Shown piece by piece: positions 1 to 64,000 of a DNA stretch of 64,000 bases. This stretch comes from a virus. Numbering within the stretch: position 1 is the first letter of the stretch; every line of letters begins with the position of its first letter. Where the stretch lies: IMG/VR virus record IMGVR_UViG_3300029432_000352. One strand, 5' to 3'. The notes under the pieces are model-generated. The model was not told where the DNA came from. It did not search any database and saw only the letters and a list, made by a program, of their open reading frames with translations. A program made the translations under genes and the position numbers.

Positions 1-1
1 A

Positions 2-190
2 CGCCCAAACGGAGAAAAACACGGCTATTTCTGCCAAAATAGCTACAAAACCTTTGGTACGACTATTATAAACATTTTATATGTTAAAACTGTCGTAGTC
101 AAAGCTCCGGGCAAAGAAGTTTATCGTAATAATAACGAACCATTGTTCGTGTACAAAAACGGTAATATTTCATTTGTTGAAACAAAATAA
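2..190 (+). CDS. 3' end of a plus-strand gene entering from upstream (C-terminal ~62 aa, ...GYFCQNSYKTFG...NISFVETK); product unknown
   Basis: Frame 2 open from window edge to TAA 188-190; followed by hairpin+T-tract; GC somewhat higher than rest of window. Confidence 0.35.
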   Translation, partial: RPNGEKHGYFCQNSYKTFGTTIINILYVKTVVVKAPGKEVYRNNNEPLFVYKNGNISFVETK

Positions 191-195
191 GAAAA

Positions 196-230
196 AGGTC
201 GGTACATTATGTGTACTGACCTTTTTGAAT
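196..230 (+). terminator. rho-independent terminator (ggtcggtaca...tgtactgacc + TTTTTG)
   Basis: 10-bp stem with one G.T pair followed by T-run directly after stop at 190. Confidence 0.5.
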
Positions 231-244
231 GTGTTCATATAATT

Positions 245-796
245 TTACTCTAAGATAGTATTAATAGTATTTTTGATTTCATTAACTGAATTAAATGCAG
301 GTAATTCAGGAAGAATTGATAACTGATCAATAATTATATCACGAACGGTATTATACTCAACTTCACCATCAGTAGAAGTATTATGCGTTGTAATAAAATT
401 TTTGATAATAGGGTCAATAACATTTTTATGCTTTATAAGAAGCTGTAATATAGTTGTTCTTTTAGTTTGCGATTCAATTTCTTGCTTGATAAGTACATTT
501 TCTATTGTGAATAAAGCATAATTGAAGAATGTTTGATGCTTTTCTAAGATTGAAATAGCATTATCATAGGCTTGGGGAATAGTAGTGAGTCTAATAGCGT
601 TTAACCATTGCTGAGCACAATAGTTAATATATTCTGACAACTGTTCATCAGAAATTTGAATGTTTTGTTTAATAAAAATTTGTTTTGCTTTTTCGGTTAA
701 TAAATTCATATCAATATCATTTAATATGTTGTGAATTGTAATCAATCTGATTTGTTGTGTAGATTTGTTATTTAGTATTTCTTTATAAGTTTTCAT
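245..796 (-). CDS. hypothetical protein (183 aa from ATG 796; ORF-track start at 865 lacks RBS)
   Basis: ATG at 796 preceded by GGAGG (801-810 on plus strand); no recognizable motif. Confidence 0.5.
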   Translation of the reverse strand: MKTYKEILNNKSTQQIRLITIHNILNDIDMNLLTEKAKQIFIKQNIQISDEQLSEYINYCAQQWLNAIRLTTIPQAYDNAISILEKHQTFFNYALFTIENVLIKQEIESQTKRTTILQLLIKHKNVIDPIIKNFITTHNTSTDGEVEYNTVRDIIIDQLSILPELPAFNSVNEIKNTINTILE

Positions 797-1035
797 AATT
801 AAAACCTCCGTTAAAATGTATTTGAATACAAAAAAACATAGAATCAGAATTTTTGAATTCCTCAACTATGTTTATTTGTTAAATACTATTTTATTTTATT
901 TATATAATACCATAATTCTACGGATTTGTCAATGCTTTATTGAATTAATGATGTCAGGAACAAGCTGAATGCTGTTATATATACACATACAACAGCAGAA
1001 CATAACGAAATACGGGGAGATATAATCTTAAATCT

Positions 1036-1571
1036 ATGGTACAAACATTACATAAAAATAAAAAGTCAGATAATAAAATCTCAATCAATTAATCAAATTA
1101 ATTTAGCGTTTAAGAATTATATCAGTCCTGTTTTAGGAAACATCTTGATGTGTCAAATAAATACAAATGATATTATCATGCTGATTAATTCGTTAGATAT
1201 GAAAAATGTCTCTGAATCGTATAAAACGATTATATTAAGACATGCAAAGGCAATGTTTAACTTTGCTACAAACGAAGGAGTTAAATGAGTATGTATATAT
1301 AAACAGACGCGGAACTCCGTTTGAAACTCAACATATTGATAGTAAATTCAAATATTTAAAACAATGTGTACAGAATGAATATCCTGAAGATGATTTGACA
1401 GATGTAACTCCTCATTGCTTACGGCATACGTTTGCAACACAAGGTTTAAAATCCGGTGTTTCTATAAAAGAGATACATATAAAAAATCGCATAGGTAAGC
1501 CGTTTTTTAGGGCTGATTTTAGAAATATCAATCCAAGTATAATAAAGCGTCATTTATCTTACTTAGATTGA
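1036..1571 (+). pseudogene. tyrosine recombinase/integrase remnant (core-binding fragment + box II HCLRHTFAT, internal deletion, multiple frameshifts/stops)
   Basis: Translations in three frames give integrase-like core-binding and catalytic-domain box II (HxLRHTFAT) fragments; the box-I (Arg) segment between them is absent (internal deletion), catalytic Tyr motif degenerate. Confidence 0.55.
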
Positions 1572-1655
1572 TATTTTGAATTTTACCCCCTACAAACGAC
1601 TTACCTATGCGGTTTCTGACATTGTGCATTTTGACGAATGTGTTAATTTGACCAC

Positions 1656-1679
1656 TTATTGACCACTTATGGTTTTATT
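1656..1679. repeat. tandem direct repeat ttgaccacttat x2 next to integrase remnant
   Basis: seen directly; possible att/arm-site remnant. Confidence 0.4.
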
Positions 1680-1862
1680 GTTGATATTGCACATATGCTT
1701 TTTTAATATATTGCCATTTATGTTTCTTAAATTATTTTACTGTCAATGAGTTAAGTCCCTTCACTGTTACGGTATAAGTTCCGTCATCGGCTATTGATAT
1801 TGACATTCTGTCTGAATTCTTATATAGCTCCGCATCAAATTTAATATCAACAACATCATCAC

Positions 1863-2759
1863 CTACCACTCGTATTTTTTTTTGTTTGTCTTTTTCGTAG
1901 AGTAGCTTGAAATAGATAGAGTATCTTCCCCATCACCGACTATTCCCTTTTTTACTGCATTATCAATGATAACTTGTCTATCCGAAGGTGCTTGAATTGT
2001 ATTTTCGATTACTTCATTAAGTGTGTATTTCGTATTCTTTTTATTGATATTGTCAATCATAAAATCTTTATATTTGACCGCCGATTCTATTTGTTGTATA
2101 GGTTCGTCCGAATAGATTTTATTAAGTGCTTTTGTGATATAACTACTAACCTCTTTATCCGAAGCAGTTTCACAGATACATTCCAAAACAATATCTGACA
2201 TAATATATGCAGTTTCACCGTCTATTTGATATTTCTTGTCCTTGTAGAATACTTCTTCTTTTTCAAGATCAATAAACGCACATTCTGTTACTACTTTTGT
2301 CTTAGGTGGAAGAATTGAATTAATATCAGCAATTTCAACGGTTACTTCTTCACCGCTATTTATAACCTTATGCAGATATTCAACTTTATTTTCACACTTT
2401 AAGATTGCTATATACTTAACTTCGTCTTTAATAAATTCTGCAACGATGACATCAGATGGAATTCTATCTTTACTCTTTTCTGTAGCCGATAACGATTCGT
2501 ACATTCTTTCGGATATTGTTCTTGAAATTTCTCCGAATTCACTTTCATTATTTTTGTATTGTCGTATTAAACTCAGTACGGTACTGTTAGATGCAAAGTT
2601 ACCGAATTTTAATTGAGATATATTGAATGCCTTCTCAATTAATGAATTCACATACTGATAAGTTGTTCCGGAGGTTATGTCAAGCTCATTGCGAGATTGA
2701 ATTGTTATTCCTTGTTCAGGGTTAAGAATATGTATGATTGCTTTAGTTATATTTACCAT
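1863..2759 (-). CDS. hypothetical protein, 298 aa as written; reading frame continues to 1732 if T9 tract 1875-1883 had one extra base
   Basis: Long ORF; +1 frame after A9 run encodes 44 further protein-like residues (VGDDVVDIKFDAELYKNSDRMSISIADDGTYTVTVKGLNSLTVK). Confidence 0.5.
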   Translation of the reverse strand: MVNITKAIIHILNPEQGITIQSRNELDITSGTTYQYVNSLIEKAFNISQLKFGNFASNSTVLSLIRQYKNNESEFGEISRTISERMYESLSATEKSKDRIPSDVIVAEFIKDEVKYIAILKCENKVEYLHKVINSGEEVTVEIADINSILPPKTKVVTECAFIDLEKEEVFYKDKKYQIDGETAYIMSDIVLECICETASDKEVSSYITKALNKIYSDEPIQQIESAVKYKDFMIDNINKKNTKYTLNEVIENTIQAPSDRQVIIDNAVKKGIVGDGEDTLSISSYSTKKTNKKKYEW

Positions 2760-2847
2760 TTTAATCTTCCTTTCGCTTTTTCAAAATTAGAACTACTATT
2801 TTACAATGTAAATCTGTTAAAAAAAGGTCTAAAAAAATACCCTTATT

Positions 2848-3267
2848 TTAAAAGAGTTGACCTACGAGATTATTCGTTTTTTTCTTTTTTGCTATCGGCT
2901 TTTTACTATGACATTTACATATTGGAATCTTGTTAATGTCTTTATTAGCTAAATTCAAACTACTTATTATTATTTTACGACCGCATTTTAAGCATTTGCA
3001 CTCCCACGATAAATGCGTTTCATTATTGATTTTCCCTACTTTTCTTATTACAAGATAACCGTCAATAATTCTTCCTTTAAAGTCTGTATTTCTTACACAG
3101 GATGAACATTTTGTCGTTGCTCCGGTGAGAAGTCTGTTTTGCCGAACGGAAAAGCTCTTTCCACAGCTACATTTCACTTTATACATATGAGACTTATTTA
3201 TTATGCCCATATCTTTTATGACTGTTAATTCTCCGAATTTATCGCCTTTATGTATTTTTGATTCCAT
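2848..3267 (-). CDS. Cys-rich zinc-ribbon-like small protein (139 aa, multiple CxxC pairs)
   Basis: CSCGK...CSSC...CKCLKCGRK...CKCH spacing typical of zinc ribbons. Confidence 0.45.
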   Translation of the reverse strand: MESKIHKGDKFGELTVIKDMGIINKSHMYKVKCSCGKSFSVRQNRLLTGATTKCSSCVRNTDFKGRIIDGYLVIRKVGKINNETHLSWECKCLKCGRKIIISSLNLANKDINKIPICKCHSKKPIAKKKKTNNLVGQLF

Positions 3268-3278
3268 AGTAATGCCTC

Positions 3279-3890
3279 CTACATTTGTGATATGCTGTAC
3301 AAGATACCGTTATTATATTCTCTATAACCTATTTTAAGCAAAATTTCTTTGGCTTTATCAGAATAAAACTTCGTTTTGTCTTGATTAAGCAAATTCTCAA
3401 TATGGTTATATTCTTTTTCTGTAAAATTCACATCAAGGTCTACTGCTGCAATTTTTCCGATTATTATCGTATCAATTTCGCTATTAGTGTATTCTGTCAG
3501 TATTCTTGGTAATACCTGTAATACTCTCTCTAATATACGTTTGCCTTTTTTGATATGTATTGAAGTGATTACACCAACTCCTATTTCTTCACCTTTACGG
3601 CTTCGCATTAAATCTGTTGCAAATCTTAGGCTTGAATATATTTCATCACCGGTAAAATCTTCTGCTATTTCATTGATAAATGTTTCTGTTCCGTGTACTG
3701 CCATCAACGTAATTTTACCAACTAACTGATTATTTTTTAAAATCGCAATCGTTGGGACTTCAAATCTTGACGGCTTTTTATCATATGTGAGTTTCACAGG
3801 TTTTAAACTGAATTCGTTTTTATCTGTTTCAATTTTATACAAACCCATTTTGTTACAATTATTTGTTATTAGTATCTCGTATGTACTCAT
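3279..3890 (-). CDS. hypothetical protein (203 aa)
   Basis: ORF with upstream promoter; no motif recognized. Confidence 0.5.
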   Translation of the reverse strand: MSTYEILITNNCNKMGLYKIETDKNEFSLKPVKLTYDKKPSRFEVPTIAILKNNQLVGKITLMAVHGTETFINEIAEDFTGDEIYSSLRFATDLMRSRKGEEIGVGVITSIHIKKGKRILERVLQVLPRILTEYTNSEIDTIIIGKIAAVDLDVNFTEKEYNHIENLLNQDKTKFYSDKAKEILLKIGYREYNNGILYSISQM

Positions 3891-3943
3891 TTGTTTTCCT
3901 CCTTATTAAACTTAGCTACTTTTAACATAAATAAAACTATATC

Positions 3944-3980
3944 CCTATTATACCACATTTTTAATTAAAAATCAAGTTTA
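3944..3980 (-). promoter_or_regulatory. sigma-A-type promoter, extended -10 TGTGGTATAAT with TTGATT -35 (minus strand)
   Basis: plus-strand attataccaca at 3944-3954; 17-nt spacer to cttgat; 50 nt upstream of start 3890. Confidence 0.4.
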
Positions 3981-4101
3981 AATTGTAATTCATATGCTTA
4001 AATAATTATTTATTAATTATTTTTTTATGTTATCTTATTCATTCACTTTTAATAATGTAATGTGAAATTATTATTTTAATTATTATTTTAATTATTTTTT
4101 A

Positions 4102-5283
4102 TTAAATAATTAAATATTTTATTTTTTTGGGCATTATTCTCTCATAAAATTCTTTTTGCCACGCTTCGCAAATGACATAACATTCTTCATCTGTTTTACT
4201 GTTAAGTCTTTCTATCAGTGTTTCTACTTCTGCAAGGTTCATTGTAATTCCGATATAGGCTTTTTTATTCTGATACTCTGCTTGAAACAGCTTCGCACCA
4301 TATTCTTTTATACTCGGATACTTCTCTTTTATTATGTTATAATAATAATCGTTTACCTTTTCCTCATATTTTACTATATTGTTTAGGATTGCAATGCTTT
4401 CGTATCGAATCGGCAAGCAATACATATTTTGAAACAGTTGTGATATTCTGCAACGGTATCGCTGATTATCAGGGTCTGTATAGATTTGTACCCACTCTTT
4501 TGCATTTTTTGAAAAGACTATTGCTGAATTTAATTGGTCAAACATCTCTGTTGTTAAGTTTTTATTCTTGATATACAAAAACAGTGATTGTCTTGCTCGT
4601 TTTATCGTTCGTTTGGTTATATATAACCCTCGCTTATTTGTATGATATACAAGATAAGATTTTGAACGGCTTGTTAATATACCGCTTTGTGTTTGAAAAC
4701 TATATTGTATTTTATCTTCTTCTGTATATCTTGATTCTGTGTGTATTTGACTTGTTGGATAATACGTTCCTTGTTCCGGCGATAATAATTCTTTTTCATA
4801 TTGTTCAAATTTATAGCCGTTCGATTGCTTATATTGGTCTTTAATGTTACTCATTAATTCTTCAAATGAACAGTCTTTGGACTGATTATCTTGTTTTACA
4901 TCAATATTTGCCTTGTTAAACATCATATATAAAGAATTTTCTTTGAGTACCCGATAGACTATAAACTGGTTTTTAATTGCCATTGTTTCAAATTTCGGTA
5001 TCGGATTCGGTATATAGCTTAATATCTTCTTTTCTTCTGAATAATAATTCTTTAAATATGTCAGTCCTTGTTCTGTTATTGAGTAAAATGGTATTATGTA
5101 ATTACGATAATTACGTTTTAATTTTCTTTGACGTTTAACTATCAAACCGTCTTTAATCAATTCTGCAACTGCATTTTTTACAACTTGTGTTTTTTCATAA
5201 ACAAGTATTAAATTTGACATATCGGCTATTCCATTCCTTAAAAAGCAGTATAAAATTTGACATTTCAGCTCTCTTTTTCTCAT
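4102..5283 (-). CDS. winged-helix protein, possible replication/relaxation-like function (393 aa from ATG 5283)
   Basis: GAGGTGA RBS 8 nt before ATG 5283; N-terminal wHTH-like segment (GIADMSNLILVYEKTQVVKNAVAELIKDGLIV); family assignment tentative. Confidence 0.4.
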   Translation of the reverse strand: MRKRELKCQILYCFLRNGIADMSNLILVYEKTQVVKNAVAELIKDGLIVKRQRKLKRNYRNYIIPFYSITEQGLTYLKNYYSEEKKILSYIPNPIPKFETMAIKNQFIVYRVLKENSLYMMFNKANIDVKQDNQSKDCSFEELMSNIKDQYKQSNGYKFEQYEKELLSPEQGTYYPTSQIHTESRYTEEDKIQYSFQTQSGILTSRSKSYLVYHTNKRGLYITKRTIKRARQSLFLYIKNKNLTTEMFDQLNSAIVFSKNAKEWVQIYTDPDNQRYRCRISQLFQNMYCLPIRYESIAILNNIVKYEEKVNDYYYNIIKEKYPSIKEYGAKLFQAEYQNKKAYIGITMNLAEVETLIERLNSKTDEECYVICEAWQKEFYERIMPKKIKYLII

Positions 5284-5440
5284 AATAAAAATCACCTCGT
5301 TTTCTCTACCCTTTTTTGTGATATTTATATTCTCTAATCAATTGCAATAAAAATTTAATGCTTTAATATCCCTCAAACCATCTGAATACCTCAACATTTT
5401 TGCTTATATAACCGTTATTTTTTTCTTAATGATTTTTTTG

Positions 5441-5454
5441 CGGTTTTAAAACCG
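5441..5454. promoter_or_regulatory. perfect 14-bp palindrome CGGTTTTAAAACCG upstream of 4102..5283
   Basis: seen directly; no flanking U-tract so operator-like rather than terminator. Confidence 0.3.
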
Positions 5455-5476
5455 ATAATTGCTTATTAAAAATTGG

Positions 5477-6289
5477 TTATATTTTTGTAAAAACTTGATA
5501 GCTTTTTATTATATCTATTGACGACCTATCCAAAGTTTGTTCCGGCAGACATGGTTCGGCAATTATATAACTGCCCTCGTACAATTCATCTGTTATAAAA
5601 CTTTCAATTAGAATTTTACAACGAATTCCGTTATCAGTGCCGGCAGTATAATCTGATATATTATCAATGACATTTCTGAGATTATATTTATCATTGTCAG
5701 GTATTGAATGTATTCTTGTTGCAGATGAAAAAATGTTTACTACTCGAATAATCTTTTCTTTCATTTGAGGTATTTCTTTACTTAGCATAAGATTATCAAG
5801 TAAATTTACCATTAGATCATTTTCAATCCTGTCATTAAAGATTACTTTCTTCTTAGGTAAATACGGTAAATGAACGATTACCGTATTACCGTCAGTATCA
5901 GCTATCAGTGCCGGATATGAATTATAGTTAAGTTCAGTCTTTAATTTATGAAAATCTGAAACGGTCATAAATTCTGAAAATAACTGATTTATGTAGTTGT
6001 GTACAACTATAATTCTGTTCATTAAATCCGTATACATATTATTATTGTCTTTAATAAACGAATCAGGAAGTTCACGATCTATGTACGTTAACATATCATA
6101 TTCATAAGAGATTACTTTACTTAAAGTTTCACACATATGTTTAACAATTTCATTGAAATTCTCGTATATTCTTTGAAATTCATAATCAGCATTGTGAATA
6201 CTATCCTCATTATAATGTTCAAGGCATGATTTAAACATAGATACTTTTTCAATCATATTATTAATGCTGTTTATCTGATCATTTAACAT
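5477..6289 (-). CDS. hypothetical protein (271 aa, start moved to ATG 6289 adjacent to upstream stop)
   Basis: ORF-track start 6382 overlaps upstream gene by 89 nt; ATG 6289 has GGAAGTG RBS. Confidence 0.45.
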   Translation of the reverse strand: MLNDQINSINNMIEKVSMFKSCLEHYNEDSIHNADYEFQRIYENFNEIVKHMCETLSKVISYEYDMLTYIDRELPDSFIKDNNNMYTDLMNRIIVVHNYINQLFSEFMTVSDFHKLKTELNYNSYPALIADTDGNTVIVHLPYLPKKKVIFNDRIENDLMVNLLDNLMLSKEIPQMKEKIIRVVNIFSSATRIHSIPDNDKYNLRNVIDNISDYTAGTDNGIRCKILIESFITDELYEGSYIIAEPCLPEQTLDRSSIDIIKSYQVFTKI

Positions 6290-6293
6290 ATTT

Positions 6294-6848
6294 TCACTTC
6301 CAATCATAATAATGAGGTTTATGTTCTTTATCCAAAATACAATAAGTATCAAACTCAAGATTTTGAATGTCATTTGCCACATCTTTGTCTGCCACCAACG
6401 CTATATGTATAATCGAATCTTCGGCATCTTCCGACAACATAGCCTTTCGTCTTATCGGAACAATCATAGATAACGAATCAACTGTATATGCCGAGAATGT
6501 TGTTATATCATATACTTCGTCATCTTCTGTGATTATAAGAAATTGGCAAGGGTAATCAGAAGCCCAAAATTCACGGATTTTCGATACACCCATAGAAGCA
6601 ATAATCCAAGCTGCATTAGTGCGTTGCTTTTGCTGAAAATCAGATAAATCTATATTACCACGTCTTGTTATCAAGTCAGTTTCACTGTCTTTTGATATTA
6701 AGCATTCAGCAATTAACTGTTTCACCGACCACTTAATTGTATCTTTATCATATACGTTGCCGTACATTAACTGTATTTGTTCATAGCTTACTGCTCCGAT
6801 TTTGTTAATGAAGTTGTACATTGATTCTTTTAAAATATATCCATTCAT
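6294..6848 (-). CDS. hypothetical protein (185 aa from ATG 6848; ORF-track N-terminus is translated repeat DNA)
   Basis: AAAGGAA RBS before ATG 6848; upstream part of listed ORF is low-complexity Y/I/L from AT-rich repeats. Confidence 0.45.
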   Translation of the reverse strand: MNGYILKESMYNFINKIGAVSYEQIQLMYGNVYDKDTIKWSVKQLIAECLISKDSETDLITRRGNIDLSDFQQKQRTNAAWIIASMGVSKIREFWASDYPCQFLIITEDDEVYDITTFSAYTVDSLSMIVPIRRKAMLSEDAEDSIIHIALVADKDVANDIQNLEFDTYCILDKEHKPHYYDWK

Positions 6849-6854
6849 AATGAA

Positions 6855-7100
6855 ATTCCTTTCTTTTTCGATATTAAGAGTAAGTATAATATAAGTATAC
6901 AATACGTAGTATGTACGTAATATATAAGTATTATATAAGTACATACTACTTATTATGTAAGTATTGAATACGCTTAATATTATGATTTTGTATTGATATA
7001 ATCTCAAATTATATACTTCTTTGATTCATATTAATATTTTCTTTACGTATTATGTAAGTATATTATACTTATAATCTACTTATAATCTACTTATACATTA
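6855..7100. repeat. AT-rich iteron-like repeat region (ATAAGTA-type units; 14-bp tattatgtaagtat x2; cttataatcta x2.5)
   Basis: repeats at 6951-6964/7047-7060 and 7068-7089 seen directly; lies between VirB4 stop and next gene. Confidence 0.5.
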
Positions 7101-9625
7101 CTCATAATGTTTGGTTTTAATTGTTTTTTTCTTTGTAGAGCCTTTCGCTTTTCTTCGACTTGCTTAGCCAAATCCTCACGATCTGTTGTTACTAAATCAT
7201 GTTCGTGTTTTGATGATTTAAACTTAATCAAGATATGGTTACTGTTCGCAGTAAGTAAAGATTCGCCTTTTTGAAAGTGTGTTATCTGCTGAACTTCAGA
7301 TTCTGATAAATTCAGTGTTTCAGATACTCTCAAAGCCTCTTCTTGTTCGAGCTGAAGAACCATTTTGATTTTTGAGTTATTGATAATACCTTTTCCGTAT
7401 GCACCGTCTTTAAGAGCAAAAAAGTCATTCAAATCTTGTGTTGAAGCTATGGCACTACCACCATAAGCACGAATAACTTTGAAAATTCTAAGTACGAATT
7501 TTGCCGCTTCTTCTGATGCGTTTGCACCTATCAAAGTCCATAGTTCGTCCAAGAAAATCGCTTTTTCCTTTGTTCTATCTTCTCTTACTTTGTCCCAAAC
7601 ATAATCAACAACAATGAACATACCGATAGGCAACATTTCTTCTGTTAAATCAGATATATCAAAAACAATATATTGATTATCCAAATTGACATTTGTATGA
7701 CCGTTAAATGATGATGCTGAACCGGTTACATATCGTGATAAGATGTTATATAGTCGTTCGGCTCTCGGTCCGAGATTATGAAGATGTCTATGTAAATCAC
7801 CAAGTATAGGCATCTGTTTATACTTAGATGGATTTTGAGGATCAATTAATGAATCATTGTCGATTGTAATACCAAATTCAGCATATGTTTCAACCAATGC
7901 TTCATCTAAAAGCTGTCTTTCCTCATTTGTTATATCACGAATAAGCAAAGTAAAGAAAGTATGTAACTGCTGTATTTTATTTGTTAGAATTGCAACTTTA
8001 GAATCACCATCTATAAGCAAAGATGCTTCATCATCTTTTTTTCGTATTTCCATTACGTTGATATTTTGAGAACTGCCGGCAGAAATCTTTACATATTGTC
8101 CTCCTATACCGTCACAAGCACGTTTAAATTCATGACCTTTATCCGGTGCAATAATAAATACTTGTTTTTTCTGACTTCTCATTCTTAATGCCATACACTG
8201 CAGTGTATATGTTTTACCTGCACCGGTAGTACCTAAAATAGCTATATTAGCATTTTTGTACTTTCTCGAATCAAAGTTATTCAATATAACGAGAGAATTA
8301 TTAGCCTTGTTAATTCCGTATAAAATGCCGTTTTCATCATTAACTTCATATGCAACAAAAGGATATGCAGCAGCTAAAGATGAACTAAGCAGATTTCTTT
8401 TTGAGTTTTTAAATATTTGTGAATTAAATTGGCATACAGGTAAAGACATTTTGAATGCTTCTTCTTGCATAAACCAACATAATTTCAGCTTTAATCCTTG
8501 TCCTATTAAATAAGTCTTAATTTCATTTGTTTTCCATTCCAATTCATCAATCGAATGTGCTGTTATAGTCAAAAGAGTTGACATATAGCAAAAATCTTCA
8601 CCGGAAGCTATTCCTGCTTTTAGGTAATAACCGGAACGTATAGCACTTGAAATATCATCAAAATCTGTTGAAGTATCTTCCATACCTCTTGCTTTGACTT
8701 TGTTGTATCTCAGTGCATATTGCAATTTTTGTGTTACTATTGCAATATTTTCTTTATGCACGAAGAAATCTACATCAATACCTTCTCCGAGATTAATCAA
8801 CATTGATAGCCAACCGGCTACTGCTGATTCGCCATATGATTTACTCGGTATATATCCGAATGAATAGTAAACATCATCAATTTTTATATACTTAGGTGAT
8901 GTTTTGGTATCTATTGACAGAGGTGCTATATAATCATTTATCGGTACATATGCTTCTTTATCAGGATCATAATTCTCATCTGCAAGATATTTTGAAATTA
9001 CTTCATTCATTCGTGTTTCAAATGGTTTCTTCTCACTTTCGGATTTTGCCATAATTGTATAAAGAACTTCACATATGTCTTCATCATTTTCAAGCGGCAT
9101 AACTTCGTTACCGCATCTAAATAACATATTTTGAATACGTAAAGCGGTAGTATCCAAATCAGCTTTTATTTCATAAAATGAAGGTGTCTTTTTCAAACCA
9201 ACTGATTCTGAATATTCAAATATAATAAAAAATCTTCTTGAAACACCTTCTTTAGAACTTACCGATTTAATTAAATCAATCTGCTCTTTTTGAAGTGTTC
9301 TGCAATTCTTATTTTGTTCTGTTTCAATATCCTTTTCGATACCTTTAATAAGTCGAGTGACGTCTGTTTTTCGTGATATAACCTTAAATTGAATAGTGAC
9401 AGGCATTATTCTAAGAGTTGCATCAAAATTAGCTATAATATCACGTTTTTCATCTTCAGAACGAAGTAAAAAATTTATAGGTGATATTTCAAGAATTTTT
9501 ATAAAACGTCTGTCTTTAGTAATGATTATTCCTTCGGATACGTCTTGAATTGGTGAAAAACTTTGAGTGCTTTGAATAGTCATCATCGTTTTTTTAGCTT
9601 TTTCTTTTTTTGATTGGTTTAACAT
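7091..9625 (-). CDS. VirB4/TrsE-family conjugative type IV secretion ATPase (844 aa)
   Basis: Walker A ILGTTGAGKTYTL, Walker B FLDELW, size and position after small membrane protein typical of Firmicute T4SS. Confidence 0.7.
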   Translation of the reverse strand: MLNQSKKEKAKKTMMTIQSTQSFSPIQDVSEGIIITKDRRFIKILEISPINFLLRSEDEKRDIIANFDATLRIMPVTIQFKVISRKTDVTRLIKGIEKDIETEQNKNCRTLQKEQIDLIKSVSSKEGVSRRFFIIFEYSESVGLKKTPSFYEIKADLDTTALRIQNMLFRCGNEVMPLENDEDICEVLYTIMAKSESEKKPFETRMNEVISKYLADENYDPDKEAYVPINDYIAPLSIDTKTSPKYIKIDDVYYSFGYIPSKSYGESAVAGWLSMLINLGEGIDVDFFVHKENIAIVTQKLQYALRYNKVKARGMEDTSTDFDDISSAIRSGYYLKAGIASGEDFCYMSTLLTITAHSIDELEWKTNEIKTYLIGQGLKLKLCWFMQEEAFKMSLPVCQFNSQIFKNSKRNLLSSSLAAAYPFVAYEVNDENGILYGINKANNSLVILNNFDSRKYKNANIAILGTTGAGKTYTLQCMALRMRSQKKQVFIIAPDKGHEFKRACDGIGGQYVKISAGSSQNINVMEIRKKDDEASLLIDGDSKVAILTNKIQQLHTFFTLLIRDITNEERQLLDEALVETYAEFGITIDNDSLIDPQNPSKYKQMPILGDLHRHLHNLGPRAERLYNILSRYVTGSASSFNGHTNVNLDNQYIVFDISDLTEEMLPIGMFIVVDYVWDKVREDRTKEKAIFLDELWTLIGANASEEAAKFVLRIFKVIRAYGGSAIASTQDLNDFFALKDGAYGKGIINNSKIKMVLQLEQEEALRVSETLNLSESEVQQITHFQKGESLLTANSNHILIKFKSSKHEHDLVTTDREDLAKQVEEKRKALQRKKQLKPNIMSNV

Positions 9626-10452
9626 TAAATCACCTCCGTTTCATCAAGTACCGTTATCTCATCACTGTTAATAATGATTTCGTCATTAATTGTACAATCA
9701 TCATTTTCTTCGTCTGCAACAGCAGCCTCACTGAATTCAATATCGTCAACGGATATTTCTATCGGTTCAGATTCAGCAGATACTGTTGTTTGCTCAGGCA
9801 AAATTGTGTTTTGTTCACTTAATAACAATGTATTCTTTTTTCTTTTCTTTTTAGATTTTTGTATATCTAAACCTAATAATTTCTTTTCTGTATTTAAAAA
9901 GCCGGAACTATATTCTTCATCTTCATTAAATTCAAAATCTTCACCTTCAATGTATGAGATGTTTTTATTTTTGTTTTGACGTTTTTCTTTCCATTTTTCA
10001 ATAGTAGAAACAAGTTTATCTTTTGGCATTTCTTGTGCCATAACAACTTCCATAGGTCGTACTGATCGAGAATGTAAGTGATTATTGTACAACATCATTC
10101 GTTGACCTTTTTTCCATTTATATAACTGATGTAAAAATGTCAAAAAAGAACTATCATTTATACCCATTACCGCAATTAAAAAAAACGGTAGAATTACACT
10201 AAGCACCACAGTTATTTTAACTGTAAATGATGGATAGTGTATATTCCATAACGGAAATGCTAAAACTGCTGAAATTCCTATTGCTTCTAAAAAATTTCTT
10301 GTTTTAAACATTCCATTAAGTATTCTACCGCCTTCGATAAAATTATCAGGTATAATATAACTATTATGAGTTTCTTTAGACATAACTAACTCCTTTCTTA
10401 TTGTGGTAGAACCACTGTTATAGCATAATAGTTCTACCACAAAATACTTCAT
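9625..10452 (-). CDS. TcpE/PrgI-like small membrane protein with acidic C-terminal tail (275 aa)
   Basis: two N-terminal TM helices, stop overlaps VirB4 start (translational coupling). Confidence 0.4.
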   Translation of the reverse strand: MKYFVVELLCYNSGSTTIRKELVMSKETHNSYIIPDNFIEGGRILNGMFKTRNFLEAIGISAVLAFPLWNIHYPSFTVKITVVLSVILPFFLIAVMGINDSSFLTFLHQLYKWKKGQRMMLYNNHLHSRSVRPMEVVMAQEMPKDKLVSTIEKWKEKRQNKNKNISYIEGEDFEFNEDEEYSSGFLNTEKKLLGLDIQKSKKKRKKNTLLLSEQNTILPEQTTVSAESEPIEISVDDIEFSEAAVADEENDDCTINDEIIINSDEITVLDETEVI

Positions 10453-10479
10453 ACAAAAGTTAAATAATGCTTTTATGCA

Positions 10480-11766
10480 TTACATTTGTTTATGTACCGT
10501 TTGAATAATCTTACCGGCAACATAACCTGTATCTTCATTCTTACGCAACACTTGGAACAATACTGTATCGCCACTGTTAGGGGCTGTAGCAGTATTTTCA
10601 ACTCTTGCTGCGATTGCGTAGGCAGGAACACCAAAATCATCAATAAACAGATGTATACGGACTCTTCCGTCTTGTCTATGCGATATTCTTGTAATGTGTG
10701 CCAAACATCTTGAATTTTCGGTAATATTCTTCATTTTAGGAATAAAGCCCTGAATTTCCGCTTCTCTGCCGGACACTTCAAGTTTTTCTACATTACCTTT
10801 TTCATCATATGTGATATTTTTAATAACAACAGGGATTGTCATTCCGGTTGAATACATATCCTTTACAATCTTCACATATCTATGTGTTAGCTGAAATTGT
10901 TGAATAAATGTATCTACACCCTTAACATTGACCATAACTGCGTGAAAGCCTGCTGAAAGAACTACTGCATCAACAGTATCGCCGACTTTTACCAATGCTT
11001 CTTTTTGATGCTTGCTTGTCTTGAAGTTGTATGTTTCAATTCTGCGAAGTGCAAGTTTTCGTGAAGCCAAAATAGCATATTCACCGTCAAATTTACCTGT
11101 AACTTGTGTAATTACAAAAGGAATTTCAAGACCGAGTAATTTTGACATCATCTGATTTTCTCTTTTGATTTTATCTTCAATATCCTCAATTGTGGAATAA
11201 TCGACCAAATCATTTTTGAACATTTCAGATGCCGGAATTATAATACGATATTCGCCGAATTTCACAACACCTACAATCATTGTATCGTTGAGCGTTTCAA
11301 TGGAAATAAGGTTGCCGTAAACAATTCTGTTCTCACGTCTTGACGTTCTTATCTGTTCCCATTTCATGATTCGATCTTCACGAATTGCATTTTTTTCGGC
11401 TCTTTCTTGTTCATTTTTATTCTTTTGAGCAATAAGTTCTCGTCTTGAAATAGCTTTATAATCTTCAACATTTGCTTCTTCGGTATTATCGCCATTTTCT
11501 GTTTCGTTAACATTTTCGATATTTTCCGGCTCAACTGAATCTGCTGAATTATCTGGATTTTCATCAGAATCACTGTTTTCAGATTCTGAATTTTCCGCCG
11601 GTTCTGTTTCACTTTCGGAACTTTGAGTTGATTCGATTTCTGTATTAATCTCTGCTTCCTCATTAACATTTTCTTGTGAATCATATTCTTCGTTTTCTAC
11701 GTCCATTTCAATGTCTGTAGGTTCAACTGATTCAATAGCTTCATTTGAATTTTTTCTTCTTGCCAT
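10480..11766 (-). CDS. hypothetical protein with highly acidic E/D/S/N-rich N-terminal 120 aa (428 aa)
   Basis: AAAGGAGAAAA RBS; overlapping plus/minus ORFs in this region are low-complexity artifacts. Confidence 0.55.
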   Translation of the reverse strand: MARRKNSNEAIESVEPTDIEMDVENEEYDSQENVNEEAEINTEIESTQSSESETEPAENSESENSDSDENPDNSADSVEPENIENVNETENGDNTEEANVEDYKAISRRELIAQKNKNEQERAEKNAIREDRIMKWEQIRTSRRENRIVYGNLISIETLNDTMIVGVVKFGEYRIIIPASEMFKNDLVDYSTIEDIEDKIKRENQMMSKLLGLEIPFVITQVTGKFDGEYAILASRKLALRRIETYNFKTSKHQKEALVKVGDTVDAVVLSAGFHAVMVNVKGVDTFIQQFQLTHRYVKIVKDMYSTGMTIPVVIKNITYDEKGNVEKLEVSGREAEIQGFIPKMKNITENSRCLAHITRISHRQDGRVRIHLFIDDFGVPAYAIAARVENTATAPNSGDTVLFQVLRKNEDTGYVAGKIIQTVHKQM

Positions 11767-11802
11767 AATATTTTCTCCTTTCGGTTTAATTCCCCTTCTA
11801 TA

Positions 11803-11855
11803 AATATAGTCCTTATTTTTTTACGTTTTTCTACTTTTTCATAAGCAAATGGCGG
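11803..11855 (-). promoter_or_regulatory. conserved two-block upstream element copy 1 (ccgccatttgcttatgaaaaagta ... aataggactatatt on coding strand)
   Basis: same ~53-bp element at 16293-16346 and 27066-27118, each 30-220 nt before an operon start. Confidence 0.4.
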
Positions 11856-11924
11856 TAAATTAATTTTTTGCACAAAAAAAACTGCCTTGCAAAATCTGCA
11901 AGACAGCTTTATAAATAAACAATA

Positions 11925-12794
11925 TTAAATTTTAGATAATATAAATGTTTCGGCTAAAATATCATTTTTCTTTTCTTCTGCATACAAATATAAGGATAAA
12001 ACTTTTTTTTCTTCATCTGACAAATATACTTTTGTACCGTTTTCATCCGTATAATATATTTGATTATAAGGAGTATAATCAATACAACATAGATAGTCTA
12101 AAGAACAATTTTTAGTTAACGCTTCAAAAAACATTCTGCTTAAAATGAAATTACAACTGTGTTGTGCTAACATCAATTGAAATGTTTCATATTTTCGACC
12201 GATTACTGAAGATGAAACCAACTCTACAAGAGATACACCTCTTAAATCTGCTAAATCAATAAAACGTAAATACATCAATTCTTTTAAATACTCATCATAA
12301 TCAGATAATCGAGCTCCAAGAGCTTCCGGCTTATGAATAAATGTGTACGTAAAATTTAATTTGGCTTTTTCTAAAAGGTTATCTATTTTATTTTTATTAT
12401 CTGAATTTAATTCCTTGTAAGCCTTAATAAATGTTCTTTCTTTTAACGGCAGTTCAATATCAAATTCTTTTCCCATAATTAATTTATTACAAGAACAATT
12501 AAATAATGGTACTAAATAATTTAATCCGATAGGAGATATTCTTATTATTTTGTCATTTGTCAACCATTGAGGATTCTCTTTAAGAGATACATATTTCCTA
12601 TAAGCATTATATATAGCTAATGAATTTATATTATTGTCCTGATTATCAAATTGATTAGAATTATCAAGGGTTAATTTATTATTAATTATTGCAAAATTAG
12701 CATTCAGCAAAGTTATGATTTTTTTACTAATATATTCTTCATTTTTATTTTTTGAATCCATATTCTGAAAATCTTCTTGATTAAATACATTCAT
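11925..12794 (-). CDS. hypothetical protein (289 aa)
   Basis: ORF only. Confidence 0.5.
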   Translation of the reverse strand: MNVFNQEDFQNMDSKNKNEEYISKKIITLLNANFAIINNKLTLDNSNQFDNQDNNINSLAIYNAYRKYVSLKENPQWLTNDKIIRISPIGLNYLVPLFNCSCNKLIMGKEFDIELPLKERTFIKAYKELNSDNKNKIDNLLEKAKLNFTYTFIHKPEALGARLSDYDEYLKELMYLRFIDLADLRGVSLVELVSSSVIGRKYETFQLMLAQHSCNFILSRMFFEALTKNCSLDYLCCIDYTPYNQIYYTDENGTKVYLSDEEKKVLSLYLYAEEKKNDILAETFILSKI

Positions 12795-12810
12795 TTCTTA
12801 CACCTCCCTT

Positions 12811-13713
12811 TTAATTTGCTAAGTGTTTTACAAATGTCTTAACAGCTTCTTTTGTATAAGCATTTGATAGCTTATATAAGTCAAAAATAGTCTCTATTGT
12901 TGGATTATTTGAATATATACAATATTCATTAAAACACAATAACCAGTGAATTGATACATCAAACAATTTTGAATATCTAAAATAATCTTCAAATTCTGCT
13001 ACATTGTTTGCGACAAAATCATTAGTAATACAAATTGTGTCGAGAGTATCATTAGTCAAAAGTTTATATTGGTACATTAAAGCAGACAATTCGTTATTTT
13101 TTTGCTTCTGTTTGAATAGGTTATATAATCTTTCGGAAGGAGAAGTATAATAGGTATATTCGTATGACTTCATTTCTGCTTCTAACTTATGCAAATTTTC
13201 ATTTATTGCATTTGTTTTATCTGACCATTTTTTCATTCTCTCTCTTAATTCTTCAAGTTTTTTGTCGTTTGCATTTAATTTTGATATAGAAGCATACTTG
13301 CCTTTTATTGATTGTAACCTCTCTACAAAACTACCTTGTCTAATCATTGCATTATCAATGGCAGTTTGTGTTTTTTGAACATCTGCTTGGCAAGTGTTTT
13401 TTATTACATCTTTTTCCCACCAAATAGGTGATATATTCAGTATAAACTCATATAAAATATTTATTTTAATTTCAGACAATGATTGTATTGAATTTATTAA
13501 ATCTTGATCTTCTTCACTTAATTTTATATATTTATCATATAATTCTTCACCAATAAAATCTTTGAAGTCTATTTTATTTTCAATTAAATATGGTTCAAGT
13601 TTATCATATAACTTAATACATTCTATTTTATCTGCCAATATTGATGATTTAATTACTTTTCTTTTTTTTATTTTGGGGATTTTCATTTTAATCCTCCTTT
13701 CTTGAAATTTCAA
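12811..13713 (-). CDS. hypothetical protein, coiled-coil rich (300 aa)
   Basis: ORF only. Confidence 0.5.
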   Translation of the reverse strand: MKFQERRIKMKIPKIKKRKVIKSSILADKIECIKLYDKLEPYLIENKIDFKDFIGEELYDKYIKLSEEDQDLINSIQSLSEIKINILYEFILNISPIWWEKDVIKNTCQADVQKTQTAIDNAMIRQGSFVERLQSIKGKYASISKLNANDKKLEELRERMKKWSDKTNAINENLHKLEAEMKSYEYTYYTSPSERLYNLFKQKQKNNELSALMYQYKLLTNDTLDTICITNDFVANNVAEFEDYFRYSKLFDVSIHWLLCFNEYCIYSNNPTIETIFDLYKLSNAYTKEAVKTFVKHLAN

Positions 13714-13731
13714 CCGTTATTCTACAATTTC

Positions 13732-13760
13732 ATTATACCATATTTTATATTTTGTGTCAA
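13732..13760 (-). promoter_or_regulatory. sigma-A promoter TTGACA-17-TGgTATAAT (minus strand)
   Basis: plus-strand attatacca 13732-13740 and tgtcaa 13755-13760. Confidence 0.45.
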
Positions 13761-13837
13761 TTATATCGGTCAAAATATTATTTTTTTATCCATAAAAAAA
13801 GCAGAAAGAAGTGAATTTCTCTCTGCTTGTGGAATAA

Positions 13838-14284
13838 TTATAATTGTTGATAAGCAACTATATATTCAGGATTATTTTGATTTATGTACAGTTTATATCG
13901 GAGATTCTCATAAAATACACCTTTTTTATTTCCATAATTGAATTTGTATGTCGCTCCGTTATCATCACAAAAAACAATATCCAATACTACATTTGTACCG
14001 TAACGTCTCTTAGATGTGGAGATGCACACTAATTCATATTCTTTAATCGTATCACTCACGTAATCATAATCCGTTTTAATAGCTGCTATAAGCATATAAA
14101 GACCAACTATTAAGCCTATTAATATGCCAACGCTTTTCAGGAGTATAGCTGCTATAACAGATATGGTTATAATTGATATACCAATCATTAATCGCATTGT
14201 TTTTAAGCGTGTTAATGCCGGAGGTAAATCAATTTCTTTCATTTGTTTAAATTTTTCCTTTAGTTTTGTTATATACTCGTTCAT
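13838..14284 (-). CDS. membrane protein (148 aa, 2 TM helices)
   Basis: hydrophobic segments ISIITISVIAAILL / ILIGLIVGLYMLIAAI. Confidence 0.5.
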   Translation of the reverse strand: MNEYITKLKEKFKQMKEIDLPPALTRLKTMRLMIGISIITISVIAAILLKSVGILIGLIVGLYMLIAAIKTDYDYVSDTIKEYELVCISTSKRRYGTNVVLDIVFCDDNGATYKFNYGNKKGVFYENLRYKLYINQNNPEYIVAYQQL

Positions 14285-14294
14285 ATTAAGCTCC

Positions 14295-15755
14295 TTATTC
14301 TTCTTTATCTTTTACCGGATACAACGATTTTACTATATTAACTTCTGTATTGTAGAAATTTTTCTTTTCGTCATTATCTGTATCTGCTGTTTCTAATAAT
14401 TCAACTTTAATTTCTGATTTATTTGATATTGCTTTCTTTATAGTGTCAACATAATCTTTTTCTAAAATAATTCTTATTTTAGCCGGAGTTACACTTGAAA
14501 CATATTCTTTATTACTTTTTATTTTATTTTCAATGTAATGAGATAAATCTGCTTCAGGGATTGATTCTAAAGGTGCAAATTCCGAATATAAGTCGGTATC
14601 GTTATCGGTTAATATATTTGCTATTACTGCATTACTGATTGTGTATTCTTCAGCAGTTGCTGTGCTTGTATCTTTTTTAATAGTAGTACCGTTCTGATTT
14701 TGAGACTCATTACTTTGATTTTTACCGCTTTGACTGTCAATTCTGAAGCTAATATTAACTTTTTGTCCTATTAACAGCTTTACTTTATCTAAATCTTCGG
14801 TTATCGGAATATCTACATAGCTAAAATTTGAATTTGACGAACCATATGGGTTTGCTTTTAATTCAAAATTTGATGAAACTGAATTTACACTCATATATTG
14901 TTCCTGTGGAATATATTCAGTTGCATATAAGCCTATAACATCTTTACACCTATCCCATTTGTATATATCGGTATTATTCATTGCAATCTGGTTATATGTT
15001 TTATTATCTATTTTCGCCTGAGCAAGCATATCTTCTGTTATCACATCACCGGGAACTACATCTTGCTTTAAAGTAATTACCGAAATTGCATCCGTATCGT
15101 TATTTACGGTAGGAGCTTTAAAATTGGCTATTAATGGCTTTACAGTAAATATACTTACTGCAATTATTCCAACTGCAATAATCACTGCAAACATACCTTT
15201 TTTGCTTTTAGATTTGGTATCTTTCGGCTTGTCTGAATCTTTGCTTGAAGATTTTGATTTTTCATCTCGGAAATTTTTGAGCTTATCTTTAAAAGTTTGT
15301 GCCTTATCTTTTACCGATAAGCTCTTGTCAGGTGCAGTCGGCTTATATTGTGGTGCAGGCTTAGGCGGTGTATTGGCTGATTTACGTATTTTGGCTCTTT
15401 CTCCGGTTAAATTACCGTCATCTTTCATAAAATAAACACAACCGTTAACTTTATCCACATAACCTCGTTTTATGGTATCACCTATTCTTATTTGTCGTAT
15501 AGGCAATTTTTTTATTTTATCAAGCATATTTTCGTTTTTATTGAGCTTTTGCATAGTTGCTTCAGGTTGAGGTTTTGTGTAAAATTTAGCATTTTGTTCT
15601 CCTGTAATCGGTTTAGTTGAAGCCTGTTTCTTTACCGGCTTTGATTTATCAACAGAAGTTTTAGGTGTATTTGATACATTTTTATGCTGTTCGCTTATGC
15701 TTCTGTCTGAATTGATTGTTTTTTTCTTCTTTGGCGGCATATTTACTTCTGACAT
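14295..15755 (-). CDS. lysine-rich membrane-anchored protein, possible SAF/CpaB-like domain (486 aa)
   Basis: K/P-rich N-terminal 190 aa, single TM, then VVPGDVITEDML segment; domain call tentative. Confidence 0.45.
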   Translation of the reverse strand: MSEVNMPPKKKKTINSDRSISEQHKNVSNTPKTSVDKSKPVKKQASTKPITGEQNAKFYTKPQPEATMQKLNKNENMLDKIKKLPIRQIRIGDTIKRGYVDKVNGCVYFMKDDGNLTGERAKIRKSANTPPKPAPQYKPTAPDKSLSVKDKAQTFKDKLKNFRDEKSKSSSKDSDKPKDTKSKSKKGMFAVIIAVGIIAVSIFTVKPLIANFKAPTVNNDTDAISVITLKQDVVPGDVITEDMLAQAKIDNKTYNQIAMNNTDIYKWDRCKDVIGLYATEYIPQEQYMSVNSVSSNFELKANPYGSSNSNFSYVDIPITEDLDKVKLLIGQKVNISFRIDSQSGKNQSNESQNQNGTTIKKDTSTATAEEYTISNAVIANILTDNDTDLYSEFAPLESIPEADLSHYIENKIKSNKEYVSSVTPAKIRIILEKDYVDTIKKAISNKSEIKVELLETADTDNDEKKNFYNTEVNIVKSLYPVKDKEE

Positions 15756-16261
15756 TTCTTTTCACCTTCCTTAACTTGAAATTTTGAACAAACATATCGG
15801 CAATACATTTTTCGCATTACAATATAATCATTTAAAATCAGAATGACTATTTCAATAATCGCATTTAAAAAATCTTTTGTATAATTACCGCTATATGCTT
15901 CAATTATTTGTTCTGTCAGTTCATTTGCTTTATCAAGTGATGCTGTTTTACTCTCGTATATTTTTTCAGTAAAGCGTTTTAACTCATCTAAATTTTCGTT
16001 ATTCTTTGATTGTTGATTATTGATTTCACGATAAAAATTTATAATCTTATATATAACTTGTTTAGGTGCTGTTTCTGCTGATTGAGATATTTCATTAATA
16101 AAATGTTCGGTTTTATCAACTGTTTTTAATTGTAATAACAAACTATTAATAAAATAACTTTGTATTTTTTTATTATTTGAACCTTTACCTAATTGATATT
16201 GTTGAAGTTCATTTGTAATTGTTACTCTTGATTTTTTCAAACCGTTTATAGTTAAATCCAA
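15743..16261 (-). CDS. hypothetical protein (172 aa, probably TTG start)
   Basis: ORF; AAAGGATGGTGA RBS. Confidence 0.4.
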   Translation of the reverse strand: MDLTINGLKKSRVTITNELQQYQLGKGSNNKKIQSYFINSLLLQLKTVDKTEHFINEISQSAETAPKQVIYKIINFYREINNQQSKNNENLDELKRFTEKIYESKTASLDKANELTEQIIEAYSGNYTKDFLNAIIEIVILILNDYIVMRKMYCRYVCSKFQVKEGEKKCQK

Positions 16262-16292
16262 TTAAATCACCATCCTTTAATCTACTTCCTAT

Positions 16293-16346
16293 TAATATAG
16301 TCCCTATTTTATTTCATTTTTCTACCTTTTCATAAGCAAATGGCGG
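16293..16346 (-). promoter_or_regulatory. conserved two-block upstream element copy 2
   Basis: see 11803..11855. Confidence 0.4.
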
Positions 16347-16529
16347 TTTTTTATGAATTTATTTGTTAAATCAAAAAACACACCCCAAATATTTGGGGTG
16401 TAATATGTCATTTTCACTTTTTTCTTTCAGAGGCTATCTCCTATTCAAGAATTGGCTAAGTGAGAACCAATAAGAGCCTCAATAACAAACTCCTTGAAAA
16501 AGCTGTTATTTCACAGGCTAATTACCTTA

Positions 16530-17114
16530 TTATGCACAATTTTTGAATATATCTATCATTTTCGATTTTAAACCGGCTTTTAATTTTGATAGGTATTTCA
16601 TACTGGTATCTAAAATTTCTACTATCTCTTCATCGGAATATCCATCTAAAATTAAAGATAACAATGTTTGCTCGGCAGCATTTGTTACTTTAATTAAATC
16701 TAACATAGAATCCACAACCATTGTATCATCTTTGGTGATTTTAAATTGATCGGGAACTATTTGCTTATTTCTTTGAACAGTATCGCTAAGTGATTCTACA
16801 TCAATAAATTGTGTTGGCATATTATCTTTTTTTACATTATGGGATTTTGCTGAAATCATGCCTTTGGAATATTCCGTCTGTAAATAAGTCCATACGTCCC
16901 ACTTTATCTTAACTGTAGCAAAAACGTAAAATTCGCCTTTTTTCTTGTTATATGATTGAGCTGCTTGGCACAGACTTACATTAGCTGTTGCAATACAATC
17001 TTCATATAAGTCTGCATCATTTCTTATTTTTGATTCTGTAAGCATTTTATAACAAATTTGCTTTGGCAAATTGATATTATCCTCTACCAATCTTAATTGT
17101 TCTTCAGTTAGCAT
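16530..17114 (-). CDS. sigma-70-family RNA polymerase sigma factor (194 aa)
   Basis: region-2-like segment and C-terminal region-4 HTH (LILDGYSDEEIVEILDTSMKYLSKLKAGLKSKM). Confidence 0.55.
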   Translation of the reverse strand: MLTEEQLRLVEDNINLPKQICYKMLTESKIRNDADLYEDCIATANVSLCQAAQSYNKKKGEFYVFATVKIKWDVWTYLQTEYSKGMISAKSHNVKKDNMPTQFIDVESLSDTVQRNKQIVPDQFKITKDDTMVVDSMLDLIKVTNAAEQTLLSLILDGYSDEEIVEILDTSMKYLSKLKAGLKSKMIDIFKNCA

Positions 17115-17162
17115 AGCATTTCCCCCTTAACAAAGGTGCTGAAAATCAGCACCTTTACTGAT

Positions 17163-19928
17163 TTAATTCCAAATTATTGAGTTATCATCATCATCACCCG
17201 GTATACCCTCAAAAGTATGATTGTTTTCATACATATTACCTTCAATGATATAATCCTTTGTGAATTCATAACAGAATTCAGTATTGTTAATACCGCCACC
17301 GGAATACTTGAACAGAACTTTATGATTACCGTCAGATAACGAAACAGGTGTGAATATTCTTCTTCTCATATTTTCACTATCGGAATACGTTATCCTTGTT
17401 TCAGGTATACGTGCTGTTACTATATAACGAGCATCTTCACCTTTTTGTTCAATAGTTCGACTATATGAAACATCTTCTAAATCAAAAACTTTTGGTTGCA
17501 TTTGAGTTACAAAATCATCAAATCCCCAAAAATCATCAAATTCGTTTTGAACAGTTACTTTTGTTGGTGGATTAACTTCACTTGCACATTCCTCTCTAAA
17601 ACTGCTGCTGCAATATTTCTTTTGGGATATTCTTTCGCTTTTAATACTTACCCAACAATATGCTGTTAATGTATCTGTTCCCTCTTGACCGCCGTGATTC
17701 AAACTTGCATCACAGAAATTAAATCCATAACCGCTTTGAAAATGGTTTGGCTTCCAATTCGGACTATCTTCGTGAGAAAAGTTTTTCTCATAATAATTTC
17801 CGTTTATTTGGAACTTTTTGAGCTTTTCAGTATCTATACCGGCTGTACCAGTAATCGTATGTTTACAAGTTCTTTTCTCGCCTTTTGCATTATAAACATA
17901 ATGGTATCTGTATGTTTTAAATCTTATCTGACCGCTTGAACAATCTTTTTCTATTTCGCTCTCATTAGGTCTATTTGATTTTACAACAATTTTTACAATA
18001 ACGGTCGGTTCTACTTCTGTTACATCTACACATACTTCATTTGGAATGTTTTCGGTGTAGGTATTAATTACTTTTCCGTCCTTATGCGTTATAACAACTC
18101 GGACCAAAGTATATTCAGCAGTATTATAATCTATTGTTGTACAAATCTTTTTTACCTCTTGTCCTGTAACACTTTCACCCGGTATAATCTTATCATCATC
18201 TACCGGATTATCATCTTCGTCTACATATCTTTTTATAATCTTTGTAGGTGCATCATCATCTGGATCACCGTCACCGTTATCTCCATCGTTTGGAGCAAGG
18301 TTTACGTGTAGAATTCTCTTAGGACGTACTTTTTTAATTGGAACAACAACATCATTTCCTGTACCGGTTGAGACTTCTTCTTGTTCGTCATCTTCAAGAA
18401 CAGTATATCCTTTAATTACATAACCCGGTACACTGCCAATCGTATAATTAATATTGACTTCTTGCTGACCTGTTTCAAACGGATTTCCGTTAACTGTTTC
18501 TTGCTTAACAACAGTATTTGTTGAGCTATCTATGTATTTTACTTCAAGTTGTGGTAAATCATCACCAAAATACAGATTAACTATTTTATGCAATGAACCT
18601 GCTGTTTTTGCAAACTCAAATATTTCACTATATTGTGTAGATTTATCGGCTATTTGAGATTTTTCGATATTACCGGTATCGGCATCTACAACTTCATATG
18701 ATACAAGTTGCAGTTTGTCCAAAAACAAACCATCAATAGTAATGTTGTTTTTCTTATCATTTAAAAACTTTGTTACTTGTGCAGTACCGTCATCATTGAA
18801 GTTTATAGTAAACAGTTTTTCTGTAACACAACTGTTATCATGATTATCAATCAATCTCATATTAATAGTCGGATGATCGTCTATTGAGAATGATATTTTC
18901 AAAGGAAAATGAAAACTGTAACCGACAGCACCGCCATATGTGTAATACCACAAATCACCTTTACGCTTGTACTGCTGTCCTATTCGGATACTGTTACTTT
19001 CAAGAGTATCTGCTTGAATAGTATCTTTCCATAATCCCTCTTTATTTACTTGACCTGCCTCATAGTTTGGCAGTATCATACCTTCAAAAATAGTACCGTT
19101 TTTGCCGATATTACCGTATGTAAAACCGTTAAATACATAACGGTCCGAATCATATGTATCATATCTTGGATCTTCAGGTTCAATTACTTCCAAAGCACCG
19201 TAATGCTTCTGTACTTCATTTTCGCTTTTTGGTTTATTTTTCTGCCACATTGAAAAGATAACACTGCTGTATGGATATTGAGCTTTTGGTAAAGTCGGTG
19301 TTTTTGAATAATCTATATACGGTAGTTTTGCATTTTCATCATTTCTTTCGCCTTCTCGAAGTTTAAACCTTGGTGTCATTTTCAATGCAAGCTGAGGTTC
19401 TCCGTTTTCATCCGTTGTCCAACGGTATTCAACTTGACTGTTTTCAAATATTTGTTCTGCTTTTTTTCCTGCAATAGTTTTATTGAAATCATCATCAGCA
19501 ACATCAATATCCAAATCAACATCAAACTTCATTTTGATATTATTCGGATTACCTCCGTTTCTTAGATAATCTTTAACATTATCCGGCATTTCATAATATG
19601 AACTTTCAATAGGTTTAACAACATCCGTTCCTTTGAATATTGCCTTGACTTCATCATCCGAAAGTTCGCCTAAACTGCTTTTCCAAACGGTATTATTACC
19701 ATTGTTTTCAATAACATCTTTATCTACATATCTCCAAAAATCTACATCTTTATTATATGTGTAAGATAAATCGTCTGTAACATATTGATTAGCCGACCAA
19801 TCAACTGTCTGCCAATCCGTTGTTTGAACTTCTGCCTTGGCTGTTAGAGGTATTGTTATACAAGAACCGATGACTGCCAAAGACATTATTGTTGATATTG
19901 CTTTTTTTAATAAGTTCATTTGAATCAC
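17163..19928 (-). CDS. large secreted protein with signal peptide (921 aa), putative surface/adhesion protein
   Basis: N-terminal signal peptide ...LTAKAEV; no LPXTG or SLH seen. Confidence 0.55.
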   Translation of the reverse strand: MIQMNLLKKAISTIMSLAVIGSCITIPLTAKAEVQTTDWQTVDWSANQYVTDDLSYTYNKDVDFWRYVDKDVIENNGNNTVWKSSLGELSDDEVKAIFKGTDVVKPIESSYYEMPDNVKDYLRNGGNPNNIKMKFDVDLDIDVADDDFNKTIAGKKAEQIFENSQVEYRWTTDENGEPQLALKMTPRFKLREGERNDENAKLPYIDYSKTPTLPKAQYPYSSVIFSMWQKNKPKSENEVQKHYGALEVIEPEDPRYDTYDSDRYVFNGFTYGNIGKNGTIFEGMILPNYEAGQVNKEGLWKDTIQADTLESNSIRIGQQYKRKGDLWYYTYGGAVGYSFHFPLKISFSIDDHPTINMRLIDNHDNSCVTEKLFTINFNDDGTAQVTKFLNDKKNNITIDGLFLDKLQLVSYEVVDADTGNIEKSQIADKSTQYSEIFEFAKTAGSLHKIVNLYFGDDLPQLEVKYIDSSTNTVVKQETVNGNPFETGQQEVNINYTIGSVPGYVIKGYTVLEDDEQEEVSTGTGNDVVVPIKKVRPKRILHVNLAPNDGDNGDGDPDDDAPTKIIKRYVDEDDNPVDDDKIIPGESVTGQEVKKICTTIDYNTAEYTLVRVVITHKDGKVINTYTENIPNEVCVDVTEVEPTVIVKIVVKSNRPNESEIEKDCSSGQIRFKTYRYHYVYNAKGEKRTCKHTITGTAGIDTEKLKKFQINGNYYEKNFSHEDSPNWKPNHFQSGYGFNFCDASLNHGGQEGTDTLTAYCWVSIKSERISQKKYCSSSFREECASEVNPPTKVTVQNEFDDFWGFDDFVTQMQPKVFDLEDVSYSRTIEQKGEDARYIVTARIPETRITYSDSENMRRRIFTPVSLSDGNHKVLFKYSGGGINNTEFCYEFTKDYIIEGNMYENNHTFEGIPGDDDDNSIIWN

Positions 19929-20130
19929 TCTCCTTTTACTATTTTTTAAATTTAAACCTTTACTTTACAAAGTAAACGCAAGAAAAGAAGGTCAAAAAAT
20001 AGATATAGGAGTTAACCTACATCTTTTAACCTTATTTCACACAATAACTGCTACAATCATATGAATCACCTACTTTATATTAAGATGCCCCTGCGAAGAG
20101 AGGCATCTTATCTGCCGTTTGTTATATCTG

Positions 20131-21504
20131 TTAGCCAAATATCATTTGATATTCCTTATCAGTCATATTAGTTCCGAATTCGTTTTTATAGTCTATAAAT
20201 GATTTACCCGGCTGCCAATCGTACTCATCATCACCACTTTCGTAATGAAATGCGATTTTACCTTTCATATATTCTTGATCATAAAAACCGTCATGATATT
20301 CAGGAGCACCATTAACATAAACATCTATTGAGTAAGTGCTGCTTCTGTCTTGATTATCTACCTCTTTAGGCAAAACGGTAATACGAATTTTTTCATGACC
20401 TGTAGTATCAATCGTATATTCACCCGGTTCTGAGTAACGAACTTTATTCACAACGAATTGCCAACAGTCAGGCAAAAGGTCCGGAATAGTGAATGTTGCT
20501 TGCTTTGTTGCTTCATCAAACGTAAATGATTGTAGTACAACATCTTCAAGTTTTATTACTTTACTTGATAGTTTTGAATTATTTAAACAATGTTCTACAT
20601 CTACTACCCCTTCTTTAATACCATCAACATGGTTACTCATACCGAAAAGATCACTCATACTAACCTGATATTCTTTCGGTACATCATCACGGATTGGAGA
20701 AGTCCAAGTGATTTCTTTGCCCTGATACATATATGTTCTCTTACCTTTTGTTTCTCTCATGCTTTGATCTACCAATCTAACCAATACAGAGGATGCTTCA
20801 GCACGAGTCAGCTTTCTGTCACCGTGAAAACTGCCGTCCTCGTAACCGCTTAATACACCCTTGCCGTATGCTTGAAGAACATAACCCTTATATTCATCAG
20901 GAATATAGTCATAGTCTTTTAAAGCTGCTTTGTAGACATCAGTATTTTCAATTTTTTCTTCACCCAAATAATCCATAGTTCTTGCAATGAGTTTTGCCAT
21001 ATCAAAACGGCTCATCTCATCCCTCGGACCTCCAAAGTTGTAATCTTCAGTATCCATAATTGAATTATCATATTTGATTAACCCTTTATCAAGAGCGAAA
21101 TTCAAATATGGTTGTGCCCAATCGTCCCAAGCGTGATGCCAACGGTAATCAGCATCATATGGTTCTTTACCACTTAGAACTGCCGGTGTAAATTTATAAA
21201 TTTCATATCCATCTTCAACAGGTTCAATCTTATCTTCCAATGGATTTAAGATAAGTCCAACAACTGTTTTAGTGAATTCCTGATAAGTAATCACATTATC
21301 AGGGCGAAATGTTCCATCTTCGTAGCCACTGAAAGCTCCAAGTCCGGTGATTTTGTTAATATAGCTGTTAGCCCAATGGCTATCACTTACATCTGAATAT
21401 GCAGATGCGAATACAGGGATAGCTGATGAAGCAATAGTAGTTGTTGCCAATATGGCAGTTATGATTTGTTTTGTTCTCTTTAACATATTTAAAACCCCTT
21501 TCAA
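20131..21504 (-). CDS. SLH-domain cell-surface protein (457 aa)
   Basis: N-terminal signal peptide; SLH motifs DVSDSHWANSYINKI...GYEDGTFRP and GYEDGSFHGDRKLTRAEAS. Confidence 0.65.
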   Translation of the reverse strand: MKGVLNMLKRTKQIITAILATTTIASSAIPVFASAYSDVSDSHWANSYINKITGLGAFSGYEDGTFRPDNVITYQEFTKTVVGLILNPLEDKIEPVEDGYEIYKFTPAVLSGKEPYDADYRWHHAWDDWAQPYLNFALDKGLIKYDNSIMDTEDYNFGGPRDEMSRFDMAKLIARTMDYLGEEKIENTDVYKAALKDYDYIPDEYKGYVLQAYGKGVLSGYEDGSFHGDRKLTRAEASSVLVRLVDQSMRETKGKRTYMYQGKEITWTSPIRDDVPKEYQVSMSDLFGMSNHVDGIKEGVVDVEHCLNNSKLSSKVIKLEDVVLQSFTFDEATKQATFTIPDLLPDCWQFVVNKVRYSEPGEYTIDTTGHEKIRITVLPKEVDNQDRSSTYSIDVYVNGAPEYHDGFYDQEYMKGKIAFHYESGDDEYDWQPGKSFIDYKNEFGTNMTDKEYQMIFG

Positions 21505-21536
21505 AGTTAAATTATATTTCTTTTCTTTATACCTAT

Positions 21537-21565
21537 ATTATACCACATTTCACTCTCAAAGTCAA
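21537..21565 (-). promoter_or_regulatory. sigma-A promoter TTGACT-17-TGgTATAAT (minus strand)
   Basis: plus-strand attatacca 21537-21545, agtcaa 21560-21565. Confidence 0.45.
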
Positions 21566-21587
21566 TGCCAAATTGTAATATAACGTA

Positions 21588-22250
21588 TTAAATTTTATTT
21601 TTCGATATTTTTTCTACTATAACAGATAGCTCTGCCCTTGTGACATAATTAGTTCCTCTAAAAGTCCCATCTTCATAACCTGTTATAATTCCTTTTGCAT
21701 AAACTTGTGCAACATACGGTTTGCATAAGCCGCATACATTATTCCAATCTGATATTTTATTTGTATATTCGTCTGTATTATCTATATGTTCACTACCCAT
21801 ATACTCAATAGCTCTGGCAACTATTTTACTCATATCTTCTCTTGATACCAACATATTCTTGTATGCATATGCAGTATCATTGGTATTAAGTATTCCTGAA
21901 TTCAATGCAATATTCAAATATGGTTGTGACCAATTGTCCCAACGGTTTGTCCAATAATCACGATTAGGTATATCATCATTAAGATTATCAGATGGAATAT
22001 CGTTTAACTTATCTTTCATCAATGAGATAATCACTTTGGTTAATTCTTCGTGTGTTAATTGTTTTTCCGGCTTGAAAGAACCATCCTCATAACCTTCAAA
22101 GATGCCGTTTTCGGTTGCATTTTCAATATATGTATAAGCCCAATGGTTCTCAGGAACATCATTGTAGTCTTGTGCAAAAGCCGGTATTGAAAAAGATATT
22201 GCTGCGGCGGTAAGTAATGGTATTAATTTATGTTTGATCATTATATTCAC
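21588..22250 (-). CDS. SLH-domain protein (220 aa)
   Basis: signal peptide plus two SLH-like motifs (YNDVPENHWAYTYIE...GYEDGSFKP; GYEDGTFRGTNYVTRAELS). Confidence 0.65.
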   Translation of the reverse strand: MNIMIKHKLIPLLTAAAISFSIPAFAQDYNDVPENHWAYTYIENATENGIFEGYEDGSFKPEKQLTHEELTKVIISLMKDKLNDIPSDNLNDDIPNRDYWTNRWDNWSQPYLNIALNSGILNTNDTAYAYKNMLVSREDMSKIVARAIEYMGSEHIDNTDEYTNKISDWNNVCGLCKPYVAQVYAKGIITGYEDGTFRGTNYVTRAELSVIVEKISKNKI

Positions 22251-22302
22251 CCCTATTATGATATTTGTTTACATTTACATTATACAGTATTTACGAACAA
22301 AC

Positions 22303-23457
22303 TCAACCATTTTTTCGTATTGATTTTCGATAATAGTCAAATGCTTGATCAAATCGCATAGTTCTTCTACATACTTTATTGCATTCAGCATCAGGAAAAG
22401 TTCTAAACCAACCGTCAAACGGACAATAGTATGTTGTTATCGTATCATTTGATTTTTCTATTGAATACAAATGTTGCTGACAATTATTGAAACTAAAATA
22501 TCCGATTGTATAATTGTTATTTTCTTTGAATTCGCCATTGTTATATTTTTGCTCTCGAATTTTAATTTTTGCTTGTTTTTGAGCATATGTATATTGTGGC
22601 AATCTCTCTATAACTTTTGATATTTCTTCTTGTTCATCTTTTGTTAAGTAAATTCCACTGTGAGTGTACTTATTTATGTTTGAGAAAGATAAGTTAGCCC
22701 AATTTTCGTATAATCCACCGTTGTAGAAATTATTTGGAAATACAAGAGAATCATTATGAATTATCGTATTACAAAATGAATTATCGTATAGTTTCTTTAC
22801 AATAAAATCAGAATTATCAAGATGATTATATAACAATGTTCTTATATAGTTCATATGTATGCTATTCTGATAAAAAGGATTTTCCATTTCGTACACTTCA
22901 TTGCCTGCCTGAACAGATAATGTTTTATCACGAATGTTCCCGGTTATCGTTCCTACCCTATTTTTTACTTCACAAACATGGATTCCAAATTTTGAAACAA
23001 TCAACATATCAATTTCAGCAAAATTATCATTACCGAGTGGAATTATCACACTTGTATACACTTTTGCATTTTCATCTAATTTTTTAAATCTTTTTGATAA
23101 TTTCTTAAATACAAGATATTCACCGTATACACCTTTATCAAGCAATTCTGATAAATCAGCTTTTGTTTGCTGATACCATTCGGATTTTTCATAACAGAAA
23201 GTTAAATGTAATTCTTTAAATAGTTTAAATTTTGAATATATCATTATTGAAAGAATTATTATTATCCAAACTAAAACAGATATTATGTATTCTAAACATA
23301 AGACAACATTAGTTGACAAATTCATATGCTCTATTATAAAACAAATTAGTGAACTTATAGCTCCTGATAAAAAATAAATCAAACAGCCAAACCCACATCC
23401 ATTTCTACAATTTTCGTTATTATTCACTATTTGTTTTGCAATTTTAAATTTGGACAT
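22303..23457 (-). CDS. NERD-domain membrane protein with C-terminal Cys-rich zinc-ribbon (384 aa)
   Basis: 2 N-terminal TM helices; FAEIDMLIVSKFGIHVCEVKN...NPFYQNSIH resembles NERD; C-terminal CPFDGW...ECNKVC. Confidence 0.5.
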   Translation of the reverse strand: MSKFKIAKQIVNNNENCRNGCGFGCLIYFLSGAISSLICFIIEHMNLSTNVVLCLEYIISVLVWIIIILSIMIYSKFKLFKELHLTFCYEKSEWYQQTKADLSELLDKGVYGEYLVFKKLSKRFKKLDENAKVYTSVIIPLGNDNFAEIDMLIVSKFGIHVCEVKNRVGTITGNIRDKTLSVQAGNEVYEMENPFYQNSIHMNYIRTLLYNHLDNSDFIVKKLYDNSFCNTIIHNDSLVFPNNFYNGGLYENWANLSFSNINKYTHSGIYLTKDEQEEISKVIERLPQYTYAQKQAKIKIREQKYNNGEFKENNNYTIGYFSFNNCQQHLYSIEKSNDTITTYYCPFDGWFRTFPDAECNKVCRRTMRFDQAFDYYRKSIRKNG

Positions 23458-23521
23458 TTTTATACCTCTTTCTCATTTTTTTCTATATTATACCACAAAA
23501 TCTCTAAAACGTCAAAATGTG

Positions 23522-23559
23522 ATAAAAAAAGAGCTGCTTAGTTTTTTCCAAGCAGCTCA
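23522..23559 (-). terminator. rho-independent terminator (9-bp perfect stem gagctgctt/aagcagctc + U-run)
   Basis: seen directly; downstream of 23569..23937. Confidence 0.6.
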
Positions 23560-23568
23560 AAAATTTTT

Positions 23569-23937
23569 TTACATATAAATATCTACTATGTCTGACAATT
23601 TATCAATAATTGTTTTAATCACCTCTGTATGTGTATCATATACTGATGAAATTAATATAGCATTTTTATTATTCGGCTTTATATGTATATCCGGGAATAA
23701 TTCCATTAATTCATTAATTGCATCCATAGTTGACGTAAAAACCAACAAATCTATACATCCAAAGAATTCTTTACTTTTAAATAACCCGACTCTAATATAC
23801 TTAAAAATATCAGCAGCATTGTTCTCTGCTAAAAATTTTTTTGTATACATCGGCATAGTATTTAGGTTGATTTTTGTTACATAATTATTTGTACTTTCTG
23901 AAATTACTAATTCAATATTATCCAATCTCGTCTCCAC
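23569..23937 (-). CDS. hypothetical protein (122 aa; start uncertain, GTG as listed)
   Basis: ORF; strong RBS AAAGGAGGG lies upstream in front of a 3-codon ORF. Confidence 0.4.
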   Translation of the reverse strand: METRLDNIELVISESTNNYVTKINLNTMPMYTKKFLAENNAADIFKYIRVGLFKSKEFFGCIDLLVFTSTMDAINELMELFPDIHIKPNNKNAILISSVYDTHTEVIKTIIDKLSDIVDIYM

Positions 23938-24363
23938 CCTTCTTTTTTATCAGTTATACTTGAAAATCAAAAATAAATTATTAAATTTGTTTATATGCTC
24001 ATAGTATCCCTCCTTTACTGTATTTGTTAAATAAATAACAAAAAAACAGGAAAATACAGTTGTTCTACTGAATTCTCCTGTTCATTGAACTTCATATGGC
24101 TAAACTGATTGTGTGATTTTTGAAAATTCCCTACTATTATATATAATAAAGAATATTTACCAAATTATTTCGGCAGTTTCTACCATTTATATTGACAATT
24201 CATCTCACCGTTTTGCTAACACGTTAATAGCTAAAATGAGTATACTTGTCAATTTTTTAAAATATTTAATTGTTTCAGATTTCATTAAAATTTATATTAC
24301 TATAATAATATATATTTTTACAGTACAAAAGCCAATAAAGATTCTATGAAAATAATATTACAA

Positions 24364-26091
24364 TTATATTGCAGCTTGTTCTAAATTAGTTGCATTTAAC
24401 CACTTTAATTCATTATCTTTTTTTGTTTTTAATGTTTCTACTACTGCATTTGCTAAATCCTTTTTGTTTTTTAGTGCATTAAGAATATATTCATCAATTG
24501 TATCTTTGGCAAGCAAATGAATATAAGTACATTTATTGGTTTGACCGATACGATGTATTCTTGCCTTTGCTTGAATATAATCTGCATAATTAAAAGTAAG
24601 ACTGTAAAAAATCATCGTTGAAGCGGCGGTAAGTGTTATACCCATACTTGTTGCTTGAATTTGACCAACAAAGACTTTACAATCAGGATTAGTTTGAAAT
24701 TTTATTCTTTCAGCATCTCTGTCTTTTGTTTTACCGGTTATAACTGCTGTTTCAATCTTTTTCTTTTTTAACATTTTACATATAGCATCAATTTCGGCTG
24801 TAAATTTTGCCATAATAACAACTTTTTGATTTTGGGAGATTAGTGTTTCAACCAATTCTTCCAATGTATTAAGTTTGCTGTTTGAAACATTTATATACTT
24901 GGCAGCTTTATCTCCTTTGATAAAACCACCGGTTATTTGCTGTAATCGAAGAAATTTGGTTAAAATGCTTTTAATTGAAACGGTATTGCTTTTTGAAAGT
25001 TTTAATTCACCTTCCAATACCGATTCGTATGCTTTTATTGCATCTTTTTCTAATTGGATTGGAATTGCAACGTCTGTTTCTTCCGGAAGGTCTAAAGCAT
25101 CATCCTTTGTTACTCTGTATGCAACTGAATGTGCTTTATCTATTAACTCTTTCATATTAAGCCAAGCAGATGTTCTGTAATGAGTACCACACCACTCTTG
25201 TACAGAATACTTATCACGAAACTTATCATAATCATATCCGAACACTTCAGGACTAATCACTCTGTATTGTCCAAATAAATCAAGAGGATTATTTTGAACT
25301 GGCGTGCCGGTCAAAATCATTCTGTAATCTGCAACAGCAGCTATATGTGATGCTGCTATACTTGCTTTTCCGTCAGGTGATTTAATTTTTGTGCTTTCAT
25401 CACAGATTAAAAAGTTCGGATTCCATTCAAGCAATTCATCTTCAAGTCTATACATACTTTCATAATTAACGATAGCTACCTTTAAACAATCTTTATAATT
25501 TGAAAGTTCATCTAATTTCTTTAATTTTTCAGCTTTGTTTTTTCCATCTATAACAACGCTCTTAACAGCAAAATCAGCGAATTTATTTAGTTCCTCTGTC
25601 CATACCCCTAAAATTGACTTAGGAGCTAAAATAAGAGCTTTTTCTACTAAGCCGTTTAGATAAGCTCTGCCTAATACAGCAATAGAAGTGAGAGTTTTTC
25701 CACATCCCATTTCAAATTCAAGTCCGTATCCCGGTGATTTTTTTTCTGAATCAGGGAAAATCCCCATCATATCACAAGCTAAAGCATAACCATCGGTTTG
25801 ATATGAATATGGTTTAGCTTTTAACGGAAGCGGTTGTTTAGGTTCAGGAACAAAAATCGCAGTTTTTTCTATATATTTATCGAAAAAGTTGGGAAATGTA
25901 CAGCCTAATATAGAAAGTTCGTTGAGAACATACTTATTATATGGTAATCTCCAAATTTTTTCTTTTCCATCCCATATGGCATTTCCTATTTCTTTTATAC
26001 AAAATCTAAACATATAGCTGTCATATACCTTAAATTGTCTTTGTACTTTATCAACAGTTGCGTACATAAACATCATCCTTTCACAATGCAA
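24364..26091 (-). CDS. SNF2-family DEAD/H helicase (575 aa)
   Basis: motif I EMGCGKTLT, motif II ICDESTKIK, C-terminal helicase domain. Confidence 0.75.
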   Translation of the reverse strand: MHCERMMFMYATVDKVQRQFKVYDSYMFRFCIKEIGNAIWDGKEKIWRLPYNKYVLNELSILGCTFPNFFDKYIEKTAIFVPEPKQPLPLKAKPYSYQTDGYALACDMMGIFPDSEKKSPGYGLEFEMGCGKTLTSIAVLGRAYLNGLVEKALILAPKSILGVWTEELNKFADFAVKSVVIDGKNKAEKLKKLDELSNYKDCLKVAIVNYESMYRLEDELLEWNPNFLICDESTKIKSPDGKASIAASHIAAVADYRMILTGTPVQNNPLDLFGQYRVISPEVFGYDYDKFRDKYSVQEWCGTHYRTSAWLNMKELIDKAHSVAYRVTKDDALDLPEETDVAIPIQLEKDAIKAYESVLEGELKLSKSNTVSIKSILTKFLRLQQITGGFIKGDKAAKYINVSNSKLNTLEELVETLISQNQKVVIMAKFTAEIDAICKMLKKKKIETAVITGKTKDRDAERIKFQTNPDCKVFVGQIQATSMGITLTAASTMIFYSLTFNYADYIQAKARIHRIGQTNKCTYIHLLAKDTIDEYILNALKNKKDLANAVVETLKTKKDNELKWLNATNLEQAAI

Positions 26092-26345
26092 ATATCACAA
26101 TATGTATTTAATTCACTCAATATTATCCATACATATATTATACCACAAATCAGCATTTTTTTCAAGATTAAATTGTATATTTACCGTTTAAAATTTGATT
26201 TTTTTGAATAGCAAATCTCTGTAATGTCAAAAAAGGATAATGAAAAAAAACGCATATAGTCAATACGGTTTATACTATACAAAAGCAGTGTTTTTGTTGT
26301 TTTGGATTTTCCATAATATAGGTAAAATAGTGGTGAGTTTTTTCA

Positions 26346-26407
26346 TTGTCAAAATAATTCAACGGCAGATGATAGATTGTCAAAATGAATTTAGATATTG
26401 TCAAAAT
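26346..26407. repeat. three direct repeats of ATTGTCAAAAT at 30- and 21-bp phasing (iteron-like)
   Basis: 26346-26356, 26376-26386, 26397-26407. Confidence 0.45.
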
Positions 26408-26562
26408 TGATGTCGTACAATCCCAAAATTGGGCTTAATAATAAAGATTTTATAACTAAGCTTTGCTTCTAAAAAAGTTCCTCGCCTGCCAAGGAAGAAT
26501 TGTGGCGGTAGCCATAAAAAAATTCTAAGTTTTAAAAATATATTAAATAAACGTGTATTATA

Positions 26563-26665
26563 TATACGTGTACGTGTGTACGTGTGCGTGTGTACGTGTG
26601 TACGTGTACGTGTGTGTGCATGTGTACGTGTGTACGTGTGCGTGTGTATGTGTACGTGTATGAGC
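26563..26665. repeat. ~100-bp alternating purine-pyrimidine microsatellite (TACGTGTG-type units, GT/AC rich)
   Basis: seen directly; ORFs called across it (HTHTYTRT...) are artifacts. Confidence 0.8.
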
Positions 26666-26696
26666 AATCTGTCTTTGCCTTTTCACCGGTTACTTT

Positions 26697-27035
26697 TCAC
26701 AACGACTTATCAAATCTTCTGTTTCGGCAAATATTGTTCCCCCCTTTGTTCCAAATGCTGAATTGTTGTTTTGAATTTCCACTTATTGTTGAATCAAAGC
26801 CCTTGTAACGACTCATGTGATTATTTTTTGCTTGAATAACTCGACAGTCAAACATTTTCATTGCAACAGAAGCCGTTGTGTTGAGGACCACAACTTTATC
26901 CTTGGCAGTCAAACCGGTTGCATTTGTATTATCAGCTAAATATCCGTCATCAGCTATTTGTATTATCCGGTTCGATTTTAAGCAGTTATTTGTTTGATAA
27001 TCGGCTTGTTTACAGGCTTTTTGCAAATTATTCAC
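26697..27035 (-). CDS. hypothetical protein (112 aa; GTG/TTG start)
   Basis: ORF; weak start signals. Confidence 0.4.
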   Translation of the reverse strand: MNNLQKACKQADYQTNNCLKSNRIIQIADDGYLADNTNATGLTAKDKVVVLNTTASVAMKMFDCRVIQAKNNHMSRYKGFDSTISGNSKQQFSIWNKGGNNICRNRRFDKSL

Positions 27036-27065
27036 CTCACTGAAAGATTGTTAAATTTTTATTTA

Positions 27066-27118
27066 CCGCCATTTGCTTATGAAAAAGTAAAATTTTTGGT
27101 CTAAATAGGGACTATATT
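27066..27118 (+). promoter_or_regulatory. conserved two-block upstream element copy 3 (plus orientation, upstream of plus-strand HTH operon)
   Basis: see 11803..11855. Confidence 0.4.
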
Positions 27119-27238
27119 AGTGAGAGGGCAAGTGAAAAAAGCATTAAGAACAGCATTTGCAAAAAATACTATTGTCAAAATATACAAAATCTCAATGAAA
27201 AATTAGATAAAAGTTAAATTTAATACACCGAATTACAA

Positions 27239-27273
27239 TTTGACATTGATAAAAATGTGAAATTATGTTATAA
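27239..27273 (+). promoter_or_regulatory. extended -10 promoter TGtTATAAT (27265-27273) with distant TTGACA
   Basis: -35 to -10 spacing is 23 nt so -35 assignment is doubtful. Confidence 0.3.
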
Positions 27274-27339
27274 TGCAAGTACAGTTAAACTTTCAAACAA
27301 CAAAAAACAAGATTAAGGGATTATAAGGAGTGAGTAAAA

Positions 27340-27639
27340 ATGATTAAAGAGGCATTAGATGTATGGATGTGGATGTTTAATATCGGATTATCCGGTAATG
27401 AAGTGCTTATATATGCGTATATATACGATTGTTCGTCAAGGGGCAGAGTATTTAAACATAGCTATCAAGAAATCGCTGACAGTATCGGTTCAAGTGAACA
27501 AACTGTACGAAGAGCCATTGACAAAATGCTTAAACTCGGTGCTATTAAAACCTGTATTAATCCTAAAGACGGACAACGAGTTTTTGTTCATTCCGCTGAT
27601 TATATCAAAGACGTTAAGAAAACAGATTATACACTGTAA
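27340..27639 (+). CDS. HTH protein, phage replisome-organizer/RepA-N-like domain (99 aa)
   Basis: IYAYIYDCS...SYQEIADSIGSSEQTVRRAIDKMLKLGAIK motif. Confidence 0.5.
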   Translation: MIKEALDVWMWMFNIGLSGNEVLIYAYIYDCSSRGRVFKHSYQEIADSIGSSEQTVRRAIDKMLKLGAIKTCINPKDGQRVFVHSADYIKDVKKTDYTL

Positions 27640-27671
27640 AACGTAAAATACAAGATAAGGAGCAGACGAAA

Positions 27672-28718
27672 ATGTTTAATTTTAGAATATACAACTGGAT
27701 GTCAAAATCATTGAATTTAAAGAAATTCACATTGCTTATATACGCATATGTGTATAGTTTTACTAACCACGAAGGCGGTTTTTTTGAATGTACGATTGAA
27801 ACTATATCGAAAAATTTAGGTATATCAAGAAATTCTGTAGGTACTGCCTTGAAATATTTATCAGACAATAATTTTTTAATTAAGACTACATACACATATA
27901 AAAATTTAAAACGTGTTAAATATATGCATAATCGTGATATTGCATCAAAAGCAATTGCTGAATGTGAAGAAAATACAAAACATAATGCTATGGCTTATAT
28001 TACAATTTATGATTGGATGGTGACAGAATATCATCTATCCGGTCATGAGCTGATTACGTATGCTTTGATTTATTCGTTTAGTAATTCACAAAAGCAATAT
28101 TATCAAGGCACATTGGATTATATTTGCAATCGCTTTAACTTGGATATTCGCACAGCTTATCGTGTAATAAATAACCTTGAATCTAAGAATATGATTACGC
28201 TTTATGGCAAAGGAAGAAAAGAAAAAGTGTATAGAACGAATTTTGACTATATCCCTGATAACGATATTATAAGCGAATATGATGATCTTGAAGAAACTTT
28301 TGAAACCAATAACAGTGAGAAAAAAAATGATTGTCAGAAATCGGATTTTGATGATATTGATGCAATTTTGCAACGTGAAATAGAGCAAGAAACAAAGCAA
28401 AATGAGACTGAAAAAAATAGTTCGCTTGATACAGAGAAAGCAGTTGAATCAGAGCCGGATTATGAAAAAGACTTGCAGTTGTTAGAAAACTCAATTGCGT
28501 ATTTTTGTGATACACACGGTGTAAACTTGGATGAACTGGCTTATATGCTTGAGGAGGATTATATTAATCGTTCTCGCTTGCATAAAGTTATTGAGCTTGT
28601 CAAAGACCGACAGCAAAAAGAATTAATCAGCGAGAAAAAGAAAGCCGATAAGAAAAAAATTGTAGCTAATCGCAATATGAGAAGAATGCTCGCTAAAAAC
28701 AGACGAAAGGCTTGTTAA
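27672..28718 (+). CDS. protein with two replisome-organizer-like HTH repeats and acidic/basic C-terminal tail (348 aa)
   Basis: LLIYAYVYSF...TIETISKNLGISRNSVGTALKYL and ELITYALIYSF...LDYICNRFNLDIRTAYRVINNL. Confidence 0.5.
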   Translation: MFNFRIYNWMSKSLNLKKFTLLIYAYVYSFTNHEGGFFECTIETISKNLGISRNSVGTALKYLSDNNFLIKTTYTYKNLKRVKYMHNRDIASKAIAECEENTKHNAMAYITIYDWMVTEYHLSGHELITYALIYSFSNSQKQYYQGTLDYICNRFNLDIRTAYRVINNLESKNMITLYGKGRKEKVYRTNFDYIPDNDIISEYDDLEETFETNNSEKKNDCQKSDFDDIDAILQREIEQETKQNETEKNSSLDTEKAVESEPDYEKDLQLLENSIAYFCDTHGVNLDELAYMLEEDYINRSRLHKVIELVKDRQQKELISEKKKADKKKIVANRNMRRMLAKNRRKAC

Positions 28719-28779
28719 AATATAGTAAACTACCATACACTATAAAGGTATGTGGTTTTATGATAAATTAATTTATTAA

Positions 28780-30125
28780 GAAAGTGAGAATACTCGTCAC
28801 TTTAGTGATGAGATGAATCACCATTTAGAGAATATACATACGAGGTGATAAGTATGGAGGTAGTTACAGTAAAAAATTGGAGATATTAAAAATTGAAAAA
28901 GTAAAGGGGTGAATACAGTGGAAAAGGCTTATAAATATCGTATTTATCCAAATAAAAGTCAAAAAATTCAAATTGCTAAAACATTTGGATGCTGTCGTTT
29001 TGTGTATAACTATTATTTAGCTAAACGTATTGAGTTGTATGAAAAGAATAAAGAAACATTCTCATATGTTCAATGTGCAAATGATATGAAAAAACTCAAA
29101 TCTCAATTGCAATGGTTAAAAGAAGTTGATTCCACTGCACTTCAATCAGCACTTAGAGATTTAGATATGGCATACAAAAAATTTTTTAAAGAACATACCG
29201 GTTATCCTAAATTTAGGTCAAAGAAAACATATAGATTTTCTTATAAGTCAAAACAAGTAAATGGAAATGTTCAATATTGTGGTAAATACATTAAATTGCC
29301 TAAACTCGGAATGATTAAAACAAAAAATAAGTTAGTTCCACAAGGAAGAATACTTAACGCAACTGTTTCACAAGAGCCGAGTGGTAAATATTATATATCA
29401 CTTTGTTGTACAGATGTTGATATTAAACCATTAAAGCGAACAGGAAATTCTGTAGGATTGGATTTAGGTATTAAAGAATTTTGTATTACATCTGATGGTA
29501 AAATGATAGAAAATCCTAAATATCTTAAAAAGTCATTAGCTAAACTTGTTAAACTACAGCGAAAGCTATCTCGAAAACCAAAAGGTAGTTCAAACCGTAA
29601 TAAAGCAAGAATAAAAATTGCACGTCAACATGAGAAAATTGCTAATCAGAGAAAAGATTTTCTGCAAAAGTTATCTACTGAACTAATTAAGGAAAATGAT
29701 ATTATCTGTATTGAAGACCTTCAAATAAAGAATATGATAAAAAATCATAAACTTGCCAAAAGTATTGCAGATGTATCGTGGTCTGAATTTGTAAGGCAAC
29801 TTGAATATAAAGCAAATTGGTATGACAAACAGATTGTTAAAGTAGATAAGTTTTTTGCAAGTTCTCAGATTTGCAATGTGTGTGGATATATAAACAAGGA
29901 AACTAAAAATCTTGGTGTAAGGAAATGGGATTGCCCTTGTTGTAACATACACCACAACAGGGATATAAATGCTGCAATTAATATCTTAAATGAAGGATTA
30001 AGAATATTAGATGTAGCTTAAATTGAAATATAAGAACCGTCGGGACAATGGGGTTAGCTTAGTAAATATCTTTTCAATAGAAAAGAGTTCCTAAGAATCT
30101 CGTGACTTTAGTCATGAGAGGTTCA
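28780..30125 (+). mobile_element. IS200/IS605-family element (IS1341-like, tnpB only) with subterminal hairpins
   Basis: LE hairpin ctcgtcactttagtgatgag 28794-28813, RE hairpin ctcgtgactttagtcatgag 30099-30118 flank tnpB. Confidence 0.65.
28909..30021 (+). CDS. tnpB: TnpB (OrfB) RuvC-like RNA-guided endonuclease (370 aa)
   Basis: N-terminal [14 protein letters not shown]-terminal zinc finger CNVCGY...CPCCN...[10 protein letters not shown]. Confidence 0.85.
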
Positions 30126-30140
30126 AAAATACATAAAGAG
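29990..30140 (+). ncRNA. putative omega RNA (reRNA) overlapping tnpB 3' end and right end
   Basis: inferred from TnpB family architecture; RE hairpin present; not independently demonstrable from sequence. Confidence 0.3.
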
Positions 30141-30152
30141 GAGGATTATAAA

Positions 30153-31550
30153 ATGAAAATTATGAGAAAACTATTAGCCGGTGTATTAACCACCACAACG
30201 TTGTTTGCATCATTCGGTGTGAATGCTGAACCAAATGAGGCTCGTTATAAGCAATTACATAATTTGTTGGAAGAAGATACAAATGAAATCCATGTGATTT
30301 ATAACGACAAGGTTATTGACAGCGATGTATCCCCTATTAATGATGATGGACATGTTCTAATACCGTTTAGAGCAGCATTAGAGGGTTTAGGTGCTACAGT
30401 GCTGTACGATGATGATACAAAACAAGTGAAAGCAGAAAAAGACGATATTGATGTTTCTTTCAAATTATTGGACACTTCAGTTAATGTATATAAAGACGGC
30501 TATACTTCTGTAATGAATTTGGAAACACCGATGCAAGTCATTGACGGTTACACGCTTGTCCCTATTCGATTATTTAGCGAGGCATTCGGATTAGATGTTG
30601 ATTGGGATGGTGATAAACAAGCAGTAATCATCACAAGTTTACAAAAATTCAATGATGATTTGCAAAATGTTGGTCCGAATATATCTAAATTATCAGAAAT
30701 GAAAAATGTTAATTGGAATGAAGGTGATTTTGAGTTTAATGTTACTCTTTCAATTCCAAATATTATTGATGATGCAAATGTGAGCGGTACAGCAAGCATC
30801 AAAAAAGATAGTGATAAAATATTAATTGATGTAAATGCAAATATAGCAACATCTGATTTTTCAATATCAGATTGTAATTTTAATGTTATTACCGTTGACA
30901 ATAAAGAGGTTTATTTCAAATCAAACATTAGAGATAAAATCCCTAAAGATTCAGATGTAACAATTCCTGATTTTGTAACTGATTCTTGGGCGAAGATTGA
31001 TATTGAGAAATATCTTAACGAGGCGAATATATCGGAAAGTGAAAAGGAAGAATTGCAAGCATTTTTAAATGGCAATATTGAAAATATTAATTATACTCAG
31101 CTTTCTAAATTATTTATGAAAGATACATCATTGTTCACTTCTTACGGTATGGCTATTGCTTTGGATATGCAAGAAAACTTAAATAATTATTGCAAGGTAT
31201 CTCAAAATACAGACGGTTCTATAACTGCAACTTTAGATATTTCAACAGATGAATCTAAAGTAATCGCAGATCATATATTTAATGCCGGAACAATGATTCA
31301 AACTCTTGATATACATAGCAATATGAAAAAAGATAAAACATCATACACTAATATATCAACATTGAATGGTTCGATTAATTTAGGATTTTTTCAAGTAAAT
31401 ATTAATTCAAATATAAAAACTTCATTGCAGAATACAAATGATATTTCAATTAATATTCCGGAAGCTAACAATGTTACTGATGATGCAATTAATTCTACTA
31501 ACGAGACCAAAAATAGTGCTGATTCCTTAAATATAAGCATTAAATTTTAA
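30153..31550 (+). CDS. secreted protein with copper-amine-oxidase-N-terminal-like (stalk) domain repeats (466 aa from ATG 30153)
   Basis: GAGGAGG RBS; signal peptide; HVLIPFRAALEGLGATV and YTLVPIRLFSEAFGLDVDWDGDKQAVIIT motifs. Confidence 0.6.
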   Translation: MKIMRKLLAGVLTTTTLFASFGVNAEPNEARYKQLHNLLEEDTNEIHVIYNDKVIDSDVSPINDDGHVLIPFRAALEGLGATVLYDDDTKQVKAEKDDIDVSFKLLDTSVNVYKDGYTSVMNLETPMQVIDGYTLVPIRLFSEAFGLDVDWDGDKQAVIITSLQKFNDDLQNVGPNISKLSEMKNVNWNEGDFEFNVTLSIPNIIDDANVSGTASIKKDSDKILIDVNANIATSDFSISDCNFNVITVDNKEVYFKSNIRDKIPKDSDVTIPDFVTDSWAKIDIEKYLNEANISESEKEELQAFLNGNIENINYTQLSKLFMKDTSLFTSYGMAIALDMQENLNNYCKVSQNTDGSITATLDISTDESKVIADHIFNAGTMIQTLDIHSNMKKDKTSYTNISTLNGSINLGFFQVNINSNIKTSLQNTNDISINIPEANNVTDDAINSTNETKNSADSLNISIKF

Positions 31551-31568
31551 AAGAAAGAAGGTATTAAT

Positions 31569-32453
31569 ATGATTATATGTTTGATTATTTTGTGTATTAT
31601 GTTGGCAGTGATTATTTCTGCAAACATTAAAATTGTACCGCAAGCACATTCGTATATTATCGAACGCTTGGGCGGTTATTATGCAAGTTGGGGTGTCGGA
31701 CTTCACTTTAAAGTGCCGTTTATCGACCGAATTGCAAAGAAAGTTAATTTAAAAGAACACGTTGTTGACTTTCCTCCTCAACCTGTTATAACAGAAGATA
31801 ACGTAACAATGCAGATTGATACGGTTGTTTATTATCAAATAACAGATCCGAAACTATTCGCATATGGTGTTGAAAAGCCAATGATGGCTATTGAAAATCT
31901 TACTGCAACAACATTAAGAAATATTATAGGTGATCTTGAACTTGATGAAACATTGACATCTCGTGATACTGTAAATACAAAAATGCGTGCAATTCTTGAT
32001 GAAGCAACTGATCCGTGGGGTATTAAGATTAACAGAGTTGAACTTAAAAACATTATGCCTCCGGCTGAAATTCAAGATGCTATGGAACGTCAGATGAAAG
32101 CCGAAAGAGAAAGACGTGAATCAATCTTAAAAGCAGAAGGTGAAAAGAAGTCTGCAATTCTTTTGGCAGAGGGCGAAAAAGAGTCTGCAATTCTTCGTGC
32201 AGAAGCTAAAAAGCAATCTGCTATTAAAGAAGCAGAAGGTAAAGCTGAAGCAATTATCGCTGTTCAATCAGCGGTTGCAGAAGGTATTAAAAGAATTAAT
32301 GATGCTAAACCGAGTGAAGCATATATTAAAATGAAATCACTTGAAAGTTTTGAAAAAGCTGCTGATGGCAAAGCTACAAAGATAATTATTCCGTCAGAAA
32401 TTCAAAATATGGCAGGTATTATATCAAGTTTAAAAGAGGTTGCTGACAAATAA
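31569..32453 (+). CDS. SPFH/band-7 (stomatin/prohibitin-like) membrane protein (294 aa)
   Basis: N-terminal TM, SPFH core, C-terminal coiled-coil EAEGK repeats. Confidence 0.8.
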   Translation: MIICLIILCIMLAVIISANIKIVPQAHSYIIERLGGYYASWGVGLHFKVPFIDRIAKKVNLKEHVVDFPPQPVITEDNVTMQIDTVVYYQITDPKLFAYGVEKPMMAIENLTATTLRNIIGDLELDETLTSRDTVNTKMRAILDEATDPWGIKINRVELKNIMPPAEIQDAMERQMKAERERRESILKAEGEKKSAILLAEGEKESAILRAEAKKQSAIKEAEGKAEAIIAVQSAVAEGIKRINDAKPSEAYIKMKSLESFEKAADGKATKIIIPSEIQNMAGIISSLKEVADK

Positions 32454-32467
32454 TAGTCGAATGTATT

Positions 32468-32501
32468 AAAAAAGGACGATTTTAAAATCGCCCTTTTTTT
32501 C
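32468..32501. terminator. bidirectional rho-independent terminator between convergent genes
   Basis: ggacgattttaaaatcgccc hairpin with A-run before and T-run after. Confidence 0.6.
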
Positions 32502-32870
32502 TTACTTTAAAATATATGTGCCGTAAGGTATATCCATATTAATATCCTTTTCATCAATTTCCGAGAATTTTTCTCGCAAAATCATTGCAACTTGTTGTTC
32601 ATCACAATCTGCAATAGTTTGATTATAGAATTCTTGATGGTTTTCTTCATACGCCGAGAACCCTTCATTAAGGACTTCACTTAACGGCACAAAGAAACCA
32701 ACATATTCTAAATGACAATACATATTATCATATTCAGAGGCATATAAATATCCCCAAAAATGAACATATTTAAAGTTACCTATTTTTTCAATATCGAACA
32801 TTGTTCTATTTAACATTTTTGCTATTGACATAATCTTTTCTCCTTTACCAAGTGATTGTTCCTGCAACAT
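32502..32870 (-). CDS. hypothetical protein (122 aa)
   Basis: ORF. Confidence 0.45.
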   Translation of the reverse strand: MLQEQSLGKGEKIMSIAKMLNRTMFDIEKIGNFKYVHFWGYLYASEYDNMYCHLEYVGFFVPLSEVLNEGFSAYEENHQEFYNQTIADCDEQQVAMILREKFSEIDEKDINMDIPYGTYILK

Positions 32871-33978
32871 CGAAATCTTTCCATTTATAATATAGTATTT
32901 TTGCTATATTTTCTTCAAGATCAAGCAATTGCATTGATGACATACCTTTTTGCTGTGCTGCTGACATAACACCGGCAATACTTAGGTATATATCATCCAT
33001 ATAACAACCACTGCCATTAGAAAAACGTTCAATTTCTTCTACTGCATCTGTAGCTATTCGTTTACCAATACCGGCTTTTTTACAAAAGCCAATCATAGCA
33101 TTAACCGGATGTTCAATGTAACAATTAGACATTGCTCCCATTGTCTTTTCCATATCAATAAACTTAGAGAAAATGGTATCTATTTCTTTTTCGTAGTTTT
33201 CAATACCGACTTTATTCCCTGTTCCAAGTTTATGAGCTACTTTTATACCGGAATTGATACGGAAGTAAGTACCATTCATTTTAAATAGCGGTATAGCAGT
33301 CGCAGCGTATTTACCAACATCAGATGAAATAAATCTTATTGCAGGCATAAAGTTTTTGCCATGAAGTCTTTTTGTATGCTTTTGTACACATTTATCATAC
33401 GCTTCAAGCAAATCGTCTTGGGCTTCAGGTAATTCCCATAATGCTGATGTATAGGTGTAGTTATTTTCTGCCGATACAAATTTTAAGTTGCCAAATTTAT
33501 CATTTAATGCCCTTTCTGTAATATCAACTAATTTTGATATAGGCATTATTTCGTATAAATCCGATAAACAAGCACATACTTTTTCACCTCGTAAAAGTAG
33601 TAGTGAATCACCCTTTGCTACAGTGAAACACTTATTTAGTACTTCTGCAAACAGATATTGAGGCATTCTTGTAAGAGCAGCACCTTTAATCTTAGCTGTT
33701 TCTAAGATACTATCAAGTGCAGTATCTCGTACTAAGTATGAGTTTTTTCCGTATTTAAGGACAAATCCGGTATTGTTACTTGTATCAATAGCAGACTCTA
33801 AAGATACATTGCATTCTTGTGCAATTTCCGGAGATTCAATCTCTTCAAATGATTTTAGTGTTAATACACTTGAATCAATTTTCGGTATCCATGTTGAATT
33901 TGTATCAACATTTTTTATCTCCTCTTTGAATTCATCAAAATCCACAAAAACTCTGTTATAATTATCATTATTTTTCAT
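32845..33978 (-). CDS. hypothetical protein (377 aa)
   Basis: ORF with AGGAGGAATTTTATT RBS. Confidence 0.5.
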   Translation of the reverse strand: MKNNDNYNRVFVDFDEFKEEIKNVDTNSTWIPKIDSSVLTLKSFEEIESPEIAQECNVSLESAIDTSNNTGFVLKYGKNSYLVRDTALDSILETAKIKGAALTRMPQYLFAEVLNKCFTVAKGDSLLLLRGEKVCACLSDLYEIMPISKLVDITERALNDKFGNLKFVSAENNYTYTSALWELPEAQDDLLEAYDKCVQKHTKRLHGKNFMPAIRFISSDVGKYAATAIPLFKMNGTYFRINSGIKVAHKLGTGNKVGIENYEKEIDTIFSKFIDMEKTMGAMSNCYIEHPVNAMIGFCKKAGIGKRIATDAVEEIERFSNGSGCYMDDIYLSIAGVMSAAQQKGMSSMQLLDLEENIAKILYYKWKDFDVAGTITW

Positions 33979-34013
33979 AATAAAATTCCTCCTAAAAAAT
34001 TAAAATTGTTTCT

Positions 34014-34172
34014 TAATTCCTGTAGTCCCATTCCACATCAGAATTTTTCAAAACTGACTCAAGGAAACTGTTAACTGCCTCTTCAACATCACATTCTAAA
34101 GGAATAGGAATAGACATTTCGTATAGCACGTTATCAAAAATCACAACTGTTATATATCTATAATTGCTCATT
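34014..34172 (-). CDS. small hypothetical protein (52 aa), not in ORF track
   Basis: AGGTGGAG RBS 7 nt before ATG 34172; fills 210-nt gap. Confidence 0.3.
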
Positions 34173-34187
34173 GTCTACTCCACCTTT

Positions 34188-34535
34188 TTACTTGATGATT
34201 GAAAAATGTACCACCGTAATGTTTAGATACACTTTTCCATTATCGGCTTTGTGAGTCTGCAATTTTCCGGTAAGTATAATTCTGCATTTATCAGAAATAC
34301 CTTCTTCCAAAAATTTTTGAGCTTGATCGCCGAACATTCGGATAGTAGCCCATAAAACGCCGTTGTTTACCGAATAATGTGTATTCATAAACATATTCAT
34401 TGCTTTAGTAGAAACAGCCATTCTGCCGTCAATATAAAGCTGATTCTGCTTAGAATTCAAAGTTCTTATTGAACTCATTGTACCTTCAATTACTGCATAT
34501 TTTTCGTTGTTGTGTACGAATGTTTGTGTAAACAT
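34188..34535 (-). CDS. ssb: single-stranded DNA-binding protein, short OB-fold form (115 aa)
   Basis: ATIRMFGDQAQKFLEEGISDKCRIILTGKLQTHKADNGKVYLNITVV matches SSB core pattern; no acidic tail. Confidence 0.55.
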   Translation of the reverse strand: MFTQTFVHNNEKYAVIEGTMSSIRTLNSKQNQLYIDGRMAVSTKAMNMFMNTHYSVNNGVLWATIRMFGDQAQKFLEEGISDKCRIILTGKLQTHKADNGKVYLNITVVHFSIIK

Positions 34536-34601
34536 TTTTTTCCCTCCTTAAAAAATTAATAATATATATATATACCGTTTGTTAAACAGTAAAAAAGAAA
34601 A

Positions 34602-34748
34602 TAAAAAAAAGAGCAACTAAGCCCGGTTAGGGTTTAATTACTCTTATAAAAAAACTTTATTAACGAAAAGAAAACAGTTTTATTATAACTATTTTCGTAA
34701 ACTTCATATCTTATATATTTATTATAACACAGTATATAATGAAGTCAA
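34602..34748 (-). promoter_or_regulatory. leader module copy a: promoter TTGACTTCA-16-TGtTATAAT, hairpin, terminator-like hairpin+U-run
   Basis: plus strand: attataaca 34721-34729, agtcaa 34743-34748; hairpin 34610-34644 preceded by A-run. Confidence 0.5.
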
Positions 34749-34752
34749 TAGA

Positions 34753-35028
34753 TTAATTTAGGAATTTGCGTTCTACGAACCATTTTCCTATGTTACAACC
34801 GGATATTGCAGCATTTCTCTCAAAGAAAAGATAACTGCATTGATTGTTCACTTGAATAGTATATCTATCCCCTTGCCCTCCTGCTTTCATTGCTGCCGCA
34901 GGACGAACATCTAATATTTTGTCAATTATGAATCTATGCCCATCTTCCCAAATAATACTTTTGGGTATCATATGTCCAATATCGTCAAAATCAACAGTAA
35001 CAGGAACATATACTTTGTATTTATTCAT
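34753..35028 (-). CDS. hypothetical protein (91 aa) distal in XRE-ImmA operon
   Basis: ORF overlapping ImmA stop. Confidence 0.45.
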   Translation of the reverse strand: MNKYKVYVPVTVDFDDIGHMIPKSIIWEDGHRFIIDKILDVRPAAAMKAGGQGDRYTIQVNNQCSYLFFERNAAISGCNIGKWFVERKFLN

Positions 35029-35572
35029 AATAGCCGCCTCCTAAATCACGTTTAAGAAATGTATTCTTTGTATTTATAGGTGAAACTAATTTATATCCTT
35101 TCTGTTTTAAGATTTTAAACTTAAAATCTAATAATTCTACCGGAACATTTAATTTAGATGCCACCTGAAAGAAAGAATAATTTTCATTTAGATATTCTAA
35201 GACTACATCATCATCTAAAAGCATTTCAGCAGCAAAAATATTCGCTTCATATTCCAAAGTTGATACTTCATCAAATAGTTGAAACTCATGGAATAGATGT
35301 GAAGTAGCATTTTTATGCAAAATAGCATGTCCTAATTCGTGAGCTAATACAATATTTTGTATTAATTCCGGTAAATCAGTATTAATCGTAATGGTTTTAA
35401 TCTTACTGTGAGTCAGAAAAAAGCCTTTACAAGCATTTTCGGTTTTGCCCATACCAGAATACATCAGTATAATACTTAAATCACGGCATAGTTCTTTTAA
35501 ATTTCTTACATCATATGATTTTTTTATACTGTCTACAATATCGGAAATTGTTAAAATACTTAATTTCACCAT
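35021..35572 (-). CDS. ImmA/IrrE-family zinc metallopeptidase (183 aa)
   Basis: HEXXH VLAHELGHAILH; immediately downstream of XRE repressor. Confidence 0.7.
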   Translation of the reverse strand: MVKLSILTISDIVDSIKKSYDVRNLKELCRDLSIILMYSGMGKTENACKGFFLTHSKIKTITINTDLPELIQNIVLAHELGHAILHKNATSHLFHEFQLFDEVSTLEYEANIFAAEMLLDDDVVLEYLNENYSFFQVASKLNVPVELLDFKFKILKQKGYKLVSPINTKNTFLKRDLGGGYYE

Positions 35573-35574
35573 AG

Positions 35575-36003
35575 TTATTTATTCCCTTTTCCGTATTTTT
35601 CTTTAGCAGCATTTTTACAAGCAAAATATGCTTCTGTAACTGCCTGAAAATATGCATCCTTTGTTTCTTCAGAAATAGAACCACCGGCAAATAAAGCTCT
35701 ATTTGCATTTAATAATTCGGTAATTTCTTTTTCACCGTTTAAGCCATACTTATCAAAGGCTTGTTCTTTATATCCGGCAATATCTTGATTGTATTGTGGA
35801 TTGTCTATTTCATCTATGTCTAAATACTCGTATGAGACGTCTAACGCTTTTGCCATTTTATGAATTGCCGATGCTCTCGGAATAGAAGTGCCATTTTCAT
35901 ATTTTATAATAGAACGTTTTGAAATACCTATCATCTCACCTAATTGTTCTTGACTTAAATTTTTGCTAAGTCTTTCTTTTCTCAATTTTTCTGCAAACTT
36001 CAT
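35575..36003 (-). CDS. XRE-family (Cro/C1-type) HTH repressor, ImmR-like (142 aa)
   Basis: LSQEQLGEMIGISKRSIIKYENG HTH. Confidence 0.75.
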   Translation of the reverse strand: MKFAEKLRKERLSKNLSQEQLGEMIGISKRSIIKYENGTSIPRASAIHKMAKALDVSYEYLDIDEIDNPQYNQDIAGYKEQAFDKYGLNGEKEITELLNANRALFAGGSISEETKDAYFQAVTEAYFACKNAAKEKYGKGNK

Positions 36004-36024
36004 TGTATCTTCTCTCCTATATAT

Positions 36025-36129
36025 GAACTTTATTTCACTTTTCGCTTGACAAAGTTCACTTTGTATGATATATTCTTGGTGAACTTTATTTCACTTTATC
36101 ACATTTAACTTCACTTGTCAAGTGAAGTT
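36025..36129. promoter_or_regulatory. divergent control region: 17-bp direct repeats gaactttatttcacttt (36025-36041, 36081-36097), promoter TTGACA-17-TATATT (36046-36074, plus), perfect 23-bp palindrome AACTTCACTTGTCAAGTGAAGTT (36107-36129)
   Basis: all seen directly; palindrome contains TTGACA on minus strand, i.e. overlaps -35 of the XRE promoter. Confidence 0.55.
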
Positions 36130-36150
36130 TTGAAAAAGGAGTAATTTTTT

Positions 36151-37389
36151 ATGGACAGAGTAATCTTGCATAGCGATATGAATAGTTTTTATGCTTCAGT
36201 TGAAATTATGTTAAATCCTGAATTAAGAAACAAACCTGTTGCCGTTGGTGGTAGTACAGAAGAACGACACGGTATTATTCTGACTAAAAATCAGATTGCG
36301 AAGAAATATGGCATTAAAACAGGTATGGTTAATTGGGAAGCAAAACTACTATGCCCCGATTTAGTTATTATCACACCACATTATGAACAGTATATCAAAT
36401 ATTCAAAAATGGCACGAGAAATATACAGTAGATATACAGATAAAATTGAACCGTTTGGTATGGATGAATGTTGGCTTGATATGACTGAAAGTACAGAATT
36501 GTTCGGAAATGGCTTTGATATTGCCAATAATATTAGAAAAACAATTAAGTCAGAGTTAGGTTTAACAGTTAGTATAGGTGTATCTTTTAATAAGATATTT
36601 GCCAAATTAGGTTCAGATATGAAAAAGCCTGATGCTATAACTGTTATAAACAGAGAAAATTATAAAGATAAAGTATGGAACTTGCCTGTCGAAGATTTAT
36701 TCTATGTTGGTCCGGTAACAAAACGTAAACTTAATTCTATAGGTGTTCAAACTATCGGTAATTTAGCCAAATTTCCTGTGAATATTCTTAAAGATAAATT
36801 AGGCAAGAATGGAATTATGTTAAGTGCATATGCTAATGGAGCAGATACTTCACCTGTTATGCCACAAGATTTTGAATCACAAATAAAATCTATTGGACAT
36901 GGTTTAACATTTGTTAGAGATTTAAAAGATAATAATGATGCTTGGCAGGTAATATTTGAACTATCTCAAAATATTGGCAAAAAGCTCCGTAAACATCATT
37001 TACTGTGTGGTGGTATACAATTATCTATCCGAACATCTAATCTGTGGTATAAGCAATGGCAGAGCCTTATAGATGGTAACAGTAGAAGTGTACGAACAAT
37101 AGCCCATACCACTCAAAACTTGTTAGAAACACATTTTAATTGGAATGATACTATTCGGTCATTAACGGTACGAGCAATATATCTTGTTCCTGATAATATT
37201 CCCTATCAAAGAAGTTTATTTGTTGATGATGAAAAAAATGAGAATACAGAAAAATTAGAAAGGACCGTTGAAGTTTTAAGAAATAGATTCGGTCCGAATA
37301 CTATAACATATGCTTCTTTGCTTAATAATGATAAGATACCAAATATTCGCTTGGAAGAAATGATTATGCCGAAACTATTGTCAAGATAA
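36151..37389 (+). CDS. Y-family DNA polymerase (DinB/UmuC-like, 412 aa)
   Basis: N-terminal ILHSDMNSFYASVE...KPVAVGG motif. Confidence 0.8.
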   Translation: MDRVILHSDMNSFYASVEIMLNPELRNKPVAVGGSTEERHGIILTKNQIAKKYGIKTGMVNWEAKLLCPDLVIITPHYEQYIKYSKMAREIYSRYTDKIEPFGMDECWLDMTESTELFGNGFDIANNIRKTIKSELGLTVSIGVSFNKIFAKLGSDMKKPDAITVINRENYKDKVWNLPVEDLFYVGPVTKRKLNSIGVQTIGNLAKFPVNILKDKLGKNGIMLSAYANGADTSPVMPQDFESQIKSIGHGLTFVRDLKDNNDAWQVIFELSQNIGKKLRKHHLLCGGIQLSIRTSNLWYKQWQSLIDGNSRSVRTIAHTTQNLLETHFNWNDTIRSLTVRAIYLVPDNIPYQRSLFVDDEKNENTEKLERTVEVLRNRFGPNTITYASLLNNDKIPNIRLEEMIMPKLLSR

Positions 37390-37424
37390 AAGGGTGCAAA
37401 CAATATGTTTACACCCTTTTTTGC

Positions 37425-38765
37425 TTATAATGATAAACAAAAATTACCTTCTTCGTTAATTTTGAATTTTATCGTCTTTATGTATTTGTCTATAAAATTC
37501 TGTCGTTCATTCTCGGTTGCATTAATGCGACACTTTTTATATAATTGATCAACGAATAATCTACTGTTTAATTCACTCCAATTACCTGTTATATTAAACT
37601 TATCTAATTCTTTCTGTAATGCATCTTTCAGTGCCGCATTATATATTTGAGAAATATTAAATGTCGAAAAATCATCAACCGAACAATAGTATATACGGTT
37701 TTCCCTAAGTGTTTCTTTTATATTTTCCCCACACTTTGAGGATTCAATCATTACCAAAAAATTAGCTGTCGGCAATGATGAAATAAGTCCCCAAAAATCA
37801 GAATCACTGGAAAATAAGATAAACGAATCAACATGGTTTTCGTAAAACTCTTTACATACTCCGGCAGTCAATTTAATGTCCACCAAAGATTTTGCATAAG
37901 TTACTCTTTCAACATTAATATGTTCTGTTTCAATATCAGTGAATTGCTTTAATAATTTCCAAGCAAATGTAGTATTTTTATCGTCATATAATATGATTTT
38001 ACTGATTTTACTCAATTCATTCGGATTTAATCCTTTTAATACAGAATATAATTTATATACATCTGCGTTTTCACAATCAACAACAATAATTGATGAATTG
38101 CTGTTATCAATAAAATTATATATATTTTGTTTTATTCCGTCATTTGCATCATATATTTTTGAATTATCGTCAAATACATCATTATGTAATTGATAGAGAA
38201 GATTAAGTAATTTCTTATCATTCATAAGAATATTACCGTATTCACCTTGATTCCAATGAATATACATTTGGAATGGATAATTGTTTAAATTATTTTGAAA
38301 TTTTGCACCTTCTTCTTTTAAATATTTTTGAGCTATTGCTTCACCTCCTAAAGTTTTAGGAATAATGAATAAGTCTTTTATGTATTCCCATTTTACCCAT
38401 TCCGGGAATAAATTTTTACAATCATTAATATGCTCGTTTATTAAAATGCCGATTTTGTATAGATATTTGTCAGCTGAACAATTTGATTGCATTACTTTAA
38501 TATCATGTTCCAATAACCATGTTATTTCATCATAATTAAAATAGTCTATGGTATTAATATTTTTCATATTATATTGTATTTCTTTTGATATATATTTATA
38601 ATGCAAAAATAATGTTGTTCTAATACGATTTAAGTATCGTATTTTTAGAGCATTCTCATTTTCAAAAAGTATATCACATTCATTATCAAAATGATTATCT
38701 AATGTAAATTTATCAATTCCAATTAAGAATGCTAAAATTGCTGAAATTTTTTTCTTTAGTAACAT
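37425..38765 (-). CDS. protein with C-terminal NYN/LabA-like (PIN-related) domain (446 aa from ATG 38765)
   Basis: IIVVDCENADV...ILFSSDSDFWGLISSL match NYN acidic motifs; AAGGGAG RBS. Confidence 0.45.
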   Translation of the reverse strand: MLLKKKISAILAFLIGIDKFTLDNHFDNECDILFENENALKIRYLNRIRTTLFLHYKYISKEIQYNMKNINTIDYFNYDEITWLLEHDIKVMQSNCSADKYLYKIGILINEHINDCKNLFPEWVKWEYIKDLFIIPKTLGGEAIAQKYLKEEGAKFQNNLNNYPFQMYIHWNQGEYGNILMNDKKLLNLLYQLHNDVFDDNSKIYDANDGIKQNIYNFIDNSNSSIIVVDCENADVYKLYSVLKGLNPNELSKISKIILYDDKNTTFAWKLLKQFTDIETEHINVERVTYAKSLVDIKLTAGVCKEFYENHVDSFILFSSDSDFWGLISSLPTANFLVMIESSKCGENIKETLRENRIYYCSVDDFSTFNISQIYNAALKDALQKELDKFNITGNWSELNSRLFVDQLYKKCRINATENERQNFIDKYIKTIKFKINEEGNFCLSL

Positions 38766-38831
38766 TGACTTTCTCCCTTCTAAATTTATTATGTTATTAT
38801 ATATTATACAATGTTTTACAAATTTTTTCAA

Positions 38832-38869
38832 TAAAAAAAACCACATACACTAATAATTAGTGTATGTGG
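38832..38869 (-). terminator. rho-independent terminator (12-bp perfect stem ccacatacacta + U8)
   Basis: seen directly downstream of 38878..39375. Confidence 0.65.
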
Positions 38870-38877
38870 TAGGTAGA

Positions 38878-39375
38878 TTAATCAAAAAAATCAATATAGT
38901 TGAAGTATGTAAGTAAATCAGTATAAGCGATAATTACATAGTCTGCCGAATTTGTTTCAATTACATTATTCAGTTTATAGAAGTCAACAATATACTTGAA
39001 TTGTTCTAAATCTTCTAATGTATACTCCTCATTTTCGACTAAATCAACCCATTCTTCAGGATCAACAAAGCACATATTTGAGTCACTTTGAGCTAATCCC
39101 ATAAATATATATTTTAAAAGTTTATTTGGAATGTAAATCAGTCGAGGTTTATTAAGAATATTATCAAGATTTTCTTCTATATACTTTTTATAAACTGTCA
39201 TTTCCTGCTCAGGTTCAGTAAAATCAATAGAGTTATATTCAACTGAATCCGTACTTTCGATGATGAGCTTATCGCCAAGATAGACTGAATAATCGAAATA
39301 CTGTTCATCATCAACGTGATAAGTTTGATTAATTTTTACTTTGATATTTGTATTTTTTACTGTAAATTCGTACAT
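38878..39375 (-). CDS. hypothetical acidic protein (165 aa)
   Basis: ORF. Confidence 0.5.
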   Translation of the reverse strand: MYEFTVKNTNIKVKINQTYHVDDEQYFDYSVYLGDKLIIESTDSVEYNSIDFTEPEQEMTVYKKYIEENLDNILNKPRLIYIPNKLLKYIFMGLAQSDSNMCFVDPEEWVDLVENEEYTLEDLEQFKYIVDFYKLNNVIETNSADYVIIAYTDLLTYFNYIDFFD

Positions 39376-39440
39376 ATTTAAAATTCTCCTTTAATATTTT
39401 TAGTCCTATTTCTCAAAAAAGAGAAACAGGACTATACATT

Positions 39441-39716
39441 TTAGCATCTAATCAAGATATAATCTTTGATTACACTTTCCCAAATATCATTATCCGGAAA
39501 ATTGCAATCTTTTTTATCCTCAAACTCATCTGCCAAAATTTCTTTTGCAGAAATCAAACTTGAATATAATTCGTAATCATTATAATCAAGTTCTTCTTTA
39601 GCATCATCATCTTCGTTTAAACCGAAATATTCATTAACCTGATTAACAGCATCTTCTACGTAAAATGAATGCTGCATTTCACGAAAGATTTTGTATTTTT
39701 CTTTATATGTAAGCAT
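39441..39716 (-). CDS. hypothetical protein (91 aa)
   Basis: ORF. Confidence 0.5.
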   Translation of the reverse strand: MLTYKEKYKIFREMQHSFYVEDAVNQVNEYFGLNEDDDAKEELDYNDYELYSSLISAKEILADEFEDKKDCNFPDNDIWESVIKDYILIRC

Positions 39717-39719
39717 CTA

Positions 39720-39995
39720 TCATTCAACCTCCTTAAAAAGTTTACGACATTCTTCGCTATGATAAATAAATACCATAGAAATGTAGTCGTTAGCCAATAC
39801 TAATGTTGACAGCCATCCGTCTCCTAAATTATCTGTATATTCGGCAATTGCCGGAATAGAGATACAATAACCATCAAGTGCTTGTTTCATTGTTCTGACG
39901 TTATCTTTAGGCTCGACATATATTTCAACATTTGGATCGTTTTTCTTCAGATATTCAATATATCCGTTTATGCGTTCTTGAATTTCTTGTTTCAT
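39720..39995 (-). CDS. hypothetical protein (91 aa)
   Basis: ORF with GGAGGAATT RBS. Confidence 0.5.
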   Translation of the reverse strand: MKQEIQERINGYIEYLKKNDPNVEIYVEPKDNVRTMKQALDGYCISIPAIAEYTDNLGDGWLSTLVLANDYISMVFIYHSEECRKLFKEVE

Positions 39996-40010
39996 TTTAG
40001 AATTCCTCCT

Positions 40011-40145
40011 TTAAAAATCACGTTTCCAACTTTTATCTTTTCGATTATACGCTTTTTTATTTTTAAACACCTGAGTTGCCGGCTTTACCATACCCCAAGT
40101 ATTTCTGTCAATCGAATTGATTTTCTTTTGAGCTTTTTTGCTCAT
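40011..40145 (-). CDS. small very basic K/R-rich protein (44 aa), not in ORF track
   Basis: ATG 40145, TAA 40011-40013; weak RBS. Confidence 0.25.
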   Translation of the reverse strand: MSKKAQKKINSIDRNTWGMVKPATQVFKNKKAYNRKDKSWKRDF

Positions 40146-40178
40146 TTTCTTTTTAGTTACAAATTTTTCCATTCATAA

Positions 40179-40352
40179 TCACCCCATTAAATAATTCACT
40201 GCTTTAAAAGAAGCAAAAAAGTACATAATCGCAATACAAACAGCGATTGAGATAAGTAAAAGTGCAACTTCTATACAAAGTTCACACCAAAACTTTTTTG
40301 CTTTTTCTTTTTGAAAATGCTTTTTTAATTTAATTTTCGTTAAATTATCCAT
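40179..40352 (-). CDS. small membrane protein (57 aa, one TM), not in ORF track
   Basis: GGGAGTAAG RBS before ATG 40352; antisense plus-strand ORF 39882..40178 is likely spurious. Confidence 0.3.
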   Translation of the reverse strand: MDNLTKIKLKKHFQKEKAKKFWCELCIEVALLLISIAVCIAIMYFFASFKAVNYLMG

Positions 40353-40366
40353 ACTATCTTACTCCC

Positions 40367-40630
40367 TTAAAAGTCACCTTCCGTAATCAATTTCATCATA
40401 TTTGAAATATTGACTTCTAAACCACGATGTTCAAGTATCGTACTTAGATTAACGATATTTTCATCATTGTAATGGGTATAAGAAAAGTGTGATAAGTCAC
40501 AATACTCGTTAATAAAAATTTCACGAGTCTTTTTATTGAAATATATAATTCCGTAATGACCGTTACCTTGCTTTTTATAGTCATTATATTTATTAACTAC
40601 ATGAACAACATCTGCTGCTTTACAAACCAT
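40367..40630 (-). CDS. hypothetical protein (87 aa), paralog of 49241..49540
   Basis: shared HYG[IL][IL].F.K.T....EY.DL..SY..YN...IV.L pattern. Confidence 0.5.
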   Translation of the reverse strand: MVCKAADVVHVVNKYNDYKKQGNGHYGIIYFNKKTREIFINEYCDLSHFSYTHYNDENIVNLSTILEHRGLEVNISNMMKLITEGDF

Positions 40631-40663
40631 ATTGAATTCCTCCTTATATTTTTACGTTTTCCT

Positions 40664-41182
40664 TTATTCTTCGTCAAGACGTTGTTGGTATTGGGTGAAG
40701 TACCATTCTAATTCAACTTTAAACACATTTATAGCTCTTTGGGCTGTTTCTCTTGTAGTAAAATACACATCATTTAAACATCTTTCACAGAAATTTGGAA
40801 TTACATTGAACATATTCATAGCATAGTCATATCTTATAGTATATTTGTGAATATCCTTATTTTTCCAATTTATCGCCCTATCATTCAATGCCTGCCACTG
40901 TCTTAAACAGCACAATAATCTGTCTGCTCTTGCATTGTTCTTGGCAATCTCATAGTCACTATAATAGTTGCCGCTATCGTAAAAACCTTGATCCACTATA
41001 TCTTTTTCTTCTTTCGTTCTATTCATGTCGCTTAATCCGTCATTGAAAAAATACGTGCTACCCTTTTCCACTCTTTCATAGCCAGTCTTAGGTTTATCTA
41101 TAGTTAAACCTAAAATTTTAGCTTGTTCTTCATTGATTTCAGTTTGTATAGTTTTACCGTTTGCTGTTATTTCAATTTTCAT
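40664..41182 (-). CDS. hypothetical protein (172 aa), paralog of 41484..42005
   Basis: shared R[QH]WQALND, GYE.VE, C-terminal W[YY] motifs. Confidence 0.5.
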   Translation of the reverse strand: MKIEITANGKTIQTEINEEQAKILGLTIDKPKTGYERVEKGSTYFFNDGLSDMNRTKEEKDIVDQGFYDSGNYYSDYEIAKNNARADRLLCCLRQWQALNDRAINWKNKDIHKYTIRYDYAMNMFNVIPNFCERCLNDVYFTTRETAQRAINVFKVELEWYFTQYQQRLDEE

Positions 41183-41331
41183 TTTCTTATTCCTCCTTTG
41201 AATTGGTTGTTGCTTTTTAAATTAACTTTCACTTTAAATTTTAATTTGAACGTAAAAAGTCTTTTTTGATTCCTCCTTATGAAATTTAATAGATATATAT
41301 AATCCGTTTTTTAAAACGGTAAAAAAGAAAA

Positions 41332-41468
41332 TAAAAAAAGAGCAATCAAGCCCTTATTAGGGTTAGATTACTCTTTAAATTTAACTATATTAGCATAAAA
41401 GAATACATTGTATTCTTAAACCTTCATACTTCTTAATATAATTATATCATTTACAATTGTGAAGTCAA
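41332..41468 (-). promoter_or_regulatory. leader module copy b (TTGACTTCA-16-TGaTATAAT; terminator-like hairpin 41339-41374)
   Basis: plus: attatatca 41441-41449, agtcaa 41463-41468. Confidence 0.5.
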
Positions 41469-41483
41469 TATGTAAATACAAAA

Positions 41484-42005
41484 TTATTTTGAATCTAAAC
41501 GTTGTTTATATTTGGTGTAATACCACATCAAATCATTATGGAATTCTAACATTGCTTTATACGCAATTTCATATGATGAAAAATATATTGTACCGAATGT
41601 TTTATAATGACAATCAGACAAAATTTCTATTTGATTTTTAGTATAATTGTAATAAAAATAGAATTTATCCGATTCTTGCTCCCATTCTACCTTGTCTATA
41701 GATTTATCATTAAGAGCTTGCCAATGTCGTATTTTTTGAAATAATGTATCTGCTTTTTTATTCATTAAAGCTATTTTGATATTTGAATATACATTACCGG
41801 TATTATATTGTTTTACATCATTTTTACTGCCGGTATAGATTTTCTTTTTAATACCATTATTAGAAACGATATAAATAGGCTTATTTTCTACGGCTTCATA
41901 TCCGGTGTATGATTTGTTTATAAAACCAAAACGTATATATTTAGCATATTCATCTTCAATATTAATTGGTATTAATATACCGTTTAAATTCAAAATTAAT
42001 TTCAT
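41484..42005 (-). CDS. hypothetical protein (173 aa), paralog of 40664..41182
   Basis: see paralog. Confidence 0.5.
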   Translation of the reverse strand: MKLILNLNGILIPINIEDEYAKYIRFGFINKSYTGYEAVENKPIYIVSNNGIKKKIYTGSKNDVKQYNTGNVYSNIKIALMNKKADTLFQKIRHWQALNDKSIDKVEWEQESDKFYFYYNYTKNQIEILSDCHYKTFGTIYFSSYEIAYKAMLEFHNDLMWYYTKYKQRLDSK

Positions 42006-42019
42006 TATTTTCCCTCCAT

Positions 42020-42484
42020 TTATTTAATTTGATTTAAGTTTTTTAATGCTTTTGGATTATCATGAATATTGTCAATTACTTCAATATCTGAGCCATTGAT
42101 ATTGTTCATAAAATCAACAGAAAATGTGCTGGCATCCACAAAAAAACCACCATCATCATAAGTTATAATACCGAATTCCTCATTTTCGGTGAGAATGTTT
42201 ACTATATCACCCTAAAAAATTTTTCTTCCGTTTCGGTCAGTCAAACCTGTATATTGACCGACTGTATCGGCTATGACCTCAACGGCTTGCATTGTTCGCG
42301 GCATATTCCAATCCGCAAACGAATTTACTGTTATTACGTATGATATTTCATCATCTTTCAGGCTGTCATTACTTAAAGCACATACTTGTCGCTTTTCCCA
42401 TATATGAAAACCACCGTAAATCCATTGATTCGTTTTGATGCTTTTACCTCTGAATAGTATCTCTCGCATTTTTTTGCCCTCCAA
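42020..42484 (-). pseudogene. YopX-family gene with in-frame TAG (42212-42214) after codon 90; full frame 154 codons ending IDNIHDNPKALKNL
   Basis: N-terminus MREILFRGKS...W.YGG and C-terminus I.NIHDNP match YopX; TAG codon is in frame with downstream 64 codons. Confidence 0.55.
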
Positions 42485-42496
42485 TAACTTTTGTTT

Positions 42497-42898
42497 TTAA
42501 TTTTTACTCTTTTCATATTTTTTTACAATCTCATAAATAGCTTTTATATCTTCAGTAGAAAAACTACCGATTTTATATTGAATAATAGTTGAAATTTTAG
42601 GCTTTAGCTGTAATCTTTTAATTTCTTCTTCTGCCGAATTTTTAGAACTATAAAGCAAAGTTGAGATGCCATAATTTTCTTTAGGTCTAAATACGTTTGA
42701 ATCATCATCATAACAATATTCACTGCTATAACTTTCCAAGCCTTTAACAGTAACATATTTCCGACCAACTTTAGTAATTATAACTTCTTTCATTCGAGGT
42801 GGGGTATTATATCCGATATTAGCATATACTACATATGCTTTTTCACCCACGTTGAAATCTTTGATTGATTGATTATTCATTTTCGTTTCCTCCTTCAT
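42497..42898 (-). CDS. hypothetical protein (133 aa)
   Basis: ORF. Confidence 0.5.
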   Translation of the reverse strand: MKEETKMNNQSIKDFNVGEKAYVVYANIGYNTPPRMKEVIITKVGRKYVTVKGLESYSSEYCYDDDSNVFRPKENYGISTLLYSSKNSAEEEIKRLQLKPKISTIIQYKIGSFSTEDIKAIYEIVKKYEKSKN

Positions 42899-43124
42899 CT
42901 TGTGCTATATGATTTTCAAAAAAATGTATATAACTATCTATAGCTGAAGCTGAAAGCATATAATTCAAATCTTTTTGATTCATACTACTGTCAACCGAAA
43001 ACACATATAATGCAAGGGTATAACCTTTTTTTGAAATCCAATATGAACATTTATCATTGAATGCATTTTTTATAGGTGTAAGTACATATTCACCTATCGT
43101 TATTTGTTTAAGTGTTGTAATCAT
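42873..43124 (-). CDS. hypothetical protein (83 aa from ATG 43124)
   Basis: AAGGAGGAATTTT RBS before ATG 43124; ORF-track start 43202 lies in module c. Confidence 0.45.
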   Translation of the reverse strand: MITTLKQITIGEYVLTPIKNAFNDKCSYWISKKGYTLALYVFSVDSSMNQKDLNYMLSASAIDSYIHFFENHIAQDEGGNENE

Positions 43125-43187
43125 AAAATTCCTCCTTAAATTATTCATTTGATATATATATAAACCACTAAATAGTAGTAAAAAAGA

Positions 43188-43333
43188 ATAAAAAAAGAAC
43201 AATTATATTTTCCGGTTAGGAATTTATAATTGTTCTATGTTAAACTATTAAATACAAAAAGAGAATATTATATCTCTCTTGAGCACTTCATATTTATACT
43301 ATAAGTATAACATAGCATATAATTGAAGTCAAT
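43188..43333 (-). promoter_or_regulatory. leader module copy c (TTGACTTCA-17-TGtTATACT; 12-bp perfect terminator-like stem 43197-43237)
   Basis: plus: agtata 43305-43310, agtcaa 43328-43333. Confidence 0.5.
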
Positions 43334-43338
43334 ATACA

Positions 43339-43370
43339 AAAAACAGACTCTCAATAAATGAGAGTCTGTA
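43339..43370 (-). terminator. rho-independent terminator (11-bp stem acagactctca + U6) ending methyltransferase transcript
   Basis: seen directly. Confidence 0.65.
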
Positions 43371-43514
43371 GGCTCTTTCTATATTTAAGTAGATGAGCGA
43401 GAAGTGTAAACACTTAAAATGAATTATCATTATTAATATTATATCACATTATATTTGAAAATTCATTAAACTTTACAAATTGATAAAAAACTTTATGAAT
43501 TAGTATCTTATTTT

Positions 43515-44567
43515 TTATATCTTATATATTAGCCCATATACACCGTTACCATAATTCTTATATTGGTCCTTATGTTCATATACAGTGGCTCTTATTCTCT
43601 CTCTGTAATGAGGATTTTTCTTAGCTTTAGGATGTTCTTTAAGAAAATCGGCTAAGTCGGATAATTTTGCCGAACCGCCTAATTCTTCAAGTGACATTCT
43701 AATAAGATGATGCCAAGTTAATGCTTTACTGTCACATTCTTTCATAGAGATTTGTCTGCTTATTCTTTTTGAAAAATCAATTATGAACGGATCGTTCTTA
43801 TGGAAAACCAACATATATTCTGTTACAATCGGAATAAATGGTTTTTTATAAGTTCTACTGTCCGAAACACAATTAAACTGTCCTTTAACAATAAAACTTT
43901 CAAAATCTCCAATTTTCATCATATCATGTTGCATAGAATGAAATTCGCCCTTAGAACGAATATCACCGACTAAAATGGCTAATCTGCCATCTTTTCTTAA
44001 TGCCATATATAGTTTTTGAATTACAAAGTTTAATTTTTCAATAAAATCATTATAATTTTCACATCGTGATAAATCGTCAGGATTAGCTTTGCCCCACATA
44101 TTACCACTATATTTTATAATATCGTGATAAGGCGGATGAAAGAAAATTAAGTCGGCACTATCTTCTACATCATTTTTTAAAGCATTCCAATTTCCGATAC
44201 CGCATTTAGGATTCGGGTTTAAATCGTATAAAACCGAATTTATACCTAATTTATCAGCAACTCCCTTTGAAGTGCCAGAACCACTCATTGGATCAAGCAG
44301 TGTAAATTGAGAAACATCTTTATCATAGTATCTTTTTGAAGCAAGTACATATTTTGTAATAGCTTCAATCACTTTAGGCGAACAATTACCTCTCCATTGA
44401 TTATTACCTCCATCTCCACGATCAGGAAAAGCCATAAACGAAGTTAATTCTTTCCCTACTCGATGTCTTAAATTTTCAGTGCCTAAATTTTGAACAATAT
44501 TTTGCCATTCTTCACCGAATTCTTGTTTCAGTAAATTTATTGCTCTATTAAAATTATAATTTGTCAT
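43515..44567 (-). CDS. DNA methyltransferase, orphan (350 aa; motif I DPMSGSGT, motif IV-like HPPY)
   Basis: SAM-binding and catalytic tetrapeptide motifs; no adjacent restriction endonuclease. Confidence 0.55.
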   Translation of the reverse strand: MTNYNFNRAINLLKQEFGEEWQNIVQNLGTENLRHRVGKELTSFMAFPDRGDGGNNQWRGNCSPKVIEAITKYVLASKRYYDKDVSQFTLLDPMSGSGTSKGVADKLGINSVLYDLNPNPKCGIGNWNALKNDVEDSADLIFFHPPYHDIIKYSGNMWGKANPDDLSRCENYNDFIEKLNFVIQKLYMALRKDGRLAILVGDIRSKGEFHSMQHDMMKIGDFESFIVKGQFNCVSDSRTYKKPFIPIVTEYMLVFHKNDPFIIDFSKRISRQISMKECDSKALTWHHLIRMSLEELGGSAKLSDLADFLKEHPKAKKNPHYRERIRATVYEHKDQYKNYGNGVYGLIYKI

Positions 44568-44630
44568 TAAAATTGCTCCTTTCGTAAAAAAATAATAGCT
44601 ATCTACCCGAAGGTAAATAGCTATTTGACA

Positions 44631-44969
44631 TTACATTATAAAATCCTCCTTTACAATGTCAATACGGATAAGTCGTTCCCACTTAACAAAGCGGAACTCT
44701 GCCTTATCCTCAGTACCGTCAGCTTGTTTGATAAGCACTCGGTCATTAACTGCCATTATGACCGGTTTGCCATTAGCCAATTTAATGAACTGCTGTTGCA
44801 AATTAATTGGTGCGACTATGGCAATTATATCGCACTCATTAATTTCGTCTTGCAATTCGTAAGCTGATTGAACTGTCTTGTTTACTTGTATAATTTCCAC
44901 ATCGCCAAGAGCAGCTCTCTGCTCCGGTGTCATCTCGTGACGTGAAAACCATAACACTTTCTTTTTCAT
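44631..44969 (-). CDS. hypothetical protein (112 aa), locally higher GC
   Basis: ORF. Confidence 0.5.
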   Translation of the reverse strand: MKKKVLWFSRHEMTPEQRAALGDVEIIQVNKTVQSAYELQDEINECDIIAIVAPINLQQQFIKLANGKPVIMAVNDRVLIKQADGTEDKAEFRFVKWERLIRIDIVKEDFIM

Positions 44970-45004
44970 TTTAATTTCCTCCTTAATTTTAATTGCATTA
45001 ATGA

Positions 45005-45394
45005 TCAGAAAAGACGTTTGCCTTCCATATAGCCGCCGTCTTTTGTTCTTACAACATCAAATATAGCTGTAACATTGCCATACCACTTCTTTGAATACCC
45101 TTGTTCAAAAGTATCCACTAAGTGGCATGATTCATCTTCATACCAGAATATAAATTTATTCATTTGAAAAACCTCCTTTATTTTATGCTCTAATAACATT
45201 CTCATAAGAATTATAGATGTTATTAAATACATAATGAATAACTTAGTTGCCGAAATAACTTTTATATCAGGTTTAATAATTAATATCCCGATAATTGAAG
45301 CTAAAATAATAATATTTGTTAGCTTCTTAAAAGTGTCTTTCTTTGCAAACACAGCAACTTCAATAAAAGTGATAAAATTTTCTATCCCTTTCAT
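45005..45394 (-). CDS. membrane protein (129 aa)
   Basis: 2-3 TM helices. Confidence 0.45.
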   Translation of the reverse strand: MKGIENFITFIEVAVFAKKDTFKKLTNIIILASIIGILIIKPDIKVISATKLFIMYLITSIILMRMLLEHKIKEVFQMNKFIFWYEDESCHLVDTFEQGYSKKWYGNVTAIFDVVRTKDGGYMEGKRLF

Positions 45395-45428
45395 TTTAAT
45401 TTCCTCCTTAAAAACAATAAGAGAGGTA

Positions 45429-45701
45429 TTACGCTACCTCTCCATACCAATAAGCAGCCTGATCAAGAACTGCCTTTAAAAAGTCACGAGCTTGAGCTTG
45501 AAGCTCATCAATTCGATCCCAACCGGTTGGCTCTTCGCCATTCATGATCGGGATTAAATGAAAACCAAGCAAATCAACGGTTAGATGATAAACGCTCTCA
45601 GCGTTGAGAGGCATTTCATCAAATACCGTTTCAACGTTGTACGAATTGAACTCAATTGGTTTATGATAACGTGTCATTTTAATTTCCTCCTTAAAAAACA
45701 A
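45429..45701 (-). CDS. hypothetical protein (90 aa)
   Basis: ORF. Confidence 0.5.
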   Translation of the reverse strand: MFFKEEIKMTRYHKPIEFNSYNVETVFDEMPLNAESVYHLTVDLLGFHLIPIMNGEEPTGWDRIDELQAQARDFLKAVLDQAAYWYGEVA

Positions 45702-45764
45702 AAAAATTCCGGATACTTTTTTGTATATAAACTGTCAATAATGGCAGATAATAAAATTAAATCT

Positions 45765-45906
45765 ATAAAAAAAGAACAAACTAAATCCCTTTAGGGTTTG
45801 TTAGTCTGTTCTTGAACTTTAATTAAAATCGAAACATGGTATAACCATGTTTCAATAACCTTCATATCTTATATTTTTATTATAACATACATAGAAATGA
45901 AGTCAA
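45765..45906 (-). promoter_or_regulatory. leader module copy d (TTGACTTCA-16-TGtTATAAT; hairpin 45773-45812 + U-run)
   Basis: plus: attataaca 45869-45877, agtcaa 45901-45906. Confidence 0.5.
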
Positions 45907-46376
45907 TAACTTTTTATACAATATTTTTTTAAAAGTTTTATATAATTTCTTTACATAGCATCCCATTGCTTATATTCCTCTAAGCGATGAATAAATCCAC
46001 TGAATTGAGGAATGGTAAAATCTAATTCTCGATATTTTACCGTATAAATACGTAAAAATAATACGATAAGTTTAAAACTTACCGTATTATTTGAAATCAA
46101 AACTTGTTATTGTGGTTTACCTATTTTTGACTATTTTGCATAATTGACAAAATCATAACTATAATATATAATAAAATTATCAATATAGATAACTTTAGCA
46201 CACGGCAAATACACTACAATGTTAATTGTACGTAAATTTGTCCTCTGTGCTTTTTTTATTTCTTCACAAAATAATTATATTTTATTATTTTTAATCAATA
46301 CTTCCTATATATATAATGCCTATTTTTTATGGTTTTCTACATTTTCATAAGTAAATAGGCACTTATATATTTGCTA

Positions 46377-46805
46377 TTATGAAATTTTATGCTCTGTTAA
46401 ATCATCAAGTTCTAATATTATCTCTTTCTTTTTATACATTTCCTCTACTTTTTTTACAGCTTCTTCATATGAATTGGCTTTCACTGGAATTTGCGTAGAA
46501 TAAACTTCATAGACATTAATATTGAATATTCCATTATCTCCGATATAATGTTTGACCATTTCAGCAAGTCGTTCTTTTTGTTCAGGATTTTTATCAAGTT
46601 CCTTAGCAAAATCAACTTTTCGCATAAATTCGGACCAACAAACATCTGAATTTGGCTCTTTTTTTACAACTTCTATATATCCTCGACTATAATCGCCTTG
46701 CAATATACCGTATTTTAAAGCCATATTAATTAATATCATTGTTGGATGCAATCCATTATATTCTTTTCCTAAATCTGCATTATGCTTATTATTACTCATT
46801 TTCAT
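46377..46805 (-). CDS. hypothetical protein (142 aa)
   Basis: ORF. Confidence 0.5.
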   Translation of the reverse strand: MKMSNNKHNADLGKEYNGLHPTMILINMALKYGILQGDYSRGYIEVVKKEPNSDVCWSEFMRKVDFAKELDKNPEQKERLAEMVKHYIGDNGIFNINVYEVYSTQIPVKANSYEEAVKKVEEMYKKKEIILELDDLTEHKIS

Positions 46806-46811
46806 TCTCCT

Positions 46812-47231
46812 TTACTCCGTCATATATTTTTGTACAAACAATGGGGTTTCATCATACAAATAGTATTGGTATTCGGTATTTAATTCATCAACCATAAAGT
46901 CAGAATAAACCTCATCATAGTCATTCCAATCAATACCTTTAATTTCTTCAAGCCATTTTGAAAATGACAGCTTATCCGAAGTATCGACTTTTGGGATTTC
47001 CTCAATCAGAAAATCATTTTCTTCAATATCAATCCATTTTAATACCCAAGTTGAATTGCCGGCATTAAAGTAATATATTGCAACCATACCGTTATTTTCC
47101 CAACCGGATGTCACAATTTTTTGATTGGTTTCGGTATCAATACCGTACCAAAAATTTGGCTGCAAGGTGAATCCATAATATCCTTTCCATGTATCTCCCT
47201 TATATTGTTTTAACTGTAACATAATAATCAC
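46812..47231 (-). CDS. hypothetical protein (139 aa)
   Basis: ORF. Confidence 0.5.
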   Translation of the reverse strand: MIIMLQLKQYKGDTWKGYYGFTLQPNFWYGIDTETNQKIVTSGWENNGMVAIYYFNAGNSTWVLKWIDIEENDFLIEEIPKVDTSDKLSFSKWLEEIKGIDWNDYDEVYSDFMVDELNTEYQYYLYDETPLFVQKYMTE

Positions 47232-47269
47232 TCCTTCACTTAAATATCTTTCGATTTTTCATGGTAACG

Positions 47270-47866
47270 CTAAAATATATGATAATGCTTTGTTAGTGTA
47301 AAATATTCGACTTTTCTAATCATTTCTTTCTTTAACTGCCAAAAAGTAGCTTGAATATACGAACCTGCAATTCTTATATCATTATTTACCGCTTCAAGAT
47401 TGAAAATTCTTTGCCAACTATTAATAATTGCTGTTTTTCTTTTATCTTCCGGTAAATTATCTAACCATTGCTGTTCTTCGTCCCATTCCTTTCCGTTATT
47501 ACATTCGGTAACAAAATCATTATTAAGAATTAATAACCAGTTATCAAAATCAGAAAGTAAAACTTCATTATCAGAGATTTCAAATTCAATGCATATTAAT
47601 TCATCGCCTTCTTTGCCAAAACCCATTTCATAATAATCCGGTTTTTGATGCTTATATTCTATTGTATGCCAAGCCCAAAGAGGTAATTGTAATTTTTTTG
47701 GGTGATATATACCTCTATTATCCATTTCTTTCACAAGCCAATCATAAGCTCTGTGAAATTCATTTGACGAATTATACCATTCACTTTTGGTTGTATCACA
47801 CGTAAAAACACCTTTCTCTTTAATAATATCCAATGTACTTTTTGGTTGAATTGTCCATAAAATCAA
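47270..47866 (-). CDS. DUF3841-like protein (198 aa)
   Basis: MILWTIQP...AYDWLVKEM...PLWAWH pattern recalled for DUF3841; tentative. Confidence 0.4.
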   Translation of the reverse strand: MILWTIQPKSTLDIIKEKGVFTCDTTKSEWYNSSNEFHRAYDWLVKEMDNRGIYHPKKLQLPLWAWHTIEYKHQKPDYYEMGFGKEGDELICIEFEISDNEVLLSDFDNWLLILNNDFVTECNNGKEWDEEQQWLDNLPEDKRKTAIINSWQRIFNLEAVNNDIRIAGSYIQATFWQLKKEMIRKVEYFTLTKHYHIF

Positions 47867-47880
47867 TAGAATTCCTCCTT

Positions 47881-48342
47881 TTAAAATATAATTTCAAGAC
47901 AGTATATACCGTCTTTGCATCTGTAAGCATATACATCATATGATCCATCACCATATCCTGATGAGGTACAAAAGCCATGTTCATTTATCAGATAATCAAA
48001 ATTATTTGCTTTGATGGCTTTACAAAAGTCATACCATTCTCCCTCAGAATAATTGGGCTTATCTTGATAAAATCCTGCCATACTGAGATCTACTCTGATA
48101 CTTCCAATGCATTCTTTTTTACTGTTTTGTTGGGGCGAATTATGCCCTTGCAGGCAAATCTGACATATGAAAGTTCTTTTACTTACACTGTCAATGTACG
48201 ATATGCAGTTATATTTACCCGGTATAATTTTTACATTATCCATCCTACACCATACATCATCGCTATAGCACGGATCGGTAACAGATACAATACCCTTATC
48301 AAATGTAAATGTTCCTCTTACTTGTTTCTTTAATTTTTTCAT
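47881..48342 (-). CDS. hypothetical protein (153 aa)
   Basis: ORF. Confidence 0.5.
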   Translation of the reverse strand: MKKLKKQVRGTFTFDKGIVSVTDPCYSDDVWCRMDNVKIIPGKYNCISYIDSVSKRTFICQICLQGHNSPQQNSKKECIGSIRVDLSMAGFYQDKPNYSEGEWYDFCKAIKANNFDYLINEHGFCTSSGYGDGSYDVYAYRCKDGIYCLEIIF

Positions 48343-48369
48343 AAGTTATTCTCCTTTAAATTCAGTTAT

Positions 48370-48696
48370 TTATATTCTTACATCTCTTGTTTGATTAACC
48401 GGCACTTCTAATAACTTTGCAATATTACTTGAAAGTTCAATTAATGTACTGGCGAATCTGTTATGATAACCGGTGTAATCTTTCAGATTATCCGCATATC
48501 TGTACATATAGCGTAATACATATGTACTTATTTCAGTATTAACATAAACGATTGCGTTGTTATTAGGGTTTCGTATAAATCCCGAGCAACCTCTTTTGCT
48601 ACCATTCACATTGATTGTATGCAAATGATATTCCATTCCTTGAATGTGTTTCTCAATTGCATTCCGTAATTTTCTACCTAAAATAATATCATTCAT
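48370..48696 (-). CDS. hypothetical protein (108 aa)
   Basis: ORF with AGGAGG RBS. Confidence 0.5.
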   Translation of the reverse strand: MNDIILGRKLRNAIEKHIQGMEYHLHTINVNGSKRGCSGFIRNPNNNAIVYVNTEISTYVLRYMYRYADNLKDYTGYHNRFASTLIELSSNIAKLLEVPVNQTRDVRI

Positions 48697-48761
48697 ACTG
48701 AATTCCTCCTTAAAAATAATTATGTTTAATATATAAACAGCTTAATAGCTGTAACAAAAAT

Positions 48762-48904
48762 AATAAAAAAAGAGTGATTAAGCCCTATTTGGGTTTAATC
48801 ACTCATAAAAAACTATATTAATTAAAAAAGAAAACAATTTCAATTATTTTCTTAAAAACTTCATACTTATATTTTAATTATAACATGATATAAAATGAAG
48901 TCAA
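48762..48904 (-). promoter_or_regulatory. leader module copy e (TTGACTTCA-16-TGtTATAAT; hairpin 48771-48804 + U-run); ~100 bp identical to copy f
   Basis: plus: attataaca 48877-48885, agtcaa 48899-48904. Confidence 0.55.
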
Positions 48905-48961
48905 TACCTGTTTATCTTTAGCCAATGAATATACCTCATAAATAATCTCTTTTTCCAACTA

Positions 48962-49231
48962 TCAAATAAACTCGAACAATTCGTGTTCACCCGGAATATA
49001 TAATTTTCCGTTTTCGACACATCGGAACAGATCACACTTGCTTCCACAACTTGCTGTATAAAACTTTTTCAAGCTATAGTTGCATTTCTTCCAATCGTAA
49101 TCACACATTCCAAGTTCTCTATCGCTTCTAAGGTGCTTAGAAAGCGTATAAAGATTTTTATCTTCATATTCTTTTAAATTTCGTTCCGGTTCAAAATGAT
49201 AATTGCTATATTTAAACATAATATTCCTCAC
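48962..49231 (-). CDS. hypothetical Cys-containing protein (89 aa)
   Basis: ORF. Confidence 0.5.
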   Translation of the reverse strand: MRNIMFKYSNYHFEPERNLKEYEDKNLYTLSKHLRSDRELGMCDYDWKKCNYSLKKFYTASCGSKCDLFRCVENGKLYIPGEHELFEFI

Positions 49232-49240
49232 TTTCTATTC

Positions 49241-49540
49241 TTAAAATTCAAATCCTTCATAATTTTTTAGTATAAAATCTTTAACTGTTTTCATGGTGAC
49301 TTCTGGCTCATACTTACCAAACTCACGCAAGTAATAATCCCGCATTTCAAGTACTAAAGCCACTATATCAGCACTGTTATACTCAATATATGAATTACGT
49401 CCTAAATCATAAAATTCATCAGTCCACAACTTGCCTGTTGATTTATCAAACATCAATAAACCATAATGTGGGTCACATCGACCACCTTTATTAAACTTTT
49501 GATAATCTCCAACTGCCTTTTTCAATCCTGTAACTTTCAT
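49241..49540 (-). CDS. hypothetical protein (99 aa), paralog of 40367..40630
   Basis: see paralog. Confidence 0.5.
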   Translation of the reverse strand: MKVTGLKKAVGDYQKFNKGGRCDPHYGLLMFDKSTGKLWTDEFYDLGRNSYIEYNSADIVALVLEMRDYYLREFGKYEPEVTMKTVKDFILKNYEGFEF

Positions 49541-49558
49541 TTTAATCTTCCTTTCATA

Positions 49559-50143
49559 TTAATCTTCTGCTTCTATTTCTTCTCTGCTCATAATTGTTAT
49601 GATGTCCATAATTCTTCGAGTGTTATTTGCTAATACCTCACTCATTTTACTGATTGTAACATAATCGTATTTTTCTAACTCTACACCATAAATGTCAGAG
49701 CCGAAAATTAAAACATATGTTTCGCCGATATTTTCATAGTTTAAAGCGTTTTTGCCGTTCACAGTACGGGTAAATGTATTAATACAATCAATATCTTCTA
49801 TACTTCTCGGCTTTATTACAAAAACTCGGTCATTATCCCAACCGCCTAAAAGATAGAACTTTTCGTCCTCATCTATATACTCTCTGCAATTTCGGAAAGT
49901 ATTTAAGAGATAATTAATAGCCTTTTTATATTCACTTGTTTCGTCCTCAAATGGGACGTCTGCATATTGCCAAGCCGTTACATTGTTATAGAATACATCA
50001 TCATTACCATATTGAGTGAAGTAACCCTCGGAGTATTTTGCTAAGGCTATATCACCTTGTGTTGTGACTAAGCAAGCAGCTCCCTCTTTCGGCATTTTTA
50101 TATTTGTCTTTATCCAATTATTACTCATTGTAGTATCCTCCAT
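49559..50143 (-). CDS. DUF551-like protein (194 aa)
   Basis: N-terminal W.K......P.EG...LV...G......W-type domain ending VTAWQYADVP. Confidence 0.45.
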   Translation of the reverse strand: MEDTTMSNNWIKTNIKMPKEGAACLVTTQGDIALAKYSEGYFTQYGNDDVFYNNVTAWQYADVPFEDETSEYKKAINYLLNTFRNCREYIDEDEKFYLLGGWDNDRVFVIKPRSIEDIDCINTFTRTVNGKNALNYENIGETYVLIFGSDIYGVELEKYDYVTISKMSEVLANNTRRIMDIITIMSREEIEAED

Positions 50144-50168
50144 CTTCCATCTTTCTGATTATCGTAAA

Positions 50169-50750
50169 TTATTTAAGTATATCCTTATAGCTGTTTAACT
50201 CCTCTGTAATTTTGCGGACTGCTTTATCATATTTTTCTATTCGTATATACTCACAATCCCTGAAGTCATTCATATCGCAAACTATAACAATTAAAGAGCC
50301 AATGTCTTTTTGTGTAAGTGGTGGTTCAGTATCAACATCATGTATACTTCCACAATTCGTATAAAGATATAGCTCATTTATAGCGTTAATGTCCACTTGC
50401 AAAGTAGGTTTTGCAATATAAACTGTATCGCTCACACTGCCACTAAGAATACGGTGAGCCTCACTGTTAAAATCAAGCTCTTTGTGCTTAATATACTGTC
50501 TGAAATGTTCAATGTTCATTTCAAAACGATTTTTGTCAAATTCCTCTAAGGCACAAGGACTGCAAGGATATTGCCAAGCAATCACTTTATACTTAAAAGG
50601 AATAATACTGCCATCAGTGTCCTCTGTATACCATTCACTGCCAACCAATACAGCGAATACATCACAATATTCTTTATTATTTTTTAAATAAGTAACTTGC
50701 ACCTTCTCTTTTTCATTAGGTAATGTACAATCAGTTAATTCCCAACTCAT
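50169..50750 (-). CDS. DUF551-like protein (193 aa), paralog of 49559..50143
   Basis: VIAWQYPCSP motif; similar length and layout. Confidence 0.45.
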   Translation of the reverse strand: MSWELTDCTLPNEKEKVQVTYLKNNKEYCDVFAVLVGSEWYTEDTDGSIIPFKYKVIAWQYPCSPCALEEFDKNRFEMNIEHFRQYIKHKELDFNSEAHRILSGSVSDTVYIAKPTLQVDINAINELYLYTNCGSIHDVDTEPPLTQKDIGSLIVIVCDMNDFRDCEYIRIEKYDKAVRKITEELNSYKDILK

Positions 50751-51097
50751 ATTAATTCTCCTCCATTCTTAATTCTCTTTGTGTCACTCCATCCGTCTTT
50801 ATTAAAATGTTTTTTACAAAATTCATAAGATAATTCTAAATAAGAATCTCTTTTAAGCTCTCTGTCAAAATCGTCATTATCAAGAATATTACCGCCAACA
50901 CTGAGAAATGCAGACCAATCCTCATTGTATTTTTTTGATTTAACAGAAAGGTCCGTTGCTTTTTCTTCACTTATAATATAAGTGCATAATGCTCCGGCTT
51001 CATTATATAGAAACACATAAAGCTCAAGTAACGGATTATACAGATCACCTTCATTCTCTAAATAGCGATACATTTCTTCCCAAGTTTTAAATTTCAT
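50747..51097 (-). CDS. hypothetical protein (116 aa)
   Basis: ORF with GGAGG RBS. Confidence 0.5.
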   Translation of the reverse strand: MKFKTWEEMYRYLENEGDLYNPLLELYVFLYNEAGALCTYIISEEKATDLSVKSKKYNEDWSAFLSVGGNILDNDDFDRELKRDSYLELSYEFCKKHFNKDGWSDTKRIKNGGELI

Positions 51098-51162
51098 AAT
51101 TCTTTTTCCTCCGTTTCATTTAACTTAATATATATAAACAGCTTAATAGCTGTAACAAAAAT

Positions 51163-51298
51163 AATAAAAAAGAGTGATTAAGCCCTATTTGGGTTTAATC
51201 ACTCATAAAAAACTATATTAATTAAAAAGGAAACATTAAAATGTTCCATAAACTTCATATTTATAATATAATTATATCATATCGTAAATTGAAGTCAA
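51163..51298 (-). promoter_or_regulatory. leader module copy f (TTGACTTCA-16-TGaTATAAT; hairpin 51171-51204 + U-run)
   Basis: plus: attatatca 51271-51279, agtcaa 51293-51298. Confidence 0.55.
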
Positions 51299-51347
51299 CA
51301 ATATATTTATTGCTCTTATTTATTTGACTTGCTTTCATTGAATAAAA

Positions 51348-53141
51348 TCATTCCAATCTTAGAATTTGATTATTGGTAACAGGTGCAAGGTAATAATCTG
51401 AATTATTCATAATTTTGTTGTATTCCTTTTCACCTTGAAAACTATCTACAACCGCTTTTTCTTCGTTTGACATATCTTTATATGTTTTTCTGCCATAACT
51501 CGGCGGTAACCACTGCTTTTGCTGTGCTGCATAAATATTAAAGCGATCAATAAGTTCAGGACAAGTAAATACTAAATGTACTGTACCTTTTTTATAAAAT
51601 GTTGCTTTGAAATACTTACATTCAATATTTTTTGTGACACCATTTTTGAAGTTATAATCTATGAAATTCCAAGAATTTAATTCTCTTGTCATTCCACCAT
51701 CAAGAAAATTAAATATACGTTCAATATCCTCTAATACGTTTCGGGCTTTATATGCTCGTGGTTCGCCACTCCAGTCACAAAATACATCATAACAAGGTAT
51801 TATTACCTTGTTGCCTATTTTATGTGCTTTATTGGTTTTCCAACCGTTATAATAATGTCTGTTTTTAGAGAATTCAGGATAATAAGAATGCTCGGCAGTC
51901 AAACGGTCAAACATGGCTATTATTTCATCTTCTATACCCTGTTTTACTTGTGAATTCATCTCCACAATAACAGTCTGTATATTAAATTCAGTAAAGTCAT
52001 AATCTGATAGTGTTCCGACTTTTTCACGCCATTCATCTTGTAATTTACTCGTTAGCTTTTCTGTAAATTTCCGATTTGAAAACAGTTTTCTCCAATATTT
52101 AAGGCGTGTATCTTTCAGATATTCATTTACTGAAATCTGATCATAAGAATTGCCATTTTTATTTGTCAATCGTAAAATACCACCTTTTTCATACGGATTA
52201 TCACTGAAGCTACATGTTATGTATGGTTTTAATGCTCTATACTGTCTGATTAATTCAAGACCGGCTTTTACCTCAACATTAAAATGTACAATCATTGATT
52301 TTATGTAATCAGTAACATCAAGATATGTGCTATCTTCAAATACATCATCTACATTTTCAGCTTTAGCCATTTTCTCATATATGTCGCTTTTCTCCTGTAC
52401 ATTTTCTATTGCGATTTTTATAAGTGCAATTTCAACGCCTGTTTTGCGTTCTGACGATATAAAAGCATTTTCTATATATTCAATATCTGCATCATATTTA
52501 TCAAGTTGTCTAATTAACTCTTTTCTGCTTTCTGTATATGGATTGCGAAGCGTTTCGGCATTAAGTAAGCAAACAATATTACCGCCTTTCTCTTGCATTT
52601 GCAGAGCTTTCAATAGATGCTTATCACCGTTAGAAAATGGTGGATTCATGAGGATAAGATCGTAACGCTTATACGGTTTATATGTGAGAAAATCATCGTG
52701 AATAATATGTATTCCGTTTGAGAAAAATGTTTCTTTTTCCATTTTTATTTTCTCTAACTTCTCAACATCTTTACGAGGTAAATCTTCATATTGTTTTGTT
52801 GTGTTATTATAATATCGAAATAAATTAGGATTACAACAGTTGTATTTGCTTGTTATATTCTCTATTTCATTTTGTAATTCTAATTTTCTATCTCCAAAAT
52901 TATATTTAAGTACCTGTCGCAAATTAGAATCAATTTCAATACAATCAACATCAAATTGTTTATATTCTTCATTTTTTGCAACTTCTCTTAAAATATCTCC
53001 CTTGCCTGCTGACGGCTCTAAAATAGTTTTTACACTTTCCCAATGTATTCCACTAATCATTTTTTCAACCAAACTCGCCGGAGTTGGATAAAATTCACTT
53101 GATTGTTCGTTTTCAACTATATTCAATACATTATTCAACAT
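51348..53141 (-). CDS. N6-adenine DNA methyltransferase, orphan, gamma-class (597 aa)
   Basis: motif I ILEPSAGKGDIL, motif IV LILMNPPFSNG. Confidence 0.7.
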   Translation of the reverse strand: MLNNVLNIVENEQSSEFYPTPASLVEKMISGIHWESVKTILEPSAGKGDILREVAKNEEYKQFDVDCIEIDSNLRQVLKYNFGDRKLELQNEIENITSKYNCCNPNLFRYYNNTTKQYEDLPRKDVEKLEKIKMEKETFFSNGIHIIHDDFLTYKPYKRYDLILMNPPFSNGDKHLLKALQMQEKGGNIVCLLNAETLRNPYTESRKELIRQLDKYDADIEYIENAFISSERKTGVEIALIKIAIENVQEKSDIYEKMAKAENVDDVFEDSTYLDVTDYIKSMIVHFNVEVKAGLELIRQYRALKPYITCSFSDNPYEKGGILRLTNKNGNSYDQISVNEYLKDTRLKYWRKLFSNRKFTEKLTSKLQDEWREKVGTLSDYDFTEFNIQTVIVEMNSQVKQGIEDEIIAMFDRLTAEHSYYPEFSKNRHYYNGWKTNKAHKIGNKVIIPCYDVFCDWSGEPRAYKARNVLEDIERIFNFLDGGMTRELNSWNFIDYNFKNGVTKNIECKYFKATFYKKGTVHLVFTCPELIDRFNIYAAQQKQWLPPSYGRKTYKDMSNEEKAVVDSFQGEKEYNKIMNNSDYYLAPVTNNQILRLE

Positions 53142-53173
53142 TATATTTATCTCTCCTTTAAATTATTATTTTA

Positions 53174-53401
53174 TTAGCTTAATTTAAACGCATCATTATA
53201 AGCAGTAGCTAAAGTTGTTTTTCCATTAATATGTTTGTAATCTTCTTTTGAAATTCCGTTTGTCATTTCTCCATATAAACCACAGTAGTTTTTTACCAAA
53301 GTTAAATCATCAAAATAAGGATGTTTTATTACTTTCCATTTTGAGATTTTGTTTCCTTTTTTGACTTCAAACACTTTATTTAATTTTATTAATTCACTCA
53401 T
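53174..53401 (-). CDS. hypothetical protein (75 aa from ATG 53401)
   Basis: GGAGGAATTTGT RBS before ATG 53401; ORF-track N-terminal extension MNCLHKLNN... is translated module hairpin. Confidence 0.45.
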   Translation of the reverse strand: MSELIKLNKVFEVKKGNKISKWKVIKHPYFDDLTLVKNYCGLYGEMTNGISKEDYKHINGKTTLATAYNDAFKLS

Positions 53402-53467
53402 ACAAATTCCTCCTTTGGAAATTACATTGTTTAATTTATGTAAACAGTTCATACTGTAAAAAAGAAA

Positions 53468-53604
53468 ATAAAAAAAGAGTAATCAAACCCAAATAGGATT
53501 CGATTACTCTAAAAAAACTATATAAATATTAAAGAAAACATTAAGATGTTTCCATAAACTTCATATTTATAATATAATTATATCATGTCATAAATTGAAG
53601 TCAA
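53468..53604 (-). promoter_or_regulatory. leader module copy g (TTGACTTCA-16-TGaTATAAT; hairpin 53476-53510 + U-run)
   Basis: plus: attatatca 53577-53585, agtcaa 53599-53604. Confidence 0.5.
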
Positions 53605-53620
53605 TATATTATTTTTTTAA

Positions 53621-53779
53621 TCAATTACCTAAATACTTGTCAATCTTCATTGTCAGCTTATCACATAGCTTTAATATTCCGCCTGTTCCATTCTTTTTAC
53701 CGTCATCAAATATTGTTTCACTTGCTTCATCTGCCAAATCTGCAAGTTGATTTAATAGCCGTATCATTTCTTTTGTCAT
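53621..53779 (-). CDS. small hypothetical protein (52 aa), not in ORF track
   Basis: AAAGGTGAA RBS before ATG 53779; an overlapping 36-codon ORF with GGAGG RBS starts at 53836. Confidence 0.3.
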   Translation of the reverse strand: MTKEMIRLLNQLADLADEASETIFDDGKKNGTGGILKLCDKLTMKIDKYLGN

Positions 53780-53854
53780 AACAATTCACCTTTCTTTTAT
53801 CTTCTAAGATCAAATCTAAAATATTTGTTATTTTCATAGCTATTACCTCCAAAC

Positions 53855-54502
53855 TTAAATATGGCAATCAACTACTGTTACAATAGTATCTTCATCTAAA
53901 TTGTCAAGAAATTCTTTAAACTCTGATTTCCAATCTTCTATATTTTTCCCATTGGAAACACAAGCCCACCAACCCATTTCACCTCTTTCGTGCCATTCTC
54001 CAATAGGAGTAACAAAGGCAAAAGGTATTATATCTTTCCAATCAATTTCGGATGCATAATCTTCATTTGTAGTTTCGCCGGACAATGTTTTAAGATAATT
54101 ATTCCATCTTCCTCCGATAGTATACCAGTCCCATTTTGAATTAGGGTTATAAGTAGATAATAAATCTCCATTGAGTTTAATCATATCTTCATCAAAACGC
54201 CCTTTCATGTCCTCATAACATTCGTCATCAGTCCATTCTAATTTTTTGGGGAATTTATTTTTTAAATAATTAATATGTTCTGCATTGGGGTGACTTTCCT
54301 CATACTTTTTTGGGCTTGATACATATTCCGTATAAGGTCCATTCTTGTAATCTTCTATTTCTTTTCTTATTTTTGCTATTGCTTGTTCTCGTGTATACAG
54401 TACATATGGAGCATACACAATATTTTCATCATATGGAGCAAGCAATTCCTCAACTGTTCTTCCATTTTCTTTTGTAAATACTAATGTAATAAAATGTGAC
54501 AT
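53855..54502 (-). CDS. hypothetical Trp-rich protein (215 aa)
   Basis: ORF. Confidence 0.5.
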   Translation of the reverse strand: MSHFITLVFTKENGRTVEELLAPYDENIVYAPYVLYTREQAIAKIRKEIEDYKNGPYTEYVSSPKKYEESHPNAEHINYLKNKFPKKLEWTDDECYEDMKGRFDEDMIKLNGDLLSTYNPNSKWDWYTIGGRWNNYLKTLSGETTNEDYASEIDWKDIIPFAFVTPIGEWHERGEMGWWACVSNGKNIEDWKSEFKEFLDNLDEDTIVTVVDCHI

Positions 54503-54521
54503 AATATTTTCCTCCTTATAA

Positions 54522-55457
54522 TTAAACTCTCACGCCAACACATTCATAAAATATATCAGCATCAAAATATGGTAACGACTTAATAAATTCTTTATCATCA
54601 TCGCTAACATCTTCATCCCACCATTTTTGCTTGTCAGCTTCAACTATTATTGTTTTGATATATCCGCCAATAGTTTCACATTCAGGGTGTTCCATAATTT
54701 CTTCCTCACTCATTTTGTTTTTGGAAATAAAATCCGAATATTCATATGATTGAGGGCAATCCAATAAAATCTCGTTAAATCTAACTATTGACTTATCATT
54801 AAAATCAAATTCTGTTTCATGATTAAACATTCTCACTTTAGGTGAATTTGTATTACAAATTCCACTGTTATAATTTCCACTGTTATAATCTCCAGAATTA
54901 TAATTTCCGCTATTATAATCTCCACTATTATGACAACCAGAATTATAATCTCCATTGTTACAATTTCCGGTGTTATAATCTCCTGTGTTATAATTTCCGC
55001 TGTTATGATAACCGGAATTATAATCTCCACTGTTACAATTTCCGGTGTTATAATCTCCGGTGTTATCATTTCCGGTGTTATCATTTCCGGTGTTATAATT
55101 TCCGCTGTTATGATAACCGGAATTATAAGTTCCACTGTTACACTTTCCGGAATTTCCTTTTCCAGTATTGCACATATCCAACACTTCGCTCCACTTCAAT
55201 TCTTTTAAGATAACTATCTTATTTGTGCAACACTTAGAGTTGGTATCATCAAAATGAATTTCTCCTATTGCCTCAATTTCAGCCACCTTATTGTTTGGAT
55301 CAAATGAATAATAATTAAAGCAATCTACTAATTTTTCACAAAAATGAAAACCCACCTTACAACACTTTGGACTTTCTGCTATCTCATAAGTCTTTCCAAT
55401 TTCATATTGATAACCTCTGCATGTCCAATCTGAATTAAATACTTTATAACCTTTCAT
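54522..55457 (-). CDS. pentapeptide-like repeat protein: ~27 tandem 5-aa units (N-[ST]-G-[DN]-[YCD]) after a Cys-containing N-terminal domain (311 aa from ATG 55457)
   Basis: GGAGGAATTTAAA RBS; repeats GNYNSGDYNSGYHNSGNYNTGNDNTG... seen directly. Confidence 0.5.
   Translation of the reverse strand: MKGYKVFNSDWTCRGYQYEIGKTYEIAESPKCCKVGFHFCEKLVDCFNYYSFDPNNKVAEIEAIGEIHFDDTNSKCCTNKIVILKELKWSEVLDMCNTGKGNSGKCNSGTYNSGYHNSGNYNTGNDNTGNDNTGDYNTGNCNSGDYNSGYHNSGNYNTGDYNTGNCNNGDYNSGCHNSGDYNSGNYNSGDYNSGNYNSGICNTNSPKVRMFNHETEFDFNDKSIVRFNEILLDCPQSYEYSDFISKNKMSEEEIMEHPECETIGGYIKTIIVEADKQKWWDEDVSDDDKEFIKSLPYFDADIFYECVGVRV
54843..55170. repeat. tandem 15-bp coding repeats (pentapeptide units) producing spurious ORFs in other frames
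   Basis: seen directly; ORFs 54833..55135(-), 54842..55213(+), 54930..55208(+) are artifacts. Confidence 0.7.
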
Positions 55458-55520
55458 TTTAAATTCCTCCTTAAAATTTTTAATAATATATATAATCCGA
55501 AAAAGCGGTAAAATAGAAAT

Positions 55521-55660
55521 AAAAAAAAGAGCAATTAAGCCCAATTAAGGTTTAATTACTCTTATAAAAAAACTATATTAATATCAATGAAAATAGTTAA
55601 TCTATTTTCTGAAACTTCATATTTATAATATAATTATAACATATCATAAATTAAAGTCAA
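55521..55660 (-). promoter_or_regulatory. leader module copy h (TTGACTTTA-16-TGtTATAAT; hairpin 55528-55562 + U-run)
   Basis: plus: attataaca 55633-55641, agtcaa 55655-55660. Confidence 0.5.
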
Positions 55661-55849
55661 TAAACAAAATTTATTTTTAAATTTCGTATAAAATCTACAT
55701 TTCATTATACATATAAATGTCGCCCTATATAATGTCTTTCCTATGAGGAATCGTATTCTACATTCTGTAAAAAGTCAATAATTTTAGTATTATCTTCACA
55801 TTCTCTATTTTTTGTACTCGGAAAAATATCATATGCGTTTGCCAAACAA

Positions 55850-56155
55850 TCAAACTTTCTTATTATATCCTTTCCAAAAGTTCATTCGTAGTTCCATTGA
55901 AACTGGTTTATTTATAAGTTCGTCCATTTCATCAACGTCCAACATATCCATTAGATTACCAATTTCCTGATTTAATTCATCGGATATATAAGGCATAGTT
56001 CGTTTAATCATTGTTGTGATACTTCTCATAGGAAACATATCACATTGTCCTTGAAATGGATCGTTAAATCCTTTTAGCTGAGTTAATTGGGCGTATACAC
56101 TACCCATCGCCTCTAAATTTTCTACTGTATACATTATTATTTCACACCTTTCCAT
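55850..56155 (-). CDS. hypothetical protein (101 aa)
   Basis: ORF. Confidence 0.45.
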   Translation of the reverse strand: MERCEIIMYTVENLEAMGSVYAQLTQLKGFNDPFQGQCDMFPMRSITTMIKRTMPYISDELNQEIGNLMDMLDVDEMDELINKPVSMELRMNFWKGYNKKV

Positions 56156-57158
56156 TTTCTTTTAAGAATACATTTGTAGTTACAACATTATCGTTTACAT
56201 CATATCCTTTTATGAATATTGGTGCAAGCCATTTTAAAATTAATTTTCTATGACTTGAACCCCTCTCTCCTTTCCAGTAATGATGCCAATGTCCACGCCG
56301 TGTATGTGGGCGTTTCGGAGAACCATGTGCTTCCACTCCCGAATTATTATAAATAATATGAGATTTAACCTTCTTTTGTTTTATTTGGCGAATAATATTT
56401 CCGGTTTGAGTGCCACAATTCCATTTTTGAATTTCTCTATATTTATCTTTTATGTATTCTTTTTTTTGGGGCTTACGAGTTATGTATTTTTGTCGTTCAT
56501 CTTCAGTAATTTCGCTGTTCTGTGCACAGATATATAACACAAGTTGCAATTTTGATGTTATTAAGTTTGTTACAAAATCAATATAATCTTTATCGACAAA
56601 ATTCTTTGATGAATTCTTTTCTACTTCTTGTAACATTCGGTCAATTCCATCTTTGATTGTACCATTTTCTATAAGATGTAAAGAAATAGGCATAACTGAA
56701 TAGTCATTATTTATAAACAAAAATCGCAATTCCAATTCTCCGTTGTTAGTATCTGATTCAAAGTAGACGAAGAATCCATTGTACTCATCATCGTTTACTG
56801 CTATGTAAATACAGGGATATGGAAGATTACTTAAAACTTCGATTGGTATAATTAAATCTTCACTTCCTTGTTCAGTAAGAACATCTTCCATATCTTTATC
56901 AAAGCTGAAGATTTGTTTATACAATCTCCATGTAGCAGTTGCAACAATTATATTGGCTTCTGATATTATGCTCAAATTAATATTGTCATTTCCGCCACTT
57001 GCAATAGCAATCCCTACCCCTATCGGTATATAGCAACGAGCATCCCAATTCACTTCTTTGCCGTTCATTTTTCTCATATCTTCTACTTGTTTCCAAGCAT
57101 TCGGATATTTCTTATTGACTTTTTGAGTTAAAATTAATGGTGCAATTTTTTCTTCCAT
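56142..57158 (-). CDS. hypothetical protein with basic His/Arg-rich C-terminal segment (338 aa)
   Basis: ORF. Confidence 0.5.
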   Translation of the reverse strand: MEEKIAPLILTQKVNKKYPNAWKQVEDMRKMNGKEVNWDARCYIPIGVGIAIASGGNDNINLSIISEANIIVATATWRLYKQIFSFDKDMEDVLTEQGSEDLIIPIEVLSNLPYPCIYIAVNDDEYNGFFVYFESDTNNGELELRFLFINNDYSVMPISLHLIENGTIKDGIDRMLQEVEKNSSKNFVDKDYIDFVTNLITSKLQLVLYICAQNSEITEDERQKYITRKPQKKEYIKDKYREIQKWNCGTQTGNIIRQIKQKKVKSHIIYNNSGVEAHGSPKRPHTRRGHWHHYWKGERGSSHRKLILKWLAPIFIKGYDVNDNVVTTNVFLKENGKV

Positions 57159-57334
57159 AATATATTACCTATCATTTTAATAAAACTAACATTTAATTGT
57201 TTTTAAGTTATTTTTCAATAAATCACGATTCAATTGATCTATATAATTCATACGTTCATTTTCGGCAATAGAATCTTTTTTTACGCCATTTTTAGTATAT
57301 ATAAATTGTATAGGCAACCTCATTATATCACTTT

Positions 57335-57598
57335 TTAATTTATTTCAATGACTTCCCAAGTCCATATATATTCTTTGTCATCCACTGACAAATAAGCTAT
57401 ACCATCATCCCCACATGTAAAATCAATCTTTGCATTCCAATCATCATCTGAATTGTGGCTTTTTTGTTTATATAAATTTTGTGAATCTTCTTTTACAAAT
57501 ATGTACGCATCTTTTTTATTATCGAATGTTTTATATCTTTCAATTTTCTCCTCATGTACTGCATAGCAGATTACTACATATTTCTTCATATTCTCCAT
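57335..57598 (-). CDS. hypothetical protein (87 aa)
   Basis: ORF. Confidence 0.5.
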   Translation of the reverse strand: MENMKKYVVICYAVHEEKIERYKTFDNKKDAYIFVKEDSQNLYKQKSHNSDDDWNAKIDFTCGDDGIAYLSVDDKEYIWTWEVIEIN

Positions 57599-57611
57599 AT
57601 AAATATCACTC

Positions 57612-57851
57612 CTAATTTATTGTGTTATTTTTTAATTTTTCATTATACCACCTGTCCGATATTACATGTGTCAATTCTACCTGTAATACAAACATAGCTC
57701 GTGAGGCGAATTCCGCTTCATATTTTGCTTTAATTTTCCCAAGTTCAGTATCTCTTTCAAAATTTCCTGATTTCTCTGCTTTAAGAAATTGTGAATATAA
57801 CTTTGCCAATTCATCATTAGTTTTGCCTTCAAATTTATTTGTCCAACTCAT
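57612..57851 (-). CDS. hypothetical protein (79 aa)
   Basis: ORF. Confidence 0.5.
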   Translation of the reverse strand: MSWTNKFEGKTNDELAKLYSQFLKAEKSGNFERDTELGKIKAKYEAEFASRAMFVLQVELTHVISDRWYNEKLKNNTIN

Positions 57852-57869
57852 TTTATGTCCTCCAATTTT

Positions 57870-58202
57870 TTAATTAAATGTAAATTCAATTTTATCATTA
57901 ATAAAATCTTCTACATTATTGGCTCTAAAGTCCTCTACTGCAAAGCATCCTTCTCCATTTTCACATCTATATCCAACTACTGGTTCTTCCCAACCTGTGA
58001 CCTCAATCCAATATGATGTACCGTCATTATCTATTGCCGGCATACCAAAACAAAGTGTTCCATTCGGATTGGGACATCTTGGAGCTTCGGTGTAAGGTGT
58101 TTTTGATGTGATTTCTTTTATAAGAGCCTTACCGCTTTCAGTAAACTCTCTTTCATATTTTGCCACCTCTATTGATAGAGGTTCATTTCTGTATTTTTTC
58201 AT
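57870..58202 (-). CDS. hypothetical protein (110 aa)
   Basis: ORF with GAGGCGATT RBS; candidate promoter TTGACT-17-TGgTAAAAT at 58234-58262. Confidence 0.5.
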   Translation of the reverse strand: MKKYRNEPLSIEVAKYEREFTESGKALIKEITSKTPYTEAPRCPNPNGTLCFGMPAIDNDGTSYWIEVTGWEEPVVGYRCENGEGCFAVEDFRANNVEDFINDKIEFTFN

Positions 58203-58490
58203 TTTAATCGCCTCTTAATCTTTCCTTTATTTTACCATATTTATGTTGAATAGTCAACGGCTAAATATATCATTACATTAATCCTGTGAATTGTTGTTGA
58301 ATGACAATCATAATCTTATCATCAAAATTTCCCTCTGAACATTCTTTTATAGATGTGATAATAGCCGTTGTGGTTGAAATAGGAAGCTCGGCAACTTGTT
58401 GCCGAGTAGTTCACCTTTGCCTCCAATCTCTTTTGAGTTTTAATCTTATAACACATAAACTTCACCGTCCTCAATAACATATTCTCAACA

Positions 58491-58527
58491 CAAAAAAGAA
58501 GATACTCACTACAGCAAGTATCTTCTT
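58491..58527 (-). terminator. rho-independent terminator (11-bp perfect stem aagaagatact + U-run)
   Basis: seen directly downstream of 58551..58823. Confidence 0.6.
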
Positions 58528-58550
58528 AGTACCTCTTTGAAATTTCCGTT

Positions 58551-58823
58551 TCATTGGTTTAATTGCTTTTCATATAATTTAACAAGGTAATTGTAAAATC
58601 CTTCACCCTGCCAGTCATCAAACCATTTCTTCATTTTTTCATAAGTTTTAAAGAAAGTAATAGCAAAATCTCCGTCCGTATTAATCTCGCTTGATACCTC
58701 ATAATACTCATTGTATCCAATACTGTTCGTATTTTTACCATGAAGTATGACCTTACCAAATGATGTATCTGCAAGCTCAACCCAAAACTCTTCACTTTGC
58801 ATTGCCTGTTCTAATTTATCCAT
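58551..58823 (-). CDS. hypothetical protein (90 aa)
   Basis: ORF. Confidence 0.5.
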   Translation of the reverse strand: MDKLEQAMQSEEFWVELADTSFGKVILHGKNTNSIGYNEYYEVSSEINTDGDFAITFFKTYEKMKKWFDDWQGEGFYNYLVKLYEKQLNQ

Positions 58824-58859
58824 AATATTCCTCGCTTTCCACAGTAAATCATCGTTTCA

Positions 58860-59144
58860 TTATCTCTTTTCAAAATATTTTCCATTGTATGAATATCCAT
58901 TAGATAAACAATGCTTTATTGCTTTCTGCTTAACGTACTCTTTATCTTCATTAGAAATATTCCAAGCATCATTATCATCTTCATATAACAACCAAAATCT
59001 CCATTCTGCATCGTCTTTGCATGGAATATCTATTCCTAAATAGCATTTATTACCTTTATAATCTCTCGTAATACCTAATGTAAAATCATAATTATCGCAG
59101 GATGGTGTAAACACAATTTTAGTAATATCAAAATTTACTTTCAT
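58860..59144 (-). CDS. hypothetical protein (94 aa)
   Basis: ORF. Confidence 0.5.
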   Translation of the reverse strand: MKVNFDITKIVFTPSCDNYDFTLGITRDYKGNKCYLGIDIPCKDDAEWRFWLLYEDDNDAWNISNEDKEYVKQKAIKHCLSNGYSYNGKYFEKR

Positions 59145-59230
59145 AATCTTCTCCTTATCTAAAAAAACTCTTGTTTCATTAAAATTTAATAGTTGTATCT
59201 TCTGAAACTACCATAAAGATATGTGGTAGT

Positions 59231-59482
59231 TCACTCAATTATTTCTAATACATAATAACCAAGACATTTTTGCATTCTGGTATTAATATATTCCTTATTC
59301 TTTTTCTCATATTCAGAAAAAGATATACAAGGAAGCAATAATCGTTTTTTGCCTCTTGCATTTATATGAGAATAATAGATACCTTCACGCAATACATTTT
59401 CAGGATTTTTTAGTCCTAATAGTTTTATATACTGAATAGCGGCTAATTTTTTGTTTTTCTCCGCTAAATCAAATGCTAACAT
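59231..59482 (-). CDS. hypothetical protein (83 aa)
   Basis: ORF. Confidence 0.5.
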   Translation of the reverse strand: MLAFDLAEKNKKLAAIQYIKLLGLKNPENVLREGIYYSHINARGKKRLLLPCISFSEYEKKNKEYINTRMQKCLGYYVLEIIE

Positions 59483-59514
59483 ATTTTTCCTCCTTAATCA
59501 AATTATCGTTTCAT

Positions 59515-59712
59515 TTACTTTAATACAATTAACTCTGCTTCTTCGACATATTTCTTTGCAGCATTATATCCATTTCTATTAAGTTCACCTTCAATACTAA
59601 ACCAAAGTGAATCTAAAAAATTTGGAATAGATACAAAATCTTTGTTTGGATATTTTTCTCTATATCGTTTATACGCCGTTTTATATAATTCATCTACTAA
59701 ATCACGCTTCAT
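59515..59712 (-). CDS. hypothetical protein (65 aa)
   Basis: ORF. Confidence 0.45.
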   Translation of the reverse strand: MKRDLVDELYKTAYKRYREKYPNKDFVSIPNFLDSLWFSIEGELNRNGYNAAKKYVEEAELIVLK

Positions 59713-59735
59713 AATAATTTATCTCGCCTTTCAAA

Positions 59736-59975
59736 TCATATATTTTTAATTTCAATAATTGCATCGTGTTCTTTCGCATATTTGTAAAAATCCACCGTGT
59801 CATCGCAAGTATAGTTGTCCAAAAATTCGTCAAATGTGGTGTAATATTCCGACTGCCTTTCTTCCCAATAATTTTTTGCAAAATCTCTTGTTACTTTAAC
59901 ATAAGAAATATTATTATCGGCAATATTTTTGCGACTTATTGTATCTTTGTATACTGCAATCCATATAGTTTTCAT
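59736..59975 (-). CDS. hypothetical protein (79 aa)
   Basis: ORF. Confidence 0.5.
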   Translation of the reverse strand: MKTIWIAVYKDTISRKNIADNNISYVKVTRDFAKNYWEERQSEYYTTFDEFLDNYTCDDTVDFYKYAKEHDAIIEIKNI

Positions 59976-59989
59976 TAAATCACTCCAAT

Positions 59990-60607
59990 CTACATATACA
60001 CTTTTTTCAATTCTCTATCTTCCAATCCAATAGTACCATCAAGTAATGAAACCAACGCATTATACTGTTCATTTTCTTCAGGATAATTTGCTTCTATGTA
60101 ACTAAGGATATTCCAAATTAATCTTTGACTTGCACCGTCAATGTTGAAATTTTCTTGAATATACTCAAAAAATTGCTGTTTATTCATTGTGTCTGTTTCC
60201 TCTTTGTCTAAATTATTGTACAAATTTTGTAACTTTTCAGCAATTTTTTTTAATGCGTTCTCTTTATATTCTTCATTATGTACAAGGGCAACCACATCAG
60301 GCACTCCCGAAAACCCATTTCTCTTTGCCTCCAACATAAGATGTGTTTCTTCTTCTACATCAAAAACCTCATAGAGTGTCCATATCTCATTAGCCAAAAT
60401 TTTAGTTAATTCTTTTTTTGTCGTTGGATTATCTATTATAATTTCATTACGCCAATCCTCACAACAAGGATTATCACCTTGCATATACAACTCAATCGTT
60501 TCATCTGTTACTTCTGATATTCCAAATGAAAAATCCGTTCCGTCCGATAATTCGTCAAGATATTGTTCTAATTTGTCTGTGTTCATAATATTAATCCTCC
60601 TTCTCAA
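59990..60607 (-). CDS. hypothetical acidic protein (205 aa)
   Basis: ORF. Confidence 0.5.
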   Translation of the reverse strand: MRRRINIMNTDKLEQYLDELSDGTDFSFGISEVTDETIELYMQGDNPCCEDWRNEIIIDNPTTKKELTKILANEIWTLYEVFDVEEETHLMLEAKRNGFSGVPDVVALVHNEEYKENALKKIAEKLQNLYNNLDKEETDTMNKQQFFEYIQENFNIDGASQRLIWNILSYIEANYPEENEQYNALVSLLDGTIGLEDRELKKVYM

Positions 60608-61049
60608 TCGTCACTTTATATCCCATCTGTTTCCAAAACTTTTCCGCTGCTTGTTTACATTCGGATAAAAGATAACTATAGGCTTCTCCATAATATTCCT
60701 CCATATATGATTCTACGCACATTATTGAAGGATATTTTAAAGGCTCAGTAAAATCCCAACTACTACCTATATATGCCTCATTAACAATTCTGAAATCATC
60801 TTCGTTTGTCAACTTATACCATATATAGGTATGGTCCTCGTTTAGTTCTTCATCAATTAAAGGCATTACATTGTCTAATTTTATGATACGCAATTTTTCT
60901 GCCTTTTCGATTTTTGGTTTCATCTCGTTCTTTACCTCGTAATCTCTACACTCTGCTTCTGTATTAAATTCTGTTCCGTCATCTGCTATATATACCGGAA
61001 CTTCCTGTATTATTGCTTTTGTTTCTACTTTCATATATAACCACTCCAA
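60591..61049 (-). CDS. hypothetical protein (152 aa)
   Basis: ORF. Confidence 0.5.
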   Translation of the reverse strand: MEWLYMKVETKAIIQEVPVYIADDGTEFNTEAECRDYEVKNEMKPKIEKAEKLRIIKLDNVMPLIDEELNEDHTYIWYKLTNEDDFRIVNEAYIGSSWDFTEPLKYPSIMCVESYMEEYYGEAYSYLLSECKQAAEKFWKQMGYKVTIEKED

Positions 61050-61058
61050 TCTAAAATT

Positions 61059-61631
61059 TCAATTCAAAACTCTAACCTTAGCAATATATCTTATCCTTAT
61101 TTTATTTTGTAAAACATCGGTAACAAATATATTTGCAACTTCTTTTAAATCGGCTTCTGTACCATTATTGTCAATAACTATATCATAATCATAATTAAAA
61201 ACTCTGTCATCAGCCAAATTTGACGTAATATGTGGTATATTATCACGTTTAACAAGGATTGTTATTGCATTAAATTCTTGTACTGCTCTTTTTATTTCCT
61301 CCGGTTCTCGAATATGTAAAAAGAGTATATCTTCATCAGTCGAACTTTTAAAGGCATCAACTTTTCCTCTCATAGCTGCAAATGGTAAATCATTATATTC
61401 AGAAACAATCAATTTTAAATCACATAAAAATTTTCTGTCTCTTTCTGTTTTTGAACCTGTCCAACCTATGTCTTTTGCAATTTTTTTTATTTCATCTACT
61501 GATGAATAATTAATGACTTGTTTATTTGTTAAACGGCAATAAAATTCACTAACAAATTGTACGAATGTATCTTTGCCTACTCCACCACTACCGTTAATTA
61601 CAAATATTTTCTTACTATCAATCGTTGTCAT
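61059..61631 (-). CDS. P-loop nucleotide kinase-like protein (dNMP kinase-type, 190 aa)
   Basis: N-terminal Walker A FVINGSGGVGKDT; size typical of phage/plasmid nucleotide kinases. Confidence 0.45.
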   Translation of the reverse strand: MTTIDSKKIFVINGSGGVGKDTFVQFVSEFYCRLTNKQVINYSSVDEIKKIAKDIGWTGSKTERDRKFLCDLKLIVSEYNDLPFAAMRGKVDAFKSSTDEDILFLHIREPEEIKRAVQEFNAITILVKRDNIPHITSNLADDRVFNYDYDIVIDNNGTEADLKEVANIFVTDVLQNKIRIRYIAKVRVLN

Positions 61632-61655
61632 AATATATTCCTCCCTTTTGCTCCA

Positions 61656-61922
61656 TTAATTTGACTTGAAACGTGATTTTTCATCTTCGGTAATAATATC
61701 AGTAATGAATACTTTGATTATTTCAGCATCCTTATCATTAACTTGTGATAAAATGTGTCTTAAAGTGCTTCCAACACCTTGAATAATATCTTTGTGTTCA
61801 CCTTTTACTTCAACAACAACTTTATCTGAATCAGGATCAGATGTAATCAAGCAAAATGAACCATCTTTAAAATTTTTTGCTCTTGCTAAACGATTTACTA
61901 TTTCTGCAAATTCATTAGTCAT
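61656..61922 (-). CDS. hypothetical protein (88 aa)
   Basis: ORF. Confidence 0.5.
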   Translation of the reverse strand: MTNEFAEIVNRLARAKNFKDGSFCLITSDPDSDKVVVEVKGEHKDIIQGVGSTLRHILSQVNDKDAEIIKVFITDIITEDEKSRFKSN

Positions 61923-61938
61923 TATAATTCAACTCCTT

Positions 61939-62271
61939 TTATTTTACGATTGCTATTACATTTTCTTTATTATGACCATTGATTTTACACTTGGTTTCAT
62001 TAATGTTTTTTACGAAAACCAAAGATGTTTTATCAATGCAGTGTGACCATTTCGGTGTACCTTGATTAAATACACGTTTTAATAACAGAAATCTTGCCTT
62101 ACCGGGTTTTCTACTTGTTGCTTTGTTTATGAGATGTATAATTGTATTATGCAGTATTTCTTCTCGTTTGCGACAATACCTTTCCGGTATATTATTTTGT
62201 TCTTTTTCTGCTATTTGTAAAATCTTTTTATAATCAAGATAAGTAATATATTTCATCTTTAAATCCTCCAT
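61939..62271 (-). CDS. hypothetical basic protein (110 aa)
   Basis: ORF. Confidence 0.5.
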   Translation of the reverse strand: MEDLKMKYITYLDYKKILQIAEKEQNNIPERYCRKREEILHNTIIHLINKATSRKPGKARFLLLKRVFNQGTPKWSHCIDKTSLVFVKNINETKCKINGHNKENVIAIVK

Positions 62272-62296
62272 TAAAAATTTATATATTCATATTAAA

Positions 62297-62524
62297 TTAC
62301 TCTATTTCAACTTTTAAATAAATGGATTTACCATTTGTGCATTTAATTCTTATAGCATTTTTACTATGTTTTATTCTTAGCACACTTTTGACACAAGGTT
62401 CATAATGCTCTAATCCGTCTCCATAAGCGAATAAAGCATATAAATTATCCAGAACATCATTTTTGTCAAAATCAAAATCTCCTTTTTTAAAAGATTTATA
62501 TTGCTTATTTGTTAAAATCACCAT
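62297..62524 (-). CDS. hypothetical protein (75 aa)
   Basis: ORF. Confidence 0.5.
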   Translation of the reverse strand: MVILTNKQYKSFKKGDFDFDKNDVLDNLYALFAYGDGLEHYEPCVKSVLRIKHSKNAIRIKCTNGKSIYLKVEIE

Positions 62525-62550
62525 AATCTTTCTCCTCCTTCCTTGTTTAT

Positions 62551-62748
62551 TTAATCGTAAACAAATACTGCTCTTCCACCGAGTTTTTTTATTTCATTTG
62601 TAATATGTTCTATTTGATCAAGCATAACATCCATAGAACAAATACAAGCTCCTTCAGAAATATTACTATATATACTCCTACAATCGCTTATAGTAATTCT
62701 ACAAATATTATCATCTACCTTAATTATTCGGCATTTTATTGTTTCCAT
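62551..62748 (-). CDS. hypothetical Cys-rich protein (65 aa from ATG 62748)
   Basis: GGAGGAATTC RBS before ATG 62748; listed N-terminal extension is translated module sequence. Confidence 0.45.
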   Translation of the reverse strand: METIKCRIIKVDDNICRITISDCRSIYSNISEGACICSMDVMLDQIEHITNEIKKLGGRAVFVYD

Positions 62749-62814
62749 TAGAATTCCTCCTTTTAAAATTGCATTGTTTAATTTATATAAACAGTTCATA
62801 CTGTAAAATAGAAA

Positions 62815-62953
62815 ATAAAAAAAGAGTGATTAATCTATAAATAGGTTAAATCACTCTTTAAAAACTAAATTATTTATGTAGAAAACAGCTAATGCTATTT
62901 TCGTAAACTTCATATCTATAATTATATTATAGCATATCATAGAACAAAGTCAA
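62815..62953 (-). promoter_or_regulatory. leader module copy i (TTGACTTTG-16-TGcTATAAT; hairpin 62823-62857 + U-run)
   Basis: plus: attatagca 62916-62924, agtcaa 62948-62953. Confidence 0.5.
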
Positions 62954-62964
62954 CGCATATTTTT

Positions 62965-63630
62965 TTATATTAATAAATATTCATTTACTGCTTTAACTGT
63001 TTCTTTAAAGAATTTTTCTGTTATGAAATAATCATATTCTCCTAACAATGAAATGTGTAATATTTCTTTGTCATTATAAAGCGTATTTTCTATCATATCC
63101 CAAATATCATCATATATAAAGGTTTTGATATAATATTCGGATACACTATCTTCAGATACCCATTTTTCATTTCTTCGCTTTTCATATTCTTTTATCATCT
63201 CGTCATTTGACATATATCTATACTTATCAGCGATACTTTTGAAAAGCGGAATATCATTCCAATAATCATAATCATAATCTTGATCACAAGAATTCTGAAA
63301 TTGTAATGTACTATCAAATAAATGATATACTGATGTAGGTACAGCATATATACCTAATAGTTTTTTGTCTGCAAAGTAGAACCAACGATATTTGAATACG
63401 TGATTTTTAGCCCAAATTTCCGTCTTTCTTTCAAGTTCTTCTGCATTTTCAAGTGTTTTCAAGTCTATAAAACTTGTATCTTGATTTTCTCGCCAAACCG
63501 GACTGCATAGGCAATTTTCTTCAGCTATATTCGCATAATTTTTGCGACATTCTTGTTTATATTGCAATAAAAACAAATATAGGTCTGCCGGTTCAATGAT
63601 TTTAAAACTTATCGTACATCTGTAACTCAT
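62965..63630 (-). CDS. hypothetical protein (221 aa)
   Basis: ORF. Confidence 0.5.
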   Translation of the reverse strand: MSYRCTISFKIIEPADLYLFLLQYKQECRKNYANIAEENCLCSPVWRENQDTSFIDLKTLENAEELERKTEIWAKNHVFKYRWFYFADKKLLGIYAVPTSVYHLFDSTLQFQNSCDQDYDYDYWNDIPLFKSIADKYRYMSNDEMIKEYEKRRNEKWVSEDSVSEYYIKTFIYDDIWDMIENTLYNDKEILHISLLGEYDYFITEKFFKETVKAVNEYLLI

Positions 63631-63656
63631 AATTATATGCTCCTTTCATATTATCC

Positions 63657-63920
63657 TTATTCATAATATTTATATGTACAAGTATCATTAAACTCAGTAT
63701 CGAGAATCAATTTATTTTCTTCTTCATTCCAAAAAAGACTTGTACGCCCGACTTCGTATCCACTCTCAATTATAACTGCTCTCATTGCTTCAAGAGCTAA
63801 ATCAACCATAAATTCATATGGTTCTTTACCGTTTGGAATGGATATTGGTGTTTCAAAATCGCCGTTTGAATAAGTAATGGCTATCTGACCTCTTTTAACA
63901 TAGTCAACACCATACTGCAA
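63657..63920 (-). CDS. hypothetical protein (87 aa)
   Basis: ORF. Confidence 0.5.
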   Translation of the reverse strand: MQYGVDYVKRGQIAITYSNGDFETPISIPNGKEPYEFMVDLALEAMRAVIIESGYEVGRTSLFWNEEENKLILDTEFNDTCTYKYYE

Positions 63921-64000
63921 TCTACAAGATAAATTCTCATTATAATTTACAGTAAGCCCATTACAGATGCAATGTATCCCTTTAATATTAATTTTTTCGT

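What the first reader, a model, noticed from the sequence alone, without database searches (positions are those of the whole stretch)
11803..27118. Conserved two-block ~53-bp element at three operon starts, next to an element-encoded sigma factor
The sequence CCGCCATTTGCTTATGAAAA[AG]GTA - 15-19 nt A-rich - AATAGGGACTATATT (coding-strand orientation) occurs at 11803-11855, 16293-16346 and 27066-27118. In each case it lies 30-220 nt upstream of the first gene of an operon: the 428-aa protein/TcpE/VirB4 operon, the 172-aa/486-aa operon, and the plus-strand HTH replication operon. It is always in the same orientation relative to the gene. It does not fit sigma-A spacing. Copy 2 lies immediately downstream of the element's own sigma-70-family sigma factor gene (16530..17114). 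A plausible reading is that these are the target promoters of that sigma factor. Alternatively it is a binding site for a dedicated activator. Either way it would couple transfer and replication genes.
Basis: partly seen in the sequence, partly recalled or inferred. Interest (0 to 1): 0.6.

Follow-up and report, generated by a model that had tools for sequence, protein, structure and literature searches.

The report
Conjugation-gene promoters tied to element sigma
A 54-bp two-block sequence repeated in front of the DNA-transfer and replication operons of a human-gut Clostridium mobile element is most likely a dedicated promoter. It is probably switched on by the element's own sigma factor, which would give sigma-like genes of clostridial conjugative elements a first candidate regulon.

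Summary
Three 54-nt copies (11803-11856-, 16294-16347-, 27065-27118+) share invariant blocks at a fixed spacing. Chance expectation is zero. A fourth, decayed copy lies at 46307-46362.

Each intact copy sits where a promoter should. Two follow an intrinsic terminator. All three end in TATATT, 32-221 nt before a start codon, and none has a sigma-A -35 hexamer.

In gut metagenomes the same element occurs 69 times in at least 8 gene contexts. The spacing is always the same. The blocks are almost free of polymorphism (2% of columns), against 35% in the spacer.

ORF 16530-17114 is a genuine but divergent sigma-70-family protein. Distant relatives (23-39% identical sigma) keep the order sigma, 486-aa membrane protein, 148-aa protein, S1-domain protein, VirB4. 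They carry a related site (CGCC-WTTTGC, about 36 nt, TATAWT) after the sigma gene and, in three of the seven elements, before the S1 gene. Relatives without the sigma module have canonical sigma-A promoters there instead.

The sigma-regulon reading is therefore the best supported (about 0.6). One thing does not fit. The family-wide conserved core lies near -55, too far upstream for a normal sigma region 4 contact, so a second factor may be involved. Nothing here is experimental.

The parts
11803..11856 (-). Motif copy 1: ACCGCCATTTGCTTATGAAAAAGTAGAAAAACGTAAAAAAATAAGGACTATATT. It lies 36 nt upstream of the ATG of the 428-aa S1-domain protein, the first gene of the S1 / 275-aa / VirB4 operon.
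   Evidence: terminator 11910-11878 just upstream
16294..16347 (-). Motif copy 2, 32 nt upstream of the TTG start of the 172-aa ORF. This is the first gene of the 172-aa / 486-aa / 148-aa operon.
   Evidence: terminator 16402-16379 just upstream
27065..27118 (+). Motif copy 3, in the divergent intergenic region. It lies 221 nt upstream of the 99-aa HTH gene, which is followed by the 348-aa DnaD-like replication initiator.
46307..46362 (-). Degenerate fourth copy (GTGCCTATTTACTTATGAAAATGTAGAAA ... AAAATAGGCATTATATATAT). The spacer is 1 nt shorter and no ORF follows closely. It is probably a decayed paralogue of copy 2.
16530..17114 (-). The 194-aa divergent sigma-70-family protein. It has sigma-2 and sigma-4 domains joined by a roughly 54-aa low-confidence linker, and no region 3.
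   Evidence: Pfam Sigma70_r2 E 8e-4. TIGR02937 E 3.7e-8 over residues 9-186. AF2 model. The top 50 Foldseek PDB hits are all sigma factors. 18 of 31 family members hit Sigma70_r2. The family profile hits SigH 3mzy at 6e-24. A 98%-identity cluster mate is named 'RNA polymerase factor sigma-70 [uncultured Clostridium sp.]' by NCBI.
13838..16261 (-). Operon driven by copy 2. It holds a 172-aa protein, a 486-aa protein and a 148-aa protein with two TM segments. The 486-aa protein has a conserved ~50-aa cytoplasmic domain, one TM segment and a CpaB/SAF-like extracytoplasmic domain. The 486-aa and 148-aa genes are present or absent together with the sigma gene across relatives.
7091..11766 (-). Operon driven by copy 1: a 428-aa S1-domain protein, a 275-aa protein with a weak PrgI-like match, and the 844-aa VirB4/TraG P-loop ATPase. 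It continues into the DUF5697, DUF6100 and 397-aa genes (4102-7007).
27240..27274 (+). Strong sigma-A-type promoter between copy 3 and the HTH/replication genes: TTGATA, 17 nt, TATAAT with a TG extension, overlapping TTGACA, 18 nt, TATGTT.
27340..28718 (+). The 99-aa HTH_36 protein and the 348-aa HTH_36/DnaD-like replication initiator. These are the genes downstream of copy 3.
11878..11910 (-). Intrinsic-terminator-like hairpin with a T-run. It ends the upstream 289-aa gene, 21 nt before copy 1.
16379..16402 (-). Intrinsic-terminator-like hairpin with a T-run, 31 nt before copy 2. It closes the sigma / drum RNA transcript.
16412..16519 (-). drum RNA (Rfam RF02958), between the sigma stop codon and the terminator. 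It is not found in the distant relatives, so it is probably not part of the conserved sigma-promoter system.

Best explanation
The 54-bp element is the promoter of the element's transfer regulon. It is probably used by host core RNA polymerase carrying the element-encoded sigma factor (16530-17114).

Proposed working (inferred):
- The 3' block (AAATARGGACTATATT) is an extended -10 region. Transcription would start about 6-8 nt after it, in the conserved WRTRRR.
- The 3' end of the 5' block (AAAARGTARAA, about -44 to -33) occupies the -35 position. It is specific to this element.
- The 5' end of that block (ACCGCCATTTGC, about -60 to -48) is an additional upstream element conserved across the whole family. 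It is probably contacted by something other than sigma region 4.

Once sigma is made, it would switch on three units together:
- the 172/486/148-aa membrane-protein operon;
- the S1/VirB4 T4SS operon;
- an extra transcript reading into the replication genes.
In other copies of the element it would also drive a signal peptidase gene and secreted or surface proteins.

Shown here: the repeat, its fixed geometry, its promoter-like placement, the purifying selection on the blocks, the sigma fold, and the co-inheritance of the sigma module with this promoter type.
Inferred: the transcription start, the dependence on sigma, and which protein touches which block.
For: (1) Placement. Copies 1 and 2 directly follow terminator hairpins. 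All copies end 32-36 nt (minimum) before start codons, which leaves room for a 25-30-nt leader with a ribosome-binding site.

(2) Not a sigma-A promoter. There is no TTGACA-like hexamer 16-18 nt upstream of TATATT; the best is TAGAAA, 4 of 6, at 19 nt. The bases before the hexamer are AC instead of TG. An invariant ATARGGAC lies immediately upstream of the hexamer. The sites are absent from the listed part of the sigma-70 scan, which shows the 60 strongest of 119 candidates.

(3) Metagenomes. There are 69 genuine instances in human-gut contigs, all with identical spacing. They fall into at least 8 distinct gene contexts that share only the two blocks, while 8-9 spacer positions differ.

(4) Population polymorphism in six orthologous groups. 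Block positions not forced by the search pattern are polymorphic in 3 of 144 columns. The spacer is polymorphic in 19 of 54 columns and the upstream flank in 32 of 180. Fisher P values are 1e-9 and 2.5e-6.

(5) The ORF is a sigma-70-family protein.

(6) Synteny. Sigma homologues at 23-39% identity sit at the head of the same cluster in L076, L077, L078, L081, L082 and L085.

(7) Related two-block sites. All seven sigma-bearing elements have a related site just after the sigma gene. The window, L076 and L077 also have one before the S1 gene. The form is CGCC-WTTTGC, about 36 nt, TATAWT, RTGARG. A position matrix built only from the other elements ranks the window's three copies 1st, 2nd and 4th of 127,882 positions. 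It ranks the L078 site 1st and the L077 sites 2nd and 3rd.

(8) Phyletic pattern. The sigma, 486-aa and 148-aa genes are present or absent together. Of the four relatives without them, L080, L086 and L087 have canonical extended -10 sigma-A promoters before the S1/VirB4 operon, and L083 has no CGCC-type site there.

(9) Precedent. SigN of pBS32 is a plasmid-encoded sigma whose regulon is confined to the plasmid, with the promoter TTTACG...CCAGATATAAT (PMC6751061).
Against: - There is no experimental datum of any kind: no mapped transcription start and no test of sigma dependence.
- The family-wide conserved core (CGCC-ATTTGC) is centred near -55 if TATATT is the -10. A sigma region 4 domain held on the beta-flap cannot reach it. 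The -35 position itself is not conserved between elements.
- The -10 hexamers in all relatives (TATATT, TATAAT, AATAAT, CATTAT) look like sigma-A -10 elements. Sigma-A plus an upstream activator is therefore not excluded.
- No copy of the motif lies upstream of the sigma gene. In the relatives sigma is driven by a consensus sigma-A promoter, so the autoregulation typical of ECF sigmas and of SigN is absent.
- The co-inherited module contains two other proteins. Either could be the factor that matters.
- The orthologous copies are 92-100% identical, so the phylogenetic depth comes from only about 7 elements. The sites before the S1 gene in L081, L082 and L085 are doubtful. The leave-one-out matrix fails to recover the L081, L082 and L085 sites, and its noise ceiling (10-15 bits) is close to the true-site scores of 13-18 bits.
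Confidence: 0.6

Rival explanations
1. These are sigma-A promoters with a good -10 and no -35. They would be switched on by a dedicated activator bound to the upstream block (about -60 to -33), as in SetCD, AcaCD, Mor/C or Ogr-type transfer and late promoters. The neighbouring sigma gene would be irrelevant, or would act elsewhere. The activator could be a module protein, for example the cytoplasmic domain of the 486-aa membrane protein acting in a ToxR-like way, or a host protein.
For: - The -10 hexamers are sigma-A-like in every element.
- The conserved upstream block is 14-28 nt long and centred at -55 to -46. That is the size and position of an activator site, not of a 5-7-bp -35 element.
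- The far-upstream core stays the same while the sigma-4 recognition helices differ greatly between elements.
- The 486-aa protein has a conserved cytoplasmic domain, one TM segment and a sensor-like outer domain. It is co-inherited with the sites.
Against: - No DNA-binding domain was found in any module protein other than sigma.
- The cytoplasmic domain of the 486-aa protein gave no fold match; the best Foldseek E-value was 0.23.
- Conservation of ATARGGAC directly upstream of the hexamer, where sigma-A would prefer TRTG, is not explained.
- A sigma-2/sigma-4 protein that is always encoded at the head of the cluster, and is lost together with the sites, is then left without a role.
Confidence: 0.22
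2. The conserved blocks are operators of an element-encoded repressor that keeps weak constitutive promoters of the transfer genes silent, in the manner of ImmR, Rco or KorA/B.
For: - Identical sequences lie in front of several operons of one element.
- The block overlaps the -35 and -10 regions, where repressors usually bind.
- The element carries an HTH protein downstream of copy 3 and an XRE-like C-terminal sequence in the 300-aa protein.
Against: - There is no dyad symmetry or direct repeat of the kind dimeric repressors use.
- Without the blocks, no functional sigma-A -35 remains to be repressed.
- The HTH, 300-aa and 112-aa proteins are not conserved in the relatives that keep the upstream core.
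- Relatives lacking the module carry strong sigma-A promoters, not unrepressed versions of this one.
Confidence: 0.08
3. The repeat is not a promoter. It would be a dispersed DNA repeat such as a recombination or att-like site, a miniature mobile repeat, or part of a transcribed RNA element.
For: - One variant locus at the window's left end carries a motif copy next to a site-specific recombination junction.
- A decayed copy at 46307-46362 has no adjacent gene.
Against: - No Rfam family covers the copies.
- There are no terminal inverted repeats or target duplications.
- The copies always point at a gene start, lie after terminators, and have a variable interior with invariant -35 and -10 style blocks.
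- Syntenic conservation holds across elements at 23-39% sigma identity.
Confidence: 0.03

Closest known systems
SigN (ZpdN) of Bacillus subtilis plasmid pBS32 and its plasmid-restricted regulon (PMC6751061)
   Same: - It is a weakly sigma-like protein encoded on the mobile element itself.
- Several promoters on the same element share one two-block motif.
- The -10 is TATAAT-like with a conserved extension (CCAGATATAAT there, GGGACTATATT here).
- The regulon appears confined to the element.
   Different: - SigN promoters have a normal -35 (TTTACG) at normal spacing.
- SigN activates its own gene and is induced through LexA.
- Here a conserved block extends to about -60 and no autoregulatory copy exists.
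- Here the targets are T4SS, replication and surface-protein genes rather than a cell-death programme.
- No sequence similarity to plasmid-borne proteins was found.
Sigma-like proteins annotated on clostridial conjugative transposons (CTn1/CTn5-like, Tn1549/Tn916 family; PMC3158075, PMC7438776), and Orf7/Orf8 of Tn916 (PMC5812530)
   Same: - They are sigma-like genes carried by Firmicutes conjugative elements.
- They are suspected to transcribe genes inside the element.
- Tn916 Orf7/Orf8 activate a promoter that leads into the transfer genes.
   Different: - For those proteins no promoter motif or regulon has been defined in the papers read here.
- Several have only a region-4 HTH.
- Tn916 works by read-through from one promoter after excision, not by a repeated promoter in front of each operon.
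- Homology of the present sigma to them was not tested.
ECF (group 4) sigma / anti-sigma modules
   Same: - The sigma has only two domains (sigma-2 and sigma-4) and is about 190 aa.
- The next conserved gene encodes a single-pass membrane protein with a cytoplasmic N-terminal domain and a large outer domain.
- The sigma controls that gene.
   Different: - There is no autoregulated sigma promoter.
- There is no AAC / CGT type promoter.
- The membrane protein has no recognisable anti-sigma domain and may simply be a T4SS or CpaB-like structural part.
- By profile, the nearest solved relative is SigH-like.
Activator boxes of transfer regulons (SetCD of SXT/R391, PMC4344509; AcaCD of IncA/C; phage Mu Mor/C and P2 Ogr late promoters, the last three from my own knowledge)
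   Same: - One conserved box sits upstream of -35 in front of many operons of a mobile element.
- The promoters lack a good -35.
- The element's transfer genes fire together.
   Different: Those systems use sigma-70 plus a dedicated non-sigma activator. Here the only regulator-like protein tied to the sites is itself a sigma-family protein.

Membership tests
Sigma-70 family (ORF 16530-17114) | Region 2 (sigma-2) domain | tested here: met
   Pfam Sigma70_r2 E 8e-4, below cut-off. TIGR02937 E 3.7e-8 over residues 9-186, below cut-off. 18 of 31 homologues hit Sigma70_r2, best 5e-18. The family profile hits PDB SigH 3mzy at 6e-24 and many other sigma factors. The top 50 Foldseek hits are all sigma factors.
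Sigma-70 family (ORF 16530-17114) | Region 4 helix-turn-helix | tested here: met
   10 of 31 homologues hit Sigma70_r4_2 and 12 of 31 hit GerE. The C-terminal helices 146-193 are modelled at pLDDT 65-81. The TIGR02937 and SigH alignments run to the C-terminus.
Sigma-70 family (ORF 16530-17114) | Binds core RNA polymerase and directs initiation at specific promoters | not testable with these tools
   This needs in vitro transcription or genetics.
ECF (group 4) sigma with cognate anti-sigma | Sigma gene preceded by its own target promoter (autoregulation) | tested here: not met
   No motif copy lies upstream of the sigma gene or of the 921-aa gene in the window. In the relatives, sigma has a consensus sigma-A promoter and a long leader.
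ECF (group 4) sigma with cognate anti-sigma | Adjacent anti-sigma factor | tested here: inconclusive
   The 486-aa protein has the right topology and is co-inherited with sigma. No family hit beyond a weak CpaB match was found. The N-terminal domain model has no significant structural neighbour.
ECF (group 4) sigma with cognate anti-sigma | Promoter of the type -35 'AAC', 16-17 nt, -10 'CGT' | tested here: not met
   The blocks read RGTARAA, then GGGACTATATT.
Housekeeping sigma-A promoter | -10 hexamer close to TATAAT | tested here: met
   TATATT in all contexts.
Housekeeping sigma-A promoter | -35 hexamer close to TTGACA, 16-18 nt upstream, or a TG extension | tested here: not met
   The best candidate is TAGAAA (4 of 6) at 19 nt. 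The bases before the hexamer are AC. The sites are not among the 60 strongest of 119 candidates that the scan lists.
Mobile-element sigma with an element-restricted regulon (SigN type) | Several promoters on the element share one motif, and the sigma is encoded on the same element | tested here: met
   Three intact copies lie in the window. At least 8 contexts occur in other copies of the element. Contexts 4 and 6 abut the window's left end.
Mobile-element sigma with an element-restricted regulon (SigN type) | Transcripts start at the motif only when the sigma is present | not testable with these tools
   The only support is indirect. The promoter type switches with presence or absence of the sigma module in 11 related loci.
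Activator-dependent transfer promoters (SetCD / AcaCD type) | Conserved box upstream of a promoter that lacks a -35 | tested here: met
   The invariant block spans about -60 to -33. Its core, CGCC-WTTTGC, is conserved across the family.
Activator-dependent transfer promoters (SetCD / AcaCD type) | A dedicated non-sigma activator encoded by the element | tested here: inconclusive
   None was recognised among the proteins conserved with the sites.
drum RNA (Rfam RF02958), 16412-16519(-) | Score above Rfam's gathering threshold, with the motif followed by a terminator | tested here: met
   47.4 bits against a threshold of 43, full-length match 1-112. The terminator 16402-16379 follows. This fits the description in PMC5737381.

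The most novel reading that the evidence does not exclude
The promoter may be tripartite. It would need the element's sigma for a -10 and an element-specific -35. It would also need a second module-encoded or host factor bound at a family-wide CGCC-ATTTGC core near -55. One candidate is the conserved cytoplasmic domain of the co-inherited 486-aa single-pass membrane protein. That would tie T4SS gene transcription to a membrane or cell-surface signal, such as contact with a recipient. This would be a new way of wiring a sigma-70-family factor, and a new control logic for Gram-positive conjugation.
Probability: 0.15. Interest if true: 0.8.

Novelty: new variant of a known kind. Interest (0 to 1): 0.55.

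Why it matters
Sigma-like genes have been noted on clostridial conjugative elements since at least 2006. The papers read here still ask whether they recruit RNA polymerase to promoters inside the element (PMC3158075, PMC7438776). A 2019 review of Gram-positive conjugation control lists no element-encoded sigma (PMC6540685).

This finding offers a concrete and easily testable regulon for one family that is widespread in the human gut. The sigma cluster was seen on at least 1000 contigs, the longest 3.35 Mb. A precise promoter sequence is available, in front of the T4SS, replication, signal-peptidase and surface-protein genes. There is also a natural control group of related elements that lack the sigma module and use sigma-A promoters.

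The unusual upstream core near -55 could expose a second regulator. If the reading is right, the motif can be used to predict when such elements transfer, and to annotate their transfer regulons in metagenomes.

Tried and rejected
- Near-identity searches of 7-30 kb against the plasmid and phage collections found nothing. tblastn of the sigma against plasmids also found nothing.
- VirB4 against one genome per species found no relative.
- The motif scan of the same collection gave only 2 chance hits with the wrong spacing. The viral contigs gave none. The host species could therefore not be named from these searches. One database entry calls it 'uncultured Clostridium sp.'.
- phmmer of the sigma alone against PDB sequences found nothing. 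The family profile was needed.
- The first distant sigma homologue (L002, 2.7 kb) showed no motif, because the contig is too short.
- Reading TTGCTT inside block 1 as a -35 was rejected. The position 17 nt downstream of it falls in the variable spacer.
- A resemblance to sigma-H, sigma-B or the T4 MotA box was rejected as non-conserved or wrongly spaced. This was done by eye from my own knowledge of the consensus sequences.
- The -10-like match at 12884-12898 lies inside a coding region and has no upstream block. It was rejected as chance.
- The fixed-register position matrix did not recover the sites of L081, L082 and L085, where the spacing differs by 1-3 nt.
The single-sequence model of its cytoplasmic domain (pLDDT 73) had no significant structural neighbour.
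- drum RNA was not found in the relatives.
- The supplement describing the gene associations of drum RNA is not held.

Full report
**1. The observation**

The 20-mer CCGCCATTTGCTTATGAAAA occurs exactly three times in the window, at 11836-11855 (-), 16327-16346 (-) and 27066-27085 (+). None of 100 dinucleotide-preserving shuffles gave a match, even with three mismatches allowed. The second block, AATAGGGACTATATT, is exact at 16294-16308 (-) and 27104-27118 (+) and has one mismatch at 11803-11817 (-).

Aligned with their flanks, the three copies need no gap inside the element. Copy 2 begins at 16294. With one more invariant A at the 5' end, the unit is 54 nt. Similarity stops within a few bases upstream. 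Downstream only a loose WRTRRR follows.

A whole-window scan with relaxed matching found one further, decayed copy at 46307-46362 (-). Both blocks are recognisable and in the right order, but the spacer is 1 nt shorter and no gene lies nearby.

**2. The surroundings**

The window has 30% G+C and carries the parts of a conjugative element.
- A VirB4/TraG-type ATPase lies at 7091-9625.
- Upstream of it are a 275-aa protein with a weak PrgI-like match and a 428-aa S1-domain protein.
- Downstream are DUF5697 and DUF6100 proteins.
- On the other strand are a 99-aa HTH protein and a 348-aa HTH_36/DnaD-like replication initiator.
- The window also holds SLH surface proteins, a SNF2 helicase, and a long run of small genes with methylases, ImpB/UmuC and a pentapeptide protein.

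Copies 1 and 2 lie 21 and 31 nt after terminator-like hairpins (11910-11878 and 16402-16379). They end 36 and 32 nt before the start codons of the 428-aa and 172-aa genes. That is just enough room for a short leader with its ribosome-binding site, if transcription starts a few bases after TATATT.

Copy 3 lies in a divergent intergenic region, 221 nt before the HTH gene. A strong sigma-A-type promoter (27240-27274) sits between them.

Inside the cluster, the 300-aa / 289-aa gene pair has its own perfect sigma-A promoter: TTGACA, 17 nt, TATAAT with a TG extension, at 13760-13732. The host's consensus promoter is therefore used in this element where wanted, and the repeated unit is something different. 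It has no TTGACA-like hexamer at 16-18 nt. The bases before the hexamer are AC instead of TG, and an invariant ATARGGAC sits directly upstream of TATATT.

**3. The neighbouring ORF is a sigma factor**

On its own, ORF 16530-17114 matches only weakly:
- Pfam Sigma70_r2, E 8e-4;
- TIGR02937, E 3.7e-8 over its whole length, below the family cut-off;
- no PDB sequence.

Four further lines settle the matter.
- An exhaustive HMMER search found a family of about 170-200-aa proteins. 324 cluster representatives scored E below 1e-3.
- 18 of 31 aligned members hit Sigma70_r2 (best 5e-18), and 10-12 hit region 4 or GerE models.
- The family profile matches solved sigma factors. SigH 3mzy scores 6e-24, followed by SigB, SigF, SigA and FliA.
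- An AlphaFold model is confident in residues 1-84 and 140-190 and low in the 85-138 linker. All of its top 50 Foldseek neighbours in the PDB are sigma factors.

A cluster mate at 98% identity is already named 'RNA polymerase factor sigma-70 [uncultured Clostridium sp.]' by NCBI. It was seen on at least 1000 contigs, the longest 3.35 Mb. The element is therefore common, and in at least one case chromosomal.

**4. The motif in other copies of the element**

A two-block pattern (13 + 8 fixed bases, gap 26-36) found 71 loci in human-gut metagenome contigs. 69 are genuine, and every one has the same spacing. The two exceptions, and the two hits in the genome collection, have other spacings and other flanks, so they are chance matches.

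The genuine instances fall into at least 8 contexts:
- the three seen in the window;
- a copy about 290 nt before a signal peptidase I gene (Peptidase_S26, E 3e-37);
- a copy 148 nt before a 373-aa secreted repeat protein;
- a truncated variant of the signal-peptidase context on 230-310-kb contigs;
- copies before a 151-aa secreted protein and before a 136-aa protein.

Across the contexts the consensus is ACCGCCATTTGCTTATGAAAAgGTAgAAa, then 8-9 variable positions, then aAAATA.GGACTATATTaaT. About 28 conserved positions were not imposed by the search pattern.

The orthologous copies are 92-100% identical overall, so conservation between them says little on its own. Where they do vary is informative. 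In six orthologous groups (68 sequences), the polymorphic columns are as follows.

| Region | Polymorphic columns | Share |
|---|---|---|
| Unforced block positions | 3 of 144 | 2% |
| Spacer | 19 of 54 | 35% |
| Upstream flank | 32 of 180 | 18% |
| Downstream flank | 12 of 240 | 5% |

Fisher P is 1e-9 for blocks against spacer and 2.5e-6 for blocks against upstream flank. The downstream flank does not differ significantly from the blocks (P = 0.18). The blocks are under purifying selection. The spacer's length is constrained, but its sequence is not.

**5. Distant relatives**

Word-indexed searches and look-ups of the contigs that encode the sigma homologues gave three loci: L076, L077 and L078. 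Their sigmas are 36%, 27% and 23% identical to the window's. All three keep the same gene order: sigma, a 486-aa-like protein, a 148-aa-like protein, the S1-domain protein, a 275-aa-like protein, VirB4, DUF5697.

VirB4 homologues are numerous. The few with a source name come from Clostridiales, Peptococcus and Eisenbergiella. They led to three more loci with a sigma (L081, L082, L085) and four without one (L080, L083/84, L086, L087).

A tblastn table shows that the sigma, 486-aa and 148-aa genes are present or absent together. The S1 / 275-aa / VirB4 / DUF5697 core is present in all loci.

In each of the seven sigma-bearing elements, the intergenic region right after the sigma gene carries a related site. 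The window, L076 and L077 carry a second one before the S1 gene. The sites usually follow a terminator directly. Examples:
- ACCGCCATTTAGTGCGCAAAA...CATTATGTGAG (L076)
- TTCGCTCTTTGCATTT...TATAATATGAGG and TTCGCCCTGTGCATTT...TATAATGTGAAGG (L077)
- TTCGCCAATTGCATAC...TATATTATGAAAGG (L078)
- TTCGCACATTTGCAAAT...GGATATATTATTCATAG (L085)

In the window, L077 and L078, the distance from CGC to the hexamer is the same, to the base. It differs by 1-3 nt in L076, L082 and L085.

A position matrix built only from the other elements ranks the window's three copies 1st, 2nd and 4th of 127,882 positions. It ranks the L078 site 1st of 21,178, the two L077 sites 2nd and 3rd of 25,934, and one L076 site 2nd. 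It does not recover the L081, L082 or L085 sites. Its noise ceiling of 10-15 bits is close to the true-site scores of 13-18 bits, so this test is supportive rather than decisive.

In three of the four sigma-less relatives, the S1/VirB4 operon is preceded by a textbook sigma-A promoter:
- L080: TTGACA, 17 nt, TATTAT with a TG extension;
- L086: TTGACG...TGgTAGTAT;
- L087: TTGAAC...TGgTATGAT.

L083 has neither promoter type clearly.

**6. Mechanism**

Taken together, the unit is a promoter. The promoter type travels with a three-gene module whose only nucleic-acid-binding member, as far as can be recognised, is a sigma-70-family protein. The simplest reading is that holoenzyme carrying this sigma starts transcription a few bases after GACTATATT.

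Within the window's element the geometry GTAGAA, N17, GACTAT (or GTAGAA, N15, GGGACT) resembles ECF or group-3 promoters. This comparison is an inference made by eye.

Two observations complicate the picture. First, between elements the -35 position is not conserved at all. That would be expected if the very different sigma-4 recognition helices read different sequences. Second, the far-upstream core CGCC-WTTTGC, centred near -55, is conserved across all elements. That is too far from the -10 for a sigma-4 domain held on the beta-flap (established structural knowledge).

I therefore consider a second contact likely. It could be a module protein or a host factor. The 486-aa protein has a conserved ~50-aa cytoplasmic domain (IKxLPLRxI..GD..GYYDE.NL.VYL.DENG.LTG), one TM segment and a large CpaB/SAF-like outer domain. 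That is the topology of anti-sigma factors and of ToxR-like membrane regulators. Its domain model has no significant structural neighbour, however, so its role is open.

The hexamers are sigma-A-like everywhere. 'Sigma-A plus an activator' therefore remains a real rival, at about 0.2.

No motif copy precedes the sigma gene. In the window, sigma follows the 921-aa surface-protein gene after a 48-nt gap containing a hairpin. In four relatives (L077, L081, L082, L085) it has a consensus sigma-A promoter, then a box (A/G)TATGAAGT, then one or two terminator hairpins. Sigma synthesis thus looks to be controlled by attenuation or antitermination rather than by autoregulation.

**7. Comparison with known systems**

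The nearest characterised analogue is SigN of pBS32. It is a weakly sigma-like plasmid protein with a plasmid-confined regulon and TTTACG...CCAGATATAAT promoters (PMC6751061). Unlike the present case, SigN has normal -35 spacing, activates its own gene, and has a different biological output.

Sigma-like genes on clostridial conjugative transposons are well known as annotations. The papers read explicitly leave their targets open (PMC3158075; PMC7438776).

Tn916 Orf7/Orf8 activate one promoter, and transfer genes are then reached by read-through (PMC5812530). A review of Gram-positive conjugation control mentions no element-encoded sigma (PMC6540685).

The finding is thus a new variant of a known kind. 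It is a mobile-element sigma with a self-contained regulon, here with a defined promoter in front of T4SS operons and an unusual upstream core.

**8. Verdict**

- The best explanation is a sigma-module-dependent promoter family, at about 0.6.
- Interest is 0.55. The result is not astonishing to a specialist, but it makes an old open question directly testable in a very common gut element. There is perhaps a 15% chance of a new tripartite promoter logic.

Noticed in passing
window 34568-34750, 41298-41471, 43156-43319, 45765-45908, 48700-48917, 51130-51311, 53405-53617, 55486-55673, 62752-62966; also 23990-24165 (all read on the - strand): About ten intergenic cassettes share one architecture in front of small genes: methylases, ImpB/UmuC, a pentapeptide protein, and others. 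The order is a sigma-A promoter (TTGACTTCA...TG.TATAAT), then a box (A/G)TATGAAGT about 10 nt after the -10, then a small hairpin, TTAATATAGTTTTT, a long hairpin with a U-run (terminator-like), a third hairpin, and the ribosome-binding site. The promoter lies before the terminator, so this looks like an attenuation or antitermination leader. The same promoter, ATATGAAGT box and terminator leader precedes the sigma gene in relatives L077, L081, L082 and L085. That suggests a cascade: leader system, then sigma, then T4SS promoters.
   Followed up: partly
window 16412-16519 (-): A drum RNA (Rfam RF02958; 47.4 bits against a threshold of 43) lies between the sigma stop codon and the terminator, just upstream of motif copy 2. 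Its function is unknown according to PMC5737381. It is absent from the eight related loci scanned.
   Followed up: partly
window 946-1622; compare L053 3440-3860 and L032 60-560: This is a recombination junction. The window carries fragments of a tyrosine recombinase gene (..HCLRHTFAT..) followed by a 70-nt inverted repeat (1477-1546 / 1553-1622). At the same junction other contigs carry a motif copy, a leader and an ORF starting VKNII. That ORF continues either as a full signal peptidase I or as a truncated variant. An intact integrase gene lies beyond the repeat. It looks like a site-specific switch or shufflon-like rearrangement that places or removes a sigma-type promoter.
   Followed up: partly
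window about 6880-7090; L076 10922-11016, L077 9945-10115, L078 6927-7081, L080 12725-13068, L081 12524-12686, L085 12491-12623: The gap between VirB4 and the DUF5697 gene holds dense arrays of short ACGT-containing repeats in most related elements examined (TACGTA, AAAACGT, AAACGCCTGTAAAAC, AATACGC). The repeat sequence is element-specific. L086 and L087 have no such gap. This is a candidate iteron or oriT-like region, or a regulator-binding array.
   Followed up: no
window 28777-30126: An IS605-family OrfB/TnpB gene (370 aa, 28909-30021) is inserted just after the replication initiator gene. The segment is missing precisely in L031, L041 and L056.
   Followed up: partly
window 14284/14285: Several metagenomic variants (L005, L011, L050, L059, L066) carry about 1.6 kb of extra DNA exactly between the 486-aa and 148-aa genes. 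Its content was not examined.
   Followed up: no
window 26554-26667: An imperfect GT/AC-rich tandem repeat (GTGTACGTGT units) lies inside the nominal 88-aa ORF 26401-26667, close to the replication region. That ORF is probably not a gene.
   Followed up: no
window 13732-13760 (-) and 11925-13713 (-): The 300-aa / 289-aa gene pair has its own perfect sigma-A promoter and is flanked by terminators. It occurs only in the window's element and in L076, so it looks like an inserted cassette inside the T4SS cluster. The 300-aa protein ends in an XRE-like '..LFDVSIHWLL' sequence.
   Followed up: no
L077 1877-1936 (-): The best-scoring matrix hit in L077 is a third CGCC-type site (CGCCTTTTGCGTG...GGTATTTAGTG). 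It points away from the sigma gene, towards the divergent small genes, and may be a further regulon member.
   Followed up: no
window 54819-55178: A 15-nt tandem repeat of about 24 units encodes the pentapeptide-repeat part of the DUF7666 protein (54522-55544).
   Followed up: no

What the first reader, a model, noticed from the sequence alone, without database searches (positions are those of the whole stretch)
32502..63920. Right half resembles a plasmid leading region / anti-defence and establishment island
All genes run in one orientation and are mostly under 200 aa. They include a tail-less SSB, a Y-family polymerase under SOS-like repressor control, two orphan DNA methyltransferases (43515..44567, 51348..53141) with no restriction partner, a pentapeptide-repeat-like candidate DNA mimic, a YopX gene, DUF551 paralogs, a NYN-domain nuclease-like protein, a nucleotide kinase, and several paralog pairs (40664/41484; 40367/49241; 49559/50169). 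Conjugative-plasmid leading regions are known to carry SSB, anti-restriction genes, orphan methylases and anti-SOS genes in a single orientation with dedicated early promoters. SPbeta-like phage early regions share YopX/DUF551 content. Many of the ~30 uncharacterized small ORFs here are therefore candidate anti-defence or establishment factors.
Basis: inference. Interest (0 to 1): 0.65.

Follow-up and report, generated by a model that had tools for sequence, protein, structure and literature searches.

The report
Establishment-type regulon of a giant ICE
The right half of the window is the last 31 kb of a ~76-kb run of about 20 same-direction operons in a very large conjugative element integrated in a human-gut Clostridium-like bacterium. 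Each operon starts with the same promoter-plus-terminator cassette, and the block mixes anti-defence-type genes with DNA-handling genes, so it resembles a plasmid 'establishment' programme but is far larger and has its own, undescribed control element.

Summary
61 of 62 ORFs in 32502-63920 are on the minus strand, with a median length of 110 aa. The Y-family polymerase, XRE+ImmA pair, two lone methyltransferases, pentapeptide protein, NYN, YopX and all three paralog pairs are confirmed. The SSB call is moderately supported and DUF551 is not. The replicon is not a plasmid but an integrative conjugative element of at least ~130 kb (VirB4, PrgI, VirD4-type coupling protein, two VirB2-like pilins, CHAP hydrolase, serine recombinase) inserted in a ZIP-transporter gene. 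No phage structural genes were seen, and no relaxase or oriT was found, so 'leading region' in the strict sense is untested. New here: the array is the downstream end of a ~76-kb regulon of about 20 operons. Each is headed by a conserved ~200-nt module: a near-consensus extended -10 promoter bracketed by ACTTCA/TGAAGT, then a structured leader ending in a covarying intrinsic terminator. The same half-sites form a palindrome at the XRE/ImmA promoter, which points to an ImmR-like master repressor. Gene-content differences between related elements break at the modules. The closest precedents are the pLS20/p576 establishment regulons and leading-region anti-defence islands. I rate this a new variant of a known kind.

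The parts
62772..62958 (-). Regulatory module (promoter TTGACT-N16-TGnTATAAT, TATGAAGT box, hairpin 1, terminator hairpin 2 + U-run) heading the operon 62748->~58550
   Evidence: nhmmer E 2.9e-36; promoter scan 11/12 with TG; CM hit 80.8 bits
55481..55663 (-). Regulatory module heading the operon with the DUF7666/pentapeptide protein
   Evidence: 95.8 bits
53425..53608 (-). Regulatory module heading the small gene (true start ~53401) and the DUF4942 methyltransferase
   Evidence: sequence read; leader RNA z-score -7.0
51120..51300 (-). Regulatory module heading operon 51097->48962 (includes paralogs 50169/49559 and 49241)
   Evidence: sequence read (100.9 bits)
48729..48910 (-). Regulatory module heading operon 48696->46377 (DUF4241-like, DUF3841, DpnD/PcfM)
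45717..45911 (-). Regulatory module (divergent hairpin sequences, same architecture) heading 45701->44631
   Evidence: 42 bits
43153..43335 (-). Regulatory module with a weakened -10 (TATACT) heading 43202->41484 (ProQ_C-like, YopX, paralog 41484)
   Evidence: E 3.2e-14; 40.4 bits
41286..41472 (-). Regulatory module heading operon 41182->37425 (paralogs 40664 and 40367, small ORFs, NYN protein)
34562..34753 (-). Last (most downstream) regulatory module, heading the SSB-like operon 34535->32502
   Evidence: (E 1.3e-36)
34188..34535 (-). SSB/PriB-like OB-fold protein, 115 aa, no acidic tail
   Evidence: Pfam SSB E 0.012; low-confidence AF2 model whose top-50 PDB fold hits are all SSB/PriB
32845..33978 (-). 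377-aa protein of a widespread uncharacterised family (conserved W30, Y142, S219-D220, H249)
   Evidence: 727 representative clusters at E<=1e-3; no Pfam or PDB match for members or profile; not related to the Vescimonas DUF932 protein
35021..36003 (-). XRE repressor (35575-36003) followed by an ImmA/IrrE metalloprotease (35021-35572): an ImmR/ImmA-type regulatory pair and candidate master regulator
   Evidence: Pfam HTH_3 2.5e-16, Peptidase_M78 1.5e-15; PHROG repressor and metallo-protease hits
36108..36128 (.). Palindrome ACTTCACTTGACAAGTGAAGT centred on a TTGACA box in the XRE/polymerase divergent promoter region. It uses the same half-sites (ACTTCA/TGAAGT) that bracket every module promoter
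   Evidence: sequence read; the paired motif occurs 7 times against 0.25 expected
36151..37389 (+). Y-family (UmuC/DinB-like) DNA polymerase, the only plus-strand gene in the array
   Evidence: Pfam IMS 5.5e-47, IMS_C 3.1e-14; PHROG DNA polymerase 3.9e-83
37425..38846 (-). NYN-domain protein, 473 aa
   Evidence: Pfam NYN 5.7e-7
43515..44567 (-). Lone N6/N4 DNA methyltransferase
   Evidence: Pfam N6_N4_Mtase 1.5e-7; PHROG DNA methyltransferase 2.5e-8
46377..46805 (-). DpnD/PcfM-like protein (family named after a pCF10 conjugative-plasmid gene)
   Evidence: Pfam 2.6e-7
51348..53141 (-). Lone methyltransferase with a C-terminal DUF4942 domain (YdiA-type, a leading-region hallmark family)
   Evidence: Pfam DUF4942 7.8e-37; Samuel 2024 supplementary family 24
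54522..55460 (-). DUF7666 + pentapeptide-type repeat protein (16 x 15-nt periodic repeat)
   Evidence: Pfam 6.2e-34 and 8.4e-21; repeat family D1; PHROG 14105 1e-103
56142..57158 (-). AcrVA2-like protein, 338 aa
   Evidence: precomputed PF26125; phmmer to PDB 7ci1 AcrVA2 E 3.2e-7, shared KRPHxRRGHWHxYW motif
61059..61631 (-). P-loop deoxynucleoside-monophosphate-kinase-like protein
   Evidence: PHROG 139 1.5e-9; Pfam DNMK 0.0019
7091..10452 (-). Context outside the finding: VirB4-type ATPase (7091-9625) and PrgI-like protein (9625-10452) of the element's type IV secretion system
   Evidence: Pfam P-loop_TraG 6.6e-21, PrgI 0.0031; 47% identical to and syntenic with Vescimonas plasmid pMM35_02

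Best explanation
The region is the downstream 31 kb of a ~76-kb, ~20-operon 'early/establishment' regulon of a giant (at least ~130 kb) integrative conjugative element in a spore-forming gut Clostridium-like host.

Shown:
- Every operon begins with the same ~200-nt cassette. It is a near-consensus extended -10 sigma-A-type promoter whose -35 box (TTGACTTCA) and early transcribed region (TATGAAGT) form an invariant inverted pair. This is followed by a ~100-nt leader with a variable hairpin and then a strong, covarying hairpin plus U-run (an intrinsic terminator), and then the RBS and start codon.
- The same half-sites form a tight palindrome over the promoter of the element's XRE repressor / ImmA protease pair.

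Inferred mechanism:
- The XRE (ImmR-like) repressor holds all ~20 promoters shut while the element sits in the chromosome.
- The promoters fire together in two situations. One is when ImmA inactivates the repressor in a donor. The other is when the element arrives in a recipient that has no repressor ('zygotic induction', as shown for p576).
- The leader terminator stops read-through from the upstream unit and damps leaky transcription. Full expression then needs either partial read-through or an element-encoded antitermination function.
- The products act early on incoming or excised DNA. They include an SSB-like protein, two lone methyltransferases, an AcrVA2-like protein, a pentapeptide-repeat protein, a translesion polymerase and dozens of small unknowns. 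Further upstream are an exonuclease, helicase, topoisomerase III, NrdD and nucleotide enzymes.
- Because the cassettes are near-identical, they also serve as recombination joints that swap whole operons between related elements.
For: Conjugative and integrated:
- VirB4 and PrgI, syntenic with a Vescimonas plasmid T4SS.
- VirD4-type T4CP, CHAP hydrolase, two VirB2-like pilins and a ParM-like protein at the other end.
- Serine recombinase next to spoU-dprA-topA, splitting a ZIP gene.
- No capsid, terminase, portal or tail hit in any Pfam/PHROG scan.

Module:
- 9 copies in the window and about 20 along the composite element, all in gene orientation. None occurs in either T4SS cluster or in the Vescimonas plasmid.
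- TTGACTTCA occurs 9 times against 0.85 expected; TATGAAGTTT occurs 7 times against 0.69.
- All 24 distinct leaders fold as hairpin 1 plus a terminator hairpin abutting U6-8. In the copies correctly assigned that hairpin has 11-17 bp (-12 to -18 kcal/mol) and lies ~100-109 nt from the -10.
- Leader RNA z-scores are -3.5 to -7.0.
- Covariation: 97.6% of cells paired, 11 of 13 pairs with double changes, 77 double-change cells against 16.5 in shuffles (0/500), slid controls 41-56%.

Repressor link:
- Palindrome at 36108-36128; paired motif 7 observed against 0.25 expected.

Mosaicism at modules.

Content:
- DUF4942 methyltransferase is leading-region family 24 in Samuel 2024, and umuC marks island boundaries there.
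- AcrVA2-like; SSB-like.

Precedent:
- Multi-operon establishment regulons with conserved upstream regulatory sequences, a strong promoter plus repressor operators in p576, and a read-through-blocking structured element in pLS20.
Against: - No relaxase or oriT was found, so neither entry order nor the transferred strand is known.
- The repressor-operator link rests only on a shared hexamer pair. One further paired site lies inside immA and may be chance.
- A strong terminator between each promoter and its genes predicts that most transcripts stop after ~100 nt. No antiterminator was identified, and no alternative (anti-terminator) RNA fold was evident.
- Much of the regulon (NrdD, RecD2, YqaJ, Topo III, HD, kinase) is replication or nucleotide machinery, not anti-defence. 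It could equally serve donor-side replication after excision.
- Most small ORFs have no homolog of known function, so 'anti-defence' is a guess for them.
- The composite map beyond the window comes from related metagenomic contigs, not from the window's own replicon.
- The covariation alignment was fitted to the model structure.
Confidence: 0.55

Rival explanations
1. Classical leading region. On this view oriT lies immediately downstream of the array, in the 26.1-32.5 kb gap between the array and the VirB4 cluster. The plus strand is nicked there and enters 5' first, so the SSB operon and then the rest of the array are the first DNA in the recipient and can be read from the transferred strand.
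For: - The topology is F-like. The array and the T4SS genes point the same way with a gap between them, and the transferred strand must be the template, so leading genes should point toward oriT (inference from established conjugation polarity).
- The SSB-like operon is the unit nearest that gap.
- A UmuC-type polymerase sits near one boundary, as in Samuel 2024 islands.
- The DUF4942 methyltransferase is a hallmark leading-region family.
Against: - No relaxase was found in the window or in ~130 kb of related sequence.
- The gap shows no nic-type inverted repeat, only a (GTGTACGT)n tract and a bidirectional terminator.
- As ssDNA the promoters fold at -4.6 to -7 kcal/mol (z -0.06 to -1.5) with the -10 in the loop, which is not Frpo-like.
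- The co-oriented block is ~76 kb, well beyond described leading regions.
Confidence: 0.2
2. Donor-side induced programme. On this view the regulon is switched on after ImmA-mediated derepression in the host that already carries the element. It mainly supports excision, autonomous replication and maintenance of a very large ICE (helicase, topoisomerase, SSB, exonuclease, NrdD, kinase). Anti-defence-like genes are incidental cargo, and nothing is specific to establishment in recipients.
For: - The ImmR/ImmA-type pair works this way in ICEBs1 (established knowledge of that system).
- A large share of upstream operons encode DNA replication, recombination and nucleotide enzymes.
- A ParM/Alp-like protein suggests an extrachromosomal phase.
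- The promoters are double-strand promoters.
Against: - Methyltransferases without partners, an AcrVA2-like protein and operon-level hypervariability between near-identical elements fit an arms race with recipient defences better than housekeeping replication does.
- A repressor-controlled regulon is automatically derepressed on entry into a naive cell, so the two readings are not mutually exclusive.
Confidence: 0.15
3. Early region of a very large SPbeta-like temperate phage or phage-like element. On this view a master repressor binds a repeated operator in many early promoters, and the T4SS-like genes are unrelated or co-resident.
For: - YopX, DUF1064, a YqaJ exonuclease, dNMP kinase, intein- or HNH-interrupted NrdD, a large serine recombinase, size above 100 kb, and a one-directional array of small genes.
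- SPbeta has a repeated operator (SPBRE) at ~10 promoters bound by MrpR.
- Several array proteins hit PHROG families.
- The VirB4-like protein also hits a PHROG labelled terminase.
Against: - No capsid, portal, tail or lysis gene in ~130 kb.
- VirB4, PrgI, VirD4, VirB2-like pilins and a CHAP hydrolase are all co-oriented within the same integrated unit bounded by the recombinase.
- The VirB4 homologs lie overwhelmingly on conjugative plasmids (2,361 of 3,443 records).
- No megablast match to 50,697 phage records.
- The module signature occurs in only two IMG/VR contigs, both fragments of this element.
- Most small ORFs have no PHROG hit.
Confidence: 0.05

Closest known systems
Establishment regulons of pLS20-family conjugative plasmids (EGeRS1 of pLS20, EGeRS2 of p576; Val-Calvo et al. 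2021, PMC8708921)
   Same: - A Gram-positive conjugative element.
- Variable, mostly unknown 'establishment' genes spread over several co-located operons.
- Each operon is preceded by a copy of one conserved regulatory sequence.
- In p576 that sequence is a strong sigma-A promoter flanked by operators of one repressor, giving transient expression in recipients. In pLS20 it is a structured element that blocks read-through in one orientation only.
- Gene content is mosaic between related plasmids.
   Different: - About 20 units over ~76 kb here, against 4-5 units over a fifth of a ~65-kb plasmid.
- One cassette combines both features, promoter-with-operators and a read-through-blocking terminator.
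- No sequence relation to EGeRS2: the dual motif TTATCCCnnTTATCCC is absent.
- The candidate repressor is an XRE/ImmA pair, not an RHH protein.
- The host element is an ICE.
- The regulon also carries replication and nucleotide genes.
Anti-defence islands in plasmid/ICE leading regions (Samuel et al. 2024, PMC11541004)
   Same: - A uniform gene orientation.
- SSB, lone methyltransferases (including the DUF4942/YdiA type), anti-CRISPR-type genes and many small unknowns.
- A umuC-type polymerase near one boundary.
   Different: - Adjacency to oriT is not shown.
- There are no Frpo-like ssDNA promoters.
- No UmuD partner; an XRE/ImmA pair is present instead.
- The block is several-fold longer and includes replication and nucleotide genes.
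SPbeta prophage early clusters with SPBRE operators bound by the master repressor MrpR (Kohm et al. 2023, PMC10516654)
   Same: - A very large element integrated by a serine recombinase.
- Long one-directional arrays of small genes, with YopX and ribonucleotide reductase carrying selfish inserts.
- One short operator repeated at ~10 promoters, so that a single repressor silences the whole programme.
   Different: - No virion genes; a complete-looking T4SS instead.
- The repeated unit is a ~200-nt promoter-leader-terminator cassette, not a 15-bp site.
- No MrpR-type (tyrosine-recombinase-fold) repressor was identified.
ICEBs1 ImmR/ImmA switch
   Same: An XRE-family repressor gene immediately followed by an M78 metalloprotease gene inside an ICE. 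In ICEBs1 the protease cleaves the repressor to derepress element genes (established knowledge).
   Different: - ICEBs1 has one regulated promoter (Pxis). Here there would be ~20 dispersed targets.
- Cleavage and binding are untested.
- The pair sits inside the array next to a translesion polymerase, not next to int/xis.
Promoter-proximal terminators overcome by antitermination: lambda PR'-tR'/Q, Tn916 T1 insulator with canT RNA (PMC11658703), pLS20 ConAn (PMC8191782)
   Same: A strong promoter followed within ~100-200 nt by an intrinsic terminator ahead of long operons, with terminators acting as insulators in conjugative elements.
   Different: - Those systems have one such site per element. 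Here the arrangement is repeated ~20 times.
- No antiterminator protein or RNA has been identified here.
- No Rfam family matches the leader.

Membership tests
Leading region of a conjugative element (sensu Samuel et al. 2024) | Lies next to oriT on the side that enters the recipient first | tested here: inconclusive
   No relaxase domain in any scanned protein of the window or ~130 kb of relatives. No nic-like inverted repeat in the predicted gap at 26.1-32.5 kb. The far end of the element was not reached.
Leading region of a conjugative element (sensu Samuel et al. 2024) | Genes uniformly oriented so that the transferred strand is the template | tested here: inconclusive
   Uniform orientation is met (61/62 ORFs). 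Which strand is transferred is unknown.
Leading region of a conjugative element (sensu Samuel et al. 2024) | Enriched in SSB, lone methyltransferases and anti-defence genes | tested here: met
   DUF4942 methyltransferase (their family 24), N6_N4 methyltransferase, AcrVA2-like, SSB/PriB-like.
Leading region of a conjugative element (sensu Samuel et al. 2024) | Frpo/ssi-type single-strand promoters (a stable hairpin that recreates double-stranded -35 and -10 boxes) | tested here: not met
   Promoter regions folded as ssDNA on either strand give -4.6 to -7.0 kcal/mol, z -0.06 to -1.5, with the -10 in the loop.
pLS20-family establishment regulon (EGeRS) | Several operons of a conjugative element each preceded by a copy of one conserved regulatory sequence | tested here: met
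   9 copies in the window and ~20 in the composite element, confined to the array. T4SS components are present.
pLS20-family establishment regulon (EGeRS) | Sequence identity with EGeRS2 (Reg operator dual motif TTATCCCnnTTATCCC) or EGeRS1 (GC-rich 420-750 bp element) | tested here: not met
   The dual motif is absent (one 2-mismatch hit outside the array, at chance level). The modules are ~200 nt and ~20% GC. EGeRS1 sequences themselves were not available for alignment.
pLS20-family establishment regulon (EGeRS) | Transient expression in the recipient soon after transfer | not testable with these tools
   Needs mating time-course expression data.
Integrative conjugative element | Type IV secretion ATPase, coupling protein, pilin/hydrolase, plus an integrase, inside one chromosomal insertion | tested here: met
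   VirB4 and PrgI; VirD4-type T4CP, CHAP, two VirB2-like pilins; a 541-aa serine recombinase abutting a truncated ZIP gene that is intact (262 aa) in another strain. The parts outside the window come from related contigs.
Integrative conjugative element | Relaxase and oriT | tested here: not met
   None detected. The closest T4SS relative (Vescimonas pMM35_02) is also typed non-mobilizable for lack of a known relaxase, so this T4SS family may use an unrecognised one.
SPbeta-like temperate phage | Virion structural, packaging and lysis genes | tested here: not met
   No such Pfam/PHROG hit in the window or relatives. The single 'terminase' PHROG hit is the VirB4 P-loop domain.
ICEBs1-type ImmR/ImmA switch | XRE repressor gene adjacent to and co-transcribed with an M78 (ImmA/IrrE) protease gene in a mobile element | tested here: met
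   35575-36003 and 35021-35572, 2 nt apart on the same strand.
ICEBs1-type ImmR/ImmA switch | Repressor binds the regulated promoters and is cleaved by the protease | not testable with these tools
   There is only a motif argument: shared ACTTCA/TGAAGT half-sites.
AcrVA2 anti-CRISPR family | Sequence membership (PF26125) including the conserved C-terminal KRPHxRRGHWHxYW segment | tested here: met
   Precomputed PF26125 hit; PDB 7ci1 E 3.2e-7, similar length, 338 against 323 aa. Anti-Cas12a activity is not testable here.
Bacterial SSB | OB fold of the SSB/PriB type; C-terminal acidic partner-binding tail | tested here: inconclusive
   Pfam SSB E 0.012, below cutoff. The AF2 model has pLDDT 59, and all top-50 fold hits are SSB/PriB but with TM ~0.4. 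There is no acidic tail in the sequence (ends ...VVHFSIIK).

The most novel reading that the evidence does not exclude
The ~200-nt cassette is a new kind of dual-purpose genetic element. On one side it is a regulatory unit that puts ~20 dispersed operons of a giant ICE under one repressor and one (still unidentified) antitermination or attenuation step. Each unit would otherwise produce only a ~100-nt terminated leader RNA. On the other side it is a portable homology block that lets related elements exchange whole operons, in function like a cassette system for anti-defence and establishment genes. If so, the several dozen unknown small ORFs it drives would be a rich, naturally delimited catalogue of candidate anti-defence and establishment factors from a common human-gut bacterium.
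Probability: 0.3. Interest if true: 0.75.

Novelty: new variant of a known kind. Interest (0 to 1): 0.6.

Why it matters
Conjugative elements of gut Firmicutes move resistance and fitness genes, yet how they get past recipient defences is known almost only from proteobacterial plasmids and a few Bacillus plasmids. Three things make this element useful.

- **It is common.** One array protein is indexed in 1,729 blocks of the metagenome collection.
- **It marks its own early genes.** The early programme is labelled by an easily recognised cassette, so the candidate establishment and anti-defence operons can be listed without knowing their functions.
- **Natural variants already exist.** Near-identical relatives differ by whole cassette-bounded operons, which helps prioritise genes for testing.

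The promoter-then-terminator design repeated ~20 times also poses a clear, testable regulatory question: what lets RNA polymerase through? Separately, this T4SS family lacks any recognisable relaxase, which points to an undescribed DNA-processing system.

Tried and rejected
- **Megablast of 23.5 kb against phage and plasmid collections:** no match.
- **Genome-collection scan with the element's NrdD:** this was a poor choice.
- **IMG/VR walks:** only 19-kb and 30-kb fragments of the element are present. One scan was wasted on a mis-spaced pattern.
- **Cluster look-up for organism names:** mostly empty. Later calls gave 'Firmicutes bacterium AF36-3BH' and 'uncultured Clostridium sp.'.
- **Frpo-type ssDNA promoter idea:** rejected.
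- **Known RNA family for the leader:** none at gathering or relaxed thresholds.
- **Alternative anti-terminator pairing in the leader:** I looked by eye and in MFE folds and saw none that is conserved.
- **DUF932 identity for the 377-aa protein:** rejected. There is no similarity to the Vescimonas DUF932 protein, no Pfam vote among 52 family members and no PDB profile hit. Its AlphaFold model was useless (pLDDT 34).
- **Homology between the window SSB-like protein and the Vescimonas plasmid SSB:** none.
- **DnaD/HTH_36 protein against the Vescimonas HTH protein:** none.
- **oriT features at 26-27.4 kb and 32.4-32.5 kb:** none. The miRNA hits there are artefacts of a GT-rich repeat.
- **EGeRS2 operator motif:** absent.
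- **NCBIfam:** added nothing.
- **Relaxed-threshold Pfam search for a relaxase in both T4SS clusters:** none found.
- **MAFFT column-based covariation:** abandoned because hairpin registers shift. Replaced by a covariance-model alignment.
- **First hairpin script:** it mis-assigned hairpin 1 as the terminator in several copies by taking the earlier T-run. Corrected.

Full report
**1. What is in the stated interval**

The window is ~30% G+C with strongly negative GC skew across 32-64 kb. A non-overlapping ORF set for 32502-63920 has 62 ORFs. 61 are on the minus strand, the median length is 109.5 aa, 52 are shorter than 200 aa, and 88% of the region is coding.

I scanned the ORFs as concatenated chunks and mapped hits back to genes. 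Pfam gave:
- ImmA/IrrE peptidase, 35021-35572
- XRE HTH, 35575-36003
- Y-family polymerase, 36151-37389 (the one plus-strand gene)
- NYN, 37425-38846
- a partial YopX, 42212-42484
- ProQ_C-like, 42497-42898
- N6_N4 methyltransferase, 43515-44567
- DpnD/PcfM, 46377-46805
- DUF3841, 47270-47866
- methyltransferase with DUF4942, 51348-53141
- DUF7666 plus Pentapeptide_2, 54522-55544

The three paralog pairs are real. The SSB call is marginal by sequence (Pfam E 0.012). A low-confidence AlphaFold model nevertheless retrieves only SSB/PriB structures among its top 50 hits. The kinase is supported by PHROGs (1.5e-9). DUF551 is not supported (E 0.091). Most small ORFs match nothing in Pfam, PHROGs or NCBIfam.

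**2. What replicon this is**

There is no close DNA match among 50,697 phage or 72,556 plasmid records.

The left half of the window encodes a VirB4-type ATPase, a PrgI-like protein, DUF5697, DUF6100, an S1-domain protein, a sigma-70-like factor, SLH surface proteins, a NERD protein and an SNF2 helicase. The VirB4 has relatives on 3,443 plasmids, 2,361 of them typed conjugative. It is 47% identical to and syntenic with the T4SS of Vescimonas fastidiosa plasmid pMM35_02, which has PrgI-VirB4, DUF5697, DUF6100, VirD4, an S1 protein and a sigma factor in the same order. Its single PHROG 'terminase' hit covers only the P-loop region.

Exact-protein look-ups place the window's genes on human-gut metagenome contigs of up to 578 kb. 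Beyond the window's left end, relatives carry small genes, then a 541-aa serine recombinase, then spoU-dprA-topA-trmFO-gpr-spoVA, which is the chromosome of a spore former. The insertion splits a ZIP-transporter gene. That gene is 262 aa when intact, 148 aa remain next to this element, and other strains have unrelated prophages in the same gene. Source names attached to element proteins are 'Firmicutes bacterium AF36-3BH' and 'uncultured Clostridium sp.'.

I walked outward from the right end through related contigs. The same-strand arrangement continues for ~65 kb. In the direction away from the window, the genes are:
- SocA_Panacea, DUF5052, DZR and HD proteins
- NrdD, interrupted by an intein or an HNH gene
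- Topo III-like, PcfJ-like
- DUF1064, a RecD2 helicase, a YqaJ exonuclease
- VWA and NAGPA proteins, and a weakly primase-like 450-aa protein
- an S8 peptidase, an LRR protein and SLH proteins
- finally a VirD4-type coupling protein (755 aa), a CHAP hydrolase (776 aa), two VirB2-like pilins and a ParM/Alp-like protein

About 130 kb is reconstructed in total. It contains no capsid, portal, terminase, tail or lysis gene and no recognisable relaxase. The element is therefore an integrative conjugative element whose T4SS genes sit at both ends and become adjacent on circularisation. The map outside the window is a composite from relatives that are ~99% identical where they overlap the window.

**3. 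The repeated cassette**

Repeat and promoter scans showed that the larger intergenic gaps of the array hold copies of one ~200-nt sequence. Read on the coding strand, it has these parts in order:
- TTGACTTCA, which contains the -35 box
- 10 nt, then TGnTATAAT
- 11-12 nt, then (A/G)TATGAAGT
- hairpin 1
- an A/U-rich stretch with a conserved AGTT
- hairpin 2, immediately followed by U6-8
- a small third hairpin
- TTATATATAT, the RBS and ATG

The terminator-like hairpin therefore lies between the promoter and the gene it precedes.

TTGACTTCA occurs 9 times against 0.85 expected, and TATGAAGTTT 7 times against 0.69. An HMM of the window copies finds 9 copies in the window, all on the minus strand between 34.5 and 63 kb. 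Along the composite upstream region it finds about 11 more, the first just upstream of the 272-aa gene (L146:19957). It finds none in either T4SS cluster, the recombinase end or the Vescimonas plasmid. The regulon so defined is ~76 kb long. Some units are long: the YqaJ-to-Topo III operon is ~16 kb.

In IMG/VR the promoter signature occurs in only two contigs, both fragments of this element. No Rfam family matches.

Structure:
- 28 distinct variants were collected.
- All 24 that were analysed fold into hairpin 1 plus a terminator hairpin abutting the U-run.
- Where correctly assigned, hairpin 2 has 11-17 bp, -12 to -18 kcal/mol, and sits ~100-109 nt from the -10. The first script mis-assigned hairpin 1 as the terminator in several copies.
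- Leader RNAs fold far better than shuffles, z -3.5 to -7.0.
- On a covariance-model alignment of 77 hits (42 distinct), hairpin 2 is 97.6% paired. 11 of 13 pairs show changes on both sides, with 77 double-change cells against 16.5 in shuffles (0/500), and only 41-56% pairing when partners are slid. The alignment was fitted to that structure, which inflates the figures somewhat. Even so, the stems differ outright between copies (GAGUGAUUAAACCC..., GAACAGACUAA..., GAGCAAUUAUAAAUCC...).
- As single-stranded DNA the promoter part is no more stable than shuffled sequence, so it is not an Frpo-type promoter.

**4. Link to a repressor**

The region between the XRE gene and the divergent polymerase gene contains ACTTCACTTGACAAGTGAAGT, a palindrome centred on a TTGACA box. 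Its half-sites are the hexamers that bracket each module promoter. The pattern ACTTCA-N(<=45)-TGAAGT occurs 7 times in the window against 0.25 in Markov shuffles: five exact module copies, this palindrome, and one site inside immA.

This is the basis for proposing the XRE/ImmA pair as master regulator. It is an inference.

**5. Mosaicism**

BLASTN of four related arrays against the window shows whole-operon differences whose junctions fall in the modules:
- L001 joins the 62953 module to the 53604 module, so 9 kb and two operons are absent.
- L003 joins the 51298 module to the 48904 module and lacks 59.2-55.7 kb.
- L005 diverges right after the 55660 module.

**6. Comparison with known systems**

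- **Leading-region islands.** Samuel et al. 2024 define leading-region anti-defence islands by position next to oriT, uniform orientation on the transferred strand, Frpo promoters and frequent umuCD boundaries. Their supplementary table lists DUF4942 methyltransferases as family 24.
- **pLS20-family establishment regulons.** Val-Calvo et al. 2021 describe several variable operons, each behind a conserved regulatory sequence. In p576 that sequence is a strong promoter with repressor operators. In pLS20 it is a structured, orientation-specific read-through block.
- **SPbeta.** It has a 15-bp operator at ~10 promoters bound by MrpR.
- **Tn916.** It uses an insulating terminator and a cis-acting antiterminator RNA.

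The present cassette combines the p576-type and pLS20-type features in one unit and repeats it ~20 times. It has no EGeRS2 operator motif.

**7. Polarity argument (inference only)**

The transferred strand enters 5' first and must be the template for any transcription from it, so leading genes point toward oriT. The array and the VirB4 cluster point the same way with a 6-kb oppositely oriented block between them (two DnaD/HTH_36 genes, TnpB, a CuAO_N-domain protein and an SPFH protein). An F-like layout would put oriT there and make the SSB operon the first to enter.

I found nothing oriT-like there. The promoters are double-strand promoters, so early expression does not depend on this.

**8. 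Verdict**

It is right that this is a conjugative-element early/anti-defence-type array and not a phage structural module. It is wrong about the replicon type, it is unproven on oriT adjacency, and it is too narrow about content and extent.
- The most likely mechanism is a repressor-gated, terminator-insulated early regulon (confidence ~0.55).
- The cassette and the scale are, as far as the searched literature and Rfam show, undescribed.

Noticed in passing
window 16412-16519 (-): A drum RNA (Rfam RF02958, 47.4 bits, above the gathering score of 43) lies just downstream of the sigma-70-like gene 16530-17114 in the T4SS cluster. It is the only Rfam hit in the window.
   Followed up: no
window 26565-26660: About 12 copies of GTGTACGT, an alternating purine-pyrimidine tract, in the non-coding gap between the SNF2 helicase gene and the two DnaD/HTH_36 genes. 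It could be part of a replication origin or simply a microsatellite. It produces a spurious His/Thr-rich ORF and spurious miRNA hits.
   Followed up: partly
window 28909-30021 (+); also L097:3129-4313, L003:1667-2800, L112:7622-9396: IS605/IS200-family TnpB (and in places TnpA) copies are inserted at different positions in different relatives of the element, so these transposons are active within this lineage.
   Followed up: no
L002:1-3102, L001:102-3143 (just beyond the window's right end): The element's NrdD gene is polymorphic for selfish inserts. Some copies carry an intein with a LAGLIDADG endonuclease (1,079 aa), others are split by a free-standing HNH gene, and others are uninterrupted (711 aa).
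   Followed up: partly
L133-L140 (chromosomal flank of relatives), ZIP gene at locus ~7118-7906: The ZIP-transporter gene next to spoU is an integration hotspot. It is truncated at different points by this ICE (148 aa left) and by at least two unrelated prophages (153 and 195 aa left). It is intact (262 aa) in one strain.
   Followed up: partly
window 32845-33978 (-): The 377-aa protein after the SSB-like gene belongs to a large uncharacterised family: 727 clusters at 50% identity, with invariant W30, Y142, S219 and H249, and no Pfam or PDB relative.
   Followed up: yes
window 44594-44662 (-): A second promoter-then-terminator arrangement of a different sequence. A perfect TTGACA-16-TATAAT match at 44662-44635 is followed within 10 nt by a 14-bp hairpin plus T-run (44625-44594), 27 nt ahead of the N6_N4 methyltransferase start.
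   Followed up: no
window 35265-35305: An extra ACTTCA-N29-TGAAGT pair lies inside the immA coding sequence. It may be a further operator or may be chance.
   Followed up: no
window 1-1900: The window's left end differs from the relatives examined. It has a 109-aa tyrosine-recombinase fragment (1242-1571, +; Pfam 2.6e-8) and an unrelated 206-aa ORF where relatives have small genes, SocA_Panacea and the serine recombinase. This suggests a rearrangement or another insertion in the source genome.
   Followed up: no
window 10480-11766 (-); L094:26886-28130: An S1 RNA-binding-domain protein with an acidic N-terminus is a conserved member of this T4SS gene cluster, both here and in the Vescimonas plasmid. 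An RNA-binding protein in a conjugation module is unexplained, and it is one candidate for the missing antitermination factor.
   Followed up: no
L094 (Vescimonas pMM35_02) and this element: This T4SS family (PrgI-VirB4, DUF5697, DUF6100, VirD4, S1 protein, sigma factor) has no recognisable relaxase in either element, and MOB-suite types the plasmid as non-mobilizable. The DNA-processing enzyme of the family may be of an undescribed type.
   Followed up: partly
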